Part shown: one piece after another, positions 1-58,910 of the stretch
Numbering within the stretch: the first letter of the stretch is position 1
Layout: each line of letters begins with the position of its first letter
Source: a virus
Strand: one strand, 5' to 3'
IMG/VR virus record: IMGVR_UViG_3300017694_000001
Span: 1 to 58,910 of that record
Length of the DNA stretch: 58,910 bases
Notes under the pieces: generated by a model
Told to the model about the DNA's origin: nothing
Database searches by the model: none
What the model saw: the letters and a program-made list of their open reading frames with translations, nothing else
Position numbers and translations under genes: made by a program

Positions 1-123
1 AATGCGGGCAATCGCAGCTACGGGATAAATCTCTACCAATCGCGGCTCACCAGTCTTACCACTCCTACCCCCTCTCCTATCCGCATGATTACCACGGTAT
101 CTGCGCCGCAGCCACCCGCTTCT
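1..123. repeat. Terminal direct overlap, copy 1 (identical to 58788..58910)
   Basis: Base-by-base comparison: the first 123 nt equal the last 123 nt. This implies a circular(ised) 58,787-bp unit. The overlap lies inside a coding frame. Confidence 0.95.
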
Positions 124-570
124 GAGATTGCCAGAGTTACCCTCTCGCCGGCTGACTTCGCGGCCTGGCAAGGCGGAAAGCGCGTGCTTATCTACGTCGA
201 AGAGCCGGCTGGCATTACCGGCCCGCCCGAGCAGCTCACGCCGCCGCCCGGCACGGGCGGCGGGAGCATTGGGACGCCGCGCGACCCACTGGCAATCGGG
301 GACGCGCTGGCTATCGCAGACGCCGTAGCCGACCCCTCGAACACCTGGGCTAACGGCGATTTGACCGCCTACGGCAGCCCCGCGCTACAAGATGCCGGTG
401 CGCCTGCCGCCGTGGCTGGCCAAAACAGCGGCGTGCTGGTAGGCACGGCCAACGTGGCAACGATGGATGAATTCGACCGCCTCGACGCCAGCGGCGCGGG
501 CGCGTGGCGCTACCGCTACTCTCGGCGCAACGATGGCACCTCTGGTTGGACACGCACCCCTAAAGGCTAG
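1..570 (+). CDS. C-terminal part of large tail/receptor-binding protein (continues 55770..58910 across the circular junction)
   Basis: The frame of track ORF 85..570 is open back to base 1. It is the same frame as the open frame entering the 123-nt overlap at the window end. Combined product is ~1195 aa. Stop TAG at 568..570. Confidence 0.7.
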   Translation, partial: NAGNRSYGINLYQSRLTSLTTPTPSPIRMITTVSAPQPPASEIARVTLSPADFAAWQGGKRVLIYVEEPAGITGPPEQLTPPPGTGGGSIGTPRDPLAIGDALAIADAVADPSNTWANGDLTAYGSPALQDAGAPAAVAGQNSGVLVGTANVATMDEFDRLDASGAGAWRYRYSRRNDGTSGWTRTPKG

Positions 571-575
571 GAATC

Positions 576-2051
576 ATGGCAATACACCCCTTTTTGCAGC
601 CCGCCGTTTCTGATGCAGTCGAAAAGGCTGTAGTAGAAACCAAGGGCGCGCCTACTGCCCCGACCACGGATGAACTGCAAAAGCTCATCACGCAACACGC
701 CGCGCTCATCAACCAGCAAAGCACGGTTATCCAGCAGCAGCAGGCCGCCATTAACGCCTTCCCGCAACTGCTGGCGGATGCGATAGGGCTCAATAACGCG
801 CAATTCGTTACCCCTGGCCTGCAAGCTATTGTCGGCGGCACGCTGCCCGGCGCGCTCGATAGTCTGAAAGAGTTTTTTGATAAACTGCAAGCCGATGAAG
901 TCGGGGCAATGGATTTGCTGGCCGCCGTGAACGCCGACCGCACCCGCTTCGCGCAGTTAGAACCACTAGTTGCGGGCCTGGGCACCAGCCTAACGGCGCT
1001 CACGACCACTGTAGGCACGAAAGCCGCCGCTGCTGACCTCAGCGCACTCGTTAGCACTGTGAGCACCAAAGCCCCCAGCGCTGACGTGGCCGCACTCGCC
1101 ACGACGGTAGCGGGCAAGGCTGCCTCGTCCGATGTGGCAGCCTTGCAGGGGCTCGTTAACACGAATACCGCCAACATCGCAGCGAACACTGCGGCCTTGG
1201 TGGATAAAGCGCTAGCCAGCGACCTGACCGCGCTCAGCACGGTTGTAAATAGCAAGGCCACCAGCACTGCTGTAGCGGCTCTCACGGATACAGTGAACGG
1301 CAAAGCGAGTGCTACCGACTTGTTGGCCTTGACTACCACAGTGGCCAGCAAAGCCCTGGCTGCCGACCTGATTACGACCAACAACAACGTAGCCGCGAAC
1401 ACAACCGCCATTAACCTGCGGGCTACTACGGCCAGCGTAACAGCGCTTCAAGCAGCGGTAACGCAGAATACTACCGACATCGCCGCCCGCGCCACGACTG
1501 CCGCCCTGTCCGTGCAAACCGGGCGCGTGGATACCCTGCTCACCTCAACGGTGCCCGGCCTGCAAACCGACATCGGTAACCGCTTGCGCAAGGATGTTGC
1601 TGATTCCACTACGTTCCCGCTAGGCGTACCCGCCGCCCCGAGCATGGACAAGGCGGTGCAGAAATCGGAGTTGGCCGGGGGTATTCAGCGCCCCTACCGC
1701 ATCTACCAAAACGTGGGCACTACGCCCGTATCGGCCTACCTGCGCGGCTCCCAGCAGGCGCAAATAGTAGACGCGCTGGGGCTGGGGCAAGTGTACGTGC
1801 TGGCTACCGTCCGCATCAAAACCATTGTCGCACCGACGCTGGCCAGCACCATTTCGCTTTATAAAAACGGCAGCAGCGCAGCTTTTTACAGCCAAGTAGT
1901 AGCCCTCACCAACATCCCGGCCGTGGGCAAGGTGCTCGACATCCTCACGCTATCCACGAGCCTGCCAGCCGACATCGCCCTGCCGGCCACCATTACCGCC
2001 AGCAGCAGCGCGGGCACTTTTGAAATCATCATCGACGGGGTACTGAAATAA
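576..2051 (+). CDS. Tail fibre protein with tandem Ala/Thr/Leu-rich ~14-aa repeats
   Basis: 491 aa. The central part is periodic (..TKAAAADLSALVSTVSTKAPSADVAALATTVAGKAASSDVAAL.. repeated more than 10 times), typical of trimeric fibre shafts. It sits within the tail gene block. Confidence 0.65.
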   Translation: MAIHPFLQPAVSDAVEKAVVETKGAPTAPTTDELQKLITQHAALINQQSTVIQQQQAAINAFPQLLADAIGLNNAQFVTPGLQAIVGGTLPGALDSLKEFFDKLQADEVGAMDLLAAVNADRTRFAQLEPLVAGLGTSLTALTTTVGTKAAAADLSALVSTVSTKAPSADVAALATTVAGKAASSDVAALQGLVNTNTANIAANTAALVDKALASDLTALSTVVNSKATSTAVAALTDTVNGKASATDLLALTTTVASKALAADLITTNNNVAANTTAINLRATTASVTALQAAVTQNTTDIAARATTAALSVQTGRVDTLLTSTVPGLQTDIGNRLRKDVADSTTFPLGVPAAPSMDKAVQKSELAGGIQRPYRIYQNVGTTPVSAYLRGSQQAQIVDALGLGQVYVLATVRIKTIVAPTLASTISLYKNGSSAAFYSQVVALTNIPAVGKVLDILTLSTSLPADIALPATITASSSAGTFEIIIDGVLK

Positions 2052-4447
2052 TGGCTTACTATCCTATCTACCAACAGGCCTACGGCCTCTACGGCAACGC
2101 CCCGGCCTTGCCCGCCCTGGCCACCCCCGCCAACGCGCAGGCGACCGCCACCTCGTCTACGTCCCTGAGCGTGACCGCCAGCAGCGTAGCCAATGCAGCC
2201 GGCTACCAGCTCTACACCTCCGCTACCCAAACCGGCGCTTACGCCAAGCTGGGTGGGGTGCTTACTACTCCTTCTTACAGCCACACCGGACTATCGGCGG
2301 GGCAAACCCAGTGGTATAAGTGGGTAGCAGTAGGCGACGGGGTGAACTACCGCGATTCGGCGCAGACGGCGGCGTTTAGCGGCACGACAGCCAGCGGCAC
2401 AGCCCCCATCGCGCCTACTGTAAGCTTCGACTCAACCACCCGCACGCTTACGGCCACGCACAGCCTGGGCACGAATGAAATAGTCTACCAGCGCAATAAC
2501 GGCCCCGTGCAGCCCTACGCGCCAATCATGGTGGACAATAACGACCACCCGGTTGGGGAGTGGAAGTTCTTCACGCGAGCGGTTTCGGGCCGTCCCGCAG
2601 GAGCAGTGCAGCCTAGCCCCAAAATAGACCCGGCCGCCACTGGCCCGGTCGTCATCCCAGCCGACCGCACGGCCAAAATCGCGCTCTCCGACAACAGCTT
2701 TGACAAAGCTGGGGCCGCTATGCAGCGGGTAGTAGACCGGATTTTCTTCACCTTCAGCAACGGGGACCAAGGCGTTTCGCCGGGCCTGGGCAACATCTAC
2801 TACAACGGTGGCGGACCAGTTGGCAGCCCGACCGAGTTTGCCCGCATGTGGGTGCGCGACGCCTTTTTCTTCTTTCGCGCCTACCTCGACCACATCCCGG
2901 CTGCCATGCTTATTGCCTGGCAAGACCGCCTGCTAGCCGCTGCGCTCAATGGCCGCATTCCCGACCGTATTCGAGCAGATGGAGTGGTTGAGCGTACTCC
3001 ATTTTCGGGGGTGCTCAACTCCCCTTATGATAACAATTTTTTTACTATTCAGCAAGAGCTTCTTATCTTCCAAAAGACGGGCAGTATTGCGCACTTCATC
3101 AGCAAGCGCACGCAACTTGAGGCGGTATATGCCGCAATCCCTAAACAAAACGGACTGGTTCATATCCCTGCGCAAACGCTGGGACAGCCATTGACAGACC
3201 AGGACTTTGGGTTTCTTGACTCGGAAGCGCGGTCTGGCTTTCCTACGCACGGTATAGGCAACCAATATGGCTCGGCTATAGCGTTTGCAAAAATGACGTT
3301 GGCCGCAAGTGACAATGCCGCCGCGCAGACGTGGGTAGACGAAGCCGCCACCATTAAAGCCGCTTTCAACGACCCGGCTACGGGCCTGTGGGATGACGCC
3401 TATGGCATGTTCCGCTCCGCTACCGACTGGGGCAAAGAAGTGTGTGACCTTCCTGGTAACGCGCTAGCCGTGACCTGTGGCTTGGCAGACAATGACAAGG
3501 CGTTGCGCATCTCGCAAAAGATAGCGGACCGTATCACGGACTTCTTTCGCGGACAGGTGCCGCACGGGTTTGCTGACCGGCAAGCGTTGCCCGGCATTAG
3601 CCTGTGGCGCTTTTATATCGGCCCCAGCGTTACGTTTCAAGTAGTAGACGATAACGGCAATCGGGTGCCTTATCCCAACGGCCAGGGCTTCTACTCGGGA
3701 GCTGACGCCGCTACCAGCGCGCCTTATGGCGAGTACCAGAATTTTGGCAAGTGGTACACCTTCCTCGATGACATCCTGCCTACGCTCTCGCTCACCAACG
3801 CGACGGCGGCCAAGCAACTGCTCTACGACGCCGTGTATTCGGCCAACCTAGACCCGGCGCGGGATAACGTGGAGTGCTCTAGCCTGAACGGGGCGTTCCG
3901 CTGCAACCTCTATGCCGCCTCGGCCGCCGCTATCTACCGCCTCATCAAAGGGGGAGATACCGACCCGGCCGGCGTGACCCCTGACCCTGACTTTGCCTTT
4001 GAGGAAAATGAGTCGGGCGTTAATTCTGCCAGCAACTCGTCGGTTAGGCTGTGGATAAATGGCCCGAACTGGCAAGACACGACTTCACTGGACCCTAATT
4101 TTTCGGGCGGCTTAGGCAGTTATATCGCCAACGGCCTGACCGACATAAGGCGGCTGCCGAATGTGCGAATCCTCAGCCCCAAGTACATGCGCTTTGTCTG
4201 CCCGACCACGTCCTCGGCCGGCATCACACAAATGGCAATGGTTGCGCCTGGCGCTATGCCTGGCACGGCCGATTGGATTGACGTGGACCTGTATAGCGCT
4301 ACGCCGCAGCCATTCGCCGTGCGTGGCGTGAGTCCCGCCGCCTATGCCCCTGGCCTGTACGATATCTGCATTCGCCAAAACCCAGGCAACCCAGCTAACC
4401 GAAACCTGGGGCTGCACGACCGCATAGAGCTGGTCGATGTGCCCTAG
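2051..4447 (+). CDS. Tail-associated polysaccharide-degrading enzyme candidate (N-terminal Ig/FN3-like modules plus (alpha/alpha)6 glycoside-hydrolase-like domain)
   Basis: 798 aa with TAATG coupling to the fibre gene. N-terminal beta-rich modules (..GYQLYTSATQTGAYAKLG..WYKWVAVGDG..). Then MWVRDAFFFFRAY, resembling the W-x-RD motif of GH15/GH63/debranching-type barrels. Confidence 0.4.
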   Translation: MAYYPIYQQAYGLYGNAPALPALATPANAQATATSSTSLSVTASSVANAAGYQLYTSATQTGAYAKLGGVLTTPSYSHTGLSAGQTQWYKWVAVGDGVNYRDSAQTAAFSGTTASGTAPIAPTVSFDSTTRTLTATHSLGTNEIVYQRNNGPVQPYAPIMVDNNDHPVGEWKFFTRAVSGRPAGAVQPSPKIDPAATGPVVIPADRTAKIALSDNSFDKAGAAMQRVVDRIFFTFSNGDQGVSPGLGNIYYNGGGPVGSPTEFARMWVRDAFFFFRAYLDHIPAAMLIAWQDRLLAAALNGRIPDRIRADGVVERTPFSGVLNSPYDNNFFTIQQELLIFQKTGSIAHFISKRTQLEAVYAAIPKQNGLVHIPAQTLGQPLTDQDFGFLDSEARSGFPTHGIGNQYGSAIAFAKMTLAASDNAAAQTWVDEAATIKAAFNDPATGLWDDAYGMFRSATDWGKEVCDLPGNALAVTCGLADNDKALRISQKIADRITDFFRGQVPHGFADRQALPGISLWRFYIGPSVTFQVVDDNGNRVPYPNGQGFYSGADAATSAPYGEYQNFGKWYTFLDDILPTLSLTNATAAKQLLYDAVYSANLDPARDNVECSSLNGAFRCNLYAASAAAIYRLIKGGDTDPAGVTPDPDFAFEENESGVNSASNSSVRLWINGPNWQDTTSLDPNFSGGLGSYIANGLTDIRRLPNVRILSPKYMRFVCPTTSSAGITQMAMVAPGAMPGTADWIDVDLYSATPQPFAVRGVSPAAYAPGLYDICIRQNPGNPANRNLGLHDRIELVDVP

Positions 4448-4495
4448 CCCCTCTCTCAGGTAGCGCGCTGCCCCGCGCCTCATTCCCTCGATTTC

Positions 4496-4918
4496 ATGCC
4501 CACCCTCGCAATGCTGCTCCAATCGCTCGCCCCACTACTGCAAGCTACCTCTGCTGCCCAAAGTGCTGACGTGCGGTTTATGGAGTGGGCCATTCGCCTG
4601 GCCCCCATCCTCATTACCATCGTCATTTACATGCGTGCCCCGTCACGCGAAAGCGAGAAGAAGCGTGAAAAAGACCTTTCTGACCTGTTAACCTGGAAAG
4701 AGCTACAGCAGGCCATGAACACCCAACACCAGCTTGCTATGGAGAAACTAGGGGATGAGGTGAAGCGCAATCACCAAGAGACGGAGAGCAAGTTCAGTCA
4801 GTTCGGGGACATGAAAACCGACGTGGCCGTGATGAAAAATCAGATGCAGGGACAGGCCGACACGCTGCGGGTGCTCAATGAGAAGATGGACCGGCTATTA
4901 AACCAGAACAACAAATGA
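4496..4918 (+). CDS. Membrane-anchored coiled-coil protein of the lysis cassette
   Basis: 140 aa. One hydrophobic helix (WAIRLAPILITIVIYM) followed by a charged heptad-like C-terminus. ATGA overlap with the next gene. Confidence 0.5.
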   Translation: MPTLAMLLQSLAPLLQATSAAQSADVRFMEWAIRLAPILITIVIYMRAPSRESEKKREKDLSDLLTWKELQQAMNTQHQLAMEKLGDEVKRNHQETESKFSQFGDMKTDVAVMKNQMQGQADTLRVLNEKMDRLLNQNNK

Positions 4919-5244
4919 GCGCCACCCGCCCGCCCTGGTATCTACGCCCCCTTTACAGCCGGGGCAGCTACTCGCCCCGGCTCACAATGGCCTGGCTCGT
5001 GGTGCTGTTCGCCCTGTGGCTTACCCGTCGCTGGATAACGACCCCCGCGCAAATCCTCAACGGGGTGCTGGTGCAGCCCCCATCCGTAGCGGAGCTAGTC
5101 GGCATCCTGCTAGGATTTGCCAGCGTGCTGCTTGGGATGGGCACCTTTCAAAAAATCAAGCTAGGCGATACGGCCCCGTCAGCTGGTGAGATAGAATCTG
5201 AGGCCGGTAGCCCGAAGCCCGAAGATGACCAATCGACCACCTAA
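4915..5244 (+). CDS. Holin candidate (two TM helices)
   Basis: 109 aa. TM segments MAWLVVLFALWLT and LVGILLGFASVLLGMGTF, with a charged C-terminal tail. Located upstream of the endolysin. Confidence 0.5.
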   Translation: MSATRPPWYLRPLYSRGSYSPRLTMAWLVVLFALWLTRRWITTPAQILNGVLVQPPSVAELVGILLGFASVLLGMGTFQKIKLGDTAPSAGEIESEAGSPKPEDDQSTT

Positions 5245-5306
5245 AAAACCCGAGCCCGCCAAGCAGTCGAAGCGCGCCGACGCCGTGAAACCCAAGCCCA
5301 AGCCCG

Positions 5307-5417
5307 ATGCAGCCTACACCACCAGTACCTGACCGCCTGGCCTTCCTACTGGCCGCTGCCCTGCTGCTGGTCGCGGCTGGCTACCTGCTTTTATTTAACT
5401 ATCACTTGAAGCCATGA
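5307..5417 (+). CDS. Small single-TM protein (36 aa, below ORF-track cutoff)
   Basis: Hand translation: MQPTPPVPDRLAFLLAAALLLVAAGYLLLFNYHLKP. Its TGA overlaps the ATG at 5414 (ATGA coupling). Confidence 0.35.
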   Translation: MQPTPPVPDRLAFLLAAALLLVAAGYLLLFNYHLKP

Positions 5418-6127
5418 CCAAAATTCAGAAACACGCCAACCGCGCCGGCCTGCTGGGCTTCGTGGCGCTGCTCTTGGTGCTAGCGCTCGCCTTCACAAGC
5501 TGCGGCACTCATAAAAAACTCTCCCCCGCCGCCCCGCCGCAATCCGAGCCCGTTAGGGCCGCTGGCCAGACACCAGGCATCAAGCATCAGACACCAGACA
5601 CCAGTAACGTAGTGGTGCAGAACCCGCGCACGCTGCTAGACAAGGTGCTAGGCCGCAAGCCACCGGTGGCCGTGTACCCGGCTGGCACACCGGTGAAGGC
5701 TGGCAAGAAAAGCACCATCACGATTAACAACGTCACCGGTGGGCAAACCAATACGACCAACACCGCCGGCAAGAACGCCACGGCTGGCACCGGCGCCACC
5801 GGTGGGGGGAAGGCAGGCGCACCAGTGGCCGGCACCGGTGGCACGCTCACCAATATTGAAAAGGCCAAGGCACCGGTGAGCACTGGCACCGGTGACGCTA
5901 CCGACCTATCGGGCACCGGTGCCGCTTCCAATATCAAAGGCGACGGTAACGCACCGGTGCTCACCAACGCACCGGTGGAAGCCCCCGACTGGAAAGCGCA
6001 ACTGGCAGCGGGCTTTGCTACACCGGTGGGCAAGGCGCTGGGCTTGGTGGTGTTCGCCTGCTTTGGGTACGGCGTGTACCGGTTGTGGCCCCTGCTGCGG
6101 CGCAAATCAACTTCTAACCAAGTATAA
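5414..6127 (+). CDS. Unimolecular-spanin-like protein: lipoprotein signal, low-complexity linker, C-terminal TM anchor
   Basis: 237 aa. N-terminal signal with Cys (..LLVLALAFTSCGT..), a G/T/A/P/V-rich middle, and a C-terminal TM (ALGLVVFACFGYGVYRLWPLL) followed by RRK. Lies immediately upstream of the endolysin. Confidence 0.55.
   Translation: MTKIQKHANRAGLLGFVALLLVLALAFTSCGTHKKLSPAAPPQSEPVRAAGQTPGIKHQTPDTSNVVVQNPRTLLDKVLGRKPPVAVYPAGTPVKAGKKSTITINNVTGGQTNTTNTAGKNATAGTGATGGGKAGAPVAGTGGTLTNIEKAKAPVSTGTGDATDLSGTGAASNIKGDGNAPVLTNAPVEAPDWKAQLAAGFATPVGKALGLVVFACFGYGVYRLWPLLRRKSTSNQV
5661..6028. repeat. Array of 11 exact CACCGGTG palindromes
   Basis: Copies start at 5661, 5688, 5734, 5797, 5833, 5871, 5887, 5914, 5952, 5970 and 6021. 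Six are read as Pro-Val (CCG GTG) and five as Thr-Gly (ACC GGT) in the host gene. Confidence 0.9.
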
Positions 6128-6130
6128 CCT

Positions 6131-6607
6131 ATGGCAACCGACACGCGCAACTGCCTCGCCCACTACGGCGACCCCTCCGCGCCAGCCTTCGCGGCGAAGT
6201 GGCTGGCAAAGCACCCTATCCCGGCCGCCGTGCTGCCCTACTTCCCGCTCTACGGCGGGACGGTACGGCCCACGGCTATCTACATGAACAAGTTCGCGAT
6301 GGCCGCGCTCGATGCCGTGCTGCTGGACTTGCTGGCTACCGGCCTGATTAAAGAGCTAAAGACCTACGACGGCTGCCATAATGTGCGGAAAAAGCGCGGC
6401 GTGAACGAGTACAGCATCCACAGCTGGGGGCTGGCCCTGGACTTCAACGCCGCCCTTAATCCGTTGGGGGTGAAATGGGGCAGCCGAAAAGGGATGTTCA
6501 GCAAAGCCTTTCTCGATACCTGGCGCAAGCACGGATGGACCTGCGGGGCCGACTTCCCAACGGGGGATGCAATGCACTTTCAATTCACCAACTCCTTTCC
6601 TAAATAA
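6131..6607 (+). CDS. Endolysin, zinc peptidase M15 family (VanY / L-Ala-D-Glu peptidase-like)
   Basis: 158 aa. Metal-ligand motifs SIHSWGLALDFN (H-x6-D) and DAMHFQF (His). Position is within the lysis cassette. Confidence 0.85.
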   Translation: MATDTRNCLAHYGDPSAPAFAAKWLAKHPIPAAVLPYFPLYGGTVRPTAIYMNKFAMAALDAVLLDLLATGLIKELKTYDGCHNVRKKRGVNEYSIHSWGLALDFNAALNPLGVKWGSRKGMFSKAFLDTWRKHGWTCGADFPTGDAMHFQFTNSFPK

Positions 6608-6615
6608 CCCTCCCC

Positions 6616-6810
6616 ATGCAACCCACTCCCATCAAACCCCTGAACGTCTTCGCCTACCTCGTGGCGGGCCTCGTCGCTGTCGCCTTCGTGGCAGGCACCA
6701 TTACCTACCTCATAGCCGGGGAAGAGGCTGCGGCCACGGCCGGCAAAATCAGCCTAGTGGCCGGCCCGATTATCGGCGGGCTCTTTGGCCTTTCGCGCCG
6801 ATTCCAATAG
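6616..6810 (+). CDS. Small two-TM membrane protein (holin/antiholin candidate)
   Basis: 64 aa. Segments VFAYLVAGLVAVAFVAGTITYLI and ISLVAGPIIGGLFGL. It is the last gene of the rightward lysis block. Confidence 0.45.
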   Translation: MQPTPIKPLNVFAYLVAGLVAVAFVAGTITYLIAGEEAAATAGKISLVAGPIIGGLFGLSRRFQ

Positions 6811-6852
6811 CCCACCCGCCCCGCCCTCTCCTGTCTTGGTGCTAGTGGGCGC

Positions 6853-6893
6853 AAAAAAGCCCGTACCCCTTTTTATCAAGGCCGGGCTTTTAT
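6853..6893. terminator. Imperfect bidirectional hairpin terminator between convergent genes
   Basis: AAAAGCCCG (6855..6863) pairs with CGGGCTTTT (6883..6891). A-run on the left and T-run on the right. The loop is long (19 nt), so the call is moderate. Confidence 0.45.
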
Positions 6894-6973
6894 AAGGTGT
6901 GTAGCGCTTTAGCTCCCTTCACCACCACAATGCGGCGATTACCTCACCTTTCACTCGCAAATGTATGAATGCT

Positions 6974-7213
6974 TTAATCATTATTGGTGCCGTTGTTGGG
7001 GGAATCTTGCTCGGCGCATTTGGGCTCTTGCTGTGGTTCGCCCGCAGTTGGAAGGACAGGTTTTGAGGTGTGCTCTATAGCTAGCCGTGCTAACTCGCTT
7101 AGGGCGTTTACGAGCGCAGGAGAGGCGTTCTCCTTATCGAAGGTTACGGTGGCGTAAGTCATAAGCTGAAAACGAAAAGAAGTTGGTTCTCCTGTCTTAG
7201 TACTAGCGGGCAC
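6974..7213 (-). CDS. Hypothetical protein (accessory island)
   Basis: Track ORF of 79 aa starting at GTG. An internal ATG at 7162 would give 62 aa. Lies directly downstream of the 7221..7523 gene on the same strand. Confidence 0.4.
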   Translation of the reverse strand: MPASTKTGEPTSFRFQLMTYATVTFDKENASPALVNALSELARLAIEHTSKPVLPTAGEPQQEPKCAEQDSPNNGTNND

Positions 7214-7220
7214 CCCAATA

Positions 7221-7523
7221 CTAACGAGGTGCAGCCCAGCCTTTACGATGACTGTAGCGAATCATAAAGGCGAACGTGTCACGCTCCCAGCGGTCAAGTT
7301 GATGCCCCTTGTCCACGGTGAAAAGCAGACGGGCACCTTCAAGAGGGAGCAGCCAGCGCCGGCCGAACACGAACACAGTGAGCCAAGTCCAAGCGTTACC
7401 AACACGCCGGGTGAAGGCATTCTTCGGGCGGTGCTGCCACAGCCAGTAGAGCGCGGCCACGCCTGCGATTGCGATAGTGGCCCACACCACGGCGAACCCG
7501 ACCGAATGATATACAGCATCCAT
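7221..7523 (-). CDS. Membrane protein, two predicted TM helices
   Basis: 100 aa with ATG start. Segments VGFAVVWATIAIAGVAALYWLW and AWTWLTVFVFG. Confidence 0.5.
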   Translation of the reverse strand: MDAVYHSVGFAVVWATIAIAGVAALYWLWQHRPKNAFTRRVGNAWTWLTVFVFGRRWLLPLEGARLLFTVDKGHQLDRWERDTFAFMIRYSHRKGWAAPR

Positions 7524-7584
7524 ATCTAAAAGCTAAAAAGTGTCGGCGCGGCGGCTTTCTTCCTTAGTGGAGGGAGGGGGTGGG

Positions 7585-8103
7585 CTAGCCGATGGGGTTG
7601 TGGTCAAGCCTCAGTGGTCCCATGAAAGGCTTCGGGGCGCGGGCGGGCGCGGCAAAGTAGTCTTTCGCCCAAATGAAAGTGCCGATGCCAGCATTGTCCG
7701 CGAACTCCTTATCAGAATCCATGTCGCCCACCATGACAGAGCCTTTCAAGTCTGGCTGAAGCCGCAGTGCCACCTCGTAAGCCATACCGGGCAAGGGCTT
7801 GCGCTTGTAGTCGTAGTCATACGCCACGCAGGTATGCACTTCAGCGCGGGTGTGGTTTCGCAGCACCGTGACAATGGAGAGCAAGCGGCTCTCTACATCT
7901 TCTTTCGTTTGAAACCCGGCCGCCACGCCGCCTTGATTGGTCACGATGATAATAGGCCACCCGGTTATGCCCTGCACCTTGCGGTAGAGGCGGTCTATCA
8001 CGTCAGGTATAAACTCCCAATCGTCTTTGTCGCGGGGGAACGTGTCGCCCGACTTGGGATGGATTAGCGTGTGGTCGAGGTCAAGGAAGAGCGCCTTTTT
8101 CAT
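7585..8103 (-). CDS. HAD-IIIA family phosphatase (polynucleotide 3'-phosphatase / GmhB-like)
   Basis: 172 aa. Motif I FLDLDHTLI (DxDxT), motif II IIIVTNQGG, KRKPLPGM, and motif IV VGDMDSDKE. The pattern TLI..KSG..FP...DW....TNQ matches PNKP-type 3'-phosphatase domains. Confidence 0.8.
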   Translation of the reverse strand: MKKALFLDLDHTLIHPKSGDTFPRDKDDWEFIPDVIDRLYRKVQGITGWPIIIVTNQGGVAAGFQTKEDVESRLLSIVTVLRNHTRAEVHTCVAYDYDYKRKPLPGMAYEVALRLQPDLKGSVMVGDMDSDKEFADNAGIGTFIWAKDYFAAPARAPKPFMGPLRLDHNPIG

Positions 8104-8249
8104 ATCGTGAACTGCTTGCCGCAGTCTTTACAGGTATGGGTGTAGAAGTACCACGGCTCGCCGCCATTATTGCTTTGCGAGTAGTCGTGCACGTCAAAAA
8201 ATCGGGCGCTAAACCAGCAAGTAAAGCGCGAAAAGAGACCGAATATCAT
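8100..8249 (-). CDS. Small protein (49 aa, below track cutoff), possible Cys-containing knuckle
   Basis: Hand translation: MIFGLFSRFTCWFSARFFDVHDYSQSNNGGEPWYFYTHTCKDCGKQFTI. Its TGA overlaps the ATG of the phosphatase gene (ATGA). Confidence 0.35.
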   Translation of the reverse strand: MIFGLFSRFTCWFSARFFDVHDYSQSNNGGEPWYFYTHTCKDCGKQFTI

Positions 8250-8283
8250 GCATCTAATTTACATATAAATACGTATAAATCAA

Positions 8284-8709
8284 ATGTTTGACTACATAAT
8301 TTGCGCTTTTTTTTGGCCCGCTCTACTGTTCTTTCTGGCCTACCCCCAGGGCGTGCTAATGCCCGCCGTGCGGCGCACGCCACCCGGCCCCGAGGCCACT
8401 AGCCAGGCCCGTGCCCTGCACCTCGGCCTCGTGCTGGCCTACTTCCTGCCCCTAGTCCTGGTAGCCGTGTTCGCCCGCCCTCACCTGCCCCTGCACGCTG
8501 TAGTGGCCGTGCTCGTGCGGCTGGCCGGCTTCGACCCCATCCTCAACCACTACGCCGGAGACGAGTCGTTCCACGTCGGCCAAACGGCCACCACCGACAA
8601 GCTGCTTCGGAAGCTCTCCGCCACCCACCCCGAACGGCTATCCGTCGCCCTGCGCCTAGCTGCTGGTGCCCTGGCAGTAGCCGCAGTAGTAGTGGCGGCC
8701 GGCCGGTAG
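8284..8709 (+). CDS. Polytopic membrane protein
   Basis: 141 aa with at least 4 hydrophobic segments (IICAFFWPALLFFLAY, LGLVLAYFLPLVLVAVFA, AVVAVLVRLAGF, ALAVAAVVVAA). Confidence 0.55.
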   Translation: MFDYIICAFFWPALLFFLAYPQGVLMPAVRRTPPGPEATSQARALHLGLVLAYFLPLVLVAVFARPHLPLHAVVAVLVRLAGFDPILNHYAGDESFHVGQTATTDKLLRKLSATHPERLSVALRLAAGALAVAAVVVAAGR

Positions 8710-8738
8710 CGCGCTTTTCTCACTAACCCCTTACCTGT

Positions 8739-9179
8739 ATGGCAACCTTCCCAAGTCCTGTTTTCGCCGATAGAAGCGAAGTGATGAACCCAAATTTCAC
8801 GAAGCACTACCTGCCGGACGGGCGCGTAATGCACCACTTTCGCGGCGCGCACGACGTAGATTTCCACGACCACCCGTTTGCCTTCGTGAGCACCATCGGC
8901 CCGGCCGGGGGCTATACCGAAGAAATCCTGGTCGAGCAGCCGGGTGGCTGGGCTATCGAAACCCACCACCGGGCACCGGGGCAAACCTTCACCGTAGAGG
9001 CCGGCACCAAGCACCGGCTAGTGGGCCTCGACCGGGGCGAGTGCTGGACTGTCATACAGGCCAGCGAGAAGGTGCAGGAGCCGGCTTTTTACTGCCTCGA
9101 CCAGCAGGGCCGCCTGCAACAGCGCTTTTGGTTTGAGCCGGCCGATGCCTGGCAACCCTATCCGCGCCAAGCTGCGTAA
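8739..9179 (+). CDS. Hypothetical protein, possible cupin fold
   Basis: 146 aa. FHDHPFAF..G and ..GTKHRL.. resemble cupin motifs 1 and 2. Weak, by eye only. Confidence 0.45.
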   Translation: MATFPSPVFADRSEVMNPNFTKHYLPDGRVMHHFRGAHDVDFHDHPFAFVSTIGPAGGYTEEILVEQPGGWAIETHHRAPGQTFTVEAGTKHRLVGLDRGECWTVIQASEKVQEPAFYCLDQQGRLQQRFWFEPADAWQPYPRQAA

Positions 9180-9188
9180 CTTGCTGGC

Positions 9189-9428
9189 ATGGCTACTAAA
9201 TACCGCATCGTAGAACAGGGACGCGCAGTGTACATTGAGTGCAAGACCTGGCTATTCTGGCAGCGCGAAACTGAAACGCATCACGCCTCCAGCGCCTTTG
9301 GCAGCCCTTACACGATTAGTAAAAACTACCGCACCGTAGAGGCCGCAAGGCAAGAAATTGACCGCCGCTTAGCCCACGAGGCCAGATGGTCGCCCCGCAC
9401 AACGGCCTACCCACCGGCAGCCGGATAA
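9189..9428 (+). CDS. Hypothetical protein
   Basis: 79-aa track ORF with ATG start, same-strand cluster. Confidence 0.5.
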   Translation: MATKYRIVEQGRAVYIECKTWLFWQRETETHHASSAFGSPYTISKNYRTVEAARQEIDRRLAHEARWSPRTTAYPPAAG

Positions 9429-9487
9429 GCCATAAAAATAACGTATATATATGACACACAAATGCTTATCTATACGTATATTGCAGC

Positions 9488-9838
9488 ATGGAAACCACTC
9501 TTGCCCCCGACCGCACGCCCGCTTACGAGCATCCCCGCCCCAAAGAAAATTGGTGGGAAATCAAGCAAGACTTAATTGATGTGGAGTTGCCCGATTCTGC
9601 CACCCAGGAGCAGCGGCTAGCGCAGTTATTCCAAGTAGAGCACCGCATCAACCTGTGCGCTAATATCAGCATTGGTAACTTCTCGCACGCAGAAGAATGT
9701 CGGATTGAGGAACCTCGCCGCCACGAGCAGCGCGCCCGTTTGCGCGCCAAGGTTGGGCTACCCGCTGATACGTTCGAGCCTTACATTAACGAGCGCAGCC
9801 GCCGAGGCGTGGGTACAATCCTGCCCTGCAACTGTTAG
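9488..9838 (+). CDS. Hypothetical protein
   Basis: 116-aa track ORF. Preceded by an A/T-rich region containing the TATACGTATA palindrome and followed by a terminator. Confidence 0.55.
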   Translation: METTLAPDRTPAYEHPRPKENWWEIKQDLIDVELPDSATQEQRLAQLFQVEHRINLCANISIGNFSHAEECRIEEPRRHEQRARLRAKVGLPADTFEPYINERSRRGVGTILPCNC

Positions 9839-9881
9839 CGACTTGGCAGCCGGATAAGCCAGTAAATCGGAGACCTACGAG

Positions 9882-9916
9882 AGCCCCGCGCCCACTGAGG
9901 CCGGGGCTTCTTTATT
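9882..9916 (+). terminator. Rho-independent terminator
   Basis: AGCCCCG (9882..9888) pairs with CGGGGCT (9902..9908), followed by TTCTTTATT. Confidence 0.6.
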
Positions 9917-10058
9917 CCCGTGGGGAGACATACGGTCGATGTTCTATCCAGCCGTGGGTATCAGCGCAGTGGAAGGCAAAACCCAAGGCGACCAAGATGA
10001 TAATCGCTACCAGCCAGGCTTGCCAGGGCCAGGAAAAGAAGGAGTACCGGCGCATGGA

Positions 10059-10307
10059 CTATCCTTTAAAGCGGCGGTCGGGCAGGGCGCGCTCAGCCGC
10101 CTCCTGATAGCTAGCAAACCGCTCAGGCATGTCAATCCCCAGGTCTGCGCAGTGCAAGAAAACAGCCCGCCGTTCCAGATACTCTTCTTTCCGGGCAATT
10201 CGGGTAATGCCGCCAATATCAGACTTCCATACCCAAAACAGGCGCGACTCTTTAATTAGCTCGCAATTGCTGACATACAGATAGAGTTGAAATTCTGTCG
10301 TTTTCAT
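10059..10307 (-). CDS. Hypothetical protein, downstream partner of the HicB-like gene
   Basis: 82 aa. Its ATG overlaps the stop of the upstream gene (ATGA at 10304..10307). No family recognised. Confidence 0.5.
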   Translation of the reverse strand: MKTTEFQLYLYVSNCELIKESRLFWVWKSDIGGITRIARKEEYLERRAVFLHCADLGIDMPERFASYQEAAERALPDRRFKG

Positions 10308-10585
10308 TCAGCAATAGGGGCTTCTATTACTTGGCGCTTAAGCGAAAAGTCTATCTGCTCATCTGTATTATACTCCGCATCAATCTGCGCCCGGAGCAGA
10401 TTAAGCGCCTCTTCGTGCTTAAACTCCACCAAGAATTTTGCGCCCTCTACTAAATCGCGATAAACGGCATCTTCGCTATTGCCCTGTACCACAACCCCAC
10501 GCATCTCTTTGATGCAGCCAACGAGCACGCCGGGCGTATCGCCTTTGAAAATAAGGCCGGTTAGTTTTAAAATGGGCTCAGTCAT
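10304..10585 (-). CDS. HicB-like / UPF0150-family (antitoxin-fold) protein
   Basis: 93 aa. ..LTGLIFKGDTPGVLVGCIKEMRGVVVQGNSEDAVYRDLVEGAKFLVEF.. matches the beta-beta-beta-alpha pattern of HicB N-terminal domains (..G.y.a..pdlpG....G.t.eEa..n..eA..l.le). Confidence 0.5.
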   Translation of the reverse strand: MTEPILKLTGLIFKGDTPGVLVGCIKEMRGVVVQGNSEDAVYRDLVEGAKFLVEFKHEEALNLLRAQIDAEYNTDEQIDFSLKRQVIEAPIAE

Positions 10586-10659
10586 GGCGCGGGCAGGTTG
10601 GGGATGCGAGTATAGCCACTAAACGCCAATCCGGCCCGACTTGTTGAACGCCACCCAGC

Positions 10660-10692
10660 AAAAAGCCCCGCACCTGATAAGGGCGCGGGGCT
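10660..10692 (-). terminator. Rho-independent terminator of the 10814..11155 gene
   Basis: AGCCCCGC (10664..10671) pairs with GCGGGGCT (10685..10692). On the minus strand the hairpin is followed by TTTTT. Confidence 0.7.
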
Positions 10693-10813
10693 TACAAATT
10701 TGAATGAGGTGGCCTTGGCTTCGTTAAAAGTAACGTTTGCAACCGTCGCCGCCTCATTCAGCTTGTTTGCCCTCCCCCGGTTGGAGTGGGCGAATTTATT
10801 GATTTTGAACCTA

Positions 10814-11155
10814 CTAATGGTTCGACCATCTTAAAAAGGTGCCATCCTGATTAAACAAGGCTGCGCTATTATCCAAACCGATAATAGGTCCGTCCTTTTC
10901 ATCGGCAGCATAAACTTCATAAGGCAGCCCTTCTGCTGCAAAGAAGGCCACCATTCGAGTAAATGCAGTGCTATCGGCTGGGGTGGCTTCGGCGCGAGCG
11001 CCTTCTACATAGCCATCGGCGTAAGCTACTTTTTCTTTTTCAGAAAAAGGGGCAAATCCACCTTTCGCCAGTTGCTCATTCACGGCAACGCTAGCGGCTC
11101 GGGCGCGTTCCCGAATTGGGTTGATATTCAGCGCAGGGGGTGAATCAGTAGTCAT
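10814..11155 (-). CDS. Hypothetical protein
   Basis: 113-aa track ORF with ATG start and its own terminator. Confidence 0.55.
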   Translation of the reverse strand: MTTDSPPALNINPIRERARAASVAVNEQLAKGGFAPFSEKEKVAYADGYVEGARAEATPADSTAFTRMVAFFAAEGLPYEVYAADEKDGPIIGLDNSAALFNQDGTFLRWSNH

Positions 11156-11279
11156 AAATCAGTGAAAGGCATTTGGCGGGCCAGTTTCCCAGCCCTTTAT
11201 GTCTAGAATTTTATCTCGATAAACGAGGCCAAATCTCGGTGCCACTCCCCCAGTTAGAGCGGGCGATGAGCAAAGCGAC

Positions 11280-11388
11280 TGCCGGGGGCGGGATTCGAAC
11301 CCACGACCTCTTGCCTTCCATCGGGTGCCGAAACAGTGACCGAGGCTCGCTACTAGCAAGCGGCTCTAACCAGCTGAGCTACCCCGAA
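11280..11388 (-). tRNA. tRNA-like element (109 nt, Thr-like anticodon loop CUAGUAG) with a ~40-nt insertion. Probable attP core / tRNA 3' half.
   Basis: Reverse complement reads UUCGGGG-UA-GCUC-AGCUGGUUA-GAGC-C-GCUUG-CUAGUAG-CGAGC-[40 nt]-GUGGG-UUCGAAU-CCCGC-CCCCGGC-A. D and T arms are canonical. Acceptor pair 1:72 is mismatched. No CCA is encoded. Lies next to int. Confidence 0.45.
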
Positions 11389-11542
11389 CAGTCGCTTTTA
11401 TCGGTGCCCTTCTTCTCTTTTAGAGGAAGGGGCAAAAGCAGTGCTAAACGTGATTGCAACGTTGACCTCCCCGGCCATACTGCCCGGCAATGCCGTCAGG
11501 TAGGGGGCGCTCTCTCATAGCTGAGCTATAGCACTAAAAATG

Positions 11543-11646
11543 TGAGTGAGGGGTCCGGCTTCCTACCGACACAACCCGCTGCCACCTTCGCGGAGTGAAC
11601 AGCCGGCGTGGCTCGGGCCTTCGCTCAGGCGCGCTTCCCTCACTCA
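11543..11646. ncRNA. Candidate structured RNA/DNA element (three nested helices), strand unresolved
   Basis: TGAGTGAGGG (11543..11552) pairs with CCCTCACTCA (11637..11646). This encloses CCGGCT (11555..11560)/AGCCGG (11601..11606), which encloses CCGC (11576..11579)/GCGG (11590..11593). Located in an ORF-poor region. Confidence 0.3.
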
Positions 11647-12030
11647 ACTCGTCTCCGCTTCCCTTCTATTAAGGGGAGTGGTCAATATTGTGAGAACAGG
11701 TGCTTTCTGAGTTGTCAACCTCACTGGCATCTACGCATGGCCATAAGTTGCTTTGTGCTTGACGGGCACCTCGACAACCAACCCACACTTTAAAGAGCAA
11801 AAGCGTTATCGGGTAATTACTCCTAGACGCCTTCGCCCTGTGATTAGCACCGCGCCACGGGAGCGCTTAGAGCTGTTCTCTTTTGCGAATTTACGAAGGA
11901 AACACCAATATGTTACTATCTAGCCATAAAATATTTATCGTACTTTACGCCACCGCCTCCCCTGTCGGCACCACCACGGCTAAAGAGAAGTAGTAGGCGA
12001 GTGTCGTATAAGGGAAGTCGTAGTAGTCGC

Positions 12031-12219
12031 TCATAGCTCAAGCGGAAATGTCTTTGGCAGCTCACTCGTCAGCCAGTGCGGCATCCGCTCGCAGCCTTCC
12101 GCTAGCTGGAGCCACTGCGTTAAAATGGCGTGAGCTTCTTTGCGGCGGCCGGGCCAGGCGGCGGGGTTGGCGGCTAGTAGCAGGTCGGCGAAGGTTTCAG
12201 GGGGTGGCGTGTTTTGCAT
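12031..12219 (-). CDS. Small hypothetical protein downstream of int (62 aa)
   Basis: Internal ATG (12219) of track ORF 12031..12429, beginning 8 nt after the int stop. The upstream part of the track ORF overlaps int and was discarded. Confidence 0.35.
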   Translation of the reverse strand: MQNTPPPETFADLLLAANPAAWPGRRKEAHAILTQWLQLAEGCERMPHWLTSELPKTFPLEL

Positions 12220-12227
12220 GGTGGGGG

Positions 12228-13478
12228 CTAACCGTAGGCGTTTGCTGCGCCTGCGTCCAGTTCTGAGGTGTCGAGGCCGGCGATGTAAAGCGCCGTTGTG
12301 CTGATATTCTTGTGCCCCAAAAGTTGCTGAGGTACGCGTAAGTCCTTGTCGTTTTTTAGATAGGACTGTAGCGCCAGGGTATGCCGGGCTAAGTGCGATT
12401 TCAGGCGGGGCCAGCCCAGCTTCGCGCAAATGCCCTTTAGGGCCATGCCCACGCTATTTTCTGTTTTTCGCAGAATCTTGTGGCGCTGGTCGTCGTCAAC
12501 CAAAAGGTAGTTGGCGGGTAGAAACGGTAATACAAAAGTGCTGCTGTGCCCTTCGCGCCGGGTTAGTATTTCGCGTATTTCTGGCCTTAGTGCCATATCC
12601 ATTGCAACCGGATACTTGTGCGTAGTAAAGCGCACCCGGCCTTGCTCATAGTCTATGTGTGCCCACCGCAATTCCAGGATTACCCCGATTCTGGAGCCAT
12701 GCAGGTAGTATTGCAGCAGAAAGGCATCGCGGGCGGCCGCTTGCACCCGCGGCAAGCGCAGCGCGAGCAACTGCGCTTGCCAGTCGGCGGGCAATACCGT
12801 GCTTTTCGTGGGCGCAGGCGTGCCAAGCAGTCGCGTGAGCTTGGAAAATACCAGCGGGTGGTTTGGCGCGGCGGCGGCGAGCAACCCGGCAAAGACGCCT
12901 ACGTGGTGGCGCTTTGAGCTAACCGCCCCCTTTTGCTGGCCCGCCCACTGCACGAGCGAAGTCGCTACCTCGCGGGTAAGCTCAGGCAGTGTAAGCGTGT
13001 CGAGAAGAGGCCATTTACTAAAAAAGCTCAGCATAGCGTGGGCATTTTGACGGGACGAGGCTTTTGAACTGTACAGGGGGATGGCGGCGCGCAATAAATC
13101 AAGCAGCCGTTGCGGGGCAGGGACTGGTTCTTTCTTCTTAGGTCGTAGTGCCAGGGCAACATCAGCTGGCATGACAGGCGGCAAGCCGGGGTCTTCATCG
13201 CAAGCATCTTGCAGGCGGTCGGCTTTTAGCTCTGCCTTGCCTTGCAGTTTTTTGAGCTTCTTGTTATAGGCGCGTGAGGCCTCGTCATTGCCCCGCAATC
13301 GGCCCTTCGCGGCGTTCCATTCGTCCGGCCGGCAGCGGATACCCGTGGCGTATTCTGACCGGGTATCGGTATCGAGAAAGATGCGCAGGTACACCGGGGC
13401 CGTGCCAGCCTTGTTGAGCTTCGACTTGCGAAGCCACAGCAAGAATTGCATAGGCGAATCCGTGTAGGTGCGACCCAT
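12228..13478 (-). CDS. int: Tyrosine recombinase / phage integrase (Bacteroidota type)
   Basis: N-terminal arm-binding-like segment (FLLWLRKSKLNKAGTAPVYLRIFLDT..EYATGIRCRPDEWN). C-terminus has ..HLARHT..LLGHKNISTTALYIAG.. (R..H-x-x-R..H..Y catalytic pattern). The track ORF starts at TTG 13523; ATG 13478 or 13451 is more likely. Confidence 0.9.
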   Translation of the reverse strand: MGRTYTDSPMQFLLWLRKSKLNKAGTAPVYLRIFLDTDTRSEYATGIRCRPDEWNAAKGRLRGNDEASRAYNKKLKKLQGKAELKADRLQDACDEDPGLPPVMPADVALALRPKKKEPVPAPQRLLDLLRAAIPLYSSKASSRQNAHAMLSFFSKWPLLDTLTLPELTREVATSLVQWAGQQKGAVSSKRHHVGVFAGLLAAAAPNHPLVFSKLTRLLGTPAPTKSTVLPADWQAQLLALRLPRVQAAARDAFLLQYYLHGSRIGVILELRWAHIDYEQGRVRFTTHKYPVAMDMALRPEIREILTRREGHSSTFVLPFLPANYLLVDDDQRHKILRKTENSVGMALKGICAKLGWPRLKSHLARHTLALQSYLKNDKDLRVPQQLLGHKNISTTALYIAGLDTSELDAGAANAYG

Positions 13479-13876
13479 AGAGTAAGAGAGTAGCTTGATA
13501 CTCGTCTTTCTATGATGCCGCAAGGTGGCGTTTTCTTATATGAAGTTGCTATGAATAGTATAGATCGGCAGCAAAATATTGCTATTGACGGCCTTATTTT
13601 TTAGCCCGTCCAGTTCCTAAAATGGGACGGCTTCTGGTGCCCAAAAAGGGGGTATCCTGACAGGTACCCTGGCATACCGCCATGCGCGTTGATAAAAAAG
13701 GGCGCTACCGTGCCAACAGGGCGTTTTTGTGATTGCCGCCAGCCTGCTATGCTAGAAATATGGGATTACCTTCGGTATTCCAAATTCCCGCAAATATTAG
13801 GCTGGCAGCAACGCAGGCCGGGTTTCGGCGGGACACCTTTTTACTAGGTATCCTAGCCGGGCACCTGGCCCGTGTT

Positions 13877-14449
13877 TTACAACGGTCGAGCAGCCCCGTT
13901 CATCTTCACCCGGCGCGATACCGATAAGGCAAAGCCAATCGGGTTGCGCGGAGTGGGAGTAGGTTCGGGGCCGGCTGCATCAAGACCGTTGAAGGGCTTT
14001 CCCAATTCGCGGTTCAATCGGGCTATCTCTACGCGTTGCTGTTCAATCAAGATGTCCTTATCAGCTAAGCGGGCGCGGTTGATGGCTATCTCTACAGTAG
14101 TGCCGTAGTCGCTGGGCACTGCGCTGATTACTGGCACTGCCGCCGCTTCTGGCTTCTCTGTGTCTTTGGAGGTGGCCGGCGTGGTAGGCTCAGATGGAGT
14201 TACGCCGATGGTGCGCCGGCCAGTCAGTAACCAGATAGCATCAAAGTCCCGGTAGGTGTCTGCAAGGGCGGTCATTGTATCGCCGCCCGGCAAAAACTTG
14301 CCCTGTAAGATGTAACTGATTTTTTGCGGGGTCAGGCCCGCCCGGATGGCAAACTGTCGCTGGTTAAGCTCGCCTGAATCCTTGATAAATTGAGCGAGGC
14401 GGGCAGCCACCTCGGGGTACTTAGGGGGCTCTTCGGTTTTCTGTTCCAT
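13877..14449 (-). CDS. CI-like repressor (Phage_CI_repr-type HTH)
   Basis: ..LNQRQFAIRAGLTPQKISYILQGKFLPGGDTMTALADTYRDFDAIWLLTGRR.. matches the HTH..WLLtG signature. ATG at 14449 is preferred over the TTG at 14488. Divergent from the early operon. Confidence 0.8.
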   Translation of the reverse strand: MEQKTEEPPKYPEVAARLAQFIKDSGELNQRQFAIRAGLTPQKISYILQGKFLPGGDTMTALADTYRDFDAIWLLTGRRTIGVTPSEPTTPATSKDTEKPEAAAVPVISAVPSDYGTTVEIAINRARLADKDILIEQQRVEIARLNRELGKPFNGLDAAGPEPTPTPRNPIGFALSVSRRVKMNGAARPL

Positions 14450-14475
14450 AGGGCAAAGATTGGGTATCACATTAC

Positions 14476-14489
14476 TTTGAAATATCAAA
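14476..14489. promoter_or_regulatory. Operator candidate O1 (TTTGAAATATCAAA)
   Basis: TTTGA-N4-TCAAA inverted repeat in the cI/cro intergenic region. On the minus strand it reads TTTGATATTTCAAA. Confidence 0.55.
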
Positions 14490-14498
14490 CTAATGTGC

Positions 14499-14506
14499 TA
14501 TATTTG
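14499..14506 (+). promoter_or_regulatory. Rightward -7 box TATATTTG (Bacteroidota TAnnTTTG consensus)
   Basis: Perfect match to TAnnTTTG, 84 nt upstream of the ATG at 14590. Confidence 0.45.
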
Positions 14507-14528
14507 TCGTAAACATCTAGCGCAACAG

Positions 14529-14542
14529 TTTGATATAGCTGG
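14529..14542. promoter_or_regulatory. Operator candidate O2 (TTTGATATAGCTGG, half-site conserved)
   Basis: Shares TTTGATAT with O1 and O3. The right half is degenerate. Confidence 0.4.
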
Positions 14543-14554
14543 CTATTTGTACGA

Positions 14555-14562
14555 CAAAAGTA
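14555..14562 (-). promoter_or_regulatory. Leftward -7 box TACTTTTG (TAnnTTTG) for the repressor gene
   Basis: Perfect consensus on the minus strand. It lies to the right of the rightward box, so the two promoters face each other. Confidence 0.4.
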
Positions 14563-14570
14563 CACACACG

Positions 14571-14584
14571 TTTGATACTTCAAA
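14571..14584. promoter_or_regulatory. Operator candidate O3 (TTTGATACTTCAAA)
   Basis: TTTGA-N4-TCAAA inverted repeat just upstream of the ATG at 14590. Confidence 0.55.
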
Positions 14585-14589
14585 GCAAT

Positions 14590-14877
14590 ATGATGGAAAA
14601 TCAAAAGAAACGCGGCCCGCGTAGAACGGAAAGAGCGGCCTCTTTTCACGCGAAAGTTGCTGAAATCAAGCACTTACTTCCGCGACAGTACAGCGAGTTA
14701 GCCACGCAAATAATTTCTGGCTTGGATGCCTCATTAGTGAGATATGCTGTTGCAGGGCGTCGGGAGTACTGGGAAGCCCTGCCTGCACTGCGTATTGTGG
14801 CTGGTATCGACCCGCTGCCGAAGGGTATCACGCTAAAGCCGGTGGGCCGCGCCGTCAAGCAGTCTGTGGGCGCATGA
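14590..14877 (+). CDS. First early-operon gene (cro-position protein), function unknown
   Basis: 95 aa from the ATG at 14590 (the track ORF begins at TTG 14572, inside operator O3). Basic N-terminus. ATGA coupling to the methylase gene. Confidence 0.55.
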   Translation: MMENQKKRGPRRTERAASFHAKVAEIKHLLPRQYSELATQIISGLDASLVRYAVAGRREYWEALPALRIVAGIDPLPKGITLKPVGRAVKQSVGA

Positions 14878-15641
14878 AGCCGGGCCTACACTTGGGCTGT
14901 TGCCTCGACCTCATGCGCGCCTTGCCCGCCGCCAGCGTACACCTCATAATCTGTGATAGTCCTTATGCGAACACGGATTTGGCCTTTGACAAGCAGCCGA
15001 TTGATTGGCCTGCTTGGTGGATAGAGGCAAGGCGGGTGCTGGCGCCGACTGGCGTAATAGTTTGCTTTGCTGCCGAGGCGTTTACGTTGGACTTAATTGC
15101 CAGCAATCGGGAGTGGTACCGGTACCGGCGCGTATGGGTAAAGAGCAAAGCTAGCCGCTACCTTGACGCAGAATGGCGGCCCCTAGCGGCCCACGAAGAT
15201 GTAATAATCTTTGCCCCAGCCATTAGGAGCGCGACCTACAATGCGCAGAAAACAACTTATACTGGCCCACCCAAAAGCACGAAACGCAAGGATACGAAGC
15301 AAAGCCACTATAAGAGCCAACGCTTTGCTGCTGAGTACAAAGATGATGGTACCCGGCACCCCACAACGATACTCAGCTTTGCCAGTGTCGGTACCACGGC
15401 CCCGCACTTCAACCCAACAGCCAAGCCGCTGGCCCTCATTCAAGACCTGGTGCTAACCTACTCGAACCGGGGCGACACGGTACTGGAGCCCTTTGCTGGC
15501 GACGCACCCACCGCCCACGCCTGCCAGAACACCGGCCGTACCTACTACGGTGCTGAAATCAACCTGCAGCAATACGAATGGTCGGCGGCCCACCTAGCCC
15601 GCAAAGCCCCGCTTTTCGCCCTTGAACCTGTAACCGCTTAG
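14874..15641 (+). CDS. DNA methyltransferase (N6-adenine/N4-cytosine, beta class), orphan
   Basis: 255 aa. Motif IV CDSPY (DPPY-like) near the N-terminus and motif I VLEPFAGDAPTA near the C-terminus, the order typical of the N6_N4_Mtase family. No adjacent nuclease. Confidence 0.85.
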   Translation: MKPGLHLGCCLDLMRALPAASVHLIICDSPYANTDLAFDKQPIDWPAWWIEARRVLAPTGVIVCFAAEAFTLDLIASNREWYRYRRVWVKSKASRYLDAEWRPLAAHEDVIIFAPAIRSATYNAQKTTYTGPPKSTKRKDTKQSHYKSQRFAAEYKDDGTRHPTTILSFASVGTTAPHFNPTAKPLALIQDLVLTYSNRGDTVLEPFAGDAPTAHACQNTGRTYYGAEINLQQYEWSAAHLARKAPLFALEPVTA

Positions 15642-15644
15642 ATT

Positions 15645-16382
15645 ATGGAACCCCAACAACTTATCCCAATCGACAAAAGCCAGGGCGGCAAAGACGTGGT
15701 AAGCGCCCGCCTCCTGCACCAGTTTCTTGAAGTCGGCACCGAGTTCGCTAAATGGTTCACCCGGCGCGTTGAAGAATACGGCTTCGTGGAAGGTGCCGAC
15801 TTTTCGTCAAGTTTGGCGGAAAGTACTGGCGGCCGTCAGGCTCAGGAGTTTGCCATTACCCTGGACATGGCAAAGGAGCTTTCAATGGTAGAGCGCACCG
15901 AAAAAGGCCAGCAGGCCCGCCGCTACTTCATTGACTGCGAAAAGCAGCTGCGTGGGCTGGCTGAGGCCCCGCGCCCAGCGCTACCTGGCACCTATCGCGA
16001 AGCATTGGTTGCGCTGCTGGCCGAGGTGGAGCAAAAAGAGGTGCTGGAGCAGCAGTTGGCCCTTGCTGCACCCAAACTGGCCTTCGTCGCCTCCATAGAT
16101 GCCAGTCGAAACGCCGTGAGTTTTGCTCAGGCGGCCAAGTACCTGAAAATTGCCGGCTGCGAGGGCCGTAACAAACTCATCAACCGCCTGCGAGTGGAAG
16201 GCATATTAATGAGAAATCGGGAGCCTTACCAACGTCACATCGACGCAGGCCGATTTGAGGTGCAGCCCCAAACATTCAAGGCAGGGCAGAAAGGCGAACG
16301 TATTACAGGCACTACGAAAGTAACTCCTCGGGGCTTACAGTGGCTTGCGAAGCGGCTGCGCGGTGAGGCAACAGAAGATTAA
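15645..16382 (+). CDS. Phage antirepressor (AntA/AntB N-terminal plus KilAC C-terminal domains)
   Basis: 245 aa. ..VVSARLLHQFLEVGTEFAKWFTRRVEEYGFVEGADF.. and ..EFAITLDMAKELSMVERTEKGQQARRYFI.., then ..KLAFVASIDASRNAVSFAQAAKYL... Confidence 0.8.
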   Translation: MEPQQLIPIDKSQGGKDVVSARLLHQFLEVGTEFAKWFTRRVEEYGFVEGADFSSSLAESTGGRQAQEFAITLDMAKELSMVERTEKGQQARRYFIDCEKQLRGLAEAPRPALPGTYREALVALLAEVEQKEVLEQQLALAAPKLAFVASIDASRNAVSFAQAAKYLKIAGCEGRNKLINRLRVEGILMRNREPYQRHIDAGRFEVQPQTFKAGQKGERITGTTKVTPRGLQWLAKRLRGEATED

Positions 16383-16387
16383 CTATC

Positions 16388-16437
16388 TATGACACAAAGG
16401 GCAAGCTATTTTTTTGTCCTTTGTGTCATATTTATTT
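16388..16437 (+). terminator. Strong hairpin followed by T-rich tract (terminator/regulatory)
   Basis: TATGACACAAAGG (16388..16400) pairs with CCTTTGTGTCATA (16418..16430), followed by TTTATTT. Confidence 0.6.
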
Positions 16438-16471
16438 GATAGTTGACTTGCTTTGTATCATATATGTGTGA

Positions 16472-16479
16472 TACATTTG
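16472..16479 (+). promoter_or_regulatory. -7 box TACATTTG (TAnnTTTG), overlapped by inverted repeat GTATCA-N8-TGATAC
   Basis: Perfect consensus 50 nt upstream of the ATG at 16529. The inverted repeat is 16455..16460 / 16469..16474. Confidence 0.45.
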
Positions 16480-16528
16480 TCTTAGTTATAAGAAACACCA
16501 CCCCACCACCCCCTACCTCCTTACTGCC

Positions 16529-16957
16529 ATGACCGCCGCCGCCGAAACAAAGAATGTGGTATCAATGCCCACCAAGGCCAACGGCAACCAGCCCTGGCAG
16601 TGCATGGTGTGCGGGGCTACCATGGAGTACGCCCAGCCGATTAGCCTTAGCGTGATGTGCGAGAAGTTGGGGGCGTTCATCAGCAACCACGCCCACCTGC
16701 CGCTGCCCGACTACGCGCCCCGCACGCTGGTAACACTCACCAGTCGCCGATTTGACCGGGAGCCCCGCACCGTTGAAATCATGCGCCTTGTGCCGGGCAC
16801 TGCCTGCTATTTAGTGGATTTACTGAATGGCTCATCCCGCCGCGGCGACTGGACTGCCTACGCCACCGCTAGCGAGTTGAGCGACTACGACCAGAAGTTG
16901 GTCGATGCCGAGCACCGGGCCGCGCAAGAAGAGTGGGACGAGCGCAACCCGCGGTAG
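16529..16957 (+). CDS. Hypothetical protein
   Basis: 142-aa track ORF. Contains a CxxC (WQCMVCG). Confidence 0.55.
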   Translation: MTAAAETKNVVSMPTKANGNQPWQCMVCGATMEYAQPISLSVMCEKLGAFISNHAHLPLPDYAPRTLVTLTSRRFDREPRTVEIMRLVPGTACYLVDLLNGSSRRGDWTAYATASELSDYDQKLVDAEHRAAQEEWDERNPR

Positions 16958-16959
16958 CC

Positions 16960-17325
16960 ATGCTACGCCGCTACACGTCGCTAGCCCGCACCGGCCGCCT
17001 GCTGCCAGTGAGCAAAAACCAAGCAAATCAAAAGCGCGAGCAGGCCAAGGCCTATGCTGGGGCCCCGACCTCTGATTGCTGCGAGGTCTGCGAGCGCTAC
17101 GGGCCCGTCGAGCACAGTCACCTTTTCACCCAGAAGCAGCACCCCGCCCACCGGGCCAACCCGCTGAACTGGCTGCTCAAATGCCGAGCCTGCCACACGC
17201 TATGGGAAGACAACAAGCGAACCTTTGCTGCCCGCTACCCCAAGGCGTGGACGCAGATTCTCAACCAGATGCAGCAGGTCAATCCCCAGGCATACGCCTT
17301 TTTTCGGCACAAGAACCCCTACTAG
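16960..17325 (+). CDS. HNH-endonuclease-like protein
   Basis: 121 aa from the ATG at 16960. ..CCEVCE..VEHSHLF..ANPLNWLLKCRACH.. gives a CxxC..H..N..CxxCH pattern. Confidence 0.5.
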   Translation: MLRRYTSLARTGRLLPVSKNQANQKREQAKAYAGAPTSDCCEVCERYGPVEHSHLFTQKQHPAHRANPLNWLLKCRACHTLWEDNKRTFAARYPKAWTQILNQMQQVNPQAYAFFRHKNPY

Positions 17326-17405
17326 CCCGCCCCTCTCTGCCGACCTAGGGCACGGCCAACATTTCATCTTTTAGAGCTGGCCCGGCTATCAGGAGGGCGC
17401 GAAAT

Positions 17406-17627
17406 ATGACTAAGCGTCAAGCAAAAGTAGCCTCTGACCTGATTAACGGCTCCTATCTCGCAATGGCAGACCATCCCAACTATATCCCAGGAGCAAAAAA
17501 GGAGGATGATGCGGAGAAGATAGTTGCCGCAACCAATGACCTGGGCTGGAAAATTCTGCACCGCTATGGCTTTGAGCGTGCGCTGTCGCTGGAATCAGCC
17601 TACCAGTACGCCATCGAAAACTACTAG
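17406..17627 (+). CDS. Hypothetical protein
   Basis: 73-aa track ORF with ATG start. Confidence 0.5.
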   Translation: MTKRQAKVASDLINGSYLAMADHPNYIPGAKKEDDAEKIVAATNDLGWKILHRYGFERALSLESAYQYAIENY

Positions 17628-17673
17628 CCGCCCGCCTCCCCTCCCTATACAGAAACACAGCCGCGCCGCCGCC

Positions 17674-17844
17674 ATGCTTTGCTGCCTTGAGAATATGCAG
17701 GCCACGCTATTGCCTGCCCGCCTCCGCAAATACCCGCTAAAGCCTTGCATTGGCAGCTGCCCTTTCTGGCTCTACGCTACCAGCCGGGGGCGCAGCAAAA
17801 TGCTCCGGTCGGCCCGCCAAGCAACCATCCTCTCAAGTCTGTAG
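17674..17844 (+). CDS. Small hypothetical protein (56 aa)
   Basis: ATG in a GCCGCCGCC-ATG context. This is the C-terminal part of track ORF 17524..17844. Confidence 0.4.
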   Translation: MLCCLENMQATLLPARLRKYPLKPCIGSCPFWLYATSRGRSKMLRSARQATILSSL

Positions 17845-17851
17845 CCCCGCC

Positions 17852-18079
17852 ATGACCGACGCCGCTGAATACGCCGCCCGCTCCCTCTTCCAAGCACAGC
17901 GCACCGGAGAGCCCGAAGCCCTGAGCCTGCTGAGCCGCCAGCAGGCCGCCGCCCGCTTCCGCGCCCACAACACCCGGGCCAACGACTACGCCAACCACCT
18001 GGCGGCCCTGCCGGCTGACCCGGTCGAGGCCCGCCGCCAAGAAAACGAAATAGGAAACGCCCACTACTCCCACTCCTAA
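17852..18079 (+). CDS. Hypothetical protein (75 aa)
   Basis: Junction reads TAG-CCCCGCC-ATG. This is the C-terminal part of track ORF 17750..18079. Confidence 0.5.
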   Translation: MTDAAEYAARSLFQAQRTGEPEALSLLSRQQAAARFRAHNTRANDYANHLAALPADPVEARRQENEIGNAHYSHS

Positions 18080-18094
18080 CCCGTCTGTGCCGCC

Positions 18095-18919
18095 ATGAAA
18101 CCGCAATTAACTGCTGGCCTTTTGGCCCTATCCGCCCATATCGGCCAAGAAGATACGCTTGCTGCCGACTTACAAGCCCTGCCCTTCTTTCGCAGCTTTG
18201 AACGGGGTAATTCCCCTATGCGTGTAAGCGGGTGGTTGAGCCAGTCGCAAACGTGTGCTACCTCTTTAGCTAACTGCCCCGAAGATGCGCCAGTTAAATA
18301 TATGCTGGAATTCGCCCGACTGGCAGTAGATAGCGGGCTGCGAGCCTTTATGGCAGCACTAGGCTATCAAGAGTCACTGGATGAAACGCTGCACATTCGG
18401 GAGGCTGGAAGGCTGGTAGTGAAAAACGCATTCCCTAAGGTATTATCCTGCTATGCTGCTGGGGGCTTCGGAGATTTTACGCTGCATCGGCTGCCCTTCT
18501 TCAACTGGCCATCTAGCATCTTATGTGAAGACAACCCCAAGTTGTTTCTTCACAACCGCATCGGGGATGCGCTGCTGCTGACACGCCATAAGAAAGCCTA
18601 CGTTACTAAGAAGTTAGTGCAGGCCAATCCGAGAACGGCGATTCGCAACCAAAAAACAGGGAAGCCAATCAGTAAGTGGGGCAAAACTCAGTGGCAGCAA
18701 ATCACTTGGCGGCTGGGCTATACCACGGTATTCGACTTGCTGGTGCTCGCCGTTGGCGAGGCTGACGAAACCCCTGCCCCGGCTGGGCTGCACACGGCAC
18801 TGCTGCACCTCGTGAGCTACTGCGGGCAAGTATTTACTGCATACCTGGCACCGGGCGCCACCTACCAAATCGCAGGGGAAGCCTACTTCATCAAGGGCGC
18901 CACCGCTTTAGCTGCTTAG
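18095..18919 (+). CDS. Hypothetical protein
   Basis: 274-aa track ORF in a GCCGCC-ATG context. Confidence 0.6.
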   Translation: MKPQLTAGLLALSAHIGQEDTLAADLQALPFFRSFERGNSPMRVSGWLSQSQTCATSLANCPEDAPVKYMLEFARLAVDSGLRAFMAALGYQESLDETLHIREAGRLVVKNAFPKVLSCYAAGGFGDFTLHRLPFFNWPSSILCEDNPKLFLHNRIGDALLLTRHKKAYVTKKLVQANPRTAIRNQKTGKPISKWGKTQWQQITWRLGYTTVFDLLVLAVGEADETPAPAGLHTALLHLVSYCGQVFTAYLAPGATYQIAGEAYFIKGATALAA

Positions 18920-18924
18920 GAGCC

Positions 18925-19092
18925 ATGCAGCACACCACCAAGCGAATCAACCCCGTGACGGGCCAGCGCTACGAAGCGCCCCGGCTGCTCGACCAGATAG
19001 CCCGCGAACTGGCCGCCCAGCTCGCCTCTCCCTTTCCACTCGCCGGCCCCGCTACCCTACCAGGTGTAGGGGTGGGCCAGCCAAATTCTTAA
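18925..19092 (+). CDS. Small hypothetical protein (55 aa, below track cutoff)
   Basis: Hand translation MQHTTKRINPVTGQRYEAPRLLDQIARELAAQ... Starts 5 nt after the previous stop. Confidence 0.4.
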   Translation: MQHTTKRINPVTGQRYEAPRLLDQIARELAAQLASPFPLAGPATLPGVGVGQPNS

Positions 19093-19112
19093 CCCTCTTT
19101 TTCTCTACTACT

Positions 19113-19613
19113 ATGACTAACCAAGAACATTTTAACCGCAGTGTGGCAGTGCTAGTAAAGGCCTTCTTTGACGGGCGGCTAGAGTGTACTGATTGCGCCG
19201 CCTGCGCCTGCGGGAATTTAGTAGCCGCGGCAAATGGCTACAAAGTCGTGCCCCATGATTGGCTGCTTCCGAGCGGTGAGCTTGGCCCCGACGCCGAGTG
19301 GTTCGACTGCAACCGTGCCCAAGAGGGGTGGCCTTCGGATATGGCTGAGGTAACCGAGGAAGGCTTACGGCAAATTGCCAGCACGGGCTATACGACAGCC
19401 CAATTCACTCAAATAGAAGCAGGCTTTATGATGCTTAAGCATCATCAGGCTATTGAGATAGCTGCTGAGGCCTATGGCGAGGTTAAAGAAAACTGGTTTC
19501 GGCTGATGAATGTGGTCGATGTACTAGCCGACATCCACGGCATCGACCTCACCACCGCCACGGCCGCCAAAGCCCTCTTCGTGAAGCCGGCCGCCGCCCT
19601 AGCTGCTGTCTGA
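19113..19613 (+). CDS. Hypothetical protein
   Basis: 166-aa track ORF. Confidence 0.6.
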   Translation: MTNQEHFNRSVAVLVKAFFDGRLECTDCAACACGNLVAAANGYKVVPHDWLLPSGELGPDAEWFDCNRAQEGWPSDMAEVTEEGLRQIASTGYTTAQFTQIEAGFMMLKHHQAIEIAAEAYGEVKENWFRLMNVVDVLADIHGIDLTTATAAKALFVKPAAALAAV

Positions 19614-19616
19614 GCC

Positions 19617-19811
19617 ATGCAGAATCAATGCCCCTCGCTGGCCCACATCTACGGCCAGCCCTGCTTTGACTGCCACCAAGAGGCTTGCCAGACACGAGAC
19701 GAGTTGCGCCAGCAAGCCGAGCACGTCCGCCGCGAAACCCAAGCCGGGCCGCCTGCCTGCTTGCAAATACCACTCCCCAACCTTGAAGCCCTGGCTTCAC
19801 TGCCCTTCTGA
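19617..19811 (+). CDS. Hypothetical Cys-rich small protein
   Basis: 64-aa track ORF (..CPSLAHIYGQPCFDCHQEAC..). Confidence 0.45.
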   Translation: MQNQCPSLAHIYGQPCFDCHQEACQTRDELRQQAEHVRRETQAGPPACLQIPLPNLEALASLPF

Positions 19812-19814
19812 CTT

Positions 19815-19979
19815 ATGGCAAAGCAAACTATCGCCACCGCTGACCGCCGCACCGCCTGCTTCAACTGCCTAGCTGAGTGCCGCGCCAAGGGTGCCGCCGA
19901 CAAAGAGCGCAAGGAGAGCGAGAAGCGCGAAAGAGCCGCCCCCGAGGAGGCTGCTACCCCACCCACTACCCCCACCTAA
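19815..19979 (+). CDS. Small hypothetical protein (54 aa, below track cutoff)
   Basis: Hand translation MAKQTIATADRRTACFNCLAECRAKGAADKERKESEKRERAAPEE... Tightly packed between its neighbours. Confidence 0.4.
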   Translation: MAKQTIATADRRTACFNCLAECRAKGAADKERKESEKRERAAPEEAATPPTTPT

Positions 19980-19982
19980 GAG

Positions 19983-20477
19983 ATGAGCGCCCACATTCTG
20001 CCGATGTCCACACTTGAGCCGCAGCAGTACGTGGCCCTTTACCTCACCAACCCCCTGCTGCTGGCCGCCCACCCCGCCCGGATGCGGGCCACGGCCGAAG
20101 CCTGGGCAGCCGGTGGGTACGACGAAGCCGCCACGGCCGCGCTGGCAAAGACACTACACGAGCAGCGCCAGAAACTAGTACTGCGCACGGCAGTAGAGGC
20201 CAGCCAGCCGAAAGCCGAGCGCGAACTACTTGACTTGGCCGCCCACCCGCGCATCGCCAAAGACGAGCGCACTCGACTGCAAGAAAAGATAATGGGCTCG
20301 CGCCCGTCCGAATACGCCTGGCTGAAAAGCATTCTGGAGGCCGCCATTCTGGAACTGGCCGAGGCCCGTGACAGCCAAGTACTCGAATCCCAACCTGTCG
20401 CTTCGCCGCGCCGGCTCGACGTGGCCCTTGCTGCCGCTCGCGGCCTGGTAATGCCCGCCTCTCAACTCGCCGCTTAG
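19983..20477 (+). CDS. Hypothetical protein
   Basis: 164-aa track ORF. Confidence 0.6.
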   Translation: MSAHILPMSTLEPQQYVALYLTNPLLLAAHPARMRATAEAWAAGGYDEAATAALAKTLHEQRQKLVLRTAVEASQPKAERELLDLAAHPRIAKDERTRLQEKIMGSRPSEYAWLKSILEAAILELAEARDSQVLESQPVASPRRLDVALAAARGLVMPASQLAA

Positions 20478-20514
20478 CCCACACCCACCACAGTGGGGGA
20501 AACACAACAAAAAA

Positions 20515-20547
20515 GCCCGCCGAGTACGAGTCGGCGGGCCATTCTTC
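20515..20547 (+). terminator. Hairpin, possible terminator
   Basis: GCCCGCCGA (20515..20523) pairs with TCGGCGGGC (20531..20539). Only a weak T tract follows (CATTCTTC), and an A-run precedes it. Confidence 0.45.
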
Positions 20548-20569
20548 AACTCATTACTACGCTACAAAG

Positions 20570-21190
20570 ATGGAAGATTTAATTGAGAAGGTAGCCGCCC
20601 TGGCTGAATTGCAGAAGCAGGCCACCCCCGGCCCGTGGCTATTGACCACCATTAACGCTAATCCGCGTGGGTTAAGGAATTATAAGCAAGTGGTTCGGGC
20701 AACTGATACCGGCCTGCTTGGTGGCCTGCCTGTCCCGAAAACCACTATGCAACTCACCTTTGACGGTTACGGCAAAATGGAGGAGCAATCGGATGGTACG
20801 CCGGATGGCTACTGGCCGACAGCAGAGACAAAGGCGAATGCCCAATTTATCGCTACTGCTGGCTCGCTCGACTTTGCTGCCTTGCACGCCGCTCTGACCG
20901 CCCCGGCCCCCTCTTCTTCCCTCTTAGTAGGAGGGCCGCTCGATAATCTTAACGATGATTTGAGGTTTATTCTAGGCCGCCCCAACTTCTGGTGTGCGCC
21001 CTATGCCGCCGCACTGCGCACGCTTGGACAGGAGGTGCGTACTAAAGCAGAGGATGAGCAGGCTGCTACAATCCACTGGCTGCTAAAGGCATACTTGGCA
21101 GACCCAGCCAAATGGCGGGAGAATATTGGCGCTGAGCTAAAGAAGGCGGCAGAACTCGCAACGGTGAAAGGAGGCCAGCCCAATGTCTAG
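20570..21190 (+). CDS. Ead/Ea22-like protein
   Basis: 206 aa. The N-terminus ..ELQKQATPGPWLL.. resembles the ATPG(E/P)W signature seen in Ea22-like lambdoid early proteins. Confidence 0.45.
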   Translation: MEDLIEKVAALAELQKQATPGPWLLTTINANPRGLRNYKQVVRATDTGLLGGLPVPKTTMQLTFDGYGKMEEQSDGTPDGYWPTAETKANAQFIATAGSLDFAALHAALTAPAPSSSLLVGGPLDNLNDDLRFILGRPNFWCAPYAAALRTLGQEVRTKAEDEQAATIHWLLKAYLADPAKWRENIGAELKKAAELATVKGGQPNV

Positions 21191-22205
21191 CCAGCGCGAA
21201 GACCTGACCCAGGCAATCAACACGATGCAGCGCGCCATGAACGGCCCCGCTGCTGCCTACCGCCAATACCTGAGCCACCTGATTGAGGCGGCAAAACGCG
21301 AGTTGGCCGCCCCCGCTCTCTTATCTAGTGGAGGGCCGGCGCAAGAAAGCTCGGGCGAGTTGTTGGCTGAATTGCAAGTTCGCCTGCGGCATATGTGCGA
21401 GGTGCCAGCCAGTTGTGTGCTGGGGAATAGCCCCGCTACTGAACTACTTACGCTACAGGGTAAGGTTGCCAGCTTTGCCGCAGCGTGGAATAAAGCCTTC
21501 CCCGCCCTGGCCGCCGCCCCCGTCTCTACCTCTCTAGGTGGCCCCGCTCAGTTGGATAGCTTGAGTGCGTATGCCGACCTAGCTGCTGAACATGACGACG
21601 CGCTACCCCTCACGGCCACGGTTGAGGAAGGCGGCCTGATTCAACTGCACATGCGCAACGGCTTCCCGGTTGAGGCTACGCCTGAATTTGCACAGTTCGT
21701 AGCCGATGCCTGCAATCTGGCTGGTGCTGACTTCTTGGCTGACTTGCGCGCCGAAAATGCAAAAGAGGGCGTCTCTACCTCTCTAGGTGGAGGAGCCGCC
21801 GCGCCTGATTTCGCGCAATACTATGCCCCTGGGTGGCGGGCTGAGCTAGTAAAAGAAGATAAGGAGGCCCTAATTGCCCGCCTTCGGACGGCTTACATCC
21901 TGCTTGATGATTACCGCGCCAAAAATCGGGCGGCCGACCAACTACTAGTAGATAGCAGCGGGGCCGGGCCGCGCTGGGTACCGGTTGCCGAGTGGCCTGC
22001 CAAGCACTTTGAAGATGTAGAAATACTCTACGTGCTGCACAAGGGCTGGGCAAATGCAACTGCCTATTGGGATGACCTGGGCAAGCTGTGGCGGCGCACG
22101 GCGGGCGGCAACCCTATTGGCCGTGAAGTGCGCTTTGTAACCTCAGTGCCGCGCCTTCCTGAATTGCCGACTCCAAAGCCTGTCCCCGCCGATGAAGCCC
22201 ACTAG
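21183..22205 (+). CDS. Modular hypothetical protein with repeated S-T-S-L-G-G linkers
   Basis: 340 aa. Contains a 20-bp perfect direct repeat (21522..21541 and 21771..21790). Confidence 0.6.
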   Translation: MSSQREDLTQAINTMQRAMNGPAAAYRQYLSHLIEAAKRELAAPALLSSGGPAQESSGELLAELQVRLRHMCEVPASCVLGNSPATELLTLQGKVASFAAAWNKAFPALAAAPVSTSLGGPAQLDSLSAYADLAAEHDDALPLTATVEEGGLIQLHMRNGFPVEATPEFAQFVADACNLAGADFLADLRAENAKEGVSTSLGGGAAAPDFAQYYAPGWRAELVKEDKEALIARLRTAYILLDDYRAKNRAADQLLVDSSGAGPRWVPVAEWPAKHFEDVEILYVLHKGWANATAYWDDLGKLWRRTAGGNPIGREVRFVTSVPRLPELPTPKPVPADEAH

Positions 22206-22455
22206 CCGCCCCTACTCCCCCTACTGGCTGCGCCGCCCGAAAACGACAGCGCGGCCTTGGGTAGCGGAAGCCGTCTGCCTAGCCTTCGGCCTCCCGCTCA
22301 TCGTGTTCGCCTTGCTGGCTTTGGCGTGGCACTGGTGGAAGCTGGCCCTCGTGGCTTCGGTGCCCACCACCCGCCGCCTGGCTGCGGCCACCCTGCTGCT
22401 TTTCTACAAACCTCGCCCGATTGATGGCCGGCTCTACACCCTTTGTAATTCCTAA
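22192..22455 (+). CDS. Small membrane protein
   Basis: 87 aa. TM segments AVCLAFGLPLIVFALLALAW and LALVASV. Confidence 0.5.
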   Translation: MKPTSRPYSPYWLRRPKTTARPWVAEAVCLAFGLPLIVFALLALAWHWWKLALVASVPTTRRLAAATLLLFYKPRPIDGRLYTLCNS

Positions 22456-22460
22456 TAGCC

Positions 22461-22736
22461 ATGTCCGCACCCCGCACCCCGCACCCGCTTCGCCTGCCAC
22501 CCGGCCTAGTTACAGCCAAAGAAGCCCGCACAGTATTTAGCCATAACCTCAGCGCTTTCCGCCAGCGCGCAGGTCTCACGCAGACAGCCCTAGCCTTGCG
22601 AGTGGGGTTGCGGCCGGGCACGCTCAGTACTTACGAGCACGGCACTGAGCCGCCCATTGGCGTGCTGATTTGCCTGGCTAACGCGCTCAATCTGACGCTC
22701 GACCAACTGCTGCCAACCGCCGACCTCCCCAAGTAG
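22461..22736 (+). CDS. XRE-family HTH transcriptional regulator
   Basis: 91 aa. ..NLSAFRQRAGLTQTALALRVGLRPGTLSTYEHGTEPP..LICLANALNLTLDQLL... Confidence 0.75.
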   Translation: MSAPRTPHPLRLPPGLVTAKEARTVFSHNLSAFRQRAGLTQTALALRVGLRPGTLSTYEHGTEPPIGVLICLANALNLTLDQLLPTADLPK

Positions 22737-22752
22737 AGAAGCCGCCGCCGCC

Positions 22753-22992
22753 ATGACAGATTTTAAGCACGGTGACCCGGTGAAGATTCACCGTCCCGCC
22801 AAGAAAGAACACGGCTGGATAGGCCGCTACATCGAGCCCATTGAAGTAGTGCCCGGCCGGCCCCACGGCTGGGTAGCCTTCAACAAGAAAGACAAGAGCG
22901 CGCTGCCGCCTGCCGAGTATGACAAGCTGCGCCGCCAGGATGACTACCCCCGCTTGTTCTTCCCACTTAGCCAGCTAGTACGCCATGAATAA
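22753..22992 (+). CDS. Hypothetical protein
   Basis: 79-aa track ORF in a GCCGCCGCC-ATG context. Confidence 0.55.
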   Translation: MTDFKHGDPVKIHRPAKKEHGWIGRYIEPIEVVPGRPHGWVAFNKKDKSALPPAEYDKLRRQDDYPRLFFPLSQLVRHE

Positions 22993-23995
22993 GCCCAGCG
23001 TCACCAACCCTAATCGCCCCGGCTACAGCCAAGAAGAACGGGCGTTGCTTGGCCGGCTCTACCCACAAGCCTCCCAAGCCGAGATTCTACAGGCATTCTC
23101 AGGCCGGACGTGGGAAAGCATCTGTAGCGCCGCCCACCGCTTCGGCGTGAAGCGCACGCTACCGGCCAACTACTCCCGCCAGTGGAGCGCGGAACACCTG
23201 GAGTTACTGCGCACCCACTACCCCACCCAGGGCGCGGAGTACGTAGGGCAGTTGGTGGGCCGCAAAATGCGCACGGTGCTATCGAAGGCGGGGGAGATGG
23301 GCATCCGCCGCGATTACACCCAGCAAGGCGTACGTCAGAAAGCCCGCGCCCCGCATCCCGCGGATTGGCTGCTCAATGAGCGCCTGCTACTCGCCAAACT
23401 CTACCCCACAGCCGAGAAAGCAGAAATACTAGCCGCGCTGCCTAAGCGTACATGGGTAAGTATCCAGTGCCAGGCCGTCAAACAGGGGTTGTCCCGCCCC
23501 AGCTACATAGCGCCCGCTTGGACCGAAGCCGAGAACGAGATTATCCGGGTCAACTACCCCACGCTTTATTCGCGGGGTACTGCGCAGCTACTGCCGGGCC
23601 GCTCTCGTGGCGCTACGCGCAAGCAAGCGCACCTGCTAGGCATCAAGGCCATTAACCGCCGCCCCGAAACCATCCGAGCCAAGAGCCCCAAGGCTGCCCC
23701 CAAACCGAAAAAAGAAGCAGCTGCTCGCAAGCCGAAGCCGGTTGTGCAGAAGCCCGCCCCTGCACCAGTAAAGCGCAGCCCAGCCACCCCGAACCTGAAC
23801 GCCCAGGCGGCGAAGCAGCAAGCGAAAAAGGCGGAAGCTGCTAGGCCGAAAGAGTTTGTAACGGCTGCCGAGGTGCAGGCGCTGAGCGCAAATCACCCCG
23901 CCCGCTGGGCTTGGACCCGCGCCGCTCGCAACGGCCCCGCTGCGGCTACCATAGCCTTCCACCAAGCCATGAACGAGCTAAAGCAAGCCGCATGA
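22985..23995 (+). CDS. DNA-binding protein with four tandem Myb/SANT-like repeats and a Lys/Ala/Pro-rich tail
   Basis: 336 aa. Four ~47-aa repeats follow the pattern W-x2-E-x3-L-x3-YP-x..-I-x3-L-x2-RT-x3-I-x3-A-x3-G-x-(K/R). The C-terminus is KSPKAAPKPKKEAAARKPKPVVQKPAPAPVK. Confidence 0.6.
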   Translation: MNKPSVTNPNRPGYSQEERALLGRLYPQASQAEILQAFSGRTWESICSAAHRFGVKRTLPANYSRQWSAEHLELLRTHYPTQGAEYVGQLVGRKMRTVLSKAGEMGIRRDYTQQGVRQKARAPHPADWLLNERLLLAKLYPTAEKAEILAALPKRTWVSIQCQAVKQGLSRPSYIAPAWTEAENEIIRVNYPTLYSRGTAQLLPGRSRGATRKQAHLLGIKAINRRPETIRAKSPKAAPKPKKEAAARKPKPVVQKPAPAPVKRSPATPNLNAQAAKQQAKKAEAARPKEFVTAAEVQALSANHPARWAWTRAARNGPAAATIAFHQAMNELKQAA

Positions 23996-24186
23996 GCCAG
24001 CCCCGCATCCGCCGCCACCACGAGCTGCTACGAGGCAATTGGGCCGGCCTCGAAGCCTGGGCCGAAATCAACCGCCCAGCCATTCGGCAAGCCCTGGCCG
24101 ATACGATAACCCCCGCCCAACAGGCCCAACTTGACTGTTGCGCCGTGCGGATTCAAGCCAAGCGGGCGGTCCGCTTTCTCAACTGA
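23992..24186 (+). CDS. Hypothetical protein (64 aa)
   Basis: ATGA overlap with the previous stop. This is the C-terminal part of track ORF 23911..24186. Confidence 0.45.
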   Translation: MSQPRIRRHHELLRGNWAGLEAWAEINRPAIRQALADTITPAQQAQLDCCAVRIQAKRAVRFLN

Positions 24187-24234
24187 GCGCCCCACCGGGC
24201 GGCTTCTGCTCCTACTGAGGAAGGCCCGGCCGAT

Positions 24235-24441
24235 TTAGGCGGGCAGCACAACGAATAATCGCTCTCGGATTTCGATAGTCTCCACCTTCTTTTGCTCAAT
24301 ACGGCGGTGGGCCTGAACCCGGCTAATCTTCTCACTTTCTGCATACTCCGGCACGGTACGCAGGCGAGCTAGGAAGGCGGCAACGGCGGGGTCTAGGTTG
24401 AGCATAAAGGAAAATAAATCGGGCAAAGTTACGCGAATCAC
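24235..24441 (-). CDS. Small leftward gene, possible HTH (excisionase/MerR-like) protein
   Basis: 68 aa from GTG (56 aa from the ATG at 24405). It is the only minus-strand gene in this block. ..VPEYAESEKISRVQAHRRIEQKKVETIEI.. loosely resembles the excisionase-type HTH. Confidence 0.35.
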   Translation of the reverse strand: MIRVTLPDLFSFMLNLDPAVAAFLARLRTVPEYAESEKISRVQAHRRIEQKKVETIEIRERLFVVLPA

Positions 24442-24486
24442 CGTTACGCGCTTGCCCGTTACATACGTAACCGTTACCTTTGTAAC
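24428..24486. repeat. GTTAC array with exact 15-bp period
   Basis: GTTAC at 24428, 24443, 24458 and 24473. Inverted GTAAC at 24467 and 24482. Three copies share CCGTTAC. The array overlaps the -7 box at 24475..24482. Confidence 0.85.
24475..24482 (+). promoter_or_regulatory. -7 box TACCTTTG (TAnnTTTG) for the clamp operon
   Basis: Perfect consensus, embedded in the GTTAC array. Confidence 0.45.
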
Positions 24487-24653
24487 ATAGCAATGAGCGA
24501 AAGCCCCTGGCAGGGCGGAACGCTAGGATTACCCGGCTGCCCACTACCAGCCGTTGCACCGACATAATGGGGTATGCCAGTGCCCTTTATCGGAGCCGCC
24601 TTAGTTTCTGCTGTAGTGGGCAGAGACGGGCGGCTTCATCATTTCACCCCATC

Positions 24654-25853
24654 ATGCCCAAGTTTCTCTGTTCTTCGTCCGCGCTGCTTCGTCAGCTAAA
24701 GCAAGTGGCTCACGTTGTGCGCCGCAATCCCGTAGTGCCCGTGCTGGCAAATGTGCTGCTGGCGGCCACTGGTAACGAGCTGCGTATTATCGGCTCAGAC
24801 CTTGAAACCACCGTGGCCGTGAGCCTGCCCATTGAGGGCGGCAACGGCGAAACGTGGGGTATATGCCCGCCTCTCAAGCCGCTGCTTGACGTGCTAGGCA
24901 ACCTGCCCGACCAACCGATAACGGTAGAGCTAGGCCCGAAAGAAAATCAACTCACCGTGCGGGCCGTGGCCTATGCCTCCGATGAGGAACAGGGCGGCGC
25001 AACTGGCGGGGCAAGCTACACTTTCGGCTGTGAGCTTTACGGCGACTACCCGAAAACGCCCACCGTGCGCGACGAGGTGCAGCTAGTAATTCCCGGCCAC
25101 CTGCTACGTACTGCTATCGGCTATGCCAGTGACCTAACGGCTACTGACCAGTTTCGCCCTGCTATGATGTGCGTTCACGTCATAGCCGACGCAAGAGGGG
25201 TGCAATTTCAAGCTACGGACGGGCACCGGGCCGTGCAATTTGATGTGCAGGCAGCTAAAGAGCCTGGCTACTCTTTCACTGGCGCACAGGCCAAGAAGCT
25301 GCTGCTGCCAAAGCAGTCTATTGCTACCCTTAAAGCCCTGGTTAAGAGCGAAGATGTAGTAACGGTAACTGCACAGGCTGGCTGGGGGCACGCCCGTATT
25401 CAGATTGGGGCGTGGGGGCCGGAAGTAACGGTGCGGCTGGTTGATGAGCGGTTCCCCGACTTGGCGGCAGTTATCCCGACCGAGTTCCCTGGCGGCATCT
25501 TAACGCTGAGCCGCCCATCGGCGCAAGCCATGCTGCGCCGCCTCAAGCCGTTCGTGAGCTTTCTTACTCCGAAGGTGCATCTGTGCTTTTCGGGCACGGG
25601 CGGGCAGGCAAAGGCATTTGATGAGGGCGAAGATATTGAGGCCCGCGAGCCGCTGCCTGGCACGTTCGCGGCAGGCGACCTGAAAGAAATTGCCTTCAAT
25701 ATCAACCTCATGTCGCAAGTGCTGAGCCTGCTGCCCGGCCCTCGGCTGCGGATGCACTTCACAGGCGAGAACAAAGCTGCAGTGCTGACTTCGGACGGTT
25801 ACGAAGGGCTGCGCTACCTACTCATGCCCGTGACTATCCGCCAGTATGCCTAG
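24654..25853 (+). CDS. dnaN: DNA polymerase III beta subunit (sliding clamp) homologue
   Basis: 399 aa from the ATG at 24654. MPKFLCSSSALLRQLKQVAHVVRRNPVVPVLANVLLAATGNELRIIGSDLETTVAV.. is the typical clamp N-terminus. Length fits three clamp domains. Confidence 0.8.
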   Translation: MPKFLCSSSALLRQLKQVAHVVRRNPVVPVLANVLLAATGNELRIIGSDLETTVAVSLPIEGGNGETWGICPPLKPLLDVLGNLPDQPITVELGPKENQLTVRAVAYASDEEQGGATGGASYTFGCELYGDYPKTPTVRDEVQLVIPGHLLRTAIGYASDLTATDQFRPAMMCVHVIADARGVQFQATDGHRAVQFDVQAAKEPGYSFTGAQAKKLLLPKQSIATLKALVKSEDVVTVTAQAGWGHARIQIGAWGPEVTVRLVDERFPDLAAVIPTEFPGGILTLSRPSAQAMLRRLKPFVSFLTPKVHLCFSGTGGQAKAFDEGEDIEAREPLPGTFAAGDLKEIAFNINLMSQVLSLLPGPRLRMHFTGENKAAVLTSDGYEGLRYLLMPVTIRQYA

Positions 25854-25861
25854 CTGCCAAC

Positions 25862-25896
25862 GGCCCGGCTGCTCAGGTAGCCGGGCCGCTTTCTGT
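25862..25896 (+). terminator. Rho-independent terminator after the clamp gene
   Basis: GGCCCGGCT (25862..25870) pairs with AGCCGGGCC (25879..25887), followed by GCTTTCTGT. Confidence 0.6.
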
Positions 25897-25942
25897 CCCC
25901 CGCCCCCTCCCCCTTACAGAGAACAGCCCCACCTAAAATTTT

Positions 25943-26197
25943 ATGGAAGACCAACGCAAGGGCCGCATAATGCAAGGCATTAATGAGGTTATCGGCAAAG
26001 AGAATCTGCTTAAAAAGCTCATCCGAGAGGGCGTATTTAAGTTGCCCGCCTGCGACAAGTACGCGCTGTATGAGTCGATTGAAGAGTGGCGAAACGAAGG
26101 CGCGCCCGGCACCCTAGCCGAGCACTTGGCATGTACTACCCTGGCTGAAACCTACTCGCTAGAGACGCTCTTGCAAGCTGCCTCAGCCGACCAATAA
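25943..26197 (+). CDS. Hypothetical protein
   Basis: 84-aa track ORF. Confidence 0.5.
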   Translation: MEDQRKGRIMQGINEVIGKENLLKKLIREGVFKLPACDKYALYESIEEWRNEGAPGTLAEHLACTTLAETYSLETLLQAASADQ

Positions 26198-26261
26198 CCA
26201 TCGGCACGGCGGCGAGAACAACCCTATAGAGGGAGCCGCCGCCTCCAAAAATCAAATCAAT

Positions 26262-26606
26262 ATGGGACACCGCGCAGATTATCACCTGAGCTTCTTGACG
26301 CCCGAAGGCTTGCCGCATTACGGCGTGGAAGAGAAGCGAGTAGTGGGCGAAATGAACGATAACATTTCGTGCCAACCCTTCTCATTTGAATACTATCGGA
26401 CGTGGGTGTTGTGGGAAAGCAAGTGGCCGCAGCGCGATGAAGAGCTACGGGCTTTCAGCAAAAAGCACCCTGACATTCTCTTCTTTTTCAAGGTCGATTT
26501 CGCCGACATAGAAGAATGGTTTCACCTGTATGTGCTTGATGGCAAGATTCAAAAGTGCCTTGCCACGATAACCTACCCGCCCTTTAACCCTGACCTGCTA
26601 GCATAA
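26262..26606 (+). CDS. Hypothetical protein
   Basis: 114-aa track ORF. Confidence 0.55.
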   Translation: MGHRADYHLSFLTPEGLPHYGVEEKRVVGEMNDNISCQPFSFEYYRTWVLWESKWPQRDEELRAFSKKHPDILFFFKVDFADIEEWFHLYVLDGKIQKCLATITYPPFNPDLLA

Positions 26607-26872
26607 TGGCAACCCAGCGCTATAACCGCCACGGCGAGCCGATACCGGCAGACACCCCGCTCTACATCATTTGGAAGGTGAGCGACTTCCGAGACGAGTA
26701 CGAAGGCGGCAACGGGTACGCCGCCTTCCTGCCCACCGACCTAGAAAGCGCTGAATGGCACTGCGCCAAAGTACAGGAGCGGATACGGGCGCTCTACTGG
26801 TGGCAGCAAGACGCCACATTCGCCGTGCTGCCCTATGAGCCCCTGCCACCCCGCAACCTTCTAAATCCCTGA
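26606..26872 (+). CDS. Hypothetical protein
   Basis: 88 aa with TAATG coupling. Confidence 0.55.
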   Translation: MATQRYNRHGEPIPADTPLYIIWKVSDFRDEYEGGNGYAAFLPTDLESAEWHCAKVQERIRALYWWQQDATFAVLPYEPLPPRNLLNP

Positions 26873-26875
26873 GTT

Positions 26876-27352
26876 ATGCTAACCCTCGAAGAAATACTTG
26901 CCCTGCCCGCTGGGCGTGAATTAGATGTGGCTATTGCCGAGCACGTGCTCGGCCACGTCTGGCTACATAATAAGCGATACGGCTTCCTTCGTGATGAGGA
27001 AGACGCTGACGACATCGTAGAGGACAGTAGCGCCAACTATGGCAAGCACCCCAACCACGAGGGCGGCGCGTGGATTGCCCCCGATGAAAAATATTCTACC
27101 GATATAGCCGCTGCCTGGGGCCTAGTAAACTGCTTGGAAGTGGGTGGCTGGGGCCACAAGCACCAAGTATTCAGCGCCGCTGCCGAGTGCCCTGGCTGGC
27201 AGTGGACATTCATGCGGCCGGGCGGCGGGCTAGGCGCGTGTATTGCTGGGGCTGAAGGTGAAACTGCCCCGCTAGCTATCTGCCGCGCCGCCCTACTCGC
27301 CACTTTGTCGGCACCCCTACCTACTAAGAGAGAGGAAGCCGGCCATGAGTAG
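26876..27352 (+). CDS. Phage ABA-sandwich-domain-like protein
   Basis: 158 aa. ..LPAGRELDVAIAEHVLGH.. and ..KYSTDIAAAWGLVNCL.. resemble the conserved blocks of that phage family (from memory). Confidence 0.45.
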   Translation: MLTLEEILALPAGRELDVAIAEHVLGHVWLHNKRYGFLRDEEDADDIVEDSSANYGKHPNHEGGAWIAPDEKYSTDIAAAWGLVNCLEVGGWGHKHQVFSAAAECPGWQWTFMRPGGGLGACIAGAEGETAPLAICRAALLATLSAPLPTKREEAGHE

Positions 27353-27989
27353 CGAAAAGCCAATTTTAGCTATTAGTGAGGTAGCCAGCCCCGTGCGTCG
27401 CCGCCAGTACTTGGTGCCCGTCGTGGTGTTAAAGCCTGTGGCCGAGCGCAAAAACAAGCTCAATGGCTGGTTTGCAGACTTTGACACCGTGCCAGTTTTA
27501 GGCCCGGCCCACGGCGACCCCGAAATAAGTTGGGCCGCCGCTCAGCAGCACTACCATGTCGATTGGCGCTTCATGTCAGCCGCTTCTCGCCAAGCTGTCC
27601 GGCGGGAAGGCGATGGGCCTGGCCACGAAAAAGGCATTGTAGTTTGGGCAGCCGACGTAGTGCGCTTTGAATTGCAGCCGGTCGTTTACCGTGGCCCGGC
27701 ATCCGAGTGGGAAGGGCAAACCCCAAGGCAATTGCGCACCATTCTCGAGCCGCTGCATGTCGCCTCTGTGGTGGGTGAAACGAAGCGGTGCCCACACCGG
27801 GGCGCGGACTTAACGCACTGCAAGCCCGACGGAAACGGCGTGGTTACGTGCCCTGTACATGGGCTGCGCTGGCAGGTAGCTACCGGGCAGTTAGTGCCCA
27901 CCACACCTGCCGCGCAAGCACTAATTGAAGTACTCGAACGCGCCCCGGCCCCCACCCCTAGCGAGAGAGGAAACAGCCAGCCCGGCTAG
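27345..27989 (+). CDS. Rieske [2Fe-2S] domain protein
   Basis: 214 aa. CPHRGADLTHCKPDGNGVVTCPVHG contains the C-x-H ... C-x2-H Rieske ligand motif. Confidence 0.7.
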   Translation: MSSEKPILAISEVASPVRRRQYLVPVVVLKPVAERKNKLNGWFADFDTVPVLGPAHGDPEISWAAAQQHYHVDWRFMSAASRQAVRREGDGPGHEKGIVVWAADVVRFELQPVVYRGPASEWEGQTPRQLRTILEPLHVASVVGETKRCPHRGADLTHCKPDGNGVVTCPVHGLRWQVATGQLVPTTPAAQALIEVLERAPAPTPSERGNSQPG

Positions 27990-28177
27990 GATTTGGGCAG
28001 TTTGATTTCGCCGTGCTGCTTTTCGTGGGCGGCCACGGCATCCTCGGCGAATAGGCGCAACAGCTCGCTAGGTTTTCGGCGCTGAGCTTTTGCTACCTCC
28101 GTGAATTTGGCGCGCAGCTCGCCAGTAAGACGAATACAAAAGGTTTGGGGTGGGTCGTCTGATTTCGGGCGGGCCAT
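27986..28177 (-). CDS. Ribbon-helix-helix (CopG/Arc-like) regulator
   Basis: 63 aa from the ATG at 28177. MARPKSDDPPQTFCIRLTGELRAKFTEVAKAQRRKPSELLRLFAEDAV.. shows a beta-alpha-alpha pattern. Divergent from the replication operon. Confidence 0.65.
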   Translation of the reverse strand: MARPKSDDPPQTFCIRLTGELRAKFTEVAKAQRRKPSELLRLFAEDAVAAHEKQHGEIKLPKS

Positions 28178-28197
28178 GCCGCAAAAGTAATGCGGAA

Positions 28198-28253
28198 ATA
28201 ATAACTGCCTTGCCGGTTGCATAAATGCAATACAGTTATTATATTTGCAATAC
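28198..28253. promoter_or_regulatory. Operator/promoter cluster for the replication operon
   Basis: 10-bp inverted repeat ATAATAACTG (28198..28207) / CAGTTATTAT (28233..28242). Direct repeats TGCAATAC (28226..28233 and 28246..28253). -7 box TATATTTG (28240..28247). Confidence 0.55.
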
Positions 28254-28409
28254 GCAAACAGGATGCCGCGCCGGCAAGCGCGAATCACTGGATAACGGCC
28301 GCGACACCGGCCCGCAACGACTTCACCAACGGGGCTTGCCGGCCCCTTAACAGAAGCGCCTTGCTTCCACCGTGTCGGGTGGGGGCGGGCGCTTCATCTG
28401 TTTAAACTC

Positions 28410-28973
28410 ATGGCAACCAAACTTCAAACCACTGTCGCCTTTACCCAACAAGGTGATTTGCTCTATTATCAGATTAGCGGCCGGGATTGGGGACGTATCA
28501 TTCTTGACCCAAGCCTTGGCCTCATCTGCTGTTACACCAGCTATGGCAGCTACAACTTTCGTTGGAGTTCGCCTGGCTCAGACTTCCGCAAGTTCCTAAC
28601 TCAAATCAATTATGGCTACGCGATGGGCAAGTTTCTGGGAGCCCGCGAAGTGCTTGATATTGACGCCACCATCAAGCGGCTAAAGGCTGATGTGCGCGAG
28701 AGCCGCCGCGATGGAGGGCTTACCAAGGAAGAGGCGCAGGAGTGTTACGAAGCCATCGCAAGTTGTGCCGATTATGACCAAGGCGCATTTATGCAGGCGC
28801 TATCCCAAACAGAATACACTACGCATTTCCCTGACTGGTGGGAAATGGGTGTGTATCACTATGGTAGTGACGCAGTAGGCTTTTGGAAGAATATGTGGAC
28901 GCCCTTAGTACGCTTCCTGAAAAAGCAGTTAGCGGCTCCCACTACAAACAAGGAAGGGGGAGCCAGTGAGTAG
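28410..28973 (+). CDS. Hypothetical protein (first gene of replication operon)
   Basis: 187-aa track ORF. Confidence 0.6.
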   Translation: MATKLQTTVAFTQQGDLLYYQISGRDWGRIILDPSLGLICCYTSYGSYNFRWSSPGSDFRKFLTQINYGYAMGKFLGAREVLDIDATIKRLKADVRESRRDGGLTKEEAQECYEAIASCADYDQGAFMQALSQTEYTTHFPDWWEMGVYHYGSDAVGFWKNMWTPLVRFLKKQLAAPTTNKEGGASE

Positions 28974-29598
28974 CAAGAGCGCCTTTCTGGAAAAGCATCT
29001 TGAAGATGTTCTGTGGACTAACCCCGATGCCTGCTATGAGTCGGGGCTATGCTGCTTTGAGCCTCGTGCGTTTGGCAAGTACGTGCAGCGAATGCGGCAA
29101 CCTAGCCTATACCCTTATGGCATTGCCGATATTATTCAGATAGTACACGCTGATTCATGTCCTGACGTATTGGTGCAGGTAATCGAGTGCAAGCGCGACG
29201 TTATCGGCCTGGCAGCATACGCGCAGGCCAAGCGCTACCTAGCGGCCCTCAAATGCGCCCTTCAAGACCTGGTAGATATCACAGAGATTCGCGGAGGCCG
29301 GGTGCAATGGGAGTGCATCCTGATAGGCAAGCGCCTTGAAATGAACAGCGATTTCGTGTATGTACTCAACGAAGACAAGGCGTGTAAGGTCTACACTTAT
29401 GAAGAAGCTAATCAGGCTGTATCCTTCACAAAGTCCGGCCGCCGCTGGCATAAGCCCGCGGAAGCCAATAGCACAGACCTGGCGAAGGTAGCGGCCAGGG
29501 TTCAAGGCTATATAGGCTATGTAAGTGCTCAGCTTGAGGCCGACGAAGAGCTGTTTGCCCGTATGGAAGCTGCAAAAGAAAGGGGGCTAGTTGAATGA
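28966..29598 (+). CDS. PD-(D/E)xK-type nuclease candidate
   Basis: 210 aa with GTG start. ..GIADIIQIV..(17 aa)..VQVIECKRD.. fits the D...(D/E)-x-K motif. Confidence 0.5.
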   Translation: MSSKSAFLEKHLEDVLWTNPDACYESGLCCFEPRAFGKYVQRMRQPSLYPYGIADIIQIVHADSCPDVLVQVIECKRDVIGLAAYAQAKRYLAALKCALQDLVDITEIRGGRVQWECILIGKRLEMNSDFVYVLNEDKACKVYTYEEANQAVSFTKSGRRWHKPAEANSTDLAKVAARVQGYIGYVSAQLEADEELFARMEAAKERGLVE

Positions 29599-30683
29599 AG
29601 CCTGCCCTGCCCATCCGCAAGCGCCTGTCTGCGCTCACCTGCATCAAGGCTGGCCCTAAAGCCGTGCTCATTGAGGTATGCGAGTTGCACGAGAACGGCG
29701 GGCGCGGGTGCTTTGCCAGTAACGGCGCGCTCAGCAAGAAGCTGGGCGTGTCGGTGGCTACCGTGACGCGCACCGTAGCCTCGCTGACCTCTTGGGGGCT
29801 GCTGGCGACGCGCATAGTACCCGCCGAGGCCAACCGCCGCTACCTATGCCCTACGGCTGCTGTGCGAGCCTGCTATGCAGCTGCCAACGAAGCTCAGCAA
29901 CTGGCCGCCGTAGCGGAATTGACTATAGTCAAAAGTAGCCCCGAAACAGAATTGACTATAGTCGAAAACGAGACTGACTATAGTCAAAACGGTGAACTGA
30001 CTATAGTCAAAAATGGAGTTGACTATAGTCAAAACGCCTCGCGCGTAATAGGAGAAGACCAAAAGAAGACCATTCTAGAAGCCCAATTACAAAGCCTGCG
30101 TGAAGGGCTGGCTGAGGCAGAAGACGAATTGACTGCTGCGCAAAAAAAAATAGTGGAGCTGGAAGCTGAAAATGCCAGGCTTCGCGCACTAGGGGCGGCG
30201 GGCACAATGACTAGTCATCAGGGTGGGCGCTGGGGCTACGACCCGGCCGAGATACACCCGGCCCTGGTGCTGCCCTTCGATACACCGGACTTCCGCGAAG
30301 CCTGGATAGCCTACCGCACTTTCCGCGAACAGCAAAAGCATCCGCAGTTCACCGGCGGAATGCAGGAGCAGGCAGCCCTACAGCACTTAGGCAACCTAGC
30401 CGGAGGCAGCGAGGCCGAGGCGCTGGAAATTATCAAGTACAACATCAGAGGAGGGTGGAAAGACCTCTACAAACCCGATGCAAAACGCACTTCAACCCAG
30501 CAGTCAGCCCCAGGGCAGTCAGGCGGTGGCCAGAAGCCAACACTCAATGCCGTTGCAATGGCTGGCACCCTTGCTAGCCGGCGATTCCAGCAGCCAGGAG
30601 GTAGCGCTGGCGATACTGGACAAACAACGGGGACTCACCCCGGCCAGGGCACAGGAGGCACCCCAGGTTTCGACGCTCACTAG
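29595..30683 (+). CDS. Replication initiator (winged-HTH, lambda O-like organisation with internal origin)
   Basis: 362 aa. N-terminal wHTH (..GALSKKLGVSVATVTRTVASLTSWGLL..). Five iterons lie inside the gene. Confidence 0.65.
   Translation: MKPALPIRKRLSALTCIKAGPKAVLIEVCELHENGGRGCFASNGALSKKLGVSVATVTRTVASLTSWGLLATRIVPAEANRRYLCPTAAVRACYAAANEAQQLAAVAELTIVKSSPETELTIVENETDYSQNGELTIVKNGVDYSQNASRVIGEDQKKTILEAQLQSLREGLAEAEDELTAAQKKIVELEAENARLRALGAAGTMTSHQGGRWGYDPAEIHPALVLPFDTPDFREAWIAYRTFREQQKHPQFTGGMQEQAALQHLGNLAGGSEAEALEIIKYNIRGGWKDLYKPDAKRTSTQQSAPGQSGGGQKPTLNAVAMAGTLASRRFQQPGGSAGDTGQTTGTHPGQGTGGTPGFDAH
29931..30030. repeat. Origin iterons: 5 x (T/C)TGACTATAGTC(A/G)AAA with 22-23-bp spacing
   Basis: The 10-bp palindrome GACTATAGTC occurs at 29931, 29954, 29976, 29999 and 30021. 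It is read in two frames (ELTIVK / TDYSQN), so it is constrained at the DNA level. Confidence 0.85.
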
Positions 30684-30768
30684 AAGCGAAGAGGGTGCGA
30701 TTGCTGCCAGTCAGGCTCTCACCAACGCCTTGTTGTTCACCGCTGCCCAATTCAACGTGGTGCGCAAT

Positions 30769-31398
30769 ATGAGCGATTTGCAAATGGCCTTCTTGGCCGA
30801 AGGGCTGCTGGAGTTGTATTGGGATTGGCGCTTTGACGAGTTTTTGTACGTGCTGCGGGAAGGCGTCCGGCAGAATTGGGGCAAGACCTACGACCGGCTA
30901 GACCCGCCCACGATGTACGAGTGGTGCAAGGCCTACGCCGCCGCCCGCGAAATCCAGATTGACAATGAATCCTTTCAGGCACACGAGGCCCTGAAAAAAG
31001 CCGAGAAGCTGCCCATCAAGTCCGACTTGCGCCGGCACCCGCAGTTTGGCGCCCACTACGGCGACGCCCGTGCCCAACTCGACGCCCTGAGCGATGCTGA
31101 CCTGAAAGCCACTTGGCAGCAATACCGCCAACTAGATGGCCCCGAAAACGAATTTATTGCGGCCGTGGCCACCGAAGTCGTGAACGACCGCCGCACGCTG
31201 CACTACCTCTCGCAGATAGCCAAAACACTGCCCGCCGAAACTGCCAGCGACCGCGAAACCGAGGCCGAAGCGGAAGCCCACCGGGTAGAGGCTGCTTACC
31301 TGCGGGGCGACCGGGGCGCGGCTGGACTGCCGGCCTCACCAGTGCCCGGCCTCTACGACAACCTACCCGACGCCCCCGCCTTTGGGGCCGCACCCTAG
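30769..31398 (+). CDS. Hypothetical protein (replication module)
   Basis: 209 aa from the first ATG after the initiator stop. Track ORF 30478..31398 overlaps the initiator gene upstream. The start is uncertain (GTG 30757 and TTG 30731 are alternatives). Confidence 0.5.
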   Translation: MSDLQMAFLAEGLLELYWDWRFDEFLYVLREGVRQNWGKTYDRLDPPTMYEWCKAYAAAREIQIDNESFQAHEALKKAEKLPIKSDLRRHPQFGAHYGDARAQLDALSDADLKATWQQYRQLDGPENEFIAAVATEVVNDRRTLHYLSQIAKTLPAETASDRETEAEAEAHRVEAAYLRGDRGAAGLPASPVPGLYDNLPDAPAFGAAP

Positions 31399-31475
31399 CC
31401 CTAGAAGCCGCCCGCGCCGCTAGGTATTCTGATTTGCTTCAACTCCCCCAGCTTCCCTTTTAACTCCCCAGCCCC

Positions 31476-31862
31476 ATGAACAAGAAAGAACAAGCCGCCT
31501 TCGATGAACTGGAGCAAAAGCTTCGCCTCGCCAAAGCATTTAGCTGGACTTCGCCAGTAGCACCCGACCTGGCCCCGCCCACGGAGGGGCACAAGTTGTC
31601 GCGGGGCTATACCTACCATACCTACAGCACAATGGTTCAGCCGGCTTGCTCTAGTCGGAACCGAAGCTATCGCGGCGCACATGAGCTCCCCGAGCTAGGC
31701 CTTGCTAGCACTGGCGGGATTATGCTTTATTCCACTAAGCTTCTTGCTCTAAAGGCATTGCGCCACGAGGTCGAGCACGATTGCGCCCGCCGCCTGGCCA
31801 GCATAGACAAGCAAATAGAGCACGAGCTAGCCCTCGATGCCTCCCCCAACGGCACCGCCTAG
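31476..31862 (+). CDS. Hypothetical protein
   Basis: 128-aa track ORF. Confidence 0.55.
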   Translation: MNKKEQAAFDELEQKLRLAKAFSWTSPVAPDLAPPTEGHKLSRGYTYHTYSTMVQPACSSRNRSYRGAHELPELGLASTGGIMLYSTKLLALKALRHEVEHDCARRLASIDKQIEHELALDASPNGTA

Positions 31863-31900
31863 CCCTCCCCCTCTCTTTATAACCCCTAAGAAGCGCCGCC

Positions 31901-32236
31901 ATGCAAACCATCGAAGAACTTTTAACCAAGCCCTACGGGGAAATCTGCGCTGCCATTGCCGACTTGGGCCCGAAGGTGGAAGAAGCCCGCCTTCAGCATA
32001 AAGCGCTAGCCGACCAGCAGCGGGCGCTTATCGGGGCCCGCGAATTGATAAACGCTGACCTGCGCCCCGGTGACAAGGTGCGCGTGCAGGGCCGCTATGA
32101 TGGCCGAGTATGCCCGCTGGCCCTGGTTGTGGGGGCGGACGCTGGCGGCCCCCGCTTTCACCTGCTCGATAAGAAAGGGCAGCCCTGCGGCGATGAGTTT
32201 TCGGCCTTTATGCTTGAAGGATACGAGAAAATCTAA
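31901..32236 (+). CDS. Hypothetical protein
   Basis: 111 aa in a GCGCCGCC-ATG context. Confidence 0.55.
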   Translation: MQTIEELLTKPYGEICAAIADLGPKVEEARLQHKALADQQRALIGARELINADLRPGDKVRVQGRYDGRVCPLALVVGADAGGPRFHLLDKKGQPCGDEFSAFMLEGYEKI

Positions 32237-32307
32237 ATCTGGCGGCTCCCCTCCTATCTACCCAACGTGTACGCCGCGCCCGGCCTTGCCTTCTAAATCA
32301 ACTCACT

Positions 32308-32634
32308 ATGGACGCTTACAAAAGACTAGCCCGCTGGGCACTCACGGACGATACTGGCATGAGTAGCAAGGCCATTGGGCACCGCTATCTGGGTTTGCCA
32401 CCCGCCCACGGCTACTACAGCCACCCGCATGACGCAGGCGACTTTGGCCGCTGCTACCGCCTGTTGAACGCCATGCCTGAAATCGACATAGCCATTATGA
32501 GCGGGGCAAGTTCAGCGTGGAACAGGCTGGTAGGCAACTGGCCTGCCCTCACAATGGCCTACGAAGATGAATTGCCCCAAGGCCGCTGGCCCCTCTTTCA
32601 ATCCCTGCTCAATGACGTGCTGCACGCCGCCTAG
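32308..32634 (+). CDS. Hypothetical protein
   Basis: 108-aa track ORF. Confidence 0.55.
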   Translation: MDAYKRLARWALTDDTGMSSKAIGHRYLGLPPAHGYYSHPHDAGDFGRCYRLLNAMPEIDIAIMSGASSAWNRLVGNWPALTMAYEDELPQGRWPLFQSLLNDVLHAA

Positions 32635-32674
32635 CCCCTCTCCCCACTTCCCTACTAAGCCAGTAAGCCGCGCC

Positions 32675-32875
32675 ATGACTCCCGAAAAACAAGCCGAAAT
32701 GCTGCAAGAGGTGCAGCAAATGATTGACAACCCCGCGCTGGCTGCCTTTGTGCAGGAGTTGCCCGATGGTCGCCGCGTGATGCAAGTGGAATGCGTCGCT
32801 GGCCTACTATTTGAAACACTAAGGCAGTGCGAAGAAGCTGTAGAAGAAATAGTTAAGATGATTGAGTCAGCTTAG
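32675..32875 (+). CDS. Hypothetical protein (66 aa)
   Basis: ATG in a GCCGCGCC-ATG context. This is the C-terminal part of track ORF 32567..32875. Confidence 0.5.
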   Translation: MTPEKQAEMLQEVQQMIDNPALAAFVQELPDGRRVMQVECVAGLLFETLRQCEEAVEEIVKMIESA

Positions 32876-32967
32876 CGCCGCCCCTCTCCCTATAGGGAAG
32901 TAGCCGCCGCGAAAATCATGTGAAATAAGTTGCACAATCAATTTATAATCATTAACTTTAATGCCTT

Positions 32968-34011
32968 ATGAACCAGCAGCCAGCCGCCTTGTTTCCTACA
33001 CCGCCCGCCGTTGCCGAGCCAGAGGCGGTGGCTAATGCCCGCCGCCGGGACAGTTCGCCCTGGAATCGCATTCCGCCCGGCAGAGAAGGTGCCGTGACCG
33101 ACCGCCGCGCCCTGCTGAAAGTCTATGACGAGCAGGCCCGCCGCCTCTCTGAGCTAGAAAGCCAGTTGGCTGAGTTGCGAGCCGACCAGAAGAAACAGTT
33201 TGAGGGCGGGCTGTTCATGAAAAACTTCATCACAGAGCAGGGCAACGAACTGAACAAGGCCAAAGCCGACCTGGCCGCCGCCGAGGCCCGCGCTACTGGC
33301 TTACAGACCGAACTAGCCGAGCAGGAGAAAGAGAAGTTGGCGCTGGTGCAGGAATTAGCTGAGACGGCTGCCAATCTTGACCGCGCCGGGCAAAGCGGCG
33401 TTTGTATTCAGCAACTTGCTTTGAATGGCATTATCACCTTCGAGCAGTCCGAAGAGATGATGCAGGCACTTTCTAGCAAGGACTGGCACGAGTATTACCG
33501 ACTGCCTGGCACTGCCCCCGTGCGAAAAACTGCCGCCGCCCCCACCCTAGTAGGAGACGAGACACCCGCGCTGGCCGATTCGCAGTTGCCGTTCGACCCT
33601 GGCTTTACTCCGAAGTGCCACGGGTGCGGCCTACCCTCATTCGCTGCCCGGTGCCGGAATCAAGGCTGCCCTGCCAAGCATACGGTCGGCACCGAGCCGT
33701 GGCGGGCAGGAGCGGGCCACCCCAACGCCGCCCAGCAGAAGGCTTTGCGTGAGCGCGCCCCGGCCGTGGGCTCCATCTGGCAGAAGAAAGCTGACCCGAC
33801 TGAACAGGTGATTATCTGCGAAAGCACCCGGTGGGATAGTGTGGCCTTTCGCCGGCACCCACACTTCGCTGCTAATCCTGCCTTTAACCGCCTTCGCTAC
33901 AAGAAAGAACATTATTTCTTGTATGAATATGAGCAAGTTAGCGCGGCGGCCTCCCTAGTAGTAGAGAAAGGGCCGGCCGGTGCGGGGAAGGAGGTGGGCC
34001 ATGCTGCCTAA
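32968..34011 (+). CDS. Coiled-coil protein with C-terminal Cys cluster
   Basis: 347 aa. Heptad-rich region at aa 50-140, then ..CHGCGLPSFAARCRNQGCPAKH... Confidence 0.6.
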   Translation: MNQQPAALFPTPPAVAEPEAVANARRRDSSPWNRIPPGREGAVTDRRALLKVYDEQARRLSELESQLAELRADQKKQFEGGLFMKNFITEQGNELNKAKADLAAAEARATGLQTELAEQEKEKLALVQELAETAANLDRAGQSGVCIQQLALNGIITFEQSEEMMQALSSKDWHEYYRLPGTAPVRKTAAAPTLVGDETPALADSQLPFDPGFTPKCHGCGLPSFAARCRNQGCPAKHTVGTEPWRAGAGHPNAAQQKALRERAPAVGSIWQKKADPTEQVIICESTRWDSVAFRRHPHFAANPAFNRLRYKKEHYFLYEYEQVSAAASLVVEKGPAGAGKEVGHAA

Positions 34012-34240
34012 GTGGGTATTCTGGCGCTCCCGCCTTCGGGCTATTTGGTTTTTGCTCACCTCCCGCTGGTTCGTAGTCATCACCTCCAATAAGGATTCTA
34101 GCAAAATGAACGGGCAGTACAACGTTAACCATCCTTCGTTCCTATTCCTTGCTGAAAAGCTTGGGCCGCACATCGAAAACAACGAAGGGCAGGCCCAAGC
34201 GCTGCGGGAGGCGAAAGAAATTTTGGCGCGCCATGACTGA
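34001..34240 (+). CDS. Small membrane-associated hypothetical protein
   Basis: 79 aa from the ATG at 34001. Hydrophobic N-terminus (AIWFLLTSRWFVVI). Confidence 0.4.
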   Translation: MLPKWVFWRSRLRAIWFLLTSRWFVVITSNKDSSKMNGQYNVNHPSFLFLAEKLGPHIENNEGQAQALREAKEILARHD

Positions 34241-34574
34241 TGCAGTCCGCGCCCAGCTACTAGCCGCAGGGGCTAAGCTCTCGCCAGAGGGCCAGAAACC
34301 GACCGCCCCGCCCCGCAAAGCCACCGCCCCTACACCTGTGCCACCCGCCCCAATTGAGGCCCGCACAAGCGAAATAAAGCCGCTATCCGAAAACCGGATA
34401 GCGGCCCCCGCCTTCCTCGACCCCGAAACGCACTTAATCGGCCCCTACGCCCTAAGCCGAGCAGCAGGCAAGCACTACCCCGGCCGCTCTCGCCACGTCA
34501 TCACCGGCCCCGATACCCCCGGCCTCACCGAAGCCCTCGCTGCGGCCCTTCACGCTTTTACCGCCAAGCCATGA
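34233..34574 (+). CDS. Hypothetical protein
   Basis: 113 aa from the ATG at 34233, overlapping the previous stop. Confidence 0.45.
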   Translation: MTDAVRAQLLAAGAKLSPEGQKPTAPPRKATAPTPVPPAPIEARTSEIKPLSENRIAAPAFLDPETHLIGPYALSRAAGKHYPGRSRHVITGPDTPGLTEALAAALHAFTAKP

Positions 34575-34807
34575 AAGTATTCGTCACCAAGTACGCCCTG
34601 TCGTCGGGCATTGAAGAGAAAGAGGTTGAGGCGGACGCACGCTTTCCTGAGATGGTAAGCGTGCCCGACCAGTGGGATGAAATCTACCACAAGCCCGACT
34701 GGCACCTAACCAAAGAAGCGGCCGCAGCCCACGCCGAAGAGCTGCGCGTGAAGAAGATAGCCAGCCTGCAAAAATCTATTGGCAAGCTCGAAAAGCTCAA
34801 GTTTTAG
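34571..34807 (+). CDS. Hypothetical protein
   Basis: 78 aa with ATGA coupling. Confidence 0.55.
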   Translation: MKVFVTKYALSSGIEEKEVEADARFPEMVSVPDQWDEIYHKPDWHLTKEAAAAHAEELRVKKIASLQKSIGKLEKLKF

Positions 34808-34857
34808 CCCCCGCCGCCGCCCCGCCCTCCACTCCTTTATAGCCAAGCCCCGCCGCC

Positions 34858-35142
34858 ATGAGCAAAATTGAGCACACCGTTACGCCCGAGTTGGGCAAGT
34901 ATGATTTCGATGGGGAATGCGCCCCACACCGCAACCCGTCCCACAAGTGGGCCACCTTCACGCTCGGCATTTTTGAGTGGGAGGCCAAGAAGGGCTATCG
35001 GGTGCGGCAGGGTATCCCTATCCCGCCCAGCGGCCTGAAGCGTGGCAAGATACTCGTGCGCGTGAAGGGTGAAACGGCCAACCCTGAGCCTGCCTACGCC
35101 GAGGCCCGCGACCGTTGCAACATCTTGAATAACAAGGTTTAG
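34858..35142 (+). CDS. Hypothetical protein
   Basis: 94 aa in a CCCCGCCGCC-ATG context. Confidence 0.55.
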   Translation: MSKIEHTVTPELGKYDFDGECAPHRNPSHKWATFTLGIFEWEAKKGYRVRQGIPIPPSGLKRGKILVRVKGETANPEPAYAEARDRCNILNNKV

Positions 35143-35175
35143 TCCGCCCCCTCCACCAGATAGATAAGCCCCGCC

Positions 35176-35358
35176 ATGACCGGACTTCAAAAAATACTCA
35201 AGCGCCACGGCAAGATGAAAGTAGGTGATGTACTCTGGCAATGGGACTACGCCACCGACCAGCCGCGCCGCGCTTCTGAGATGACACTAGCCGAAAAAGT
35301 CGCCTCCACCCAGGCGCAAATCACCCAAATCCTTCGCCCCGTCTCTACAGGTGCTTGA
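35176..35358 (+). CDS. Hypothetical protein
   Basis: 60 aa in a GCCCCGCC-ATG context. Confidence 0.5.
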   Translation: MTGLQKILKRHGKMKVGDVLWQWDYATDQPRRASEMTLAEKVASTQAQITQILRPVSTGA

Positions 35359-35373
35359 AGCACTGCCCCCGCC

Positions 35374-35673
35374 ATGAAAGACCCCGTTAAAATCCGTGTA
35401 AAAGGTGGCGAATCCTTCGTGATGAACGCCAATAGCCCCCACCACTTGGCCGACCTTCAGGATATGACTGAAGATGATTCGTTGACGGCCGCCGACCTGG
35501 AATACCTGCCCGAAAGCAGTCTAACTAAAGATGACTGGCTAGAATTTGTTGGCGATGCACTCACAGACAACAACTACCACCCTGAGCGCCGAATTGTTGA
35601 GAATGCAGTTGGTTTTATGACTGAAGATAAAGCTGTTGAGTATCTGCGCCAAGTCGGTCGCGTGATGCCCTAA
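35374..35673 (+). CDS. Hypothetical acidic protein
   Basis: 99 aa in a CCCCCGCC-ATG context. Confidence 0.55.
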   Translation: MKDPVKIRVKGGESFVMNANSPHHLADLQDMTEDDSLTAADLEYLPESSLTKDDWLEFVGDALTDNNYHPERRIVENAVGFMTEDKAVEYLRQVGRVMP

Positions 35674-35721
35674 TCTGTCTTTCGCCCTCCCCTCAAGCGC
35701 TAGAAGGCGCACCCCGCCGAT

Positions 35722-35961
35722 ATGTTCAACCACGCTTTTATTGACAAGTACATCACCTTCGAGCACTTACAGTTGCTTATGGGCTACTTTGCCAGCCACT
35801 CCATGCGAGAACGTCCTTCGGATATGCTACATAGCATTGAGCGCCAAGGCAACGAGTACATCCTTCATGTAACCGATGCGGCATCTGGGTATTCTCATAG
35901 ATTTCGTATTGAAAACCAACAGGTTATTGACCTTGGAATTGACCGCCTTTGGATGAGTTAA
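35722..35961 (+). CDS. Hypothetical protein
   Basis: 79-aa track ORF. Confidence 0.5.
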   Translation: MFNHAFIDKYITFEHLQLLMGYFASHSMRERPSDMLHSIERQGNEYILHVTDAASGYSHRFRIENQQVIDLGIDRLWMS

Positions 35962-35981
35962 ACATTTTGAATCGCTCTGCT

Positions 35982-36281
35982 ATGCCTGAAAACCAACCTG
36001 TTTTGCTCTCCTCCGAACGAGTAGCCGAGATAGGCAGTGATGCCGAAGTTTACCCCGCTGGCTGTCAGCGCGCCGTGAATGAATTACTAGGCGACCGCGA
36101 AGCTTGGCTGCTAAAGCTGATGCGCGCCCAGCAAGACCTCATTGACTTCCGCCAACAGGTAGCCAACGCCTTTGAGTGGATGCTAAACACCGCCCGCGCT
36201 TCCGGTGATTTATGCCCCGAAGAAATATGCGCCGCCGCCACCCGCTTAGGCATCGACCTCCCCACCCTACCTAGTACGTAG
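35982..36281 (+). CDS. Hypothetical protein
   Basis: 99 aa from the ATG at 35982 (the track ORF starts at TTG 35949). Confidence 0.5.
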   Translation: MPENQPVLLSSERVAEIGSDAEVYPAGCQRAVNELLGDREAWLLKLMRAQQDLIDFRQQVANAFEWMLNTARASGDLCPEEICAAATRLGIDLPTLPST

Positions 36282-36292
36282 CCCCGCCAGCC

Positions 36293-36499
36293 ATGCCCCT
36301 CTCCTCTACCCTAGTCAACGAGGAAACTATTGCCACCCTCTACGACCATCTGCAAAGCGCCGCCGCCACCGCCCGCCACGTCTTAGCCACAGAGCCGCTA
36401 TCACCTGACAGTGAAAAGAAGCTGTGGGCCATTGTAGATAGCTGGACCTTTTGCCAAACCTCCTTGCTCGAAGGCGAAGTGCCTGAGCGTGAACGATAG
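36293..36499 (+). CDS. Hypothetical protein
   Basis: 68 aa. Junction reads TAG-CCCCGCCAGCC-ATG. Confidence 0.5.
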   Translation: MPLSSTLVNEETIATLYDHLQSAAATARHVLATEPLSPDSEKKLWAIVDSWTFCQTSLLEGEVPERER

Positions 36500-36506
36500 C
36501 CCCGCC

Positions 36507-36746
36507 ATGAGCCTGCAACCCATTTCCCACAAAGCCTACCGCGCCACCGTCAACTACAGTACGCCCCCCGACCGCCAACCCGCGCCCGAACAAGGCCAGC
36601 AAGTAGTGGCGCGGGCGACTTGGAAAATGGACGAAGATGAAATGTTCCCGGGGGAATTTGCCTGCTACATCGAGGAGCCCGCTGGCTTTCCGCTCTGGCT
36701 ACCCCAGCGCGATTTGATTTTTCACGAAGAAGTCGCCACCCCATGA
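36507..36746 (+). CDS. Hypothetical protein
   Basis: 79 aa. Junction reads TAG-CCCCGCC-ATG. Confidence 0.5.
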   Translation: MSLQPISHKAYRATVNYSTPPDRQPAPEQGQQVVARATWKMDEDEMFPGEFACYIEEPAGFPLWLPQRDLIFHEEVATP

Positions 36747-37309
36747 AACCACCCACCCACGGCCCCCAAAGCTTCCACGGTGCCCCCGGCCTGCGCGAGG
36801 GTGGTAGCCGAAGCTTCTATGAAGTAGCCCAGCAAGCGCCGGTCGTACCGCCGACACCCTTGCCCCCACCCGTTCCCGCTCGCCCGAAGCCCGCCCTGCC
36901 GCCCACGTTGACGCTGCGGTATGACGAGCGCGGGCCCATCTGCGAGCTATCTAAAGCGCTGCGCGCCCTGCTGCCCCCCCTGAAAGAGTGCGAACGGGTA
37001 CTCTTGGTAGTGCCACACCAGCGCGGCGGGCAATGGTATCTGGATACGAACCCCAAGCCAGGCGCTGGGTATCGCATTCCCAATGCCGAGCGGGCGCAGT
37101 TCCGGGTACAGCCAATAAGCAAAATTCACTTCATGCGCCCGGTACCTGTATTGGAAGGTGCTGGCGGGCGGCCTGGCAAGGGCGAAGACCGCCGGGGCGG
37201 GTTGGCGGCGGTAAGCAATACCAATGAAGCGGTGGGCCTGCTGCGCTTTCGCTTGGCGCTGGAAGTGCCCGGCCATCCCGGCTACTACCAGTTGCTACGG
37301 GAGTTGTAG
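36743..37309 (+). CDS. Hypothetical Pro-rich protein (last early gene)
   Basis: 188 aa with ATGA coupling. Its stop codon lies inside copy 1 of the late 21-mer. Confidence 0.6.
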   Translation: MKPPTHGPQSFHGAPGLREGGSRSFYEVAQQAPVVPPTPLPPPVPARPKPALPPTLTLRYDERGPICELSKALRALLPPLKECERVLLVVPHQRGGQWYLDTNPKPGAGYRIPNAERAQFRVQPISKIHFMRPVPVLEGAGGRPGKGEDRRGGLAAVSNTNEAVGLLRFRLALEVPGHPGYYQLLREL

Positions 37310-37365
37310 CGCGGTATCGGGTGGATGGGCCACAGCCGGGTGCGGGCCCGGGGCAATTTCGGGGC
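37295..37365 (+). promoter_or_regulatory. Late leader module, copy 1 (21-mer CTACGGGAGTTGTAGCGCGGT plus CAATTTC box)
   Basis: Exact 21-mer at 37295..37315. A/T box at 37354..37360. The GTG start at 37366 is 71 nt from the first base of the motif. Confidence 0.7.
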
Positions 37366-37887
37366 GTGGACCCGACAAAACCCGACACTCCAACACCCGC
37401 GCAACAGCCGCTCGCCACTTGGCGGGCTGCTTTCATTAAGGCGCTGTCTGAAAATAGCAACGTGAGCGCGGCGGCGCGGGCGGCGGAAGTGAACCGGCAA
37501 TACTGCTATGAGTGCCGCGCTAATGACCCTAGTTTTGCTGCTGACTGGGATGAGGCACTAAAAATAGCAGTTGAAGGACTAGAAGAAAGGGCTTGGAATC
37601 GTGCCAAGTTTGCCGATATTCAGTACAGGTTTACCAAGACGGGCGAACCGATAATGCACCCGGTTACGGGTGAGCCCTACTACGAGCACGTAGGCAGCGA
37701 CACGGTTCTTCTGCGCCTGCTAGAAGCCCACAAGCCCGACCTGTACAAGCAGCGGAAAGAATTGACTGGCAAGGATGGCGCGCCGCTCGTGCCCCCGCCG
37801 AACACCGATAACTTATCGCGTGAAGACCTGCTGGCTATTCTGGCAGTGCGCCGCAAGCTAGCCGGCACGGAGGGCCAGGATACGTGA
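37366..37887 (+). CDS. terS: Terminase small subunit (HTH type)
   Basis: ..WRAAFIKALSENSNVSAAARAAEVNRQYCYECRANDPSFAADWDEAL.. is an HTH. Lies immediately upstream of, and overlapping, terL. GTG 37366 is chosen by analogy with the other three late modules (the track ORF starts at 37321). Confidence 0.65.
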   Translation: MDPTKPDTPTPAQQPLATWRAAFIKALSENSNVSAAARAAEVNRQYCYECRANDPSFAADWDEALKIAVEGLEERAWNRAKFADIQYRFTKTGEPIMHPVTGEPYYEHVGSDTVLLRLLEAHKPDLYKQRKELTGKDGAPLVPPPNTDNLSREDLLAILAVRRKLAGTEGQDT

Positions 37888-39341
37888 GCGCCATTGATAT
37901 TCTAGCGGGCCTGCCTACTGAGCAGCAACTAGTAGCTGCCCTGTGCCGCCGCCGCTTCTATGACTTTTTCCTTGAGTTCTGGGAAACTATCGAAGCCGCC
38001 GACCTCGTGCCCAACTGGCACATTGAATTCATTTGCGACCAATTGCAAGAGGTGTATGAGGCGTGGGCCAGGGGCGAAAGCCAGGCCGACGTGCTTATCA
38101 ACGTGCCCCCCGGCAGCAGCAAGAGTACGACCGTAACCCAGCTGTTTCCGGCCTGGCTGTGGGTAAAGAACGCCACCGTGCGCGTTATCAGCAGCTCCTA
38201 CGCCGCCGACCTGAGCACGGCGCACGCTGTCAAAACCAGGGACTGCATCACATCCGACAAGTTCAAGGCCGTCTTTCCCGGTTTAATCCAAATAAAACAC
38301 GACGAAGGTGGGAAAACCGCTTACCGCAACACGGAAAAAGGCCAACGCTTCACTACTTCTACCGGGGGCCGGGTAACGGGTATGCACGGTGATTTCATCA
38401 TTGTGGACGACCCAATAAACCCGGAAGAATCGGAGTCCGAGGCTACCCGTTTTCGGGCTAACCGCTTCGTATCGAAGACGCTCAGCACGCGCAAAACCAA
38501 TAAGAAGCGCAGTGTCACCATCATGGTGATGCAGCGCCTGCACGAAGCCGACCCGGCCGGCACTTGGCTGGCGGGCAAGAAGCAGCTGCGCCACATCTGC
38601 CTGCCCGGCTTTTTGAGCGACGACGTACGCCCCGCAGAGGCACGCGATTATTATGTGGACGGCCTACTCGACGCTAACCGACTCGACTTGCAGGCCCTGA
38701 ATCGGCTGAAAGAAGACCTGGGCAGCTACGGCTATGCGGGCCAGATTCAGCAGCGTCCGAGCCCCGAGGGCGGCGGGAAGCTCAAAAAGACGTGGTTCCA
38801 CAAGATTAGCTGGCCGGACTTCCTAACGCTTACCAACGGCCAGAAGGTGGTATGGCAGTTCGATGCCGATACTGCTTTCACAGCTGACCAAAAGAACGAC
38901 CCTACCGGCATCATGTCCTCGGCCTACGTGGGTAATACACTCTACATCCGCTACGTGGAGTGGGTGCGTTTGGAAATGGGCCCACTGTGTCGCCACCTGC
39001 CAGAGTTCGTACAAAAGCACGGCTACACGGCGGACAGTATGCTCTACATTGAGCCCAAGGCCAACGGCAAAAGCACGGTGCAGATTATCCGCGAAAGCAC
39101 AAAGCTCAACGTGGCCGAAGCGCCTACCCCGGTAGGTTCCAAAATGGAGCGCGTCAACGCCGCCGCCCCCTTCGCGGAATCGCTGCGGGTAGTGCTCATC
39201 GATGGCAACTGGAACACGCCCTTTGTGGAAGAGCTGAGCGCCTTCCCCAACGCCGCCCACGACGAAAGCGCCGACTTGCTCACGCAGGCCATTCGGCGGC
39301 ACCAGCCACTTGAACAAAAGAAACAACGATGGGTAATCTGA
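37884..39341 (+). CDS. terL: Terminase large subunit
   Basis: 485 aa. Walker A-like VPPGSSKST, Walker B FIIVDDP, and MQRLHEAD. The C-terminal nuclease half has acidic residues. Confidence 0.9.
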   Translation: MSAIDILAGLPTEQQLVAALCRRRFYDFFLEFWETIEAADLVPNWHIEFICDQLQEVYEAWARGESQADVLINVPPGSSKSTTVTQLFPAWLWVKNATVRVISSSYAADLSTAHAVKTRDCITSDKFKAVFPGLIQIKHDEGGKTAYRNTEKGQRFTTSTGGRVTGMHGDFIIVDDPINPEESESEATRFRANRFVSKTLSTRKTNKKRSVTIMVMQRLHEADPAGTWLAGKKQLRHICLPGFLSDDVRPAEARDYYVDGLLDANRLDLQALNRLKEDLGSYGYAGQIQQRPSPEGGGKLKKTWFHKISWPDFLTLTNGQKVVWQFDADTAFTADQKNDPTGIMSSAYVGNTLYIRYVEWVRLEMGPLCRHLPEFVQKHGYTADSMLYIEPKANGKSTVQIIRESTKLNVAEAPTPVGSKMERVNAAAPFAESLRVVLIDGNWNTPFVEELSAFPNAAHDESADLLTQAIRRHQPLEQKKQRWVI

Positions 39342-40654
39342 GCTTACTAGAAAAAGCCGCCGCCACGCTAGGCCGCGCCCGCGCCGCCTACGATGCGCCG
39401 CTACTCAAGGCGCTGCAAGTGGATAGTATAGGGCGTACGTTGCCTACTGGCTTCACCTATACCGGGGCCAACGGTCCGACGTGGCTCAATTTCGACCAGG
39501 CGTTGAGCAAGGACCAGTACCAGGGCGTAGTATACCTCATCATTAGTTCCATTCTGCGCAAGGCCAACGATGTGCCCTGGGGCGCGTTCCTGCCGGGCAA
39601 GAAAGACGAGCGGGCCGAATTAGTGAGCGCGAACCACCCGCTTAACAGCCTGCTATGGAAGCCCAACCCCCGCGAATCGTGGGCCGACTTAATAGAGGCC
39701 CTGGCCGGCAACCTGCTACTGCGCGGCAACTCCTACGGGCTGGGTATCATCCCAGCAGCTGGCTCGAAAAAAAGCCAGGTAGCCGAATTGTACTGGCTGC
39801 CAGCCGACCGCACCGCCCCGATAGCCGGTGACCGCTGGATTGATTCGGTGAAGGGCTACCAGTTCAAAGAAAACAACGGCGTGCCTGTCAAGTATGAGCC
39901 AGAAGACATTACCCACATCAAGTACTGGCATCCCGATAGCGGCGTGCTAGGGCTTTCGCCGTTGCAGGCAATGGTGAAGATGGTGACAGCCGCCGATAGT
40001 GGCATGAGCGCCCAGGTGCGGCAGTTCCAGAACCAAGGGCCGGCCGGGGTGCTGTTCGATGAAAGCGATGGAGAGCCGTGGAGCCCCGACCAGACGGGGC
40101 GCGTGCGCAGCTATTTCAATAGCTTTTTCAATGGTGGCCGGCGCGATACTGAGCTGCCAATTGTGGGGGGCAAATTAGGCTATGTCAAGTTGGGGCTGTC
40201 GGCGGCCGACCTCTCGGTATTGGAGGCGCTGCAAGTCACCACCCGCCAGCTGTGCAGTGGGTTCGGCTACCCGGCTGAGCTTCTGAACGACAAAGAGGCC
40301 AGTACCTACAATAATGTCAGCGAGGCCCGCAAGGCCGCCTACACCGATGCCGTACTGCCGCTGCTGCGCCGCATCCGGGACGGATTGAACCGCTTCGTCA
40401 CGCCCGGCTACACCGATGGCGCGTTCCTGGATATTATCACTACTGACATTCCTGAGTTACAAGCCGACCGCAAAGCGCAAGCCGAGGGCCTGGGGCTGGC
40501 GTGGTGGATTCCGGTAAAGCGCAAGCAAACCATCATGGGAGAGCCCGCCAACTGGCCCGGGCCCGAGTACATGGTCCCCTCTACGCTAGTAGGCTCCGAC
40601 GAACTAACGGCCGGGGTGCCAGCTGATGCGGCGGCGACCGGGGAGCCGAGCTAA
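39329..40654 (+). CDS. Portal protein (HK97-family type)
   Basis: 441 aa, directly after terL. ..LLWKPNPRESWADLIEALAGNLLLRGNSYGL.. is a typical portal block. Confidence 0.85.
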   Translation: MGNLSLLEKAAATLGRARAAYDAPLLKALQVDSIGRTLPTGFTYTGANGPTWLNFDQALSKDQYQGVVYLIISSILRKANDVPWGAFLPGKKDERAELVSANHPLNSLLWKPNPRESWADLIEALAGNLLLRGNSYGLGIIPAAGSKKSQVAELYWLPADRTAPIAGDRWIDSVKGYQFKENNGVPVKYEPEDITHIKYWHPDSGVLGLSPLQAMVKMVTAADSGMSAQVRQFQNQGPAGVLFDESDGEPWSPDQTGRVRSYFNSFFNGGRRDTELPIVGGKLGYVKLGLSAADLSVLEALQVTTRQLCSGFGYPAELLNDKEASTYNNVSEARKAAYTDAVLPLLRRIRDGLNRFVTPGYTDGAFLDIITTDIPELQADRKAQAEGLGLAWWIPVKRKQTIMGEPANWPGPEYMVPSTLVGSDELTAGVPADAAATGEPS

Positions 40655-40657
40655 GTT

Positions 40658-41407
40658 ATGAGTACGCTCGACGCCTACCACGCCACCCGCGCCCGCCAAG
40701 AAGCCCTCGTGCCCCGCTACGCCAAGAAGATGCGCCGCGCCCTCCAACTATCGGTAGCGCCCGCCCTGGCTCTGCACGAAGCCGGAGCCTCACCCGAGCT
40801 AGCGGCGGCTGGCGTCACGAGCAAGGAGGTAATCACCGTACTCGTGGCGCTGTACGTGGACTGCGGGTTAGCGGAGGCGCGCATCACCTACAACAGCCTG
40901 ACGCCCGCCGTGAAGGCCCTGGCTCCGGTGGCGCTCGTCAGCCAGTGGGGGGCGCGACTACGTGGCTTCATCACGGGCGAAGGCGCGGAGTCGGTGCGGC
41001 GCATCACCGAAACCACCCGCAAGAAGGTGAAGGCCGTGCTCCAGCAAGCCGCGGCAGCCGGCGACGGGGTAGCCGTAGCGGCCAAGAAGCTGCGCGACGA
41101 GGTGGCGGCGTTCTCGGTAGTGCGGAGCAAGCGCATTGTGCGGACGGAGTTGGTCAGCGCATCCAACTACGGTAGCACGCTAGGGGCTGAGGCAACGGGG
41201 CTGCGTTTGGAGAAGTTTTGGATAGCTACCCCTGACGGCAGGACCAGGCCCGAGCACGCAGCGGCCGATGGGCAGGGCGCGCCATTGCAGGGTGGCATGT
41301 TTACTGTTGGTGGGTATCCGTGCCGCTACCCAGGCGACCCTATTTTGCCAGCTGGTGAAAGGTGCAACTGCCGGTGCAGCGTAGGCTTCAGAAAACCAAT
41401 AATCTAG
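40658..41407 (+). CDS. Head morphogenesis protein (Mu gpF / SPP1 gp7 family)
   Basis: 249 aa. ..RIVRTELVSASNYGS..KFWIATPDGRTRPEHAAADGQ.. is the family signature. Confidence 0.85.
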   Translation: MSTLDAYHATRARQEALVPRYAKKMRRALQLSVAPALALHEAGASPELAAAGVTSKEVITVLVALYVDCGLAEARITYNSLTPAVKALAPVALVSQWGARLRGFITGEGAESVRRITETTRKKVKAVLQQAAAAGDGVAVAAKKLRDEVAAFSVVRSKRIVRTELVSASNYGSTLGAEATGLRLEKFWIATPDGRTRPEHAAADGQGAPLQGGMFTVGGYPCRYPGDPILPAGERCNCRCSVGFRKPII

Positions 41408-41420
41408 CGTATATTGCAGT

Positions 41421-41657
41421 ATGACACGCGAAGAGCTAGAGGGTAAAAAAATATGCTGCTCAGATGGCCGTGAGCTATACTTCTGCACACCTGCTGGCGA
41501 TGCCGGTAAGGCGCTATTGGAAATAGACCAAATACTTGTCTATGTCAGCGTTGGCGGCAGTGAGCCTGCGCTAAGCCGCACAACCCTGCAAGATGCTAGC
41601 ATGACATGTCTTGCAGCACAGCTATTAGGGACTGTGCTCGGACTAGAAGTTTCTTAG
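41421..41657 (+). CDS. Hypothetical protein
   Basis: 78-aa track ORF. Confidence 0.5.
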   Translation: MTREELEGKKICCSDGRELYFCTPAGDAGKALLEIDQILVYVSVGGSEPALSRTTLQDASMTCLAAQLLGTVLGLEVS

Positions 41658-41700
41658 CACCCGCCTCACCAGCCGCTTAGGTGGCGTATCTTCACGTAGT

Positions 41701-41925
41701 ATGGCAAAGCATAGCATCACCCTGGGGAATATAACCGTCGCAATACCCATGCCCGAGCAAGTATGTAATCCGCCTAAAATGGAGCATATTGAGGTAGAAG
41801 CCATCGGTATAAGCACAGTAGACGGAAAGCAAAAAACAATGGCCTTGCTTGTGCCAGCCAAGGAGATTAAAAGCCCAGCGGCACTAATTGCCTACGTGGC
41901 GGAAAATGCCTTCTTGGTGCCCTAG
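41701..41925 (+). CDS. Hypothetical protein
   Basis: 74-aa track ORF. Confidence 0.5.
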   Translation: MAKHSITLGNITVAIPMPEQVCNPPKMEHIEVEAIGISTVDGKQKTMALLVPAKEIKSPAALIAYVAENAFLVP

Positions 41926-41927
41926 CG

Positions 41928-42098
41928 ATGCCTAGCCGCCCCGCCGCCCACACCTGGCCAAACCATATCTGGTTTATCGCCTACGGCAAGAAGCCGCACA
42001 AGGCCCGCCTGCCTGGTCTGCAAATCGGAACGGCCGGCCGGTATCCGAGTGGCGTGCGTGTGTGGCGCTGCTTCTTCGAGGGGTTGTTGAGTAATTGA
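41928..42098 (+). CDS. Small basic hypothetical protein (56 aa, below track cutoff)
   Basis: Hand translation MPSRPAAHTWPNHIWFIAYGKKPHKARLPGLQIGTAGRYPSGVRVWRCFFEGLLSN. Starts 2 nt after the previous stop. Confidence 0.35.
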   Translation: MPSRPAAHTWPNHIWFIAYGKKPHKARLPGLQIGTAGRYPSGVRVWRCFFEGLLSN

Positions 42099-42129
42099 AT
42101 CATATTTGCACATCCTTTCTGGGGGATGC

Positions 42130-42156
42130 GGTATTAGCATGTGGTGTGCTAATACC
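42130..42156 (+). other. Perfect 10-bp stem hairpin preceding the terminator
   Basis: GGTATTAGCA (42130..42139) pairs with TGCTAATACC (42147..42156), with a 7-nt loop. Confidence 0.6.
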
Positions 42157-42161
42157 AACCA

Positions 42162-42190
42162 AAGCCTCGCCATATCGGCGGGGCTTTTTT
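42162..42190 (+). terminator. Strong rho-independent terminator
   Basis: AAGCCTCGCC (42162..42171) pairs with GGCGGGGCTT (42177..42186; one G-U pair), followed by a TTTTTT run to 42190. Confidence 0.8.
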
Positions 42191-42207
42191 GTGCCCCAAA
42201 AGCGCGC

Positions 42208-42278
42208 CTACGGGAGTTGTAGCGCGGTTCTTGGGCGGGCGCGGCGAGTTTGGGGGTGGCTGGGAGAAACTTTGGGAC
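42208..42278 (+). promoter_or_regulatory. Late leader module, copy 2
   Basis: Exact 21-mer at 42208..42228. Box AAACTTTG at 42267..42274. The ATG at 42279 is 71 nt from the motif start. Confidence 0.7.
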
Positions 42279-43040
42279 ATGAAGCTCAGCCGCCCGTTTC
42301 TATCCATCAAGGACATCGACCCTAGCGGGCGAACCGTGCAATTCTACGGCAGCGCCTTCGGCAACGAAGACAGCGACGGCGATATTATCATGCCAGGCGC
42401 GTTCAAGAAATCCATTCAGGAGAACGGCCCGGCTAGTGTGCAGCCGCGCATTAAGCACCTGCTGCAACACGACACCTACGCTATCATCGGCAAGTTCACC
42501 GAACTTATTGAAGATAGCAAAGGGCTGCTGTGTACCTCCGTTTTGGCCGATACCGAGCAAGCTAACGATGCGCTGGCCCTTTACCAACTCGACTTGTTCG
42601 AGCACAGTATCGGCTACCGCACGGTAAAGAGCGAAATTGACAACACCGACCCCGAAAACCCGGTGCGCCGCCTTACGGAAGTGAAGCTGTGGGAGGTGTC
42701 TTCTGTGACGTGGGGGGCCAACGCTGATACGCCCTTGGTAGGTATAAAAGGATTTGACCCCGGCCAAGTAGCCACCCAACAACAGGTCGTAGTGGCCGTG
42801 GATGCACTTAATGCGCGCATGGGCAAGCTATTCAAAGCCCTGCGGACCGGCAACCTACTGGATTCGACTTACGAGCATTTACAGGCAGAGGCTGACTCCC
42901 TGCAAACCGCCTACAAAGGACTGATTTCACTCCCTGCCAAGCAGGAGCCGGCACAAAGCCACTCCGAGGCCGTGGTGGAGCCGAGCGGCAAAGAACTGGC
43001 GGAGGCTTTTACCAAAAACCTCACAATTCTACACGCTTAA
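42279..43040 (+). CDS. Prohead protease (HK97 family, S78)
   Basis: 253 aa from the ATG at 42279. ..GSAFGNEDSDGDIIMPGAFKKSI..KHLLQHD..HSIGYR..WEVSSVTWGAN... Confidence 0.85.
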   Translation: MKLSRPFLSIKDIDPSGRTVQFYGSAFGNEDSDGDIIMPGAFKKSIQENGPASVQPRIKHLLQHDTYAIIGKFTELIEDSKGLLCTSVLADTEQANDALALYQLDLFEHSIGYRTVKSEIDNTDPENPVRRLTEVKLWEVSSVTWGANADTPLVGIKGFDPGQVATQQQVVVAVDALNARMGKLFKALRTGNLLDSTYEHLQAEADSLQTAYKGLISLPAKQEPAQSHSEAVVEPSGKELAEAFTKNLTILHA

Positions 43041-43046
43041 TCCATT

Positions 43047-44285
43047 ATGGACGCTGAAAAGCAATTGGCGGAATTTAAAACCGCACTAGCCGACACCGGC
43101 AAGCAGATTGACGATAAGGTCAATGCAGTGAACGCCAAAGCTGAGGCTGGCGAGAAAATCGGCAAAGACAACACCAGCGAGATTCAGAAGCTGGTAAAGT
43201 CTTACCAAGACCAGCAAAAACACATCGATGACCTCGCCGCTGAAGTTGCCCGCAACAAAGGCGACCGCAGCATCATGCAGGAGCAGAAGATGCCCGGCGA
43301 CCTGCTGCGCGAAGCGCTCGAAAGCAACACTGCTTTTGCCGAACTGCGCAAAAACGGCAAGGGCCGCGCCACCTTCAAACTGGACGAGGTAAAGTCAGCC
43401 GACGCCTTGCAGCAAAAGGCCACCATGCTGACCACGGGCGTAGCCCCCGGCACCACCATCCAGCCGCAATACGTCCCCGGCATCATTGCCTCCAATCTGC
43501 GGCGCACCACGCTGCTGGACATGATTCCGGTGGCCCCCACCAGCAGCAACGCGATTACGTACCTGCGTGAATCGTCGTACAACTCGAACGCTGCCTACGT
43601 GGCAGAGGGCGCGCTGAAGCCTGAAGACGACTTGGCGCTCCAGCAAATCACGGCCCCCGTGGAGACGCTGGCCACCACCATGCGCATTGCCAAGCAGCTG
43701 CTGGACGATTTGCCCGCGCTAGTTGGCTACATTTCGGCGCGTGCTCCGCAGAAAATGCGTCTAGTGAAAGAACTGAATGTGATTTACGGCTCGGGCACCA
43801 ACGGCCAGCTCACCGGCCTGGCCACCGTGGCCTCACCATTCGCTGCCGACCCGACGCTCATTGTAGCAGCCCCGAACAACTACGACGTGTTAGGCGCGGC
43901 CATTCTGCAAGCGCAGATTGCCGAGTACTTCCCCACGGGCATTGTGATTCACCCGGTGGATGAGTACCTGATGCTGCACGCCAAGGACAGCCAGAACCGC
44001 TACCTGTTCCCCGAAATGCGCGATGGCTACATCGGCTCGGTGCGCTACGCCACCTCGACGCTGGCGCAGCTGAAAGGCAACTTCCTGACTGGCGATATGG
44101 CCTTGGGCTGCCAGTTGTTCCAGCGCCAAGGCCTGGAAATCGAAATGTTCGACCAAGACCGCGACAACGTGGTGCGCAACCTCATCACGATTCGCGTGGA
44201 AGAGCGCCACGCCTTCGCGGTGTACCGCCCCGATGCGTTCGTGTATGGCAATTTCGCTACAGCTAAAACCGACCTAGCCTCCTAA
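43047..44285 (+). CDS. Major capsid protein (HK97 fold)
   Basis: 412 aa. Has an N-terminal coiled-coil delta-like region followed by typical capsid blocks (..ITYLRESSYNSNAAYVAEGALKPE..). Follows the protease gene. Confidence 0.9.
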   Translation: MDAEKQLAEFKTALADTGKQIDDKVNAVNAKAEAGEKIGKDNTSEIQKLVKSYQDQQKHIDDLAAEVARNKGDRSIMQEQKMPGDLLREALESNTAFAELRKNGKGRATFKLDEVKSADALQQKATMLTTGVAPGTTIQPQYVPGIIASNLRRTTLLDMIPVAPTSSNAITYLRESSYNSNAAYVAEGALKPEDDLALQQITAPVETLATTMRIAKQLLDDLPALVGYISARAPQKMRLVKELNVIYGSGTNGQLTGLATVASPFAADPTLIVAAPNNYDVLGAAILQAQIAEYFPTGIVIHPVDEYLMLHAKDSQNRYLFPEMRDGYIGSVRYATSTLAQLKGNFLTGDMALGCQLFQRQGLEIEMFDQDRDNVVRNLITIRVEERHAFAVYRPDAFVYGNFATAKTDLAS

Positions 44286-44288
44286 GCG

Positions 44289-44549
44289 ATGAAAGTTGAA
44301 CTGCTAAAAGACGTGCTCACTCCGCATAACGGGGTGGGCCGCGCAGGCCAAGTAGTCGAAATGAGCGATGCGCAAGGCCGCCAGTATATCAGCAAGGAGT
44401 TGGCAAAAGAGGCCGCCGCTGATGCTGAGGCACTGCCGCCCGACCCGAAGCCGGGTGCCGCAAAGCCGCTTACCCGCGACACCCTGAAAGAAGATAAGAA
44501 GGGAACCGCCCGCGATACCAAGCCCACCGGCCCGTCCGAAACCAAGTAG
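44289..44549 (+). CDS. Hypothetical head-associated protein
   Basis: 86-aa track ORF between the capsid and connector genes. Confidence 0.5.
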   Translation: MKVELLKDVLTPHNGVGRAGQVVEMSDAQGRQYISKELAKEAAADAEALPPDPKPGAAKPLTRDTLKEDKKGTARDTKPTGPSETK

Positions 44550-44552
44550 CCC

Positions 44553-45170
44553 ATGCCCACCGCCCGTGTCATAACGCCCCCCTCCCCTGCCAGTGAGCCC
44601 GTTAAATTGGGCTTGCTAGTAGCGCATGTGCGGGCCGATATTGACGCGACGCTGGTAGCGGCCCATGTAGCCACCCCAAACACCATGCCCACCAACGCCG
44701 ACCCGGCGCTGTGGGCAGAATTGGACCTGCTGCAACTGTACCTGAGTGGCGCCCGCGAAAAGGTGGAAGCCTATACCGGACGCTACTACGGAGCGCAGCA
44801 ACTGGCCCTTACCTACGAGCTAGGCGAAGGGTATCTGCTCCCTTCGGGGGCTACGGCGGTAAGTGTGAGCGGGTTCTTTGCTTCGCTGGCGACGCTGGCG
44901 GCTTTTGACTTCGAGGAATACCGCAAGGGTATCAGCACCAACCGGCAGATGCCCTGGGGCGTGGCGATGCAGCAGACCTTCACGGTCGTAGCGGATACGA
45001 CAGGGGATACGCAGTATGCGAATATGGTCAAACGGGCCATTTTGGAGATTGCGGGCGAATGGTACCGAAACCGGGAAACGACGGTATCCGGCGTGGCGGT
45101 CATTAGCGAGCTGCCGGTGAGTTGGAAGGTCACGCTAGCTGAGGCGCGGGTAACCGTGCTCGGGGAGTAA
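44553..45170 (+). CDS. Head-tail connector (gp6-like) protein
   Basis: 205 aa. Called from synteny after the capsid gene and the ..LYLSGAREKVEAYTGR.. block. Confidence 0.55.
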   Translation: MPTARVITPPSPASEPVKLGLLVAHVRADIDATLVAAHVATPNTMPTNADPALWAELDLLQLYLSGAREKVEAYTGRYYGAQQLALTYELGEGYLLPSGATAVSVSGFFASLATLAAFDFEEYRKGISTNRQMPWGVAMQQTFTVVADTTGDTQYANMVKRAILEIAGEWYRNRETTVSGVAVISELPVSWKVTLAEARVTVLGE

Positions 45171-45502
45171 TGGGCCGCCTCAATTCCGGCGACCTCGACC
45201 AGCGCATTACGCTGCTCACGCCTGGCAAAGCCGTCTCGGACGGGCGCGGCGGCCAAAAGCCCAGCACGCAAGCCGACACCGAAACCAAGTTGTGGGCGAA
45301 AGTCCGGCCGCTATCCGGGCGTGAACTGCTCGAATTAGGCCAGACCAACAACCCCACGGCCTACGAAATCACGATACGCCACCATCCGGTGGCAGTCGGC
45401 CAGAAGGTGCGGTGGAAAGCGGACACATTCAACATTCAGCGCGTGCAGAGCGACACCAGCAACGAATTTCACAAGCTAACCTGCTTCAGCAGTGGCAAAT
45501 AG
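45170..45502 (+). CDS. Head-tail adaptor / head closure protein
   Basis: 110 aa. ..DQRITLLTP..DGRGG....LWAKVRPLSGRE..YEITIRHH..FNIQRV.. matches the Phage_H_T_join pattern. Confidence 0.75.
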   Translation: MGRLNSGDLDQRITLLTPGKAVSDGRGGQKPSTQADTETKLWAKVRPLSGRELLELGQTNNPTAYEITIRHHPVAVGQKVRWKADTFNIQRVQSDTSNEFHKLTCFSSGK

Positions 45503-45848
45503 TGTCAGTGTTGAGTTGAGAGGAATCAATAACCTGCTCGATAAGGCCAAACTGCTGATTCCTCGGGTAAGGGCTGGCGTGCAACAAACGATAGCTGAAA
45601 CCGCGCTGCTGATTGAAACGGATGCCAAGCTGCTTGCGCCGGTTGATACCGGCCGGCTGCGGGCCTCAATACATGCCGAAATAGCCCCCAACGGGCTCTC
45701 GGCAGTGGTTTATACAAACGTGAGCTACGCCCCCGCGCAAGAATTTGGGACGAGGCGGCACCGGGCGCAACCCTTCTTGTTCCCGGCTTATGAAAAGAAC
45801 CGGGCGGCCTTCCTGGCGAATATGAAACGTAATCTAAAACTGTTTTAG
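45492..45848 (+). CDS. HK97 gp10-family tail-attachment protein
   Basis: 118 aa with GTG start. ..AKLLAPVDTGRLRASI..YAPAQEFGTRRHRAQPFLFPA... Confidence 0.75.
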   Translation: MANSVSVELRGINNLLDKAKLLIPRVRAGVQQTIAETALLIETDAKLLAPVDTGRLRASIHAEIAPNGLSAVVYTNVSYAPAQEFGTRRHRAQPFLFPAYEKNRAAFLANMKRNLKLF

Positions 45849-46336
45849 TGAACCCGCTCAAATACCTCTCCCCCGCCCTCTACACCCGCCTGGCCAGCCC
45901 CGCGCTGACTGTGGCCGGCGTGGATGTACCGGTATTTGAGCACCTGCCGAAGCCCGAGGCTGGCCACTACGTGCTGTTGCAGCAGCCTACCCATAGCAAG
46001 CTGCCCGGCTCGGTTGGCTGCCGGGGTTGGAGCTGCACGGCGCTTATCGACATCATCACGCAGTTCCAACCCGGCTTTGTCAGTAGCGAGCCCAGCGACG
46101 AACTGCTAGACCAGATTACCGACCGCCTCGAAGACCAGCGGCTTTTGCTGCCCGGCTTCGATTGCGGCCCGGCCACCTTCGAGCCCAGCCTTCAGACACT
46201 CGATGAAACCGATGGGAAATTGGCGGCCGTGCGGCGGCTTATTCGCTTCCGATGGGATGTGTACTACCACGGGGCAGTATCGGGTGGGAGTGCGCTGCGG
46301 GCTATCAATGCCCAGCGGTTGCGGGCTATTCACTGA
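45848..46336 (+). CDS. Tail terminator / tail completion candidate
   Basis: 162 aa with GTG start. Called from synteny only. Confidence 0.45.
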   Translation: MNPLKYLSPALYTRLASPALTVAGVDVPVFEHLPKPEAGHYVLLQQPTHSKLPGSVGCRGWSCTALIDIITQFQPGFVSSEPSDELLDQITDRLEDQRLLLPGFDCGPATFEPSLQTLDETDGKLAAVRRLIRFRWDVYYHGAVSGGSALRAINAQRLRAIH

Positions 46337-46362
46337 TTTTAAACTTCTAATTTCTTACGCCA

Positions 46363-46812
46363 ATGACTTCCATTGTAAACGCGAAGGACGTAATTTTTGC
46401 CTTCAACGGCATCGTGATTGGCTGCGCTCAGGCCACCACCCTTACTGTAACCCAAGCTATTGATGCCGCTACCTGCACCGCATCAGGCGGTTGGTCGCAG
46501 GGCTCTGCTGGCATCAAAAGCTGGACTGCCAACGTGAGCGCCATTTACCGTGAGTTTGACTCGACCAGCGCACCGCTCAACGTGAGTGGCGATGATGTGT
46601 TCGATGCTATTGATTCGGGCTCGGAAATCGACATTGAGTACGGCCTAAATACCACTGGCAGCGTCCGCTATAAGGGCAAGGCATTCGTCAGCAACTGGAC
46701 GCTCAGCAAGCCCGACACTGGCAACGTTACGTGGTCGGCTGACCTGACCGGCAATGGCCCGCTCGAAAAGTACACGCTGCAAGCAGCCGATGTGCTGCCC
46801 ATTCCCGCCTAG
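46363..46812 (+). CDS. Major tail protein
   Basis: 149 aa. Called from synteny (immediately upstream of the G/GT chaperone pair and tape measure) and its beta-rich composition. Confidence 0.6.
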   Translation: MTSIVNAKDVIFAFNGIVIGCAQATTLTVTQAIDAATCTASGGWSQGSAGIKSWTANVSAIYREFDSTSAPLNVSGDDVFDAIDSGSEIDIEYGLNTTGSVRYKGKAFVSNWTLSKPDTGNVTWSADLTGNGPLEKYTLQAADVLPIPA

Positions 46813-46814
46813 TA

Positions 46815-47321
46815 ATGAGCAACATCATCACGGGTGAGCAAACTATGCAGATTGGAGGGGCCATTCGGCCCTTCCATATCGGCACCCTGCAAACAGCAAT
46901 CTTCTGCGAACTGGCTCCAGCTGGATTTGATTTGCAGGATTACCACCAACTGTTCACGCAGATTGGGGTAAACCAATTCTATGCCCAGCAAGCCCGCGAA
47001 AAGAACGAGCTATTTGAGCCCGCTGGACGCAAGGCGCTCACGCCCACCGAAAACGCCCACTTTCTCTATTCTGCGCTAGCCGCTGGCGTACGCCGCCTTA
47101 AGCGGCCGGTTGATTTCACGGTGGAGGATGTAATGGGGTGGATTGACGACGCCGAAAATGGGGAAGATGAGTTGGCGTTGCAAGAGGCAGCGAAGCCCTT
47201 CGCCGTTCACTACGCAATGCTAACGCAAAAGCTTGACCGCCAAGCGAAGCGGGCGGGAAACGCCCTAGCCCCGACAGCGACAGTGATGAGCGCGAGCCGG
47301 GGCGAGATTCCTACGGCATAA
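46815..47321 (+). CDS. Tail assembly chaperone (gpG-like)
   Basis: 168 aa and acidic. Called from position before the tape measure gene. Confidence 0.65.
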   Translation: MSNIITGEQTMQIGGAIRPFHIGTLQTAIFCELAPAGFDLQDYHQLFTQIGVNQFYAQQAREKNELFEPAGRKALTPTENAHFLYSALAAGVRRLKRPVDFTVEDVMGWIDDAENGEDELALQEAAKPFAVHYAMLTQKLDRQAKRAGNALAPTATVMSASRGEIPTA

Positions 47322-47653
47322 GTTGGGCCGCCACGCTGCATGAAGCCGTAGCGGTGCTTGGCTTGCTGCCAGATGAGTTCTGGCGGCTGGCTTGGCCAGA
47401 CTATGACGATTTGCTTTACCACCACCGCTACCAAGAGCAGCAGGCACTAGCCGGGCACCGGATGGTGGCCACGCAGGTCTACAACGCCATGCAAGGCTTT
47501 GCCACTACGCCCAAGGGCAAAACGGAAGCGGAGTACCGCAGCCTACCGCTAATTGACCCGCCCCCGCCACCCCCACCCCCTGTTAGCTTCTGGGAGCGCA
47601 TTAAAAATCACGCCACGCGCGCTGGCCTTCGCTGGGCTGCGCCAACCGACTAA
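46815..47653 (+). CDS. gpGT-like frameshift fusion product (46815..47261, then -1 to 47653)
   Basis: Track ORF 47354..47653 lies in the -1 frame relative to the chaperone. This is the classical siphovirus arrangement. Confidence 0.6.
47255..47261 (+). other. -1 programmed frameshift slippery heptamer G_GGA_AAC
   Basis: The X_XXY_YYZ pattern is in the zero frame of 46815..47321. The -1 frame is open from 47237 to 47653. Confidence 0.65.
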
Positions 47654-47658
47654 CTCCT

Positions 47659-50600
47659 ATGTCTACCACGCTCGGCGACTTGGCCGTACTTATTGGGGCC
47701 GAGGTAAACGAAGCCGGCTTTAATCGGGCCGTGGCGGCTATTGGGGGCATTGAAACGGCCGCCGCTAGCGCTGCCAACGGCGCTTCTGCCTCAATGGGGC
47801 AAATCGGTACAGCGGTTGACAAATCAGCCCAACGGATTACGGATGCTAGCGGCCGCATCCGTGATGGTTATGGCAAGTTTGTTTCTGCCAGCCAGCTAGC
47901 TGCTGAAGCTGCTGGCAATGTCGGCGGCAGCCTTGGCAATCTGAGTGACGTAGCCAGCCGAGCAAGCACCAGCATCAACGGCGGGCTGGTTTCATCGTTC
48001 GCAGCCTTTGACAGGGCCGTAAAGCCGCTAAATGAAGGCATTGGCCGCTTGGGGGAAGGTCTGAAAACGGCAGGCGGCAATCTTACTACTTACGTAACTC
48101 TGCCATTAGCCGGCCTTGCTACCGGGGCAATTATTGCCGCCGCTAAAGTCGATAGCCTCACCCGGGGCCTGCAAGCCGTTACGCAGCAGCAGTTAGGCGA
48201 GCAGGGCGTAACCGGATTGCAAGGCATTGCACAGGCCGCCGCTGACACACAGAATCGCCTAAAAGAACTCCGGGAAGTAGCCAAGTTGCCAGGCTTAGGC
48301 TTTACAGAAGCCATTCAGGGCGATATACGGCTGCGCGCCGTGGGGCTCAGCGCAGACCTCTCAAAGCGGGCGCTGCTTGCGTTCGGCAACGCCATTGCCA
48401 CCACTGGAGGCGGCAAAAGCGAATTAGACCGAGTGACAGTGCAGCTAGGCCAGCTGTCGGCCAAGGGCAAGGTGTTGGCGCAGGATTTACGACCCATTAT
48501 TGAGGCCGCACCAAGCGTAGCCACAGCCTTGCGCAAGCTTTACGACACAGTAGACAGCGAAACCATCAGCAAGTCGCTGCAGGCTCAGGGCAAAAGCAGC
48601 ACCGACTTTATCGCTACACTGACCGATGAGCTAGCCAAGCTACCGAAAGTAACTGGCGGGCTGGCTATCGCGGGCGAGAATATCAGTGACAGTTTGACGT
48701 TGGCCGGCTCTAAGGTCGGTCTCATCGCCGACAAGCTATTTGACCTCTCAGGCGTTGCCAACCGAGCAGGCGAGTTCATCGAAGGGCTGGCGGATAAATT
48801 CGCCGCGCTCGACCCTGGGACCCAAAAGCTGATTTTTGGTTTTGCTGGTATCGCCGCCGCCGCTGGCCCTATACTTATCGCCGTGGGGAGTATTGGGGCT
48901 GCCCTGCCCGCCGTAATTGCTGGTTTTGAGGCGTTAGGCGGCGCGTTAGAGGTATTGGGGGCGGGCCTAACATTGGCAACAGGCCCCGTTGGGTTAGCAG
49001 TGGCCGCGCTGGCCGCACTGGCAGCAGGCACCTACTACGTGGCAACAGCTAATAGCCGGGCCTACGATAGCTATTTAGAGCAAGCAGAGGCAACGCGCAA
49101 GCTAACGTCGGAAGTTAGCCCACTGCTTGGCCGCTACGACCAACTGCGGGCAAAATCTATCCTCACCACTGCCGAGCAAGCCGAATTAAAGGCCATCATC
49201 GAAAAGGTAACGGCCGCTATGCCTGCCGCTGGGCAAGGGTTAGATAACTACGGCAACTATTTGGGGCTGGCAACGGGCAAGGCGCGTGAGCTAATTGCAG
49301 CTAACCAGGGGCTTGAAAAGGCCATTGCTCTAAAAAGCCTACCGGCGCAGCAGCAAAAGCTAGCCGACCTTGAAAAGCAATATGCGAACCTTATTCGGAT
49401 TCGGGACGGGTTCAATGCCACTGGACAGTTCAGGTATAATGCTGACGATAAAACGGGGTATGCGCCAGGTACAAAAGAGCTTATCGAGTTTCGGGGCCAA
49501 CTCGAAAGCGTAAGCGCGTCTCTATCCGCACAGCAAAAAATAGTAGCTCAGCTAGGTGGTACAGTGAATGGCACAAATAAGGATTATACCTTATTTAATG
49601 AGACTTATAAAAAGTTTCAGGCCAACTTCTACGCCCAAAACGGAGGCGCTACAGTGCAGCTTGGTTTGCTTGAGGCGCTACGCATTAAGCTAAAAGATGT
49701 TACCGACCAACGCGAGTTAGAAACGACTAGGAAGGCTGTTTTTGCAGACAATAAGCTGATTGATAGCTATAAGAAACAAATAGCCGAGCTTGAGGGGGTA
49801 GATAAGGCAGGACAAAAGGCTTTTGATGCAATCGCAAAATTGCGGCTTGAGCTTAGCCGCCTGACCGCGCTAGATAAGTTACTAGGCGACGCACCTAGCC
49901 AGATTGAGGTGCTTGACCGCCGCAGCGCGGCGTTAACCCAGGGGCTTAAAATGCTAGTGGATAACGGCGTTAGCACAAGCTCCAAAGCATTTCAGGGCTT
50001 CGCTGGTGACTTAGTGCGCACAAGCCAAGCAGCGGATAAATTGAAAGGCGCGGTTGGGGGGATAGGTAGTACCCAGGCGAAGCTTACCGGGCTGCTGCCC
50101 ACTACGATAGGCGACACACTACCTAAAGATGTGGCTCGGCTATTAGGGGAGTATGCCAATAAGCCGATTGAGTTGCCATTGCACCTTGAAATAAAACCGA
50201 TTATTAATCCTAGCTTCAAAGGCACATTAGCCGATGGGCTGCTGGATGCGGCGAAGGCTGTAGGATTCAATACGGCAGGGCTCGGAGAGCCACTTGCCAA
50301 GTATGGCAAAGCCATACGCGACACAAACCAAGTTGCTTTGTCATTTGGTGGTACTTTGGGTGCGCTATTCAATGGCTTTGATGCCGGGAATGCAAAGGTG
50401 CAGGCTGCACGCGAATATTTGCAGGACTTGCGCGAGCGGGGCTATGGACCACTAAGCCCAGAGGTTCAAAAGGCGACCAAAGACCTGCGCGCTTATCAAA
50501 CAGAATCGGATAATGCAAAACTGCTTACTGATACGCTGTCTAATGGCTTTGGCTCTTTGGGTGATAGCATTGGTGGTGCTTTAGGCAATGGCTCGGATGT

Positions 50601-50967
50601 GCTGGCCGCCGCACTCAGCGGATTAATTGACGTGCTAGCTGATTATGCCTCGAAAAAGGGCAAATTGTTAATAGCAGACGGCCTTGCAGAGGTGCTTCTC
50701 CCAGGCGGGCAAACGCTTGGAGCGTTGAAAATCGCAGCGGGCACCGGCCTACTTATAGCTAGTGGCGTGGCGCGTGCAGGCGCAGCTTCTCTTCGAGGGG
50801 GTGCGGGAAGCTCGCTAGCTTCTCAGCCTCAAACAAATTATAACAGCACGACTGGCTTAAATCAGCAAAAATTGCAGATTGTAGTCACTGGAGAAATAAA
50901 GGGCCGCGGCCAAGACTTAGTGGCTGTGCTTCGAAGCCAGCAATATCGTAGCGAGCGCACTCTATAA
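47659..50967 (+). CDS. Tape measure protein
   Basis: 1102 aa, Ala/Gly/Leu-rich with hydrophobic central segments. It is the largest gene downstream of the chaperone pair. Confidence 0.9.
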   Translation: MSTTLGDLAVLIGAEVNEAGFNRAVAAIGGIETAAASAANGASASMGQIGTAVDKSAQRITDASGRIRDGYGKFVSASQLAAEAAGNVGGSLGNLSDVASRASTSINGGLVSSFAAFDRAVKPLNEGIGRLGEGLKTAGGNLTTYVTLPLAGLATGAIIAAAKVDSLTRGLQAVTQQQLGEQGVTGLQGIAQAAADTQNRLKELREVAKLPGLGFTEAIQGDIRLRAVGLSADLSKRALLAFGNAIATTGGGKSELDRVTVQLGQLSAKGKVLAQDLRPIIEAAPSVATALRKLYDTVDSETISKSLQAQGKSSTDFIATLTDELAKLPKVTGGLAIAGENISDSLTLAGSKVGLIADKLFDLSGVANRAGEFIEGLADKFAALDPGTQKLIFGFAGIAAAAGPILIAVGSIGAALPAVIAGFEALGGALEVLGAGLTLATGPVGLAVAALAALAAGTYYVATANSRAYDSYLEQAEATRKLTSEVSPLLGRYDQLRAKSILTTAEQAELKAIIEKVTAAMPAAGQGLDNYGNYLGLATGKARELIAANQGLEKAIALKSLPAQQQKLADLEKQYANLIRIRDGFNATGQFRYNADDKTGYAPGTKELIEFRGQLESVSASLSAQQKIVAQLGGTVNGTNKDYTLFNETYKKFQANFYAQNGGATVQLGLLEALRIKLKDVTDQRELETTRKAVFADNKLIDSYKKQIAELEGVDKAGQKAFDAIAKLRLELSRLTALDKLLGDAPSQIEVLDRRSAALTQGLKMLVDNGVSTSSKAFQGFAGDLVRTSQAADKLKGAVGGIGSTQAKLTGLLPTTIGDTLPKDVARLLGEYANKPIELPLHLEIKPIINPSFKGTLADGLLDAAKAVGFNTAGLGEPLAKYGKAIRDTNQVALSFGGTLGALFNGFDAGNAKVQAAREYLQDLRERGYGPLSPEVQKATKDLRAYQTESDNAKLLTDTLSNGFGSLGDSIGGALGNGSDVLAAALSGLIDVLADYASKKGKLLIADGLAEVLLPGGQTLGALKIAAGTGLLIASGVARAGAASLRGGAGSSLASQPQTNYNSTTGLNQQKLQIVVTGEIKGRGQDLVAVLRSQQYRSERTL

Positions 50968-50969
50968 GG

Positions 50970-51449
50970 CTATTTGTAGCCAATATTACACCCTGCAAAG
51001 GATTTCGTGGCAATAGACTGTAATTCAGACCAGGCTATGCCTACAGGCCCGCTGCTTTGGCCAGGATAGAGGACAGGCAATATTCTGTCCTGAATATTTG
51101 CCATTTGTGTCACGGCTGAGTTCCAAGTAAAAGTGCCGCGATAAGTAATATCGCTACCAGCGGCGGTTGGCACGATAGAAAACTGACAAGTCAGATAAAC
51201 CCCATTTTTTAGTGGCTTGGGCATACTGCTCACAAATAGCAGTTCTTTATCAGACTTATTTATAGCGCATCCTGCGGCCAATAGGCCAGCCCCTGCTTTT
51301 TTATAAGCAATGTTGGCGCTATCGGTTGTGTGTATAATTATTGAGCCTGCCCGCTTGGGCGGAACGGATAATTCAGGTCCCTCATAAGCTTTCTGCGCGA
51401 TACTTGGTGACCCAGAAAGTAGCAACCCAGCCAGTAGTAGCGTTTTCAT
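50970..51449 (-). CDS. Secreted protein (moron)
   Basis: 159 aa with a cleavable-looking signal (MKTLLLAGLLLSGSPSIAQ). Opposite strand inside the tail operon. Visibly more A/T-rich than its surroundings. Confidence 0.65.
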   Translation of the reverse strand: MKTLLLAGLLLSGSPSIAQKAYEGPELSVPPKRAGSIIIHTTDSANIAYKKAGAGLLAAGCAINKSDKELLFVSSMPKPLKNGVYLTCQFSIVPTAAGSDITYRGTFTWNSAVTQMANIQDRILPVLYPGQSSGPVGIAWSELQSIATKSFAGCNIGYK

Positions 51450-51461
51450 GCCTCCAAGCTA

Positions 51462-51496
51462 CGAAAAAGCCCCGACTCAATGCGAGTCGGGGCTTT
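51462..51496 (-). terminator. Rho-independent terminator (13-bp stem)
   Basis: AAAGCCCCGACTC (51466..51478) pairs with GAGTCGGGGCTTT (51484..51496). A T-run follows on the minus strand. Confidence 0.75.
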
Positions 51497-51501
51497 GAAT
51501 A

Positions 51502-51666
51502 TTAACAGCCGCAGCCTTTACCAGTTGTCCACGTGCAGCCATTCAGGCCACAATCAGATTTATTGTACTTACTGCACCCGCATTTACTAGTTGAAGGGCT
51601 TGGGTCGCCCCCGGTGCCGCAGGCGGAGAGTGCGGTAATAGTCAGGGCAAGAAAAAGTTTGCGCAT
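51502..51666 (-). CDS. Small Cys-rich lipoprotein (54 aa; moron)
   Basis: From the ATG at 51666: MRKLFLALTITALSAC (lipobox-like) followed by GTGGDPSPSTSKCGCSKYNKSDCGLNGCTWTTGKGCGC. The track ORF extends to a TTG at 51693. Confidence 0.55.
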   Translation of the reverse strand: MRKLFLALTITALSACGTGGDPSPSTSKCGCSKYNKSDCGLNGCTWTTGKGCGC

Positions 51667-51715
51667 AGAGATGAAGGGTAAGTGAGCTAGCAATATAGCA
51701 CTCTCGCCGCAAACC

Positions 51716-51786
51716 CTACGGGAGTTGTAGCGCGGTTGTCGGCCCGCGCCCCCTGCCTACCTCCCTAAAGCGGCCAAATTTGAGGC
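51716..51786 (+). promoter_or_regulatory. Late leader module, copy 3
   Basis: Exact 21-mer at 51716..51736. Box AAATTTG at 51776..51782. The GTG at 51787 is 71 nt from the motif start. Confidence 0.7.
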
Positions 51787-54700
51787 GTGGCCCTCATTCT
51801 TCTCCGTGAGCAATTCATTACCAACGCCGCTGGCGCGGTGGCCCCGTTTACCAAAGTTTCCGAGTTCTACGACGACGTAGACCGCAAGCCCTACACCACC
51901 CAGGCCGACGCGCAGACCAACACGCCGCGCTTCGAGATGGTGAAAGACGCCTCGTTTTCGCAGTTCGCCTACGCGCCGGGGAAAACGATGACCGTCTACT
52001 ACGACGGCAACGGCAGCTGGTACACCCGGAAAACGGCGGGTGTCATTCTCAACAACCTCAACGTCAAACTGGGCTTGCTGCCGGCCTACGTCAGCGCGTC
52101 GGGCGCTTCGGATGCGTGCGTGGATATTACCGGGCAGTACGGCCAGCCGCCCTACCGCATTACCCTGACGGGCTCGACGGGCGCCGCCGCTGGCTACTCC
52201 CGGACGGCAACCAGCGTCTCGGAGCTATTCCCGCAGCGGTTTTACAACCTGCCCGATGGCCAGTACGGGGTAGTCGTAACGGACGCGCTCAATCGTACGG
52301 ACGTGGATACGCTGACGGTGGGCGTGGACTCGGGGAAGGGCCGGGCTACCTTGCTCTACGAGAATGCCACGGCAGTTGTGACGGCCACCATTCAATGGAG
52401 CTACAACGCCCTGGGGCTGGTGCTCTACAACTACAACGGCAAGGCCCCGAGCACCTACACTGCCCCGGCTGGGACGCTCATTGACGGCTACCTCGTCAAC
52501 AATGGCGCAACCTGGCGGCGGGCCTATGCCAAGGGCACGACGCCTAGCGGCAATTTCACGGTGAATGACTTCATTTACTTTGAAGACACCCCCACCGCGC
52601 AGGATAGCCGCCTGAGCCTGCACAACCTCATTTACTTCCACCCCGACACGCCGGCCGAACAAAACGGCGGCATCGTAGTGGAAATGACTTATTCGCACGG
52701 CCCCCTGGCCTACGTGCTGACCGGCACCGTGGCAGGCTCGCCTATTCCATCCGTCACGAACGCCACGGGCCTGTTCGACGGGCTGGCGGCCGGCAGCTAC
52801 GACGTAACCATAACAGACACGCAAGGCAAGGTGCTGGTAGTGCCAGTGCTGCTGCAAAACCGTTACGGCAAGCGCTGGCAGTTGGACTACGACGACCTGT
52901 ATAGCACCCCCCTGCGGCTGGAGCTGTGGCAGCGAGGCTACACCGGCGCGGCGGATGATTTATGCCTGGCCGGCACGCCGGTCGAATACAGCTCGGATGG
53001 CCTGAACAGCGCGCTTGGCGGCCAGGGTGACATTCCGCCAGTCATCGGCTCGGAAGTAAAGCTGAATTTCCTGGTGGATACCGATTTGTTCGAGCCAGTC
53101 ATTACCAGCTCGTTCACCGACCGCTTTTTGCGGGCGGATATCTACTACAACAACCTGTTGGAGTGGCGGGGCTTCGTGCGGCCTGACTCCTACGACGCAC
53201 CGCTGCTGTCCGGCCCCCAGGCGGTGAGCTTGACGGCCACCGATGGCCTGGCTGCGCTGAAGGACACGTTCATGACCGGCCACGAGGGCCAGCGCCTGAT
53301 AGGCCACCGGCAGGTGCTCTACACCATCCTGCACTGCCTGAGCCGCACGGACGTAGCACTTGGTTTGCAAATATTTGTGAACCGGCGCGAGCTTTCGATG
53401 GATTCGACGGAGGCACCGGAGCTATCGGCCACCACCAACCGGACTGGTTATTGGAAAGAAGATAGTAACGAGCCAATTGACCAGCGCCAGGTACTCGACA
53501 GCGTGGTACAGCTGCTAGGCGGCACCCTAGTGCAACGGGAAGGCACCTGGCAAATCCGCAGCGCGCTCGAAGCTTCCCGCCGCGCCCCCGGCCGCCGCTA
53601 CAAGCCGGCTGGCACGCCGTTGCCCGCCCGCATCGCGCCCGCCCCGCTGGCAGCCATTGAGCCACCGGGCTTCAAGCGTCTCTACTGGCTCAATGCCAGC
53701 CAATACAAGAACGTGCGGGCCGGGTGGAAGTCACTCACGGGCAAAACCGATACCGGCTGGCTCGAAAACGCCTACGTGCCGGGGAAGGCCTTTTCCGACC
53801 GCTACGCCTGGCTGGGTAATGGAACTGGTACGCTACGGCCGGTTAGCGGCTGGCGGCCGGTCGTGGGCCAGCCGTTCCCGCTCACGCTGGTTTCGTCCGG
53901 GGCGAAAGGCAAGGATTATACCACCCGTTGGCCCCGTAGCCTGACGGGCTCGTCCTACCAAGCCACGCCCGTGCTATTAGGCCCGCCCCTGCCCCTGGCT
54001 GCTGGGTTGGAAGCGGTGCCCGCTACGCTGCAAGTCAAGGGCAATTTCGTGCCGGCTGAATACTACGTGGATGGGGACGGGCAAACCGTCATAGCCCCGA
54101 CCAACGGCCAAAAGGCGATTTTAGGGTACGAAGTAGTGGTGGATGGCCGGGGGGCCGGGGTGCAGTTCGTGGAATTCGCGCTCGGCAAGGGCGAGGAAGA
54201 CAAGGATATAACAGCCAGCGCGCCCTTATCCCCGCTCCCTAGCGGCACCGTAGCGGCCGAGATGCGGCTTTACACCTGGTATTCCGCAAACACGCAGTTG
54301 CTGACCAATTCGCCGCGGCTGCTTGTGCCCGGCACGCAGATTTTCAAAAAGGGGGAGACGCTGAAGTACGATTTCGGCACCGGCACCGACCGGCTGTTCG
54401 TGGCGCGTAAGGATACCACCATCGCGCAGGCCAGCGGCGTGTTCGCGGCCGGCATCTGGCCGGAGTACTTCGCGGAGCTGACGGCCACCAACGCCGCGCT
54501 GGGGAGTTTCTACCTGAGCGAAGTAGGCGTGCAGCTTACGCCGCAAAATGCCACCTGGGAAGGGGAAGACTACTTCCGCGCCGATGGCCCGGCCGGCAAC
54601 ATCCGGCCAACCGAAGAGCTGGAGGTGTTCCACGCCGACCCGCCCCGGCAGGCCGGCTTGTTCAGCGGCAACCTCTACGCCTTCGCCAAAGCAACCGGGC

Positions 54701-55125
54701 TGGTAGATGGCACCATTCCGACCAGTTGGGCCCGCAGCGTAGACTTGCTGCCTTCGCCGCTGTTTGAAAGCAACGTGCTCGATGGCATAGCCCTGCGCGC
54801 CAACCCCTCGCGCCTGGTGGTGGGGGATTTGCACTACGAAAACAAGCTACCCCCGCGCCTGCTCGATACCCTTGATGCGCCCTATGATGGCCGCTTGGCG
54901 GGGCGGCGCTTCCTGGTAATTGCGGTTTCGCCTTGGGACATGAAAGCGGCCACGGCCTCCGTTTCGCTCGTGGAAATCGGCAGGGGGCAAGGCGCGCTCA
55001 ATCCGTTTATGCTACTGCCGACCGGGGCCCGGGCGCTTCATAACTCCTACCCGTACCTGCCCGGTCAGTACGCCCGCTACGCCCGCACAGTTCACGGCGG
55101 CGGGGTGCGGGTGGTGCAGCAGTAA
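51787..55125 (+). CDS. Large distal-tail protein (baseplate hub / host-specificity-like)
   Basis: 1112 aa with GTG start. It is the first structural gene after the tape measure and moron. No specific family recognised. Confidence 0.55.
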   Translation: MALILLREQFITNAAGAVAPFTKVSEFYDDVDRKPYTTQADAQTNTPRFEMVKDASFSQFAYAPGKTMTVYYDGNGSWYTRKTAGVILNNLNVKLGLLPAYVSASGASDACVDITGQYGQPPYRITLTGSTGAAAGYSRTATSVSELFPQRFYNLPDGQYGVVVTDALNRTDVDTLTVGVDSGKGRATLLYENATAVVTATIQWSYNALGLVLYNYNGKAPSTYTAPAGTLIDGYLVNNGATWRRAYAKGTTPSGNFTVNDFIYFEDTPTAQDSRLSLHNLIYFHPDTPAEQNGGIVVEMTYSHGPLAYVLTGTVAGSPIPSVTNATGLFDGLAAGSYDVTITDTQGKVLVVPVLLQNRYGKRWQLDYDDLYSTPLRLELWQRGYTGAADDLCLAGTPVEYSSDGLNSALGGQGDIPPVIGSEVKLNFLVDTDLFEPVITSSFTDRFLRADIYYNNLLEWRGFVRPDSYDAPLLSGPQAVSLTATDGLAALKDTFMTGHEGQRLIGHRQVLYTILHCLSRTDVALGLQIFVNRRELSMDSTEAPELSATTNRTGYWKEDSNEPIDQRQVLDSVVQLLGGTLVQREGTWQIRSALEASRRAPGRRYKPAGTPLPARIAPAPLAAIEPPGFKRLYWLNASQYKNVRAGWKSLTGKTDTGWLENAYVPGKAFSDRYAWLGNGTGTLRPVSGWRPVVGQPFPLTLVSSGAKGKDYTTRWPRSLTGSSYQATPVLLGPPLPLAAGLEAVPATLQVKGNFVPAEYYVDGDGQTVIAPTNGQKAILGYEVVVDGRGAGVQFVEFALGKGEEDKDITASAPLSPLPSGTVAAEMRLYTWYSANTQLLTNSPRLLVPGTQIFKKGETLKYDFGTGTDRLFVARKDTTIAQASGVFAAGIWPEYFAELTATNAALGSFYLSEVGVQLTPQNATWEGEDYFRADGPAGNIRPTEELEVFHADPPRQAGLFSGNLYAFAKATGLVDGTIPTSWARSVDLLPSPLFESNVLDGIALRANPSRLVVGDLHYENKLPPRLLDTLDAPYDGRLAGRRFLVIAVSPWDMKAATASVSLVEIGRGQGALNPFMLLPTGARALHNSYPYLPGQYARYARTVHGGGVRVVQQ

Positions 55126-55129
55126 GGCG

Positions 55130-55200
55130 CTACGGGAGTTGTAGCGCGGTTGTCGGCTGGTAGCTCCCGCCTGGGTAGGTTGGGGCCGGAATTTCGGGGC
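55130..55200 (+). promoter_or_regulatory. Late leader module, copy 4
   Basis: Exact 21-mer at 55130..55150, with flanks forming GCGCTAC-N7-GTAGCGC. Box GAATTTC at 55189..55195. The ATG at 55201 is 71 nt from the motif start. Confidence 0.7.
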
Positions 55201-55773
55201 ATGGCTCTTCTACCACCGCAGACCAGCACCATCCCAGGCTACACCATTAGCAGCCTGCCGCCTGTCGTAACGCCCGCCACCGAGCTGCCGGGCGGCCTGC
55301 ACGAGGTAGAGGTGCCAGTTGGCAATGGCGACTACGAAAATCGGCAGATTACTACGGAGCAACTGGCCGCTTATTTCGGTGGCACCCCCGGCGGCACCCC
55401 CGCCCTCTCCGAAGCCCTCTCCCTCACCGCTGCCCAGGCCCGCCCCAACGCCCAACACCCCAATCCACAGGTAATACCCGGCCTGCGCTACCTCATAAGC
55501 GGCAACTGGAACAACGGCACCCTCTCAGCCACCGTGCATGTAGATGGCCTTACCGCTACCTCCTACGCCCGAACAGGGTGGGTACTCGATGACAACGATG
55601 TATACCAGCTGGTCCGGGTGGATGTAGCCGCGGGCATGGTAGACACGGAAGAGCTACGGGGCTTGTGGGTGAAGCAGTACGGGGAGGTAGACCCGGTAAA
55701 CGGCACCGTTGATGTTTGGCTGGGGCCGGCTACCACCCCGAACGCCACTATTCGCGTGGTTGTGGCCCCATGA
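55201..55773 (+). CDS. Tail-associated hypothetical protein
   Basis: 190 aa from the ATG at 55201 (the track ORF starts at 55150, inside the leader module). ATGA coupling to the next gene. Confidence 0.55.
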   Translation: MALLPPQTSTIPGYTISSLPPVVTPATELPGGLHEVEVPVGNGDYENRQITTEQLAAYFGGTPGGTPALSEALSLTAAQARPNAQHPNPQVIPGLRYLISGNWNNGTLSATVHVDGLTATSYARTGWVLDDNDVYQLVRVDVAAGMVDTEELRGLWVKQYGEVDPVNGTVDVWLGPATTPNATIRVVVAP

Positions 55774-58700
55774 GTACGACCCCTACCGCCTTTGCTGCGT
55801 TTCCCGACCGCCCCGAGGCGGGCGTAGAAAGCGCGGCCGTCGTGCGCGGAAACGCAATCGTGCGCTCGCTCTACTCGATTAAGCCCAAATCCGGCGATGA
55901 GCCGATTGTGTGGCCTGACCAGTTGGATGATAACGGCAACCTGGTAGCAGACACTGCCGGGCTGGAGATTATCCGCGAACTCAACAATATTGAGCCGAGT
56001 TGGGCTGGCACCATCAATAACACCAGCACGGCGCGGACAGGCGCAAAGGTGCAGAACAACAGCCACAACATCACCGACATGTTGCGGCTGGACAACTACG
56101 TCTGGCGCGTATTTGGATACGGTGAGGGGGAGGAATCCAACATTGACAAGGCGCACGTTGACCGCCTCAATGAGCACATTCAGATTCACAAGCAGGATAC
56201 CTTCGGCGCGTACAGGCTGGCAACGGACGGGCAGGACATCTGGGTTTCGGGCGTAAAAATCGACTACAACGACCAGCGCAAGGCAGACATCTTCCGCTGT
56301 TTTGTCCTTGTCATTCGCCCCAGCGCCACCGATACGGGCGACTTGGACGTGCAGGTGCCGGGCTCGGTGGCCATCCCTTCGGGCACCGAGGGCATCACGT
56401 ACTACGCGCTGGCCCTGCTCGACAGCCCGGAAGTGCTGAGTCCCGGCCAGCCCGGGCATATCCCGTGGAATAAAGCCGAGGTTATCTCAGACCACGCCGT
56501 GAACAGCCAGTTTCTGGTTGTGCTACGCGCCGGCCTGAACCGGGCGGAAGTGTGGCGCAAAACCACGAACGAACTGGTAGCCACGCACGAGCTAAGCGAC
56601 CCGCACACGCTGGCGTTTACGTCCGACAGCACCCTGACCATTACTACTGGCACGACGGTCGGCACCTATTCGCTAGGTGACGATGGCAGCTTGCAGATGC
56701 TGGACATTACCCCACCGGCCGGCCTGACCGAGCCCGTGAAGGTGCGCGTGTCGCCTGATGGTAGCAAGCTGCTCGTAACCGATGGCAACCGCTTGAACGA
56801 CACCCGCAGCACGGCCACGCACCGCTTCTACCTGTTCGACGTCGCCACCGGCCAGCAGTTGTGGGCGCGGGGCCGGCAGGAGGATTACGGGGTAGATGCG
56901 CGGGTGTACGATGATAAGTACTGCCTCATCAACACCAAAGAATTTACCTCGCCTTCGGCCGATACCACTGCCTTTGCCTCGTTCCACGATGACAAGCACG
57001 TCTGGCTGGCAGATATCGGCAACGGCCGCTACCAGCTGGTAAATATCGAGACGGGTGAGGTAGTAACGGTAGTTAGCTGGGAAGGCTATCACTATGCCTT
57101 GGGCCTCGTAGCGAACGACGTGGTGAACGGCAAGGGCAAGCTGCTGGTGAATTACAAGCAGTGGGAGGTTGACCTAGACCTTATTGCCGCGCAGGATATC
57201 ACGCCCGGCAACGGGGCATACCGGCTCACGCACAACTATAGCCTATGCTGGCGGGCAGAGTACGATGACAAGTACAACCGCCTGGCGATGCCGACTAAAA
57301 AGGCATCGAGCGGGCGCACGTTCGCCTTCCAGCAGCACCAGCGCCCCGCCGACCCCACTGCGCCGGTGGACTTCCATTTGGTATTGGTGGAGAAAACTGA
57401 CCTGCGCGTCATCTACTACACCGACCGCAAGTTTCCTATCGGCACGGTACTGGAGCCGGATTTCAGCCTCACTACCTACGAATCCGTGAAGGACGGGGAA
57501 GTAGTGGGGCGTGGCGAGCTGGGCGCGGTGCTCACGCGCTACACCCAGCCGGCCATCGAAGACGATGCAGATGGCTTGCCGCAATGGGGGCCGCGCCAAG
57601 AGGTTTGGCGCACACTCCCACTACTGGTAAGTGACCCCATTAGTGCAGGGGTAGTGCCCACCCGTAGCAGCCGCAGCGAGAACGGGCGCTATATTACCTA
57701 CAACATCGATGTAAGCTATAACGGCCAGCCCGGGGGCACTGGTGCGCGGGGCACGGGCAATCACGGCGGCATTATAGAAGAAGGCGGCTCGGATTTTCTG
57801 AGCCAATTCCTGCCTTCCACCAAGCGCGACTACTACGAAGGCAATCTGCCAGTTGACAAGTTTGAAGACTCCAACGGCGTGCGGGTTGGAGGCAGCTACT
57901 CTTATGCCATAGGAAGCACATTTTTCCTAGGTGCTAATAATGAGTTTTGGAAGGGCAAAGCCACGTTTGATTGGAAGTATTACAGCGACCTGGGCCTGAT
58001 GCGGGGTGAGTGGGTGCGCGCCAACCGTGCCGACAACCCATTTGGCCCGGCCCCGGGCGGCTACGCGACCAACTCCACCCGGGGCGACTTCGTGCAGCAC
58101 GGCAACGTGGTTCTTCACTTCAGCACGGGCGAAGGCGGCGGCGGCGGGCCCATCGTGATGCGCTATCGCGGCTTTGATACTATCCGCTTCGAGCGCCTGC
58201 CCCTGGTTGAGTACACGCCCCCGGTTGACGCCAGCACCGACCCGCTGGCCGACTTGCCCAAATACGCCCCCGTCGAAGACGGTGAGGCTGGCCTTGTCAT
58301 TGCCCCCGCCGACAGCCCCGGCCTCCAACTCAGCACCGGCCGCCTCGAAACCGATGGCACCGACCTGCTGGCAGACTTCGATGGCTCGCTACCCAGCGGC
58401 ACCGTGCGGATTCCGCTCAATGTGCCAACCGGCCCGTGGGAGCACAGCCTGGTGCTGCGCTTCACCCGCAACGCCTTCCCGCAACAGCCGGGTGAGCTGG
58501 CCAACGTTGAGTACTACGACGAAAATGACCGGCTGATTTCTACCACCGGCCGGCGCGAAATCACGAACGAAAACTGCCCGCTGCTGCACAACGGCGAGGT
58601 GGTGGGCACGCGCAGCACCGAGGCCTGGCGGCCCTACGGCTACAACCCAAGCCCGGCCAAGTTCGGCGTGGGCGACGACGGGCGGCCTTACGTGGAGTAC

Positions 58701-58910
58701 GCCGACTTCCCGCGCCACTACGCCGATGGCCCGGCCGACCCGGATGCGAACGTATTCGCGCCGGCTTACGCACAGCTGACTTTTCAGAATGCGGGCAATC
58801 GCAGCTACGGGATAAATCTCTACCAATCGCGGCTCACCAGTCTTACCACTCCTACCCCCTCTCCTATCCGCATGATTACCACGGTATCTGCGCCGCAGCC
58901 ACCCGCTTCT
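55770..58910 (+). CDS. Large tail/receptor-binding protein, N-terminal part (no stop in window; continues at base 124 via the overlap)
   Basis: Hand translation from the ATG at 55770 is open to the window end. It is not in the ORF track because it lacks a stop. It is in frame with 1..570. Confidence 0.7.
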   Translation, partial: MSTTPTAFAAFPDRPEAGVESAAVVRGNAIVRSLYSIKPKSGDEPIVWPDQLDDNGNLVADTAGLEIIRELNNIEPSWAGTINNTSTARTGAKVQNNSHNITDMLRLDNYVWRVFGYGEGEESNIDKAHVDRLNEHIQIHKQDTFGAYRLATDGQDIWVSGVKIDYNDQRKADIFRCFVLVIRPSATDTGDLDVQVPGSVAIPSGTEGITYYALALLDSPEVLSPGQPGHIPWNKAEVISDHAVNSQFLVVLRAGLNRAEVWRKTTNELVATHELSDPHTLAFTSDSTLTITTGTTVGTYSLGDDGSLQMLDITPPAGLTEPVKVRVSPDGSKLLVTDGNRLNDTRSTATHRFYLFDVATGQQLWARGRQEDYGVDARVYDDKYCLINTKEFTSPSADTTAFASFHDDKHVWLADIGNGRYQLVNIETGEVVTVVSWEGYHYALGLVANDVVNGKGKLLVNYKQWEVDLDLIAAQDITPGNGAYRLTHNYSLCWRAEYDDKYNRLAMPTKKASSGRTFAFQQHQRPADPTAPVDFHLVLVEKTDLRVIYYTDRKFPIGTVLEPDFSLTTYESVKDGEVVGRGELGAVLTRYTQPAIEDDADGLPQWGPRQEVWRTLPLLVSDPISAGVVPTRSSRSENGRYITYNIDVSYNGQPGGTGARGTGNHGGIIEEGGSDFLSQFLPSTKRDYYEGNLPVDKFEDSNGVRVGGSYSYAIGSTFFLGANNEFWKGKATFDWKYYSDLGLMRGEWVRANRADNPFGPAPGGYATNSTRGDFVQHGNVVLHFSTGEGGGGGPIVMRYRGFDTIRFERLPLVEYTPPVDASTDPLADLPKYAPVEDGEAGLVIAPADSPGLQLSTGRLETDGTDLLADFDGSLPSGTVRIPLNVPTGPWEHSLVLRFTRNAFPQQPGELANVEYYDENDRLISTTGRREITNENCPLLHNGEVVGTRSTEAWRPYGYNPSPAKFGVGDDGRPYVEYADFPRHYADGPADPDANVFAPAYAQLTFQNAGNRSYGINLYQSRLTSLTTPTPSPIRMITTVSAPQPPAS
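58788..58910. repeat. Terminal direct overlap, copy 2 (identical to 1..123)
   Basis: Same comparison as for copy 1. Confidence 0.95.

Follow-up and report, generated by a model that had tools for sequence, protein, structure and literature searches.

How does a phage that otherwise eliminates palindromes come to carry a word-rich array of one and the same 8-bp palindrome, and what maintains this word? The question is raised by a short stretch in the genome of an uncultivated virus (IMG/VR record IMGVR_UViG_3300017694_000001), the whole of which, at its full length of 58,910 nucleotides, is hereafter referred to as 'the window'.

An array of eleven palindromes in one gene

Exact search of both strands of the window finds 11 copies of CACCGGTG in 58,910 bases, all within positions 5661-6028 and none elsewhere, which confirms the start positions and the confinement that had earlier been read by eye. 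In 100 dinucleotide-preserving shuffles, a control proposed in the earlier note, the word occurs 1.15 times on average and at most 6 times. The array and its members, all entered without a strand, are as follows.

5661..6028 (368 bp): array of 11 exact CACCGGTG palindromes, from exact search
5661..5668: copy 1, cCA-CCG-GTG, Pro-Pro-Val
5688..5695: copy 2, aCA-CCG-GTG, Thr-Pro-Val; homologous position filled in 5/12 orthologs
5734..5741: copy 3, gtC-ACC-GGT-Ggg, Val-Thr-Gly-Gly
5788..5795: near-copy CACCGGCG, Gly-Thr-Gly-Ala; exact word in the related loci L080, L001, L084 and L086; left boundary of a 13-codon indel
5797..5804: copy 4, gcC-ACC-GGT-Ggg, Ala-Thr-Gly-Gly
5820..5827: near-copy CACCAGTG, Ala-Pro-Val; exact word in L001
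5833..5840: copy 5, ggC-ACC-GGT-Ggc, Gly-Thr-Gly-Gly; right boundary of the 13-codon indel
5871..5878: copy 6, gCA-CCG-GTG, Ala-Pro-Val
5887..5894: copy 7, ggC-ACC-GGT-Gac, Gly-Thr-Gly-Asp
5914..5921: copy 8, ggC-ACC-GGT-Gcc, Gly-Thr-Gly-Ala; inside the 12-bp palindrome GGCACCGGTGCC; filled in 7/12 orthologs
5952..5959: copy 9, gCA-CCG-GTG, Ala-Pro-Val; filled in 7/12 orthologs
5970..5977: copy 10, gCA-CCG-GTG, Ala-Pro-Val
6021..6028: copy 11, aCA-CCG-GTG, Thr-Pro-Val; filled in 8/12 orthologs

Relative to the open reading frame at 5414-6127, six copies are read as xCA-CCG-GTG (Pro-Val) and five as C-ACC-GGT-G (Thr-Gly), in agreement with the earlier reading, and no copy lies in the third frame (His-Arg-Cys/Trp). 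The two near-copies that had been mentioned are likewise present, at 5788 and 5820, and outside the array, copies with one mismatch are no more frequent than background. CACCGGTG is missing from all intergenic control regions of the window, and 12 of the 15 occurrences of the ACCGGT core in the window fall inside the same gene. The copies are irregularly spaced (16-63 bp), and most of them sit in unrelated sequence contexts with only the 8-mer in common; contexts of 11-12 nt are shared among some neighbours, i.e., GGCACCGGTGA (5871, 5887), AACGCACCGGTG (5952, 5970) and, in L089, CCCACCGGTGCC, which occurs there twice. Tandem Repeats Finder applied to the array region reports no array but only a 27-bp scrap. 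A simple tandem or in-frame peptide repeat of the collagen-like kind was rejected based on the irregular spacing, the use of two frames and the lack of such an array.

The carrier gene and the lysis cassette

The array lies within a gene of the lysis cassette.

4496..5244, plus strand: two upstream cassette ORFs, of 140 aa (TMD and coiled coil) and 109 aa (membrane protein)
5414..6127, plus strand: array-bearing gene, 237-aa lipoprotein of unimolecular-spanin-like architecture, from lipobox, TMD and cassette position
6131..6607, plus strand: endolysin (Peptidase_M15_4), beginning 3 nt past the stop codon of the array-bearing gene
6616..6810, plus strand: small membrane protein of 64 aa, last of the cassette
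6845-6864: terminator-like hairpin, following the gene of the 64-aa membrane protein

Judged by its architecture, ORF 5414-6127 is predicted to encode a unimolecular-spanin-like protein. The lipobox cysteine (Cys30) is invariant in 21 homologs, in which lipoboxes of the L-[AS]-[GAS] type (FTSC in the window) follow a hydrophobic helix; a second hydrophobic helix (residues 204-232) represents the C-terminal TMD and is followed by the basic tail RRKS; and the middle of the protein is poorly ordered (pLDDT <50 for residues 104-176). The gene is located directly upstream of the endolysin gene in the window and in the loci of 11 relatives, where endolysins of other families occupy this position; in every ortholog, 3-4 nt separate the stop codon from the endolysin start. 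The lipobox, the TMD, the adjoining endolysin and the disordered middle thus bear out the earlier description of a spanin-like gene with a low-complexity linker. The prototype for comparison is the unimolecular spanin gp11 of phage T1 (PMC6139136), with which the protein shares (i) an N-terminal lipoprotein signal, (ii) a C-terminal TMD, (iii) the lack of periplasmic Cys and (iv) the position beside the endolysin. In contrast to described spanins, to which it exhibits no sequence similarity, its middle is predicted to be disordered rather than β-rich, and homology to any described u-spanin family was not found. The array-bearing u-spanin-like lipoprotein family is new to Pfam and PHROGs, with no match in either, and to GenBank phage records, where tblastn against 50,697 records gave no match and neither did a search at the DNA level.

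Codon evidence for selection on the DNA word

When synonymous codons are shuffled within the gene, CACCGGTG occurs 0.95 times on average; when codons are drawn from genome usage, derived here from crude ORF calls, the mean is 0.26. The observed 11 copies are reached in 0/2000 trials. The excess over codon randomisation is repeated in 11 of the 12 orthologs. Measured against the same genome usage from crude ORF calls, the codons that build the word are rare ones: the Gly of x-Thr-Gly is GGT in 39/47 cases (11% genome-wide), Ala preceding Pro-Val is GCA in 24/32 (13%), and Thr preceding Pro-Val is ACA in 16/17 (11%). Rare codons that do not build the word (GGA, GCT, ACT) are unused at the motif sites, which rules out selection for rare codons as such. 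The outer bases of the word are constrained as well: position -1 is C in 35/37 cases, and position +6 is G in 35/45. In the rest of the genome, outside the spanin-like gene, ACC-GGT is used in 0/84 Thr-Gly pairs and NCA-CCG-GTG in 0/19 [ATPS]-Pro-Val. The shuffles and the codon randomisation together rule out a chance origin. Hence, since related phages keep the copies by means of unusual codon choices, the DNA word itself is selected, and it is well supported that CACCGGTG is held by nucleotide-level selection across the phage family. The proposal of the earlier note that the DNA word is selected, and that the repeat is not simply one of a peptide, is thus upheld by the codon randomisation, the placement of rare codons and the orthologs.

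Conservation and evolution of the array

The 12 orthologs are 45-80% identical, with synonymous sites saturated, and possess 2-11 copies of CACCGGTG each. In these statistically non-independent orthologs, the word is compatible with the peptide at 106 positions and occupies 68 of them (64%) compared with 2.1 expected (2%), and 27 more are one mismatch off. Within the motifs, four-fold sites of the orthologs reach an identity of 0.70, compared with 0.48 (saturated) outside them. All 68 copies are in the two benign frames. Several sites are lineage-specific and occupy non-homologous positions (alignment column 259 in L001, columns 392 and 409 in L089, and column 391 in L081/L084), showing that new CACCGGTG sites were gained repeatedly and independently among lineages; in L001, copies come as close as 9 bp to each other. 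The commonest one-mismatch variant is CGCCGGTG (7) or CACCGGCG (5), which are one and the same duplex, and variants are mostly of the CRCCGGYG type. Two further explanations were considered and rejected: a conserved ORF that overlaps the gene in a different frame or on the opposite strand, as alternative frames are not consistently open across the orthologs, and a shufflon-like inversion between copies, as reverse-complement similarity among orthologs is limited to the palindromes themselves.

In the distant homologs L078, L079 and L214, ordinary codons specify the same peptide and the word does not occur; L214 is a natural control in that it encodes the identical AGTGATGGGK as GGC-ACC-GGC-GCC-ACC-GGG, without the word. 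It had been argued in the earlier note that relatives retaining the linker without the palindrome would indicate an origin by simple tandem duplication: such relatives exist in these three distant homologs, whereas all closer relatives keep the word. Motif opportunities number 2 in the wordless homologs and 4-13 in the word-bearing ones, and these counts suggest that it is the DNA that shapes the peptide and not the other way round. Variation in copy number from 2 to 11 among orthologs, together with absence of the element from the three distant homologs, speaks against an array of binding sites.

Copies of the word (ACC|GGT) form the exact boundaries of the 13-codon indel, the long form of which adds three or four sites. 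Because the short form is the one found in the outgroups L078 and L079, the long form represents an insertion, which shows that part of the array grew by local insertion of 13 codons bounded by the word.

The array is missing from 12 kb around the integrase of L213, an integrase 80% identical to that of the window. Its absence there and in sister lineages implies that it travels with the spanin-like gene and that some relatives do without it. Flanking regions of relatives contain a single copy of CACCGGTG in 63 kb, and a metagenome scan for further orthologs yielded only 3 loci, one of them new. Such a gene-bound distribution would also fit a gene-specific (RNA-level) or a neutral explanation.

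The phage and its genome

The phage is a temperate siphovirus of the Bacteroidota type: it encodes an integrase, and its TerL points to Bacteroidota phages. Homologs of the integrase and of the spanin-like protein come only from metagenomes or MAGs, and a genome-collection scan gave no relative among the matches listed. The suspected host is a Hymenobacter-like member of the Bacteroidota at about 59% GC. The following features outside the lysis cassette bear on the array.

14874-15641: orphan β-class N6/N4 methyltransferase, nearest solved relatives M.RsrI and CcrM
29595-30683: initiator gene, containing five iterons of its own at 29920-30034, in two frames (ELTIVK / TDYSQN)
36743-37887: candidate TerS
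37884-39341: TerL, headful type (Terminase_6)

Palindromes are purged in the rest of the genome, with GATC found once (~135 expected), ACCGGT 3 times (11-15 expected) and TCCGGA 0 times, implying that restriction pressure on the phage is real. CCGG is not over-represented genome-wide (414 observed, 473 expected). A pac site at the array was judged unlikely given the distance of about 27 kb to the terminase genes. A replication origin at the array was rejected because the origin with its own iterons is located at 29.9-30.0 kb, and an operator of the immunity repressor because the immunity region uses unrelated words of the TTTGATA type.

Possible functions of the array

In the explanation which we consider best, and to which we assign a probability of about 40%, the array consists of sites for a strand-symmetric DNA-binding protein and is tolerated by a disordered periplasmic spacer. 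The eleven words would constitute a cis-acting DNA element, the reader of which would most simply be a dimeric sequence-specific protein, and the spacer would accommodate the word in two frames with the harmless residues x-Pro-Val and x-Thr-Gly. Such tolerance would allow selection on the DNA to fix rare codons and even to shape the peptide. The exact strand symmetry of the word is the signature of a dimeric reader of double-stranded DNA and supports an array of protein-binding sites; we infer that the reader is a DNA-binding protein, and neither an enzyme nor the mRNA. By analogy, CACCGGTG may have precedents as the core of a protein-binding repeat in L057, where it recurs in an 18-bp register in an HTH_36-like gene adjoining a parA-like gene, and in L021/L008, where units of 57 bp repeat it within a wHTH replisome-organiser-like gene flanked by SSB-like and DnaB-like genes. 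The iterons of the window's own initiator gene likewise illustrate what a binding array inside coding DNA may look like. Against this explanation, a candidate reader protein was not found: about 46 ORFs of the window scanned with Pfam include no partition genes of the ParA/ParB or ParM/ParR type, and the L021/L057 initiators have no homolog. The lack of the word in the intergenic control regions likewise counts against it. It is tempting to speculate that the bound array would act, at the end of the late operon, as a roadblock or silencer ahead of the translationally coupled endolysin gene; alternatively, it might serve as a landing pad for a genome-handling protein.

The bound protein might be replaced as the agent of selection by the mRNA, and we regard this as rather unlikely. 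Eleven self-complementary GC-rich 8-mers would form alternative 8-bp helices that tune stability or translation of the spanin-like and endolysin genes, and since each copy can pair with any of the others, the word would be held fixed in all lineages. The element goes with the spanin-like gene and is missing from relatives carrying other lysis modules, the close spacing of stop and endolysin start fits translational coupling, neighbouring copies could make hairpins with loops of 8-19 nt, and the array region folds somewhat better than shuffles (z = -2.25). However, this z-score is modest, and word content alone is expected to give some gain; the 8-bp helices are not extended by flanking complementarity; one-mismatch variants show no G-U bias (about 10 compatible and 15 incompatible); the region has no Rfam match; and an RNA helix does not require palindromic arms. 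Doubtful, too, is that the words are a target cluster for methyltransferases and/or restriction enzymes of the CCGG family, representing either an epigenetic mark like the Dam sites of P1 pac or an interplay of phage and host restriction. SgrAI recognises CR|CCGGYG and AgeI A|CCGGT (PMC9788392, PMC2532715), and CACCGGTG is identical to the primary SgrAI site and contains ACCGGT, so that the match to CRCCGGYG / ACCGGT-type sites pointed out in the earlier note is real. The orphan methyltransferase, the purge of palindromes elsewhere as a mark of restriction pressure and the CRCCGGYG type of the commonest ortholog variants are in line with such enzymes, for which irregular or overlapping spacing is no obstacle since they act one site at a time. 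Yet these variants are simply the synonymous transitions possible at those positions, and a cluster of cleavable sites should be strongly counter-selected, while this one is conserved: SgrAI-type cleavage would be greatest where primary sites cluster in cis, so that their conservation is the opposite of what restriction avoidance predicts. The role as restriction targets that had been envisaged thus fits poorly, as such a cluster should harm a phage that purges these sites elsewhere.

An array devoid of function appears improbable to us. Slippage, duplication and short-patch templated copying from one copy to another (concerted evolution) would have spread the word in a low-complexity region that tolerates mutation, and the word would persist by that drive, a notion with which the insertion bounded exactly by the word, the shared contexts of some neighbouring copies, and the gene-specific nature of the element and its dispensability in sister lineages agree. 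This is countered by the unrelated contexts of most copies, by the retention of the word in 12 lineages in which other synonymous sites are saturated, and by its occupancy far above expectation. We know of no drive that maintains an 8-mer at rates above point mutation, which counts against this explanation, and a drive of the very-short-patch repair type is unlikely because CCGG is not enriched genome-wide. Hardly credible, finally, is a pure effect at the protein level, in which the x-Pro-Val and x-Thr-Gly peptides are selected and the word follows from a codon or codon-pair preference. These peptide motifs are indeed conserved in the family alignment, but randomisation of codons gives 0.26-0.95 copies, the codons used are the rare ones, other Thr-Gly and x-Pro-Val in the genome never use them, L214 encodes an identical peptide without the word, and the wordless homologs offer fewer opportunities; a preference for codons or codon pairs is contradicted by the same observations.

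Returning to binding sites for a dimeric protein, a wider proposal can be made, albeit on a tentative footing: the array may be a novel cis element, i.e., a protein-binding or epigenetically marked array of palindromes in the spacer-coding part of a spanin-like gene, where selection dictates the amino acids of the carrier, which would control the lysis cassette or mark the genome for a DNA-handling step, and would be mobile with the lysis module among temperate phages of Bacteroidota. In any case, the locus provides a clean natural example of selection at the DNA level that overrides codon usage and moulds a protein sequence. If a reader protein exists, the array would represent a new site for regulation or genome handling in the lysis cassettes of Bacteroidota phages, which have hardly been studied, and 'low-complexity linkers' of lysis proteins could then be carriers of cis elements.

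Relation to known systems

Binding arrays inside genes are familiar from the origin of phage lambda, where iterons are located inside the initiator gene O. Iterons in an initiator's own gene resemble the present array in being short dyad-symmetric words in coding DNA that are read in more than one frame. They are, however, regularly spaced units of 15-57 bp in or beside the initiator gene, whereas the array consists of a bare 8-mer with irregular spacing in a lysis gene of a phage whose origin is elsewhere. The spacing is also not helically phased, unlike that of iterons or centromeres, which as such speaks against a binding array. The pac site of P1, reportedly described by Sternberg and Coulby as seven TGATCA/G hexamers with Dam sites inside pacA, likewise groups short palindromic words that can be methylated within a gene, and the terminase of the present phage is of the headful type, too. 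P1 pac, a cis site for a DNA-handling protein of the phage, is part of the small-terminase gene, while the array is far from the terminase genes.

The cyanobacterial HIP1 word (GCGATCGC) is an 8-bp palindrome that selection on the DNA word holds well above its expected frequency irrespective of frame and that is linked to methyltransferases, and its function was long unknown (PMC5861425, PMC4390886). HIP1 is hyper-abundant genome-wide, in contrast to CACCGGTG, which is confined to one 368-bp stretch of the genome. No paper on such an array was found in the literature, where the only mentions of CACCGGTG are as a restriction site or as part of cloning primers. Loci with clustered copies of the word do occur elsewhere (73 viral and at least 120 genomic), and these are mostly regular single-frame repeats, unlike the array described here.

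Array and carrier gene

An exact search of both strands found eleven copies of the 8-bp palindrome CACCGGTG, starting, as the earlier note had listed, at 5661, 5688, 5734, 5797, 5833, 5871, 5887, 5914, 5952, 5970 and 6021, and no copy in the rest of the 58,910-base window; shuffles that preserve dinucleotide content averaged 1.15 copies and reached 6 at most. The near-copies CACCGGCG (at 5788) and CACCAGTG (at 5820) are likewise present, and outside the array one-mismatch copies occur at background level in the window. Spacing from copy to copy is irregular (16–63 bp), and Tandem Repeats Finder reports no repeat array at the word cluster. The carrier gene belongs to the lysis cassette, the final block of the late operon:

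4496–4918, first ORF of the cassette, with a TMD at the N-terminus and then a long stretch resembling a coiled coil; the layout recalls i-spanins or holin regulators, and similar ORFs exist in the related loci L081, L082 and L213
5414–6127 (+), array-bearing, spanin-like gene
5566–5604, 7-bp repeat CCAGACA x5.6 (peptide QTPGIKHQTPDTS) within this gene, shortly 5' of the array; the matching segment is deleted or replaced in the ortholog L001
6131–6607, endolysin, Peptidase_M15_4, starting 3 nt past the stop of the array-bearing gene
6845–6864, terminator-like hairpin after the cassette, beyond which genes converge

Membrane-protein ORFs lie on either side of the pair formed by the spanin-like gene and the endolysin. 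The 237-aa product has a signal peptide with terminal lipobox Cys, a middle rich in Gly/Thr/Ala/Pro/Val and, at the C-terminus, a transmembrane helix with RRKS after it, and thus shares the unimolecular-spanin architecture defined for T1 gp11 (PMC6139136); its sequence resembles none in Pfam, PHROGs or the GenBank phage records. In an AlphaFold2 model based on a shallow, 21-sequence alignment, residues 104–176 have pLDDT <50, and 7 of the 11 words fall within this segment.

Selection on the DNA word

Six copies are read as xCA-CCG-GTG (Pro-Val) and five as C-ACC-GGT-G (Thr-Gly), in agreement with the earlier note, and none of the 11 in the third frame (His-Arg-Cys/Trp). The claim drawn there, that this is not simply a repeated peptide and that the DNA word itself is selected, is borne out by codon randomisation with the protein kept: (i) shuffling synonymous codons within the gene yields a mean of 0.95 and a maximum of 5 copies, (ii) drawing codons from genome-wide usage yields 0.26, and (iii) the observed 11 was reached in 0 of 2000 trials. 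Positions at which the encoded peptide permits the word through synonymous codon choice number 13 in the window protein, 11 of which hold the word while the other 2 are one mismatch off; across the orthologs 68 of 106 hold it and 27 are one mismatch off, against 2.1 expected. The codons that build the word include rare ones.

Codons at motif sites in the 12 orthologs, and genome-wide usage from crude ORF calls
Gly in x-Thr-Gly, GGT: 39/47 motif sites; genome-wide 11%
Ala before Pro-Val, GCA: 24/32 motif sites; genome-wide 13%
Thr before Pro-Val, ACA: 16/17 motif sites; genome-wide 11%
Pro in x-Pro-Val, CCG: 48/59 motif sites; genome-wide 30%
Val in x-Pro-Val, GTG: 48/59 motif sites; genome-wide 44%
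Thr in x-Thr-Gly, ACC: 41/47 motif sites; genome-wide 41%

Selection for codon rarity as such was rejected: the rare codons GGA, GCT and ACT are unused at motif sites, and the effect is thus specific to the word. Since the outer bases are also constrained (C at -1, a third codon position, in 35/37; G at +6, the third position of Val, in 35/45), the selected unit is the 8-mer and not ACCGGT alone. In all other window genes, 0 of 84 Thr-Gly pairs are written ACC-GGT and 0 of 19 [ATPS]-Pro-Val motifs NCA-CCG-GTG. Selection on the DNA word is hence well supported (probability about 0.9), and a purely peptide-level effect, ranked last among the explanations, is very improbable. An overlapping gene in the array region was likewise considered and rejected, as alternative frames are not consistently open.

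Conservation among relatives

The 24 homologs returned by a protein search all stem from metagenomes or MAGs; nucleotide sequences were obtained for 12 orthologs (45–80% identity), which are related and not independent, and for 3 more distant homologs (L078, L079 and L214). The gene lies directly upstream of the endolysin in every recovered locus, and the endolysin family differs between loci (M15_4, Amidase_2, DUF5675 or Glucosaminidase). Copy numbers in the 12 orthologs are 11, 7, 7, 8, 6, 3, 4, 4, 7, 3, 2 and 6; only the two benign frames are used, and the flanks are essentially devoid of the word, which is the commonest 8-mer in 11 of the 12 genes. At four-fold-degenerate sites of identical residues, orthologs share 48% identity outside the motifs, which given codon bias amounts to saturation, and 70% inside.

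Alignment in this low-complexity sequence is imperfect and resolves ~13 homologous word positions, occupied patchily across lineages. Of these, the window shares only 4 with L001, the differences between the two being nearly all synonymous transitions, and lineage-specific copies at non-homologous positions in L001, L089 and L081/L084 imply that sites are gained as well as kept. The earlier note proposed to check whether relatives conserve the word while the peptide drifts, and named as refuting those that keep the linker without the palindrome. The word is kept in the 12 orthologs, and only distant homologs fit the refuting case: L214 writes the identical peptide AGTGATGGGK as GGC-ACC-GGC-GCC-ACC-GGG, with 0 copies, and L078 and L079 also have 0 copies (2 opportunities each). 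L213, a phage with an 80% identical integrase, has a different lysis region and 0 copies in 12 kb. From this distribution, the array is a long-maintained property of one gene subfamily that travels with the gene and is dispensable in some relatives.

The spanin-like gene is a mosaic of N- and C-terminal halves in L001 and L080–L089, with junctions within the word-rich region; free-standing HNH/NUMOD endonuclease genes lie just downstream in L001, L086 and L088, and in L214 DUF5675 plus Phage_lysozyme follow. No signature of inversions between word copies was found, and this possibility was rejected.

The same word elsewhere

Clusters of at least 3 copies occur in 73 viral and at least 120 genomic loci, most being ordinary in-frame tandem peptide repeats. 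Exceptions are:

L057 700–1280 (IMGVR_UViG_3300044606_000078, an unrelated 58.9-kb viral contig), where a parA-like gene is directly followed by an HTH_36-like gene whose 5' part holds 11 copies in ~18-bp register, read as APV and TGA
L021 6144–6282 and L008 5527–5591, 57-bp tandem units with two copies each in different frames, inside a winged-helix replisome-organiser-like gene between SSB-like and DnaB-like genes
L032 7782–8287 (IMGVR_UViG_3300009545_000044, GC 0.67), 12 irregularly spaced copies in the Pro-rich linker of a DUF2637-like membrane protein with HTH-like C-terminus

The first resembles an array of iterons or a centromere built on the same core, and the second are probable origins; judged by these gene contexts, the same core is probably a protein-binding iteron in other phages. 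In L032, 9 of 12 x-Pro-Val motifs are CCA-CCG-GTG, CCA making up only ~11–17% of Pro codons there, and the phenomenon may have occurred here independently a second time. The closest known systems are iterons in initiator genes, SgrAI/AgeI sites, HIP1 and the P1 pac hexamer cluster; at least one defining feature of each is, or may be, absent from the array. HIP1 is cyanobacterial (PMC5861425, PMC4390886). In a literature search, no lysis gene with an array of this kind came up.

Possible readers of the word

Binding arrays in coding DNA have an example within the window itself:

29595–30683, HTH_36 initiator ORF
29920–30034, five TGACTATAGTC(AAAA) iterons with palindromic core GACTATAGTC, inside this ORF, read in two frames (ELTIVK, TDYSQN); probably a replication origin

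Lambda ori lies within gene O, and the putative origin here is similarly placed inside its own initiator gene, not at the lysis-gene array. We rank first, albeit tentatively and at somewhat below even odds, that the lysis-gene array comprises sites for a symmetric dsDNA-binding protein. No protein reading the word was identified in the window; homologs of the word-associated proteins of L057 and L021/L008 are lacking there, none of ~46 scanned ORFs is of ParA/ParB type, the terminase genes lie ~27 kb from the array, and no intergenic control region contains the word, TTTGATA-type words being used in the immunity region.

Observed and expected palindrome counts in the window
GATC: observed 1 (at 13563), expected ~135
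CTGCAG: observed 3, expected ~28
CACGTG: observed 2, expected ~12
GTGCAC: observed 1, expected ~11–17
CCATGG: observed 1, expected ~9–18
TCCGGA: observed 0, expected 2–9
ACCGGT outside the array-bearing gene: observed 3, expected 11–15

Structure in the mRNA comes second and is rather unlikely: many copies able to pair with one another would hold the word constant as well, and the element moves together with its gene, but the gain in folding over shuffles is only modest for this region (z = -2.25), helices are not lengthened by flanking complementarity, variants show no bias to G-U-compatible changes, and Rfam gives no match. Ranked below it is a cluster of restriction or methylation targets. 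The word equals the primary SgrAI site (PMC9788392) and contains the AgeI site, and the phage encodes an orphan methyltransferase. However, the genome purges palindromes, and GATC, at 0–1 per relative's locus (L001, L077–L089, L210–L214), together with many depleted 6-bp palindromes suggests heavy restriction pressure on this phage group; the cluster runs counter to this trend, and a conserved cluster of cleavable sites is the opposite of avoidance, making this reading improbable.

Neutral expansion or drive appears equally improbable, although duplication has contributed. The window clade has a 13-codon insertion relative to outgroups, each boundary of which lies at ACC|GGT within word copies, the short form having 1 copy spanning the junction; some neighbouring copies also have contexts of 11–12 nt in common, so that copies were added by duplication or templated copying that started locally from the word. 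Yet the majority occur in unrelated contexts and have kept their rare codons while other synonymous sites reached saturation; hence duplication alone is insufficient, and CCGG is not enriched genome-wide, which argues against repair drive.

The phage

The window represents a temperate HK97-like siphovirus with portal, MuF, S78 protease, HK97 capsid, tail tube and tape measure, a sliding clamp and the HTH_36 initiator, and genes for an integrase with Arm-DNA-bind_5 domain, an HTH repressor, an orphan N6/N4 methyltransferase and an antirepressor. Its TerL is of the Terminase_6 type, and the best matches, in phages of Croceibacter, Riemerella, Cellulophaga and Chryseobacterium, point to a Bacteroidota host. 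Two further features are:

14874–15641, orphan beta-class N6/N4 DNA methyltransferase in the early region, nearest solved relatives M.RsrI and CcrM; no nuclease gene seen beside it
14450–14590, divergent immunity region, with the HTH repressor on one side and the rightward early genes on the other; TTTGATA(T)/ATATCAAA words recur in it, along with a box that resembles TAnnTTTG, the Bacteroidota promoter type

Follow-up and report, generated by a model that had tools for sequence, protein, structure and literature searches.

Introduction

tRNA bodies that punctuate or scaffold other RNAs are known from MALAT1-mascRNA, the tRNA-miRNA chimeras of murine gammaherpesvirus 68 and engineered tRNA scaffolds. 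In such scaffolds, the tRNA body is a handle for processing and stability. MALAT1-mascRNA and its kin have ends that are free or can be reached by RNase P or RNase Z. A similar concept is found in tmRNA, where an acceptor/T-arm domain is joined to foreign RNA that replaces the anticodon region. YrlA is a non-decoding bacterial Y RNA that mimics the D arm, T arm, and acceptor of tRNA (Chen et al. 2014, PMC4201824). Some YrlA RNAs are encoded by phages, and RNase P cleaves the YrlA of M. smegmatis. The YrlA gene and a Ro60/TROVE gene lie on the same strand, at most about 4 kb apart, and the RNA has a GNCGAA motif (PMC4201824). The DUF3800 motifs are orphan structured RNAs, often followed by a terminator, in which UAA loops are common, as their authors remark (Weinberg et al. 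2017, PMC5737381). A literature search for DUF3800-VIII found no function. Temperate phages with a tyrosine integrase can also carry tRNA-gene-like DNA near int in the form of attP cores, and in tRNA-dependent lysogeny the phage carries a whole tRNA as well (Guerrero-Bustamante & Hatfull 2024, PMC10865867).

Here, we analyzed a tRNA-like element, Element 1 (E1), in a 58,910-nt stretch of DNA (IMG/VR record IMGVR_UViG_3300017694_000001, hereafter the window). The phage is a temperate, Hymenobacter-type phage, and its host is presumably Hymenobacter. E1 shares with canonical tRNA (RF00005) the cloverleaf, the contacts of the D-loop/T-loop elbow, a 5-nt variable loop with G46, and the T loop UUCGAAU. 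It differs by about 40 extra nt and by the lack of an open anticodon loop, a free NCCA end, and an assignable isotype. Unlike tmRNA, E1 possesses a complete D arm plus an anticodon stem, and has no G3:U70 pair, reading frame, pseudoknots, or free 3' end; the Rfam tmRNA family (RF00023) has no match in the window. YrlA is a precedent for tRNA-shaped modules that act as protein-recruiting domains, but its topology is the opposite. Its acceptor-like stem is capped and its ends exit on the anticodon side as the Ro60-binding stem, whereas the ends of E1 are at the acceptor side. Among the 59 window ORFs that were scanned, Pfam detects no Ro60/TROVE, RtcB, DUF3800, or nuclease partner protein, and E1 has no GNCGAA context. 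The cargo of engineered tRNA scaffolds occupies exactly the position of the E1 insert; in contrast to MALAT1-mascRNA and its kin, the context of E1 is that of a bacterial phage. Compared with the tRNA genes of tRNA-dependent lysogeny and with attP cores, E1 is a whole, sealed, insert-bearing body, neither a 3' fragment nor a functional tRNA. In tRNA-dependent lysogeny, the tRNA that makes up for a disrupted host gene would have to decode, which E1 cannot do. We tentatively favor the reading that E1 derives from a tRNA and serves, without decoding, as a structural module within a non-coding RNA cassette of the phage.

A tRNA-like body near the integrase

The initial annotation, made from sequence alone, had described a chimeric tRNA-like element, distinct from a normal tRNA, on the integrase side of the genome, and this description holds: the element is genuine, and the phage is temperate. 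The Rfam tRNA model RF00005 matches over its full length (model positions 1-71) at identical boundaries (Table 1), with 35.0 bits compared to a gathering score of 29. The E-value is 0.0012 when the whole window is searched with all 4227 Rfam families, and 4.8e-05 for a 2.3-kb slice. E1 passes this curated covariance-model threshold as a sequence and structure homolog of tRNA, with a 40-nt insertion at the anticodon loop. The phrase "next to the integrase" was loose, as the integrase gene ends about 840 nt upstream of E1.

Table 1. Features of the integrase-proximal region of the window, with the observations by which each was recognized (L001 is a related phage)
Feature	Coordinates	Strand	Basis and remarks
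Tyrosine integrase, 416 aa	12228..13478	-	Arm-DNA-bind_5 and Phage_integrase domains; co-oriented with cassette
-7 box TAAATTCG (11893..11886) and module M1	11797..11893	-	Sequence, fold
Linker hairpin a, degenerate copy	11651..11686	-	TTGACC, hairpin with loop UUAAUAG, then GGAGACGA
Module M3, four-way junction	11543..11646	-	Fold and motif scan; 10-bp closing stem UGAGUGAGGG/CCCUCACUCA
Element 2 (E2), cloverleaf-shaped	11438..11535	-	Seen by eye; relaxed ARAGORN
Linker hairpin b	11401..11436	-	TTTGCC, hairpin with loop CUAAAAG, then GGCACCGA; motif common to L001
E1 plus sealing helix	11272..11398	-	Inverted repeat I2; constrained and unconstrained folds both retain the helix
E1 tRNA-like body	11280..11388	-	Rfam tRNA match; ARAGORN with introns only; elbow read from sequence
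E1 insertion, 40 nt (Rfam register)	11315..11354	-	Rfam alignment, folds
Linker hairpin c	11236..11275	-	TTTGC, hairpin, then GGCACCGA
ORF113	10814..11155	-	Orphan gene inside cassette
Terminal mini-cassette	10660..10798	-	Inverted repeat I20; BLAST match to end of L001 cassette

E1 consists of an acceptor (2-7:66-71), a D arm (GCUC-AGCUGGUUA-GAGC), an equivalent of the anticodon stem, the insert of about 40 nt, a 5-nt variable loop (AGGUC), and a T arm (GUGGG-UUCGAAU-CCCGC). The acceptor has a U1.C72 mismatch, and its 3:70 pair is C3-G70. The D arm, the T arm, the 1:72 mismatch, the string GCUUG-CUAGUAG-CGAGC, and the extra nucleotides that the initial annotation listed are all present. The elbow is intact (U8, A14, G15:C48, G18G19, A21, G46, G53, U54 U55 C56, A58, C61), and position 26 has one additional nucleotide. 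Rfam recovers the element; ARAGORN in default mode reports no tRNA gene. When introns are allowed (-i), ARAGORN forces E1 into a tRNA-Ser(GGA) with a class I body and a 34-nt intron at a non-canonical position, beginning after the first loop nucleotide. When the 3' half was compared with annotated phages by BLAST, tRNAs for Ile, Pro, Met, and Val matched to a similar degree (E >= 0.02), and any isotype for the parent tRNA was rejected on these near-equal matches.

Sealed ends and anticodon registers

In the predicted fold, the leader AAAGCGACUG (11398..11389) pairs with the trailer CAGUCGCUUU (11281..11272) in a helix that is continuous with the acceptor of E1. This predicted sealing helix has 16 bp in total, 10 of which form a perfect extension beyond the acceptor, and U1 (11388) is bulged. 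A73 is also predicted to be paired. With a 16-bp leader-trailer helix, E1 therefore has no free 3' end; the fold offers neither a single-stranded 3' end nor a processable 5' leader. The outward extension of the acceptor helix had been overlooked in the initial annotation.

The anticodon region can be drawn in more than one register. In the Rfam register, GCAAG-AGGUC pairs with CUUGC, which is identical to the pairing that the initial annotation had pointed out. In an alternative register B, 11361..11345 forms the hairpin GCUUGCU-AGU-AGCGAGC, a second hairpin follows, and a five-way junction results. Register B is predicted to be more stable than register A (-56.2 vs -50.6 kcal/mol). These predictions place the five-way junction, which lacks an open 7-nt loop, at the energy minimum among the cloverleaf variants of E1. 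The anticodon arm that had been called well formed is indeed present as the sequence GCUUG-CUAGUAG-CGAGC. Its positions 32:38 and 33:37 are C:G and U:A, and these Watson-Crick pairs therefore extend its stem to 7 bp and leave AGU as a triloop. An open 7-nt anticodon loop with U33 and a purine at 37, carried on a 5-bp stem and aligned with both the D and the T arm, is thus found in neither drawing, as the Rfam register has a 40-nt loop and the other a triloop. The Thr(AGU) anticodon reading is not supported, as the loop CUAGUAG is self-complementary and the register demands a "variable region" of 40 nt. As a candidate family signature, the loop word was rejected; CTAGTAG is not diagnostic because it is over-represented genome-wide (12 vs 4.8 expected).

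A functional phage tRNA with a short removable intron or insertion was another suggestion of the initial annotation, and we regard it as very improbable. It would be Ser(GGA) in the ARAGORN model, or Thr(AGU) with a giant variable arm in the register of the initial annotation. The tRNA body is intact, and the insert ends in AUGGAAG, 7 nt that would give a canonical loop with U33 and A37. Furthermore, a distant phage (L141) has two Rfam tRNA matches of 52 and 43 bits in a 1-kb gene-free region, and these high-scoring bodies also carry anticodon-loop insertions, of 57 nt and about 36 nt. However, an insert of 34-40 nt falls far short of a group I intron, for which a catalytic core of >200 nt was the criterion, and Rfam intron and ribozyme families have no match here even at E<=10. 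Inspection of the predicted folds revealed no archaeal-type bulge-helix-bulge at the junctions (defined as 3-nt bulges split by 4 bp, usually at 37/38), and the implied intron position is non-canonical. Serine would need a class II variable arm, which is absent from the E1 body, and the AGU register collapses into the triloop. The buried 3' end, the mismatch or bulge at 1:72, and the silence of default ARAGORN also argue against a working tRNA. We found no description in the literature of short anticodon-loop insertions or introns in phage tRNA-like genes.

The proposed RNA cassette of the window

E1 is part of a cassette of about 1.2 kb (10660..11893), flanked by the integrase on one side and the late-gene end on the other, which is gene-poor save for the orphan ORF113. 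The cassette is built of stem-closed modules and recurring linker hairpins, with an intrinsic terminator at its end. The motif GGCACCGA, which follows the linker hairpins, occurs 8 times in the window compared to 2.35 expected. All linker hairpin copies fold (12/12, z -0.5 to -3.7), and their antisense strands fold equally well or better. Folding energy is uninformative for strand assignment; sense and antisense fold equally well.

In the neighboring E2, AGUGCUA/UAGCACU forms an acceptor-like stem, GCUC..GAGC the D arm, and AACGU-UGCAAUC-ACGUU a T-like arm, with an insertion of about 22-30 nt. ARAGORN reports it only when introns are permitted and the threshold is set to 90%, Rfam does not recognize it in a 236-nt slice even at E<=10, and its alignment to E1 has z = 2.3. 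E2 is therefore rejected as a second tRNA-like element by Rfam and accepted by ARAGORN at relaxed thresholds only; we consider it weakly tRNA-like. The GAAUGAGG/CCUCAUUC stem that closes modules in related phages recurs in M3 in variant form. M3 was rejected as a third tRNA-like element, since ARAGORN reports it at -ps70 only, which is noise level.

M1 is closed by GCAAAAG/CUUUUGC, and the box before it, TAAATTCG, is near the consensus of the Bacteroidota -7 element. An exact TAnnTTTG is absent from the 11893..11886 region, and the -7 boxes of the window are near-matches. The terminal mini-cassette starts with the same box (10798..10791), followed by the hairpin CCCACUCC-AACC-GGGGGAGGG (10790..10770), the module UGAAUGAGG...CCUCAUUCA (10760..10701), and the intrinsic terminator GCCCCGC...GCGGGGC-UUUUU (10691..10660). 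Its linker closely resembles those of L001-2 and L130, copies from related phages. A scan for sigma-70 promoters and terminators gave counts at chance level and missed the terminator at 10660..10691, which has a 13-nt loop. ORF113 matches itself alone among 5.8 billion proteins and has no Pfam match. Its GC3 is 0.42 compared to 0.66-0.74, and its GC1 and GC2 are protein-like. It is probably a foreign "moron" gene.

Alternatively, E1 might be what is left of a former phage tRNA in decay, a pseudogene that received a random insertion, has no function, and awaits deletion. E1 is a singleton, its folding energy is unremarkable (E1 and E2 fold no better than shuffled sequences, z = +0.6 and +0.9), and E2 resembles a more degraded copy. 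Decay should, however, scatter substitutions, whereas all nucleotides of the tertiary contacts and four stems are intact. The perfect 10-bp leader-trailer helix is structure gained rather than lost, and E1 lies within an ordered array with repeated linkers. On this balance, simple decay appears improbable.

Cassettes of related phages

Similarly placed cassettes with -7 boxes and terminators were found in L001, L122, L125, L126, L130, L131, and L161. Their -7 boxes are TATATTTG, TATATTTA, or TATATTCG, and TATATTTG occurs at the equivalent place in exact or near-exact form. Relative to int, the cassettes may have either orientation. DUF3800-VIII (RF03075) is contained in the cassettes of four relatives (L122, L126, L130, and L131; 47-53 bits), and L161 has a match of 29.7 bits, below the threshold. 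In contrast, the motif was not found in the window between 10500 and 12800 at E<=10, E1 is not similar to it, and no DUF3800 protein was found among the scanned window ORFs. In L127, another relative, this slot is taken by a full-length tmRNA (93 bits), preceded by a box of this kind.

The TTTGCC-hairpin-GGCACCGA linker is common to the window and L001, whose integrase is 80% identical. The linkers of L130 and L001 are 82% identical over 45 nt, and the hairpins of L001-2 and L130 differ by U.G-compatible substitutions with an identical 3' strand. The linker motif travels with the cassette and not with the integrase; the integrase of L130 is about 32% identical. Judged by these sequences and by the varying orientation relative to int, the cassette is uncoupled from the integrase. 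A compensatory change is seen in the closing stem, where GAAUGAGG/CCUCAUUC becomes GAGUGAGG/CCUCACUC. At the RNA level, the closing stems and linker hairpins show a few compensatory or U.G-compatible changes, in an alignment too shallow for statistics. Apart from the terminal part shared with L001, the window cassette has no significant BLAST similarity to the other cassettes, so that the "family" is defined by position, architecture, and short motifs. The window cassette has the features proposed for this family, as it is gene-poor, lies between the int module and the late-gene end, and contains stem-closed modules, linkers, and a terminator.

The other cassettes have no Rfam tRNA match, even at E<=10, so that the "T-arm" and "D-arm" pieces in L001, L125, L126, and L131 are by-eye observations only. 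Searches with one linker DNA pattern re-found only contigs that were already known, and the other pattern gave 1 true match and 8 chance matches in coding sequence. A core pattern of DUF3800-VIII re-found the L130 contig alone in metagenomes. No homolog of E1 was found in the phage collection with a 1.2-kb query, and E1 is absent from 20+ loci of integrase relatives that were found by protein search and alignment. The fold of E1 has no covariation support because no homolog was found.

The integration-site question

The lead claim of the initial annotation was that the 3' half of E1 is an attP core that matches a host tRNA. A 35-mer of this half has 0 exact matches in 185,579 species genomes, a 27-mer has 0 in IMG/VR, and a 30-mer has 0 in 241 M JGI metagenome records. 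These scans cover exact matches of 22-35-mers, and cores of about 10-20 bp and hosts without sequence lie outside their scope. A 22-mer from the T-loop and acceptor is generic, as it matched Leu and Met tRNAs of unrelated phyla; Bacteroidota are absent among the at least 120 loci listed for it. The genome search with the 35-mer thus gave no matching host tRNA gene, one of the two findings that the initial annotation had set against its own claim. An attP core should be conserved among phages with closely related integrases. E1 is absent from L001, whose cassette has just the linker motif and the terminator in common with that of the window. The lead claim is not supported by these results.

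In the proviruses L129 and L132, which are from isolate genomes, int is terminal with its 5' end outward and the loci end at the int gene. This arrangement hints weakly at an att site upstream of int; in the window, the gap between the repressor gene and int spans 13479..13876. Placing attP upstream of int on the basis of contig breakpoints was tried and rejected, as the breakpoints are inconsistent.

A broader version of this idea is a serious rival because E1 has no homolog. E1, and perhaps E2, would consist of pieces of a host or phage tRNA gene that were left by recombination or are associated with attP, and the RNA would be functionless. They would have arrived in the attP-proximal region through the integrase or through illegitimate recombination, for example by imprecise excision or by events at secondary sites; the insertion would be the junction scar, and a short att core may persist. 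Integrases with an arm-binding domain, such as this one, usually target tRNA and tmRNA genes, the slot from int to the late-gene end is a classic place for attP or "morons", and the tmRNA of L127 occupies it in a relative. In addition, 11280..11314 taken alone is a clean tRNA 3' half, E1 lies between two copies of GGCACCGA that are 165 bp apart, like arm-type sites, and E1 is a singleton. The att core of NBU1 is 14 bp. Cores of about 10 bp are known as well, for example in tRNA-dependent lysogeny (PMC10865867). Against this origin, the 3' half matches no tRNA gene in the three large collections, and a phage with an 80% identical integrase lacks E1. A scar would hardly retain every elbow nucleotide, damage the anticodon loop alone, and gain a perfect 10-bp extension. 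The linker with GGCACCGA follows the cassette and not the integrase, in L001 the tRNA-like module has both motif copies on the same side, and the int-terminal proviruses point weakly to the other side of int. We regard such a relic as possible, if somewhat unlikely. If it is correct, Rfam tRNA matches next to integrases need a check of the loop, the ends, and the host match before they are annotated as tRNA or att. In our view, E1 is neither a tRNA gene nor a proven integration site; the most likely reading is a module of a little-known non-coding RNA cassette.

Proposed role of the cassette

For the favored reading of E1 as a non-decoding module, the cassette would have a promoter of its own, or read-through from int would transcribe it in lysogens. 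E1 would fold into a tRNA-shaped body that can neither be aminoacylated nor decode, and would display the tRNA elbow and the acceptor-T stack to host factors that recognize tRNA shape. In the mechanism that we prefer, E1 serves RNA processing and stability. RNase P-type cleavage may occur at the helix irregularity at +1, the sealed ends may guard against exonucleases, and E1 would punctuate a polycistronic RNA. A second possibility is that E1 might act as a sponge or decoy for proteins that bind the tRNA body, such as defense nucleases or modification enzymes. The "tRNA decoy" that the initial annotation listed, a non-canonical RNA, is close to our reading. If E1 is expressed as RNA, it would be a natural sealed tRNA scaffold with its cargo at the anticodon position. 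Such a design is known from engineering, its topology differs from that of Y RNAs and tmRNA, and it is undescribed in temperate Bacteroidota phages. An expressed E1 would also connect three orphan observations, namely insert-bearing phage tRNA-like genes, DUF3800-VIII, and phage tmRNA, and all three would map to one exchangeable "RNA slot" by the integrase, which is experimentally accessible.

A more general proposal, which we hold to be doubtful, is that the window and its relatives represent an undescribed class of polycistronic "tRNA-mimic" RNA cassettes. Independently transcribed, stem-sealed modules of tRNA or cloverleaf shape and hairpins like anticodon arms would be combined with DUF3800-VIII or tmRNA depending on the lineage, and would act in lysogens or early infection as sponges or self-processing scaffolds. 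If this is true, DUF3800-VIII would gain its first genomic context and a testable role. The sponged factors might include tRNA-targeting defense nucleases, and the scaffolds might carry small effector RNAs. Lineage by lineage, tmRNA would substitute for the modules, and DUF3800-VIII would join them.

A tRNA-derived element with sealed ends

The tRNA-like element near the integrase gene, E1 (window 11280..11388, minus strand), is a genuine tRNA-derived sequence with an intact body. It matches the Rfam tRNA model end to end, at exactly the boundaries proposed in the initial annotation, scoring 35.0 bits where the cut-off is 29, and every sequence feature quoted there is present. The elbow nucleotides are complete (U8, A14, G15:C48, G18G19, G46, G53-U54-U55-C56, A58, and C61), and in the Rfam alignment the anticodon loop carries a 40-nt insertion. 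No homologs of E1 were found in any collection searched. A standard ARAGORN run called no tRNA at E1. When introns were allowed, the program forced the sequence into a "tRNA-Ser(GGA)" whose 34-nt intron would follow the first nucleotide of the loop, a model that is biologically senseless on a class I body.

In E1 both ends are sealed, and other sequence stands in place of an anticodon loop. The ten bases preceding it (AAAGCGACUG, 11398..11389) pair perfectly with CAGUCGCUUU (11281..11272, i.e., C72 and the next nine bases). In the predicted fold the acceptor, with U1 bulged, is extended into one continuous helix of 16 bp in which A73, the discriminator, is also paired, and the 3' end is not free. 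The anticodon-arm region can be paired in two ways. In the Rfam register, 40 nt are enclosed by CUUGC/GCAAG. In the register originally described as a well-formed anticodon arm, the sequence is as quoted, but the loop is not open, since Watson-Crick pairs C32:G38 and U33:A37 close CUAGUAG up, leaving a stem of 7 bp capped by the triloop AGU. This register is 5.6 kcal/mol more stable than the Rfam register and yields a five-way junction; neither is predicted to leave an open anticodon loop. A functional tRNA containing an intron is unlikely. No isotype is assignable, the 3' half being about equally similar to Ile, Pro, Met, and Val tRNAs. Considered as an intron, the insert is far below group I length, lacks a bulge-helix-bulge, and gave no match to a ribozyme or intron family in Rfam.

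The cassette around E1

E1 forms part of an ordered cassette that is bounded by a terminator and whose architecture is paralleled in related phages. On the minus strand, boxes, stem-closed modules, hairpins, and a terminator follow one another from 11893 to 10660 (see table). The word GGCACCGA is commoner than expected in the window (8 copies against 2.35), and two copies flank E1. Both UAGCUCAGCU and GAGGUC are common to E1 and module E2, and the alignment of the two is weak (z = 2.3). In a 236-nt slice E2 was unrecognised by Rfam even at E ≤ 10, and for ARAGORN to call it, introns had to be allowed and the threshold set to 90%; E2 is therefore termed weakly tRNA-like, and module M3 merely cloverleaf-shaped. 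Fold energies are unremarkable, and the antisense strands fold as well as the sense strands.

Between the integrase gene (int) and the terminator at ~10.66 kb, where the region meets the end of the late and lysis genes, the minus strand holds one convincing gene, the 113-codon orphan ORF113. Its sole match among 5.8 billion proteins is itself. GC1 and GC2 are protein-like, and GC3 is 0.42, below the 0.66-0.74 of the integrase and portal genes. Lying within the RNA cassette, ORF113 was probably acquired recently as a "moron" gene. None of the partner proteins DUF3800, Ro60/TROVE, and RtcB was found by Pfam among the 59 window ORFs.

Features of the window and of related phage loci (L-numbers denote fetched contigs)
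Feature	Position	Strand	Remarks
Box TAAATTCG	11893..11886	minus	near-consensus Bacteroidota -7 box
Module M1	to 11797	minus	closing stem GCAAAAG/CUUUUGC
Stretch without module or motif	about 11796..11687	minus	
Hairpin a	11686..11651	minus	
Module M3	11646..11543	minus	four-way junction; closing stem UGAGUGAGGG/CCCUCACUCA
Module E2	11535..11438	minus	cloverleaf-shaped
Hairpin b	11436..11401	minus	TTTGCC-hairpin-GGCACCGA
E1 with sealing helix	11398..11272	minus	
Hairpin c	11275..11236	minus	GGCACCGA at end
ORF113	11155..10814	minus	orphan
Second box TAAATTCG	10798..10791	minus	
Hairpin	10790..10770	minus	CCCACUCC-AACC-GGGGGAGGG
Module	10760..10701	minus	UGAAUGAGG...CCUCAUUCA
Intrinsic terminator	10691..10660	minus	
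Lysis peptidase	6131-6607		Pfam
Tyrosine integrase	12228-13478	minus	Pfam; Bacteroidota-type arm-binding domain
HTH repressor gene	13877-14488	minus	Pfam; followed by int
DUF3800-VIII	L122:3889-3954	minus	
DUF3800-VIII	L126:8300-8365	minus	
DUF3800-VIII	L130:2349-2414	plus	
DUF3800-VIII	L131:1345-1411	minus	
DUF3800-VIII	L161:2169-2237	minus	below threshold
tmRNA	L127:3887-4227	minus	Rfam
tRNA match	L141:2401-2524	minus	57-nt anticodon-loop insertion
tRNA match	L141:2923-3029	minus	about 36-nt anticodon-loop insertion

Counterparts in related phages

Among the fetched contigs of integrase homologs, a gene-free cassette occupies the same slot in eight phages: the window (with ORF113 inside), L001, L122, L125, L126, L130, L131, and L161. 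L123 and L124 are without it. The shared order is a -7 box (TATATTTG in L001, L122, L125, and L131; TATATTTA in L126; TATATTCG in L161), a module whose closing stem is rich in purines (for example GAAUGAGG, GAAAGCGG, or GAAAGGCG), a linker (ACCCCAUCACC or UUUGCC), a hairpin, GGCAC(C)GA or CACGAAA, further modules, and an intrinsic terminator. DUF3800-VIII, an Rfam motif and orphan RNA of unknown function (PMC5737381), occurs in four of the cassettes (47-53 bits). It usually lies directly before the terminator and adjoins a GAAUGAGG-closed module.

Cassette orientation relative to int varies, with either direction represented. The linker is near-identical in L001 and L130 although their integrases are only ~32% identical. 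This speaks against the linker motif being an arm site of the integrase and in favour of a cassette that can be exchanged as a unit. Only DUF3800-VIII and short linkers align between cassettes; the cassette of the window matches only that of L001, at the terminal part, and no tRNA match was obtained in the other cassettes even at E ≤ 10. Hints of compensatory change are few; among them are GAAUGAGG/CCUCAUUC versus GAGUGAGG/CCUCACUC, and substitutions compatible with U.G pairing that distinguish the L001 and L130 hairpins. CUAGUAG occurs as a loop word in the E1 hairpin and in the linker hairpins of L122 and L125; it is not diagnostic, since CTAGTAG is over-represented in the whole window (12 sites against 4.8 expected, a count reached in 0 of 100 shuffles).

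In L127 (contig JAQBNW010000330.1, Hymenobacter sp. MAG GCA_028288345.1), a full-length tmRNA (93 bits, E = 4e-35) follows a TATATTTA box in this slot, which phage genes flank on either side. ARAGORN did not call the tmRNA, and its tag region looks atypical; it is possibly a phage-borne tmRNA variant. A distant, lower-GC phage, L141 (IMGVR_UViG_3300032007_002192), has a 1-kb gene-free region with two Rfam tRNA matches of 52 and 43 bits. These lie ~350 nt apart, separated by gene-free sequence and a terminator.

The attachment-site question

The first 123 bp of the window recur exactly as its last (1-123 = 58788-58910), a terminal direct repeat that identifies it as a complete phage genome of ~58.8 kb, circularly closed or terminally redundant, so any att site inside it is an attP. 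The 3' half of E1 had been proposed as the attP core, a reading that the searches do not support. Its 35 nt had no exact match in 185,579 species (one genome each), nor did a 27-mer in IMG/VR or a 30-mer among 241 million metagenome records. L001, which has the closest integrase (80% identical), carries no copy of E1. The sole part found in genomes is the 22-nt T-loop and acceptor, in Leu and Met tRNAs of Actinomycetota, methanogens, Gemmatimonadota, and others; Bacteroidota do not appear among the matches listed for at least 120 loci. A short att core (~10-20 bp) or an unsequenced host would still be compatible with these exact-match scans. Two provirus loci end at int, and contig breakpoints upstream of int are mutually inconsistent. 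The main rival to a role as RNA is that recombination at tRNA genes near attP left E1 behind as a relic at the DNA level.

Proposed role

We infer that E1 is expressed as RNA and works as a non-decoding tRNA-shaped module. Under the favoured mechanism, it would be a processing and stability handle read via the tRNA elbow and acceptor-T stack, and the helix irregularity at +1 would coincide with the expected RNase P cut position. As a second option, E1 might be a sponge for tRNA-binding proteins. The nearest known systems are tmRNA, YrlA-type tRNA mimics, and tRNA scaffolds. YrlA-type mimics have a topology opposite to that of E1 and are Ro60-dependent (PMC4201824), and E1 falls outside the defining features of all three. 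It would be a variant form of tRNA-like non-coding RNA.

Other features of the phage genome

The phage matched no deposited phage genome, and the sole named integrase relative comes from a Hymenobacter MAG. Late genes recognised by Pfam (terminase, portal, MuF, prohead protease, capsid, connector, and tape measure) occupy the + strand from ~37.9 to 55 kb. The 22-nt word CTACGGGAGTTGTAGCGCGGTT occurs four times on this strand (37295, 42208, 51716, and 55130), each time at or just before a late-ORF start (37321, 42189, 51787, and 55150), and may represent a promoter or leader motif of late genes. Five copies of the palindrome TGACTATAGTCA(AAA) lie close together at 29908-30034, in the 5' part of an HTH_36 protein gene (29595-30683), and look like replication-origin iterons within an initiator gene. 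The phage also encodes a DNA polymerase III beta sliding clamp with all three domains (24567-25853) and a Rieske [2Fe-2S] domain protein (27345-27989). The Bacteroidota -7 box TAnnTTTG is rarer than expected in the whole window (12 against 23). Nested inverted repeats of the ATATCAAACTAATGTG type (81-82% complementary) at 14466-14594 separate the repressor gene from the first early genes and adjoin exact matches to TAnnTTTG at 14499(+) and 14555(-), an arrangement that looks like the operator and divergent-promoter region of an immunity switch.

What the first reader, a model, noticed from the sequence alone, without database searches (positions are those of the whole stretch)
37295..55203. 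An exact 21-mer sits exactly 71 nt upstream of the start codon of each of the four late gene blocks
CTACGGGAGTTGTAGCGCGGT occurs at 37295, 42208, 51716 and 55130, all on the + strand. In every case the first plausible start codon of the downstream block lies exactly 71 nt after the first base of the motif. These are GTG 37366 (small terminase), ATG 42279 (prohead protease), GTG 51787 (large tail protein) and ATG 55201.

A second conserved A/T box lies 5-7 nt upstream of each start codon: CAATTTC, AAACTTTG, AAATTTG and GAATTTC. It looks like a degenerate Bacteroidota -7 element (TAnnTTTG) missing the first T. The ~35 nt between the 21-mer and this box are not conserved, so spacing rather than sequence is constrained.

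Copy 2 directly follows two strong hairpins and a terminator. Copy 3 directly follows the inserted leftward moron. Both therefore behave as restarts of late transcription.

My reading is that these are activator-dependent or phage-sigma-dependent late promoters. They would give leaderless or near-leaderless mRNAs, with the 21-mer as the upstream binding site. The 21-mer contains CTAC-N7-GTAG, extended to GCGCTAC/GTAGCGC in copy 4. I do not recognise this motif from any described late-control system.
Basis: partly seen in the sequence, partly recalled or inferred. Interest (0 to 1): 0.8.

Follow-up and report, generated by a model that had tools for sequence, protein, structure and literature searches.

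The report
Phage-specific late promoters with upstream activator site
A temperate Hymenobacter-type phage starts each of its four late operons with the same two-part signal, a private 21-base upstream site plus a host-type promoter box touching the start codon. Relatives keep this layout but each uses its own upstream word, which points to an undescribed late-gene activator system in Bacteroidota phages.

Summary
CTACGGGAGTTGTAGCGCGGT occurs exactly four times, all on the + strand. Each copy lies 71 nt before a start codon (37366, 42279, 51787, 55201). A second box, AAnTTnGnGnC-RTG, occurs only at these four places.

The window is a circular 58,787-bp temperate siphophage. Its closest relatives are Hymenobacter prophages.

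Eight other phages have the same layout:
- an exact 15-24-nt block at about -72 to -50
- a non-conserved spacer of about 35 nt
- a Bacteroidota sigma-A -7 box (often a perfect TAGTTTTG) at -12 to -5
- usually 3-5 nt to the start codon.

Each phage has a different block, repeated identically at its own late operon starts.

The layout co-occurs strictly with one small, always basic protein family (window 36743-37309). This family has no Pfam, PHROG or NCBIfam match and no structural match. Its gene always sits just upstream of terS, and its stop codon overlaps or abuts block copy 1.

Best reading: these are activator-dependent sigma-A late promoters, mostly giving leaderless mRNAs, with this protein as the likely phage-specific activator. 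This is analogous to RinA/Ltr, Mu C and P2 Ogr but not homologous to them.

All evidence is comparative. No binding or 5'-end data exist. The CTAC-N7-GTAG dyad is probably incidental.

The parts
37295..37315 (+). Block copy 1 (upstream site, about -71 to -51). It overlaps the stop codon TAG 37307-37309 of the putative activator gene.
37354..37361 (+). -7-type box CAATTTCG, followed by 4 nt and GTG 37366 (terS). Promoter P1 drives terS, terL, portal and head morphogenesis genes (37366-41407).
42163..42190 (+). Intrinsic terminator (stem AGCCTCGCC / GGCGGGGCT, then T6) that ends the P1 unit and its moron ORFs (41421-42098).
   Evidence: the same arrangement occurs in relatives
42208..42228 (+). 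Block copy 2
42267..42274 (+). -7-type box AAACTTTG, followed by 4 nt and ATG 42279. Promoter P2 drives prohead protease, major capsid, connector, tail and tape measure genes (42279-50967).
51716..51736 (+). Block copy 3, after the leftward low-GC ORFs 50970-51449 and 51502-51693.
51775..51782 (+). -7-type box CAAATTTG, followed by 4 nt and GTG 51787. Promoter P3 drives the 1112-aa tail protein gene (51787-55125).
55130..55150 (+). Block copy 4, 5 nt after the stop codon of the 1112-aa gene.
55189..55196 (+). -7-type box GAATTTCG, followed by 4 nt and ATG 55201. Promoter P4 precedes p190 (55201-55773) and the 1195-aa ORF from 55770 that wraps to 570. Further + strand virion-protein and endolysin ORFs follow to about 6607; how far P4 transcription extends is inferred.
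36743..37309 (+). Putative late activator: 188 aa, pI 10.1, last gene of the early cluster. It belongs to an uncharacterised family (75 representatives in 1.84 billion proteins).

Best explanation
The four elements are late promoters read by the host sigma-A holoenzyme. They are too weak to fire alone and need a phage-made activator.

**Anatomy of each element**
- A 21-bp asymmetric upstream site at about -71 to -51, centred near -61.
- A GC-rich spacer of about 35 bp, constrained in length only.
- A -7 box xAnnTT(T/C)G at -12 to -5. It lacks the consensus first T, and no -33 element is present.
- Exactly 4 nt, then a purine that is the first base of the start codon. The transcripts would therefore be leaderless (two AUG, two GUG).

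**Proposed mechanism**
The activator is most likely the basic 188-aa product of 36743-37309, the last early gene. It would bind the block in one orientation and recruit or stabilise RNA polymerase from a class-I-like position. This would switch on four units together: packaging/head, head/tail, tail, and tail-tip (probably continuing into lysis).

Copies 2 and 3 restart late transcription after a terminator and after leftward-transcribed morons.

**Shown versus inferred**
- Shown: the sequence pattern; its conservation of geometry in 9 phages; concerted replacement of the block between phages; strict co-occurrence with the protein family; synteny of that family.
- Inferred: that the box is used by sigma-A; that transcription starts at the start codon; that the block is bound by protein; that the binder is this family; the timing.
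For: 1. Exactness and spacing in the window.

2. Nine distinct phages show an exact 15-24-nt block at a fixed offset of 56-62 nt (within a genome +/-1) from an A..TT[TC]G box: W, L001, L003, L004, L005, L006, L046, L049 and L044/L055. Each phage has a different block. L044/L055 has four copies at the four equivalent positions.

3. Between W and L044 the flanking coding sequence and the box are homologous, but the block is replaced at every copy. This is concerted change, as expected for a trans-acting specificity factor.

4. The block-to-box distance is constant. The box-to-start distance varies in relatives from 3 to about 35 nt. The constraint is therefore on promoter geometry, not translation.

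5. The box equals the sigma-A -7 consensus at its published position, -12 to -5 (PMC9723704, PMC7366714). The hosts of relatives are Hymenobacter.

6. Co-occurrence: the layout is present in 9 of 9 phages that carry the 36743-37309 family and span at least 2 late operon starts. It is absent from about 27 TerL-related loci without a family match at the E-value cut-offs used (L029 gave one weak sub-threshold match).

7. The family gene lies directly upstream of terS, whichever of four terS types follows. Its stop codon overlaps or abuts block copy 1.

8. It is the only early protein of the window conserved across these phages.

9. All 77 family members are basic, with pI 9.0-12.0.

10. A phage whose family protein is 67-73% identical keeps 18 of 21 block bases. 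Protein similarity and block similarity correlate (Mantel r = 0.245, p = 0.015).

11. Blocks of 14 phages share semi-conserved columns: G at -66, AC at -56/-55, TW at -51/-50. This is as expected for one diverging family of sites.
Against: - There is no experimental evidence of any kind: no 5' ends, no binding, no timing.
- The family has no recognisable DNA-binding domain. A confident AlphaFold model (pLDDT 84) matches nothing in PDB or BFVD.
- The protein-block correlation is weak and confounded by common descent.
- Leaderless mRNAs are rare in studied Bacteroidota, at 3.7-5.5% (PMC7366714, PMC9723704). Whether this phylum translates 5'-terminal GUG is unknown to me.
- No -33 element is seen.
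- In L006 an HNH gene separates the family gene from the block, so adjacency is not absolute.
Confidence: 0.65

Rival explanations
1. The elements are activator-dependent late promoters as above. However, the block is bound by some other phage protein (for example one of the HTH proteins or an unannotated small protein). The 36743-37309 family would then do something else at the early/late junction.
For: The family has no known DNA-binding fold. The window encodes HTH proteins at 22461-22736 and 13877-14488. Only about 10 kb upstream of terL was available for most relatives.
Against: No other early protein of the window is shared by the block-carrying phages. The family co-occurs strictly with the layout. 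All its members are basic. It occupies the classic position of late activators (PMC3753634).
Confidence: 0.15
2. The block acts in RNA, as a processing site, antitermination site or translational element in read-through transcripts. The A/T box would then be a translation signal rather than a promoter.
For: The 21-mer can form a 5-bp hairpin. Copies 1 and 4 lie directly after upstream genes and would be transcribed by read-through. Bacteroidota lack Shine-Dalgarno sequences and use A-rich contexts (abstract of PMC6847099, listed).
Against: - Folding energies of the four elements are no better than shuffles (z from -0.86 to +0.26). The four copies give different folds with no covariation.
- Blocks of other phages have no common hairpin.
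- There is no Rfam match.
- Copy 2 lies after a terminator and copy 3 after opposite-strand genes, so there is no obvious upstream transcript.
- The constant distance is block-to-box, not block-to-start.
Confidence: 0.07
3. The block is the promoter, or part of it, for a phage-encoded RNA polymerase or sigma-like factor. Exact ~20-mers repeated before operons are typical of T7- or N4-type promoters.
For: Four exact 21-mers in one orientation. Several large ORFs have no annotation (51787-55125, 55770-570, 2051-4447).
Against: - No RNA polymerase or sigma domain was found in any protein scanned.
- The unannotated large ORFs sit in the tail module after the tape measure gene.
- A host-type -7 box is conserved 35 nt downstream at a fixed distance in all nine phages. 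A self-sufficient phage promoter would not need it.
- A site at -71 to -51 is too far upstream for a sigma -35-type contact.
Confidence: 0.05
4. The block is a repressor or silencing site that keeps late operons off in the lysogen (comparable to stoperators of cluster A mycobacteriophages), or a recombination or packaging signal at module boundaries.
For: The phage is temperate, with an integrase and a CI-like repressor. The sites are asymmetric and in one orientation. They lie at module borders, next to morons.
Against: - No copy of the block lies in the immunity region or anywhere else.
- The sites lie upstream of the promoter box at a fixed helical distance, not inside transcribed DNA.
- Boundary sequences for recombination should be shared between phages, whereas these are private to each phage.
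- Four dispersed copies do not fit a pac or cos site.
Confidence: 0.05

Closest known systems
Ltr superfamily of late activators (RinA, ArpU, LtrA/B/C) of Gram-positive temperate siphophages (PMC3152322, PMC3753634)
   Same: Both are small basic proteins encoded by the last gene of the early cluster, immediately upstream of terS. Both are thought to bind DNA upstream of terS and switch on packaging, morphogenesis and lysis genes. In both, different phages have different specificities.
   Different: There is no sequence or fold similarity. The hosts are Bacteroidota with a -7-type promoter. There are four dispersed promoters rather than one before terS. The site is a single asymmetric block at about -61 rather than a repeat region. 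The transcripts are mostly leaderless.
P2 Ogr / P4 Delta / 186 B with four late promoters PP, PO, PV, PF (PMC3931495)
   Same: Both have four late promoters that share one upstream element. A single small phage activator turns them on together.
   Different: The P2 element is a dyad, TGT-N12-ACA, and Ogr is a C4 zinc-finger protein. Here the block is asymmetric and the candidate protein has no C4 motif and no homology. The site is centred near -61 here; my recollection of about -55 for P2 is unverified.
Phage Mu C protein and the late promoters lys, I, P, mom (PMC4461284)
   Same: Both have four activator-dependent late promoters with a poor upstream promoter element.
   Different: From my own knowledge, C binds a dyad overlapping the -35 region. 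Here the site is two helical turns further upstream and is not symmetric.
Bacteroidota sigma-A (sigma-ABfr) promoters (PMC7366714, PMC9723704)
   Same: The -7 box TAnnTTTG lies at -12 to -5. Relatives have perfect boxes.
   Different: The window's four boxes lack the first T, and no -33 TTTG is seen. The predicted 5' UTR is 0 nt, whereas only 3.7-5.5% of mRNAs in the studied species are leaderless.
Start-associated sequences (SAS/ESAS) of cluster K mycobacteriophages (own knowledge, not checked here)
   Same: Both have a conserved short element directly before start codons, plus an upstream extended element before a subset of genes.
   Different: SAS contains the ribosome-binding site and is shared across the phage cluster. 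Here the proximal box is a promoter element and the distal block is private to each phage.

Membership tests
Bacteroidota sigma-A promoter | -7 box TAnnTTTG | tested here: inconclusive
   The window has CAATTTCG, AAACTTTG, CAAATTTG and GAATTTCG, matching 5-7 of 8 positions with the first T always missing. Homologous promoters in relatives have perfect TAGTTTTG, TAGGTTTG or TAGCTTTG.
Bacteroidota sigma-A promoter | -33 element TTTG / TTG about 19 nt upstream of the -7 box | tested here: not met
   By inspection of the aligned copies, no TTTG is conserved in the spacer around -33. This fits activator dependence. The -33 motif was also not recovered in F. johnsoniae (PMC7366714).
Bacteroidota sigma-A promoter | Transcription start about 5 nt after the G of the box | not testable with these tools
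   This needs 5' end mapping. The geometry predicts +1 at 37366, 42279, 51787 and 55201.
Ltr/RinA/ArpU late activators | [quoted passage not shown] | tested here: met
   Window 36743-37309 lies before terS 37366. The same holds before four different terS types in relatives. One exception has an inserted HNH gene (L006).
Ltr/RinA/ArpU late activators | Small basic protein | tested here: met
   188 aa, pI 10.06. All 77 family members have pI 9.0-12.0.
Ltr/RinA/ArpU late activators | Sequence membership in one of the Ltr families described in PMC3753634 (RinA, ArpU, LtrA = Sigma70_r4, LtrB = DUF1492, LtrC) | tested here: not met
   No Pfam, NCBIfam or PHROG family matches the window protein. Among 57 members scanned, only stray sub-threshold hits appeared. 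No fold match was found.
Ltr/RinA/ArpU late activators | Binds DNA upstream of terS and is sufficient to activate it | not testable with these tools
   This needs EMSA and reporter assays.
P2 Ogr-type late control | Dyad TGT-N12-ACA and C4 zinc-finger activator | tested here: not met
   Blocks are not dyad-symmetric. No CX2C...CX4C motif is present in the window protein (sequence).
Phage RNA-polymerase promoters (T7/N4 type) | Phage-encoded RNA polymerase gene | tested here: not met
   No RNAP or sigma domain was found in the proteins scanned. Not every small ORF was scanned.

The most novel reading that the evidence does not exclude
The 36743-37309 family is a new-fold, sequence-specific DNA-binding transcription activator of Bacteroidota phages. 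It would read an asymmetric ~20-bp site from a fixed position near -61. Its specificity would be re-written wholesale between related phages, with all sites in a genome changing together. This would give a natural set of at least nine mutually orthogonal activator/site pairs that drive leaderless operons, including GUG-initiated ones.
Probability: 0.45. Interest if true: 0.7.

Novelty: new variant of a known kind. Interest (0 to 1): 0.62.

Why it matters
I found no description of late-gene control for temperate phages of Bacteroidota in the searchable literature. A 2026 preprint on Bacteroidales prophages only hypothesises an activator.

This finding offers four things:
- a concrete promoter architecture
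- a candidate activator family with no known fold
- culturable lysogens to test it in (H. mucosus DSM 28041, H. fodinae 92R-1, H. psychrophilus CGMCC 1.8975)
- natural specificity swaps that map which bases matter.

If confirmed, it would add a new DNA-binding fold. It would also provide orthogonal, tightly off/on promoter-activator pairs for a phylum with few genetic tools. Finally, it would show that whole late operons can rely on leaderless translation, partly from GUG, in a phylum where leaderless mRNAs are rare.

Tried and rejected
**Searches that found nothing or little**
- Exact 21-mer scans of viral contigs and genome contigs gave 0 hits. The word is private to this phage.
- blastn of the head region against GenBank phages gave only a 66-nt capsid match.
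- The search for related loci with the single 188-aa protein or the 1112-aa tail protein found no relatives.
- The broad family alignment A5 was too diverse to scan with.
- Narrower scans of viral and metagenome contigs added only two new loci.

**Ideas tested and rejected**
- Minus-strand ORFs at 55.5-58.9 kb are antisense shadows of a + strand ORF that wraps round the circle.
- A guide-RNA-like complementary copy elsewhere in the genome: none within 6 mismatches flagged as meaningful.
- Dyad symmetry or a hairpin as the recognised feature.
- G-quadruplex or other conserved content in the spacer: G-rich in some copies, C-rich in copy 3 (by eye).
- A known fold for the protein: two Foldseek PDB runs and one BFVD run gave nothing below E = 0.04. 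A PDB profile search gave nothing.
- An AbrB-like reading of the 'VRLPNRVTLS' motif was my guess from the sequence and was not borne out by any search.

**Weak leads, not used as evidence**
- Weak sliding-clamp hits in Foldseek (TM about 0.15).
- A sub-threshold HTH_23 insertion in one member, P0049.
Full report
**1. Observation**

The 21-mer CTACGGGAGTTGTAGCGCGGT occurs four times, all on the + strand, at 37295, 42208, 51716 and 55130. No shuffle of the window produced a match. No further copy has up to 5 mismatches on either strand.

An alignment of the four regions shows three things:
- the exact block
- about 35 nt with almost no conserved columns
- a second conserved stretch that ends in the start codon.

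Written as AAnTTnGnGnC-RTG, this second stretch occurs only at these four sites, against 0.17 expected. The distance from the first base of the block to GTG 37366, ATG 42279, GTG 51787 and ATG 55201 is 71 nt each time.

TerS homologues of seven relatives align from residue 1, and protease homologues from residues 1-2. The earlier in-frame starts listed mechanically (37321, 42189, 55150) lie in or beside the block.

**2. Context**

The first 123 bases equal the last 123, so the window is a 58,787-bp circle.

It is a temperate siphophage:
- integrase 12228-13523 (-), CI-like repressor 13877-14488 (-), antirepressor, methylase, beta-clamp and a replication initiator
- terS, terL, portal, head morphogenesis, protease, capsid, head-tail adaptor, major tail protein, tape measure and endolysin.

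The apparent leftward ORFs at 55.5-58.9 kb are antisense artefacts. One + frame is open from 55713 across the window end to 570. It has an ATG at 55770 that overlaps the stop of p190 as ATGA.

The four elements therefore head four rightward units:
- P1, 37366-41407: packaging and head, followed by small low-GC ORFs and a terminator at 42163-42190.
- P2, 42279-50967: protease to tape measure, followed by two leftward ORFs with signal-peptide-like N termini.
- P3, 51787-55125: a 1112-aa tail protein.
- P4, from 55201: p190, the 1195-aa ORF, and further + strand virion-protein and endolysin ORFs up to about 6607. How far P4 transcription reaches is inferred.

The phage has no close relative among GenBank phages. 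TerL relatives of 54-79% identity are prophages in Hymenobacter mucosus, H. fodinae, H. psychrophilus and other Hymenobacteraceae and Chitinophaga.

**3. Relatives keep the layout and change the word**

The 21-mer itself is absent from public viral and genome collections. It is also absent from all TerL relatives fetched.

The same positions in relatives carry other exact repeats:

| Phage | Block | Copies seen |
|---|---|---|
| L001 | GGTTTCGGCGTCTGTAAACC | 2 |
| L004 | AAACGATGTAGCGCACTCAT | 2 |
| L005 | CGGCCTGTTCACTCAACCAAA | 2 |
| L003 | GCGAGGTATTCGACAAGTT | 2 |
| L006 | CCCGCCCGATCCGTTCGACAACTT | 2 |
| L046 | AGGCAAGCGTAGACC | 2 |
| L049 | CACGGCCTGTAAACCACT | 2 |
| L044/L055 | TCGGGGCCCGCCTACCAGTA | 4 |

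In the two-copy phages, one copy lies before terS and one before the protease gene. Only these two positions were covered by the DNA held for those loci.

L044/L055 is one 57-kb contig. Its four copies lie before terS, protease, the large tail protein and the p190 analogue, matching the window.

Within each genome the offset from block to box is the same to within 1 nt, and between genomes it is 56-62 nt. The copy before the protease gene follows a terminator in every phage seen.

Between the window and L044 the upstream coding sequence and the box align. The block is replaced at each site.

Exact identity confined to about 20 bp inside non-conserved DNA, with all copies changing together between phages, is the signature of a site read by a phage-specific trans-acting factor.

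**4. The proximal box is a promoter element**

In relatives the box is frequently the perfect Bacteroidota sigma-A consensus TAnnTTTG, as TAGTTTTG, TAGGTTTG or TAGCTTTG. Published transcription start maps place this box at -12 to -5 (PMC9723704; consensus also in PMC7366714).

In the window exactly four bases separate the final G of the box from the start codon at all four sites. The predicted +1 is therefore the A or G of the start codon, giving a leaderless mRNA.

In relatives the gap is usually 3-5 nt. It is 7 nt at one promoter and about 35 nt before terS genes of the DUF5681 type (L046; by sequence similarity also L055). The conserved distance is thus block-to-box, not block-to-start. This argues for a transcriptional rather than a translational role.

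The window's four boxes all lack the first T, and no -33 TTTG is present. This fits weak promoters that need help.

The window's 12 perfect TAnnTTTG boxes are fewer than the 23 expected by chance. Several lie in the early region, including divergent pairs at 14499/14555, 24424/24475 and 28182/28240. Where a + strand ORF follows, it starts 50-160 nt downstream. The predicted leaderless layout is thus seen only at the four late promoters.

**5. The candidate activator**

Block copy 1 overlaps the stop codon of ORF 36743-37309. Homologues lie at the same place in the relatives. Each ends just before, within or at the end of that phage's block.

Family properties:
- A profile search of 1.84 billion representatives found only 75 members.
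- None has a Pfam, NCBIfam or PHROG assignment.
- In three further contigs the gene again sits directly upstream of terS, although the terS genes belong to three different Pfam families.
- All 77 sequences held are basic, with pI 9.0-12.0 and a median of 10.6.
- Among 53 early ORFs of the window, it is the only one conserved across the block-carrying phages.

Co-occurrence is strict. The block-box layout is present in 9 of 9 distinct phages that carry the family and span at least two late operon starts. About 27 TerL-related loci have no family match at the cut-offs used, apart from one weak sub-threshold match in L029, and none of them shows the layout. Their only hits were two AT-rich 12-mers.

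A phage whose protein is 67-73% identical keeps 18 of 21 block bases. The three protein pairs with the highest identity also rank among the highest block similarities. Overall the correlation is weak (Mantel r = 0.245, p = 0.015) and cannot be separated from common descent.

Blocks of 14 phages were aligned on the box. They share semi-conserved columns at -66 (G), -56/-55 (AC) and -51/-50 (T, A/T). These exceed the 99.9% null for single columns, although the phages are not independent. The sites look like one diverging family with private flanks.

**6. What the protein is not**

An AlphaFold model built on 57 sequences is confident (pLDDT 84, core above 90). It is mainly beta.

It has no match in PDB (best E = 0.6). 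In BFVD the only match is a marginal one to an uncharacterised Klebsiella phage protein (E = 0.047). A profile search of PDB sequences found nothing.

DNA binding is therefore inferred from charge, position and co-occurrence, not from fold.

**7. Rivals**

- RNA element: the four elements fold no better than shuffles, adopt different structures and show no covariation. There is no Rfam match. Blocks of other phages share no hairpin. Two copies have no upstream transcript to sit in.
- Dyad: CTAC-N7-GTAG is no better than chance (P = 0.22). Seven of the eight other phages also show no significant dyad; only L001 is marginal (P = 0.048). The L045 variant has lost the CTAC arm. The site is asymmetric and always in one orientation.
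- Phage RNA polymerase or sigma: none was found in the proteins scanned, and a conserved host-type box would be superfluous.
- Repressor or stoperator-like site: no copy lies in the immunity region.
- Recombination boundary: such sequences should be shared between phages, not private.

**8. Comparison with known systems**

Functionally this resembles three systems:
- the Ltr/RinA/ArpU activators of Gram-positive siphophages, which are small basic proteins encoded just upstream of terS that bind upstream of terS (PMC3152322, PMC3753634)
- the four-promoter late regulons of P2 (Ogr, TGT-N12-ACA; PMC3931495)
- the four-promoter late regulon of Mu (C protein; PMC4461284).

It is not a member of any of them. 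There is no sequence or fold similarity, no dyad and no zinc finger. The host promoter type is different, and the transcripts are predicted to be leaderless.

Full-text searches found no description of late promoters or late activators for Hymenobacter or other Bacteroidota temperate phages. A 2026 preprint on Bacteroidales prophages only hypothesises such a regulator.

**9. Verdict**

The finding is a new variant of a known kind of control, with an undescribed protein family as the probable activator.

Confidence by claim:
- about 0.75 that these are late promoters with a phage-specific upstream site
- about 0.55 that the 36743-37309 protein is the binder
- about 0.6 that the window's four transcripts are truly leaderless.

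Noticed in passing
window 1-123 and 58788-58910: The ends are identical, so the window is a circular or circularly assembled 58,787-bp genome. The ORF listing therefore misses a 1195-aa ORF running from 55770 over the end to 570.
   Followed up: yes
window 29916-30035: Four or five iterons (TGACTATAGTCAAA, partly palindromic) lie inside the gene of an HTH_36 replication-initiator-like protein (29595-30683). This is a likely origin of replication.
   Followed up: partly
window 14499/14555, 24424/24475, 28182/28240, 16472: Perfect TAnnTTTG boxes are under-represented (12 against 23 expected). Several lie in the early region, some as divergent pairs, for example between the CI-like repressor gene and the rightward early genes. 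Where a + strand ORF follows, the leader would be 50-160 nt, unlike the late promoters.
   Followed up: partly
window 41421-42098 and 50970-51693: Low-GC inserts sit at the ends of late units. Three small + strand ORFs lie before the terminator. Two leftward ORFs have signal-peptide or lipoprotein-like N termini. These are moron-like cargo. L044 has a homologous flank ('AATATAGCAC') before its third block.
   Followed up: partly
window 24567-25853: The phage encodes its own DNA polymerase III beta-clamp homologue. Foldseek hits of the putative activator included several sliding clamps, but at meaningless scores (TM about 0.15). No link is claimed.
   Followed up: no
L055 7489-8452: Two tandem paralogues of the putative activator family lie directly before block copy 1 of that phage.
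   Followed up: partly
L006 8396-9425: An HNH endonuclease gene is inserted between the family gene and the block/terS promoter. Adjacency of gene and site is therefore usual but not obligatory.
   Followed up: partly
L030 about 250-350: Before terS of a H. lapidiphilus prophage, only a 17-codon remnant resembling the family's N terminus (MKQPPHGFTGAPG...) is left. A TATCTTCG box still lies 3 nt before the ATG. This may be a decayed regulator.
   Followed up: no
family proteins P0004, P0019, P0021, P0029, P0033, P0044, P0054; P0049: A subset carries a 15-25-residue insertion with two cysteines near the C terminus. P0049 has an inserted sub-threshold HTH_23-like segment (residues 52-79).
   Followed up: partly
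-20 to -13 of the late promoters in relatives (e.g. L003 9446-9465, L007 5476-5495): A G-run (GGGGCGGG or GGCGGGG) directly precedes the -7 box in most relatives and is weaker in the window. It may be an extended promoter element.
   Followed up: no
window 37366 and 51787; terS of L001-L007: Predicted leaderless genes often start with GTG. If transcription really starts there, 5'-terminal GUG would have to be translated in Hymenobacter.
   Followed up: no
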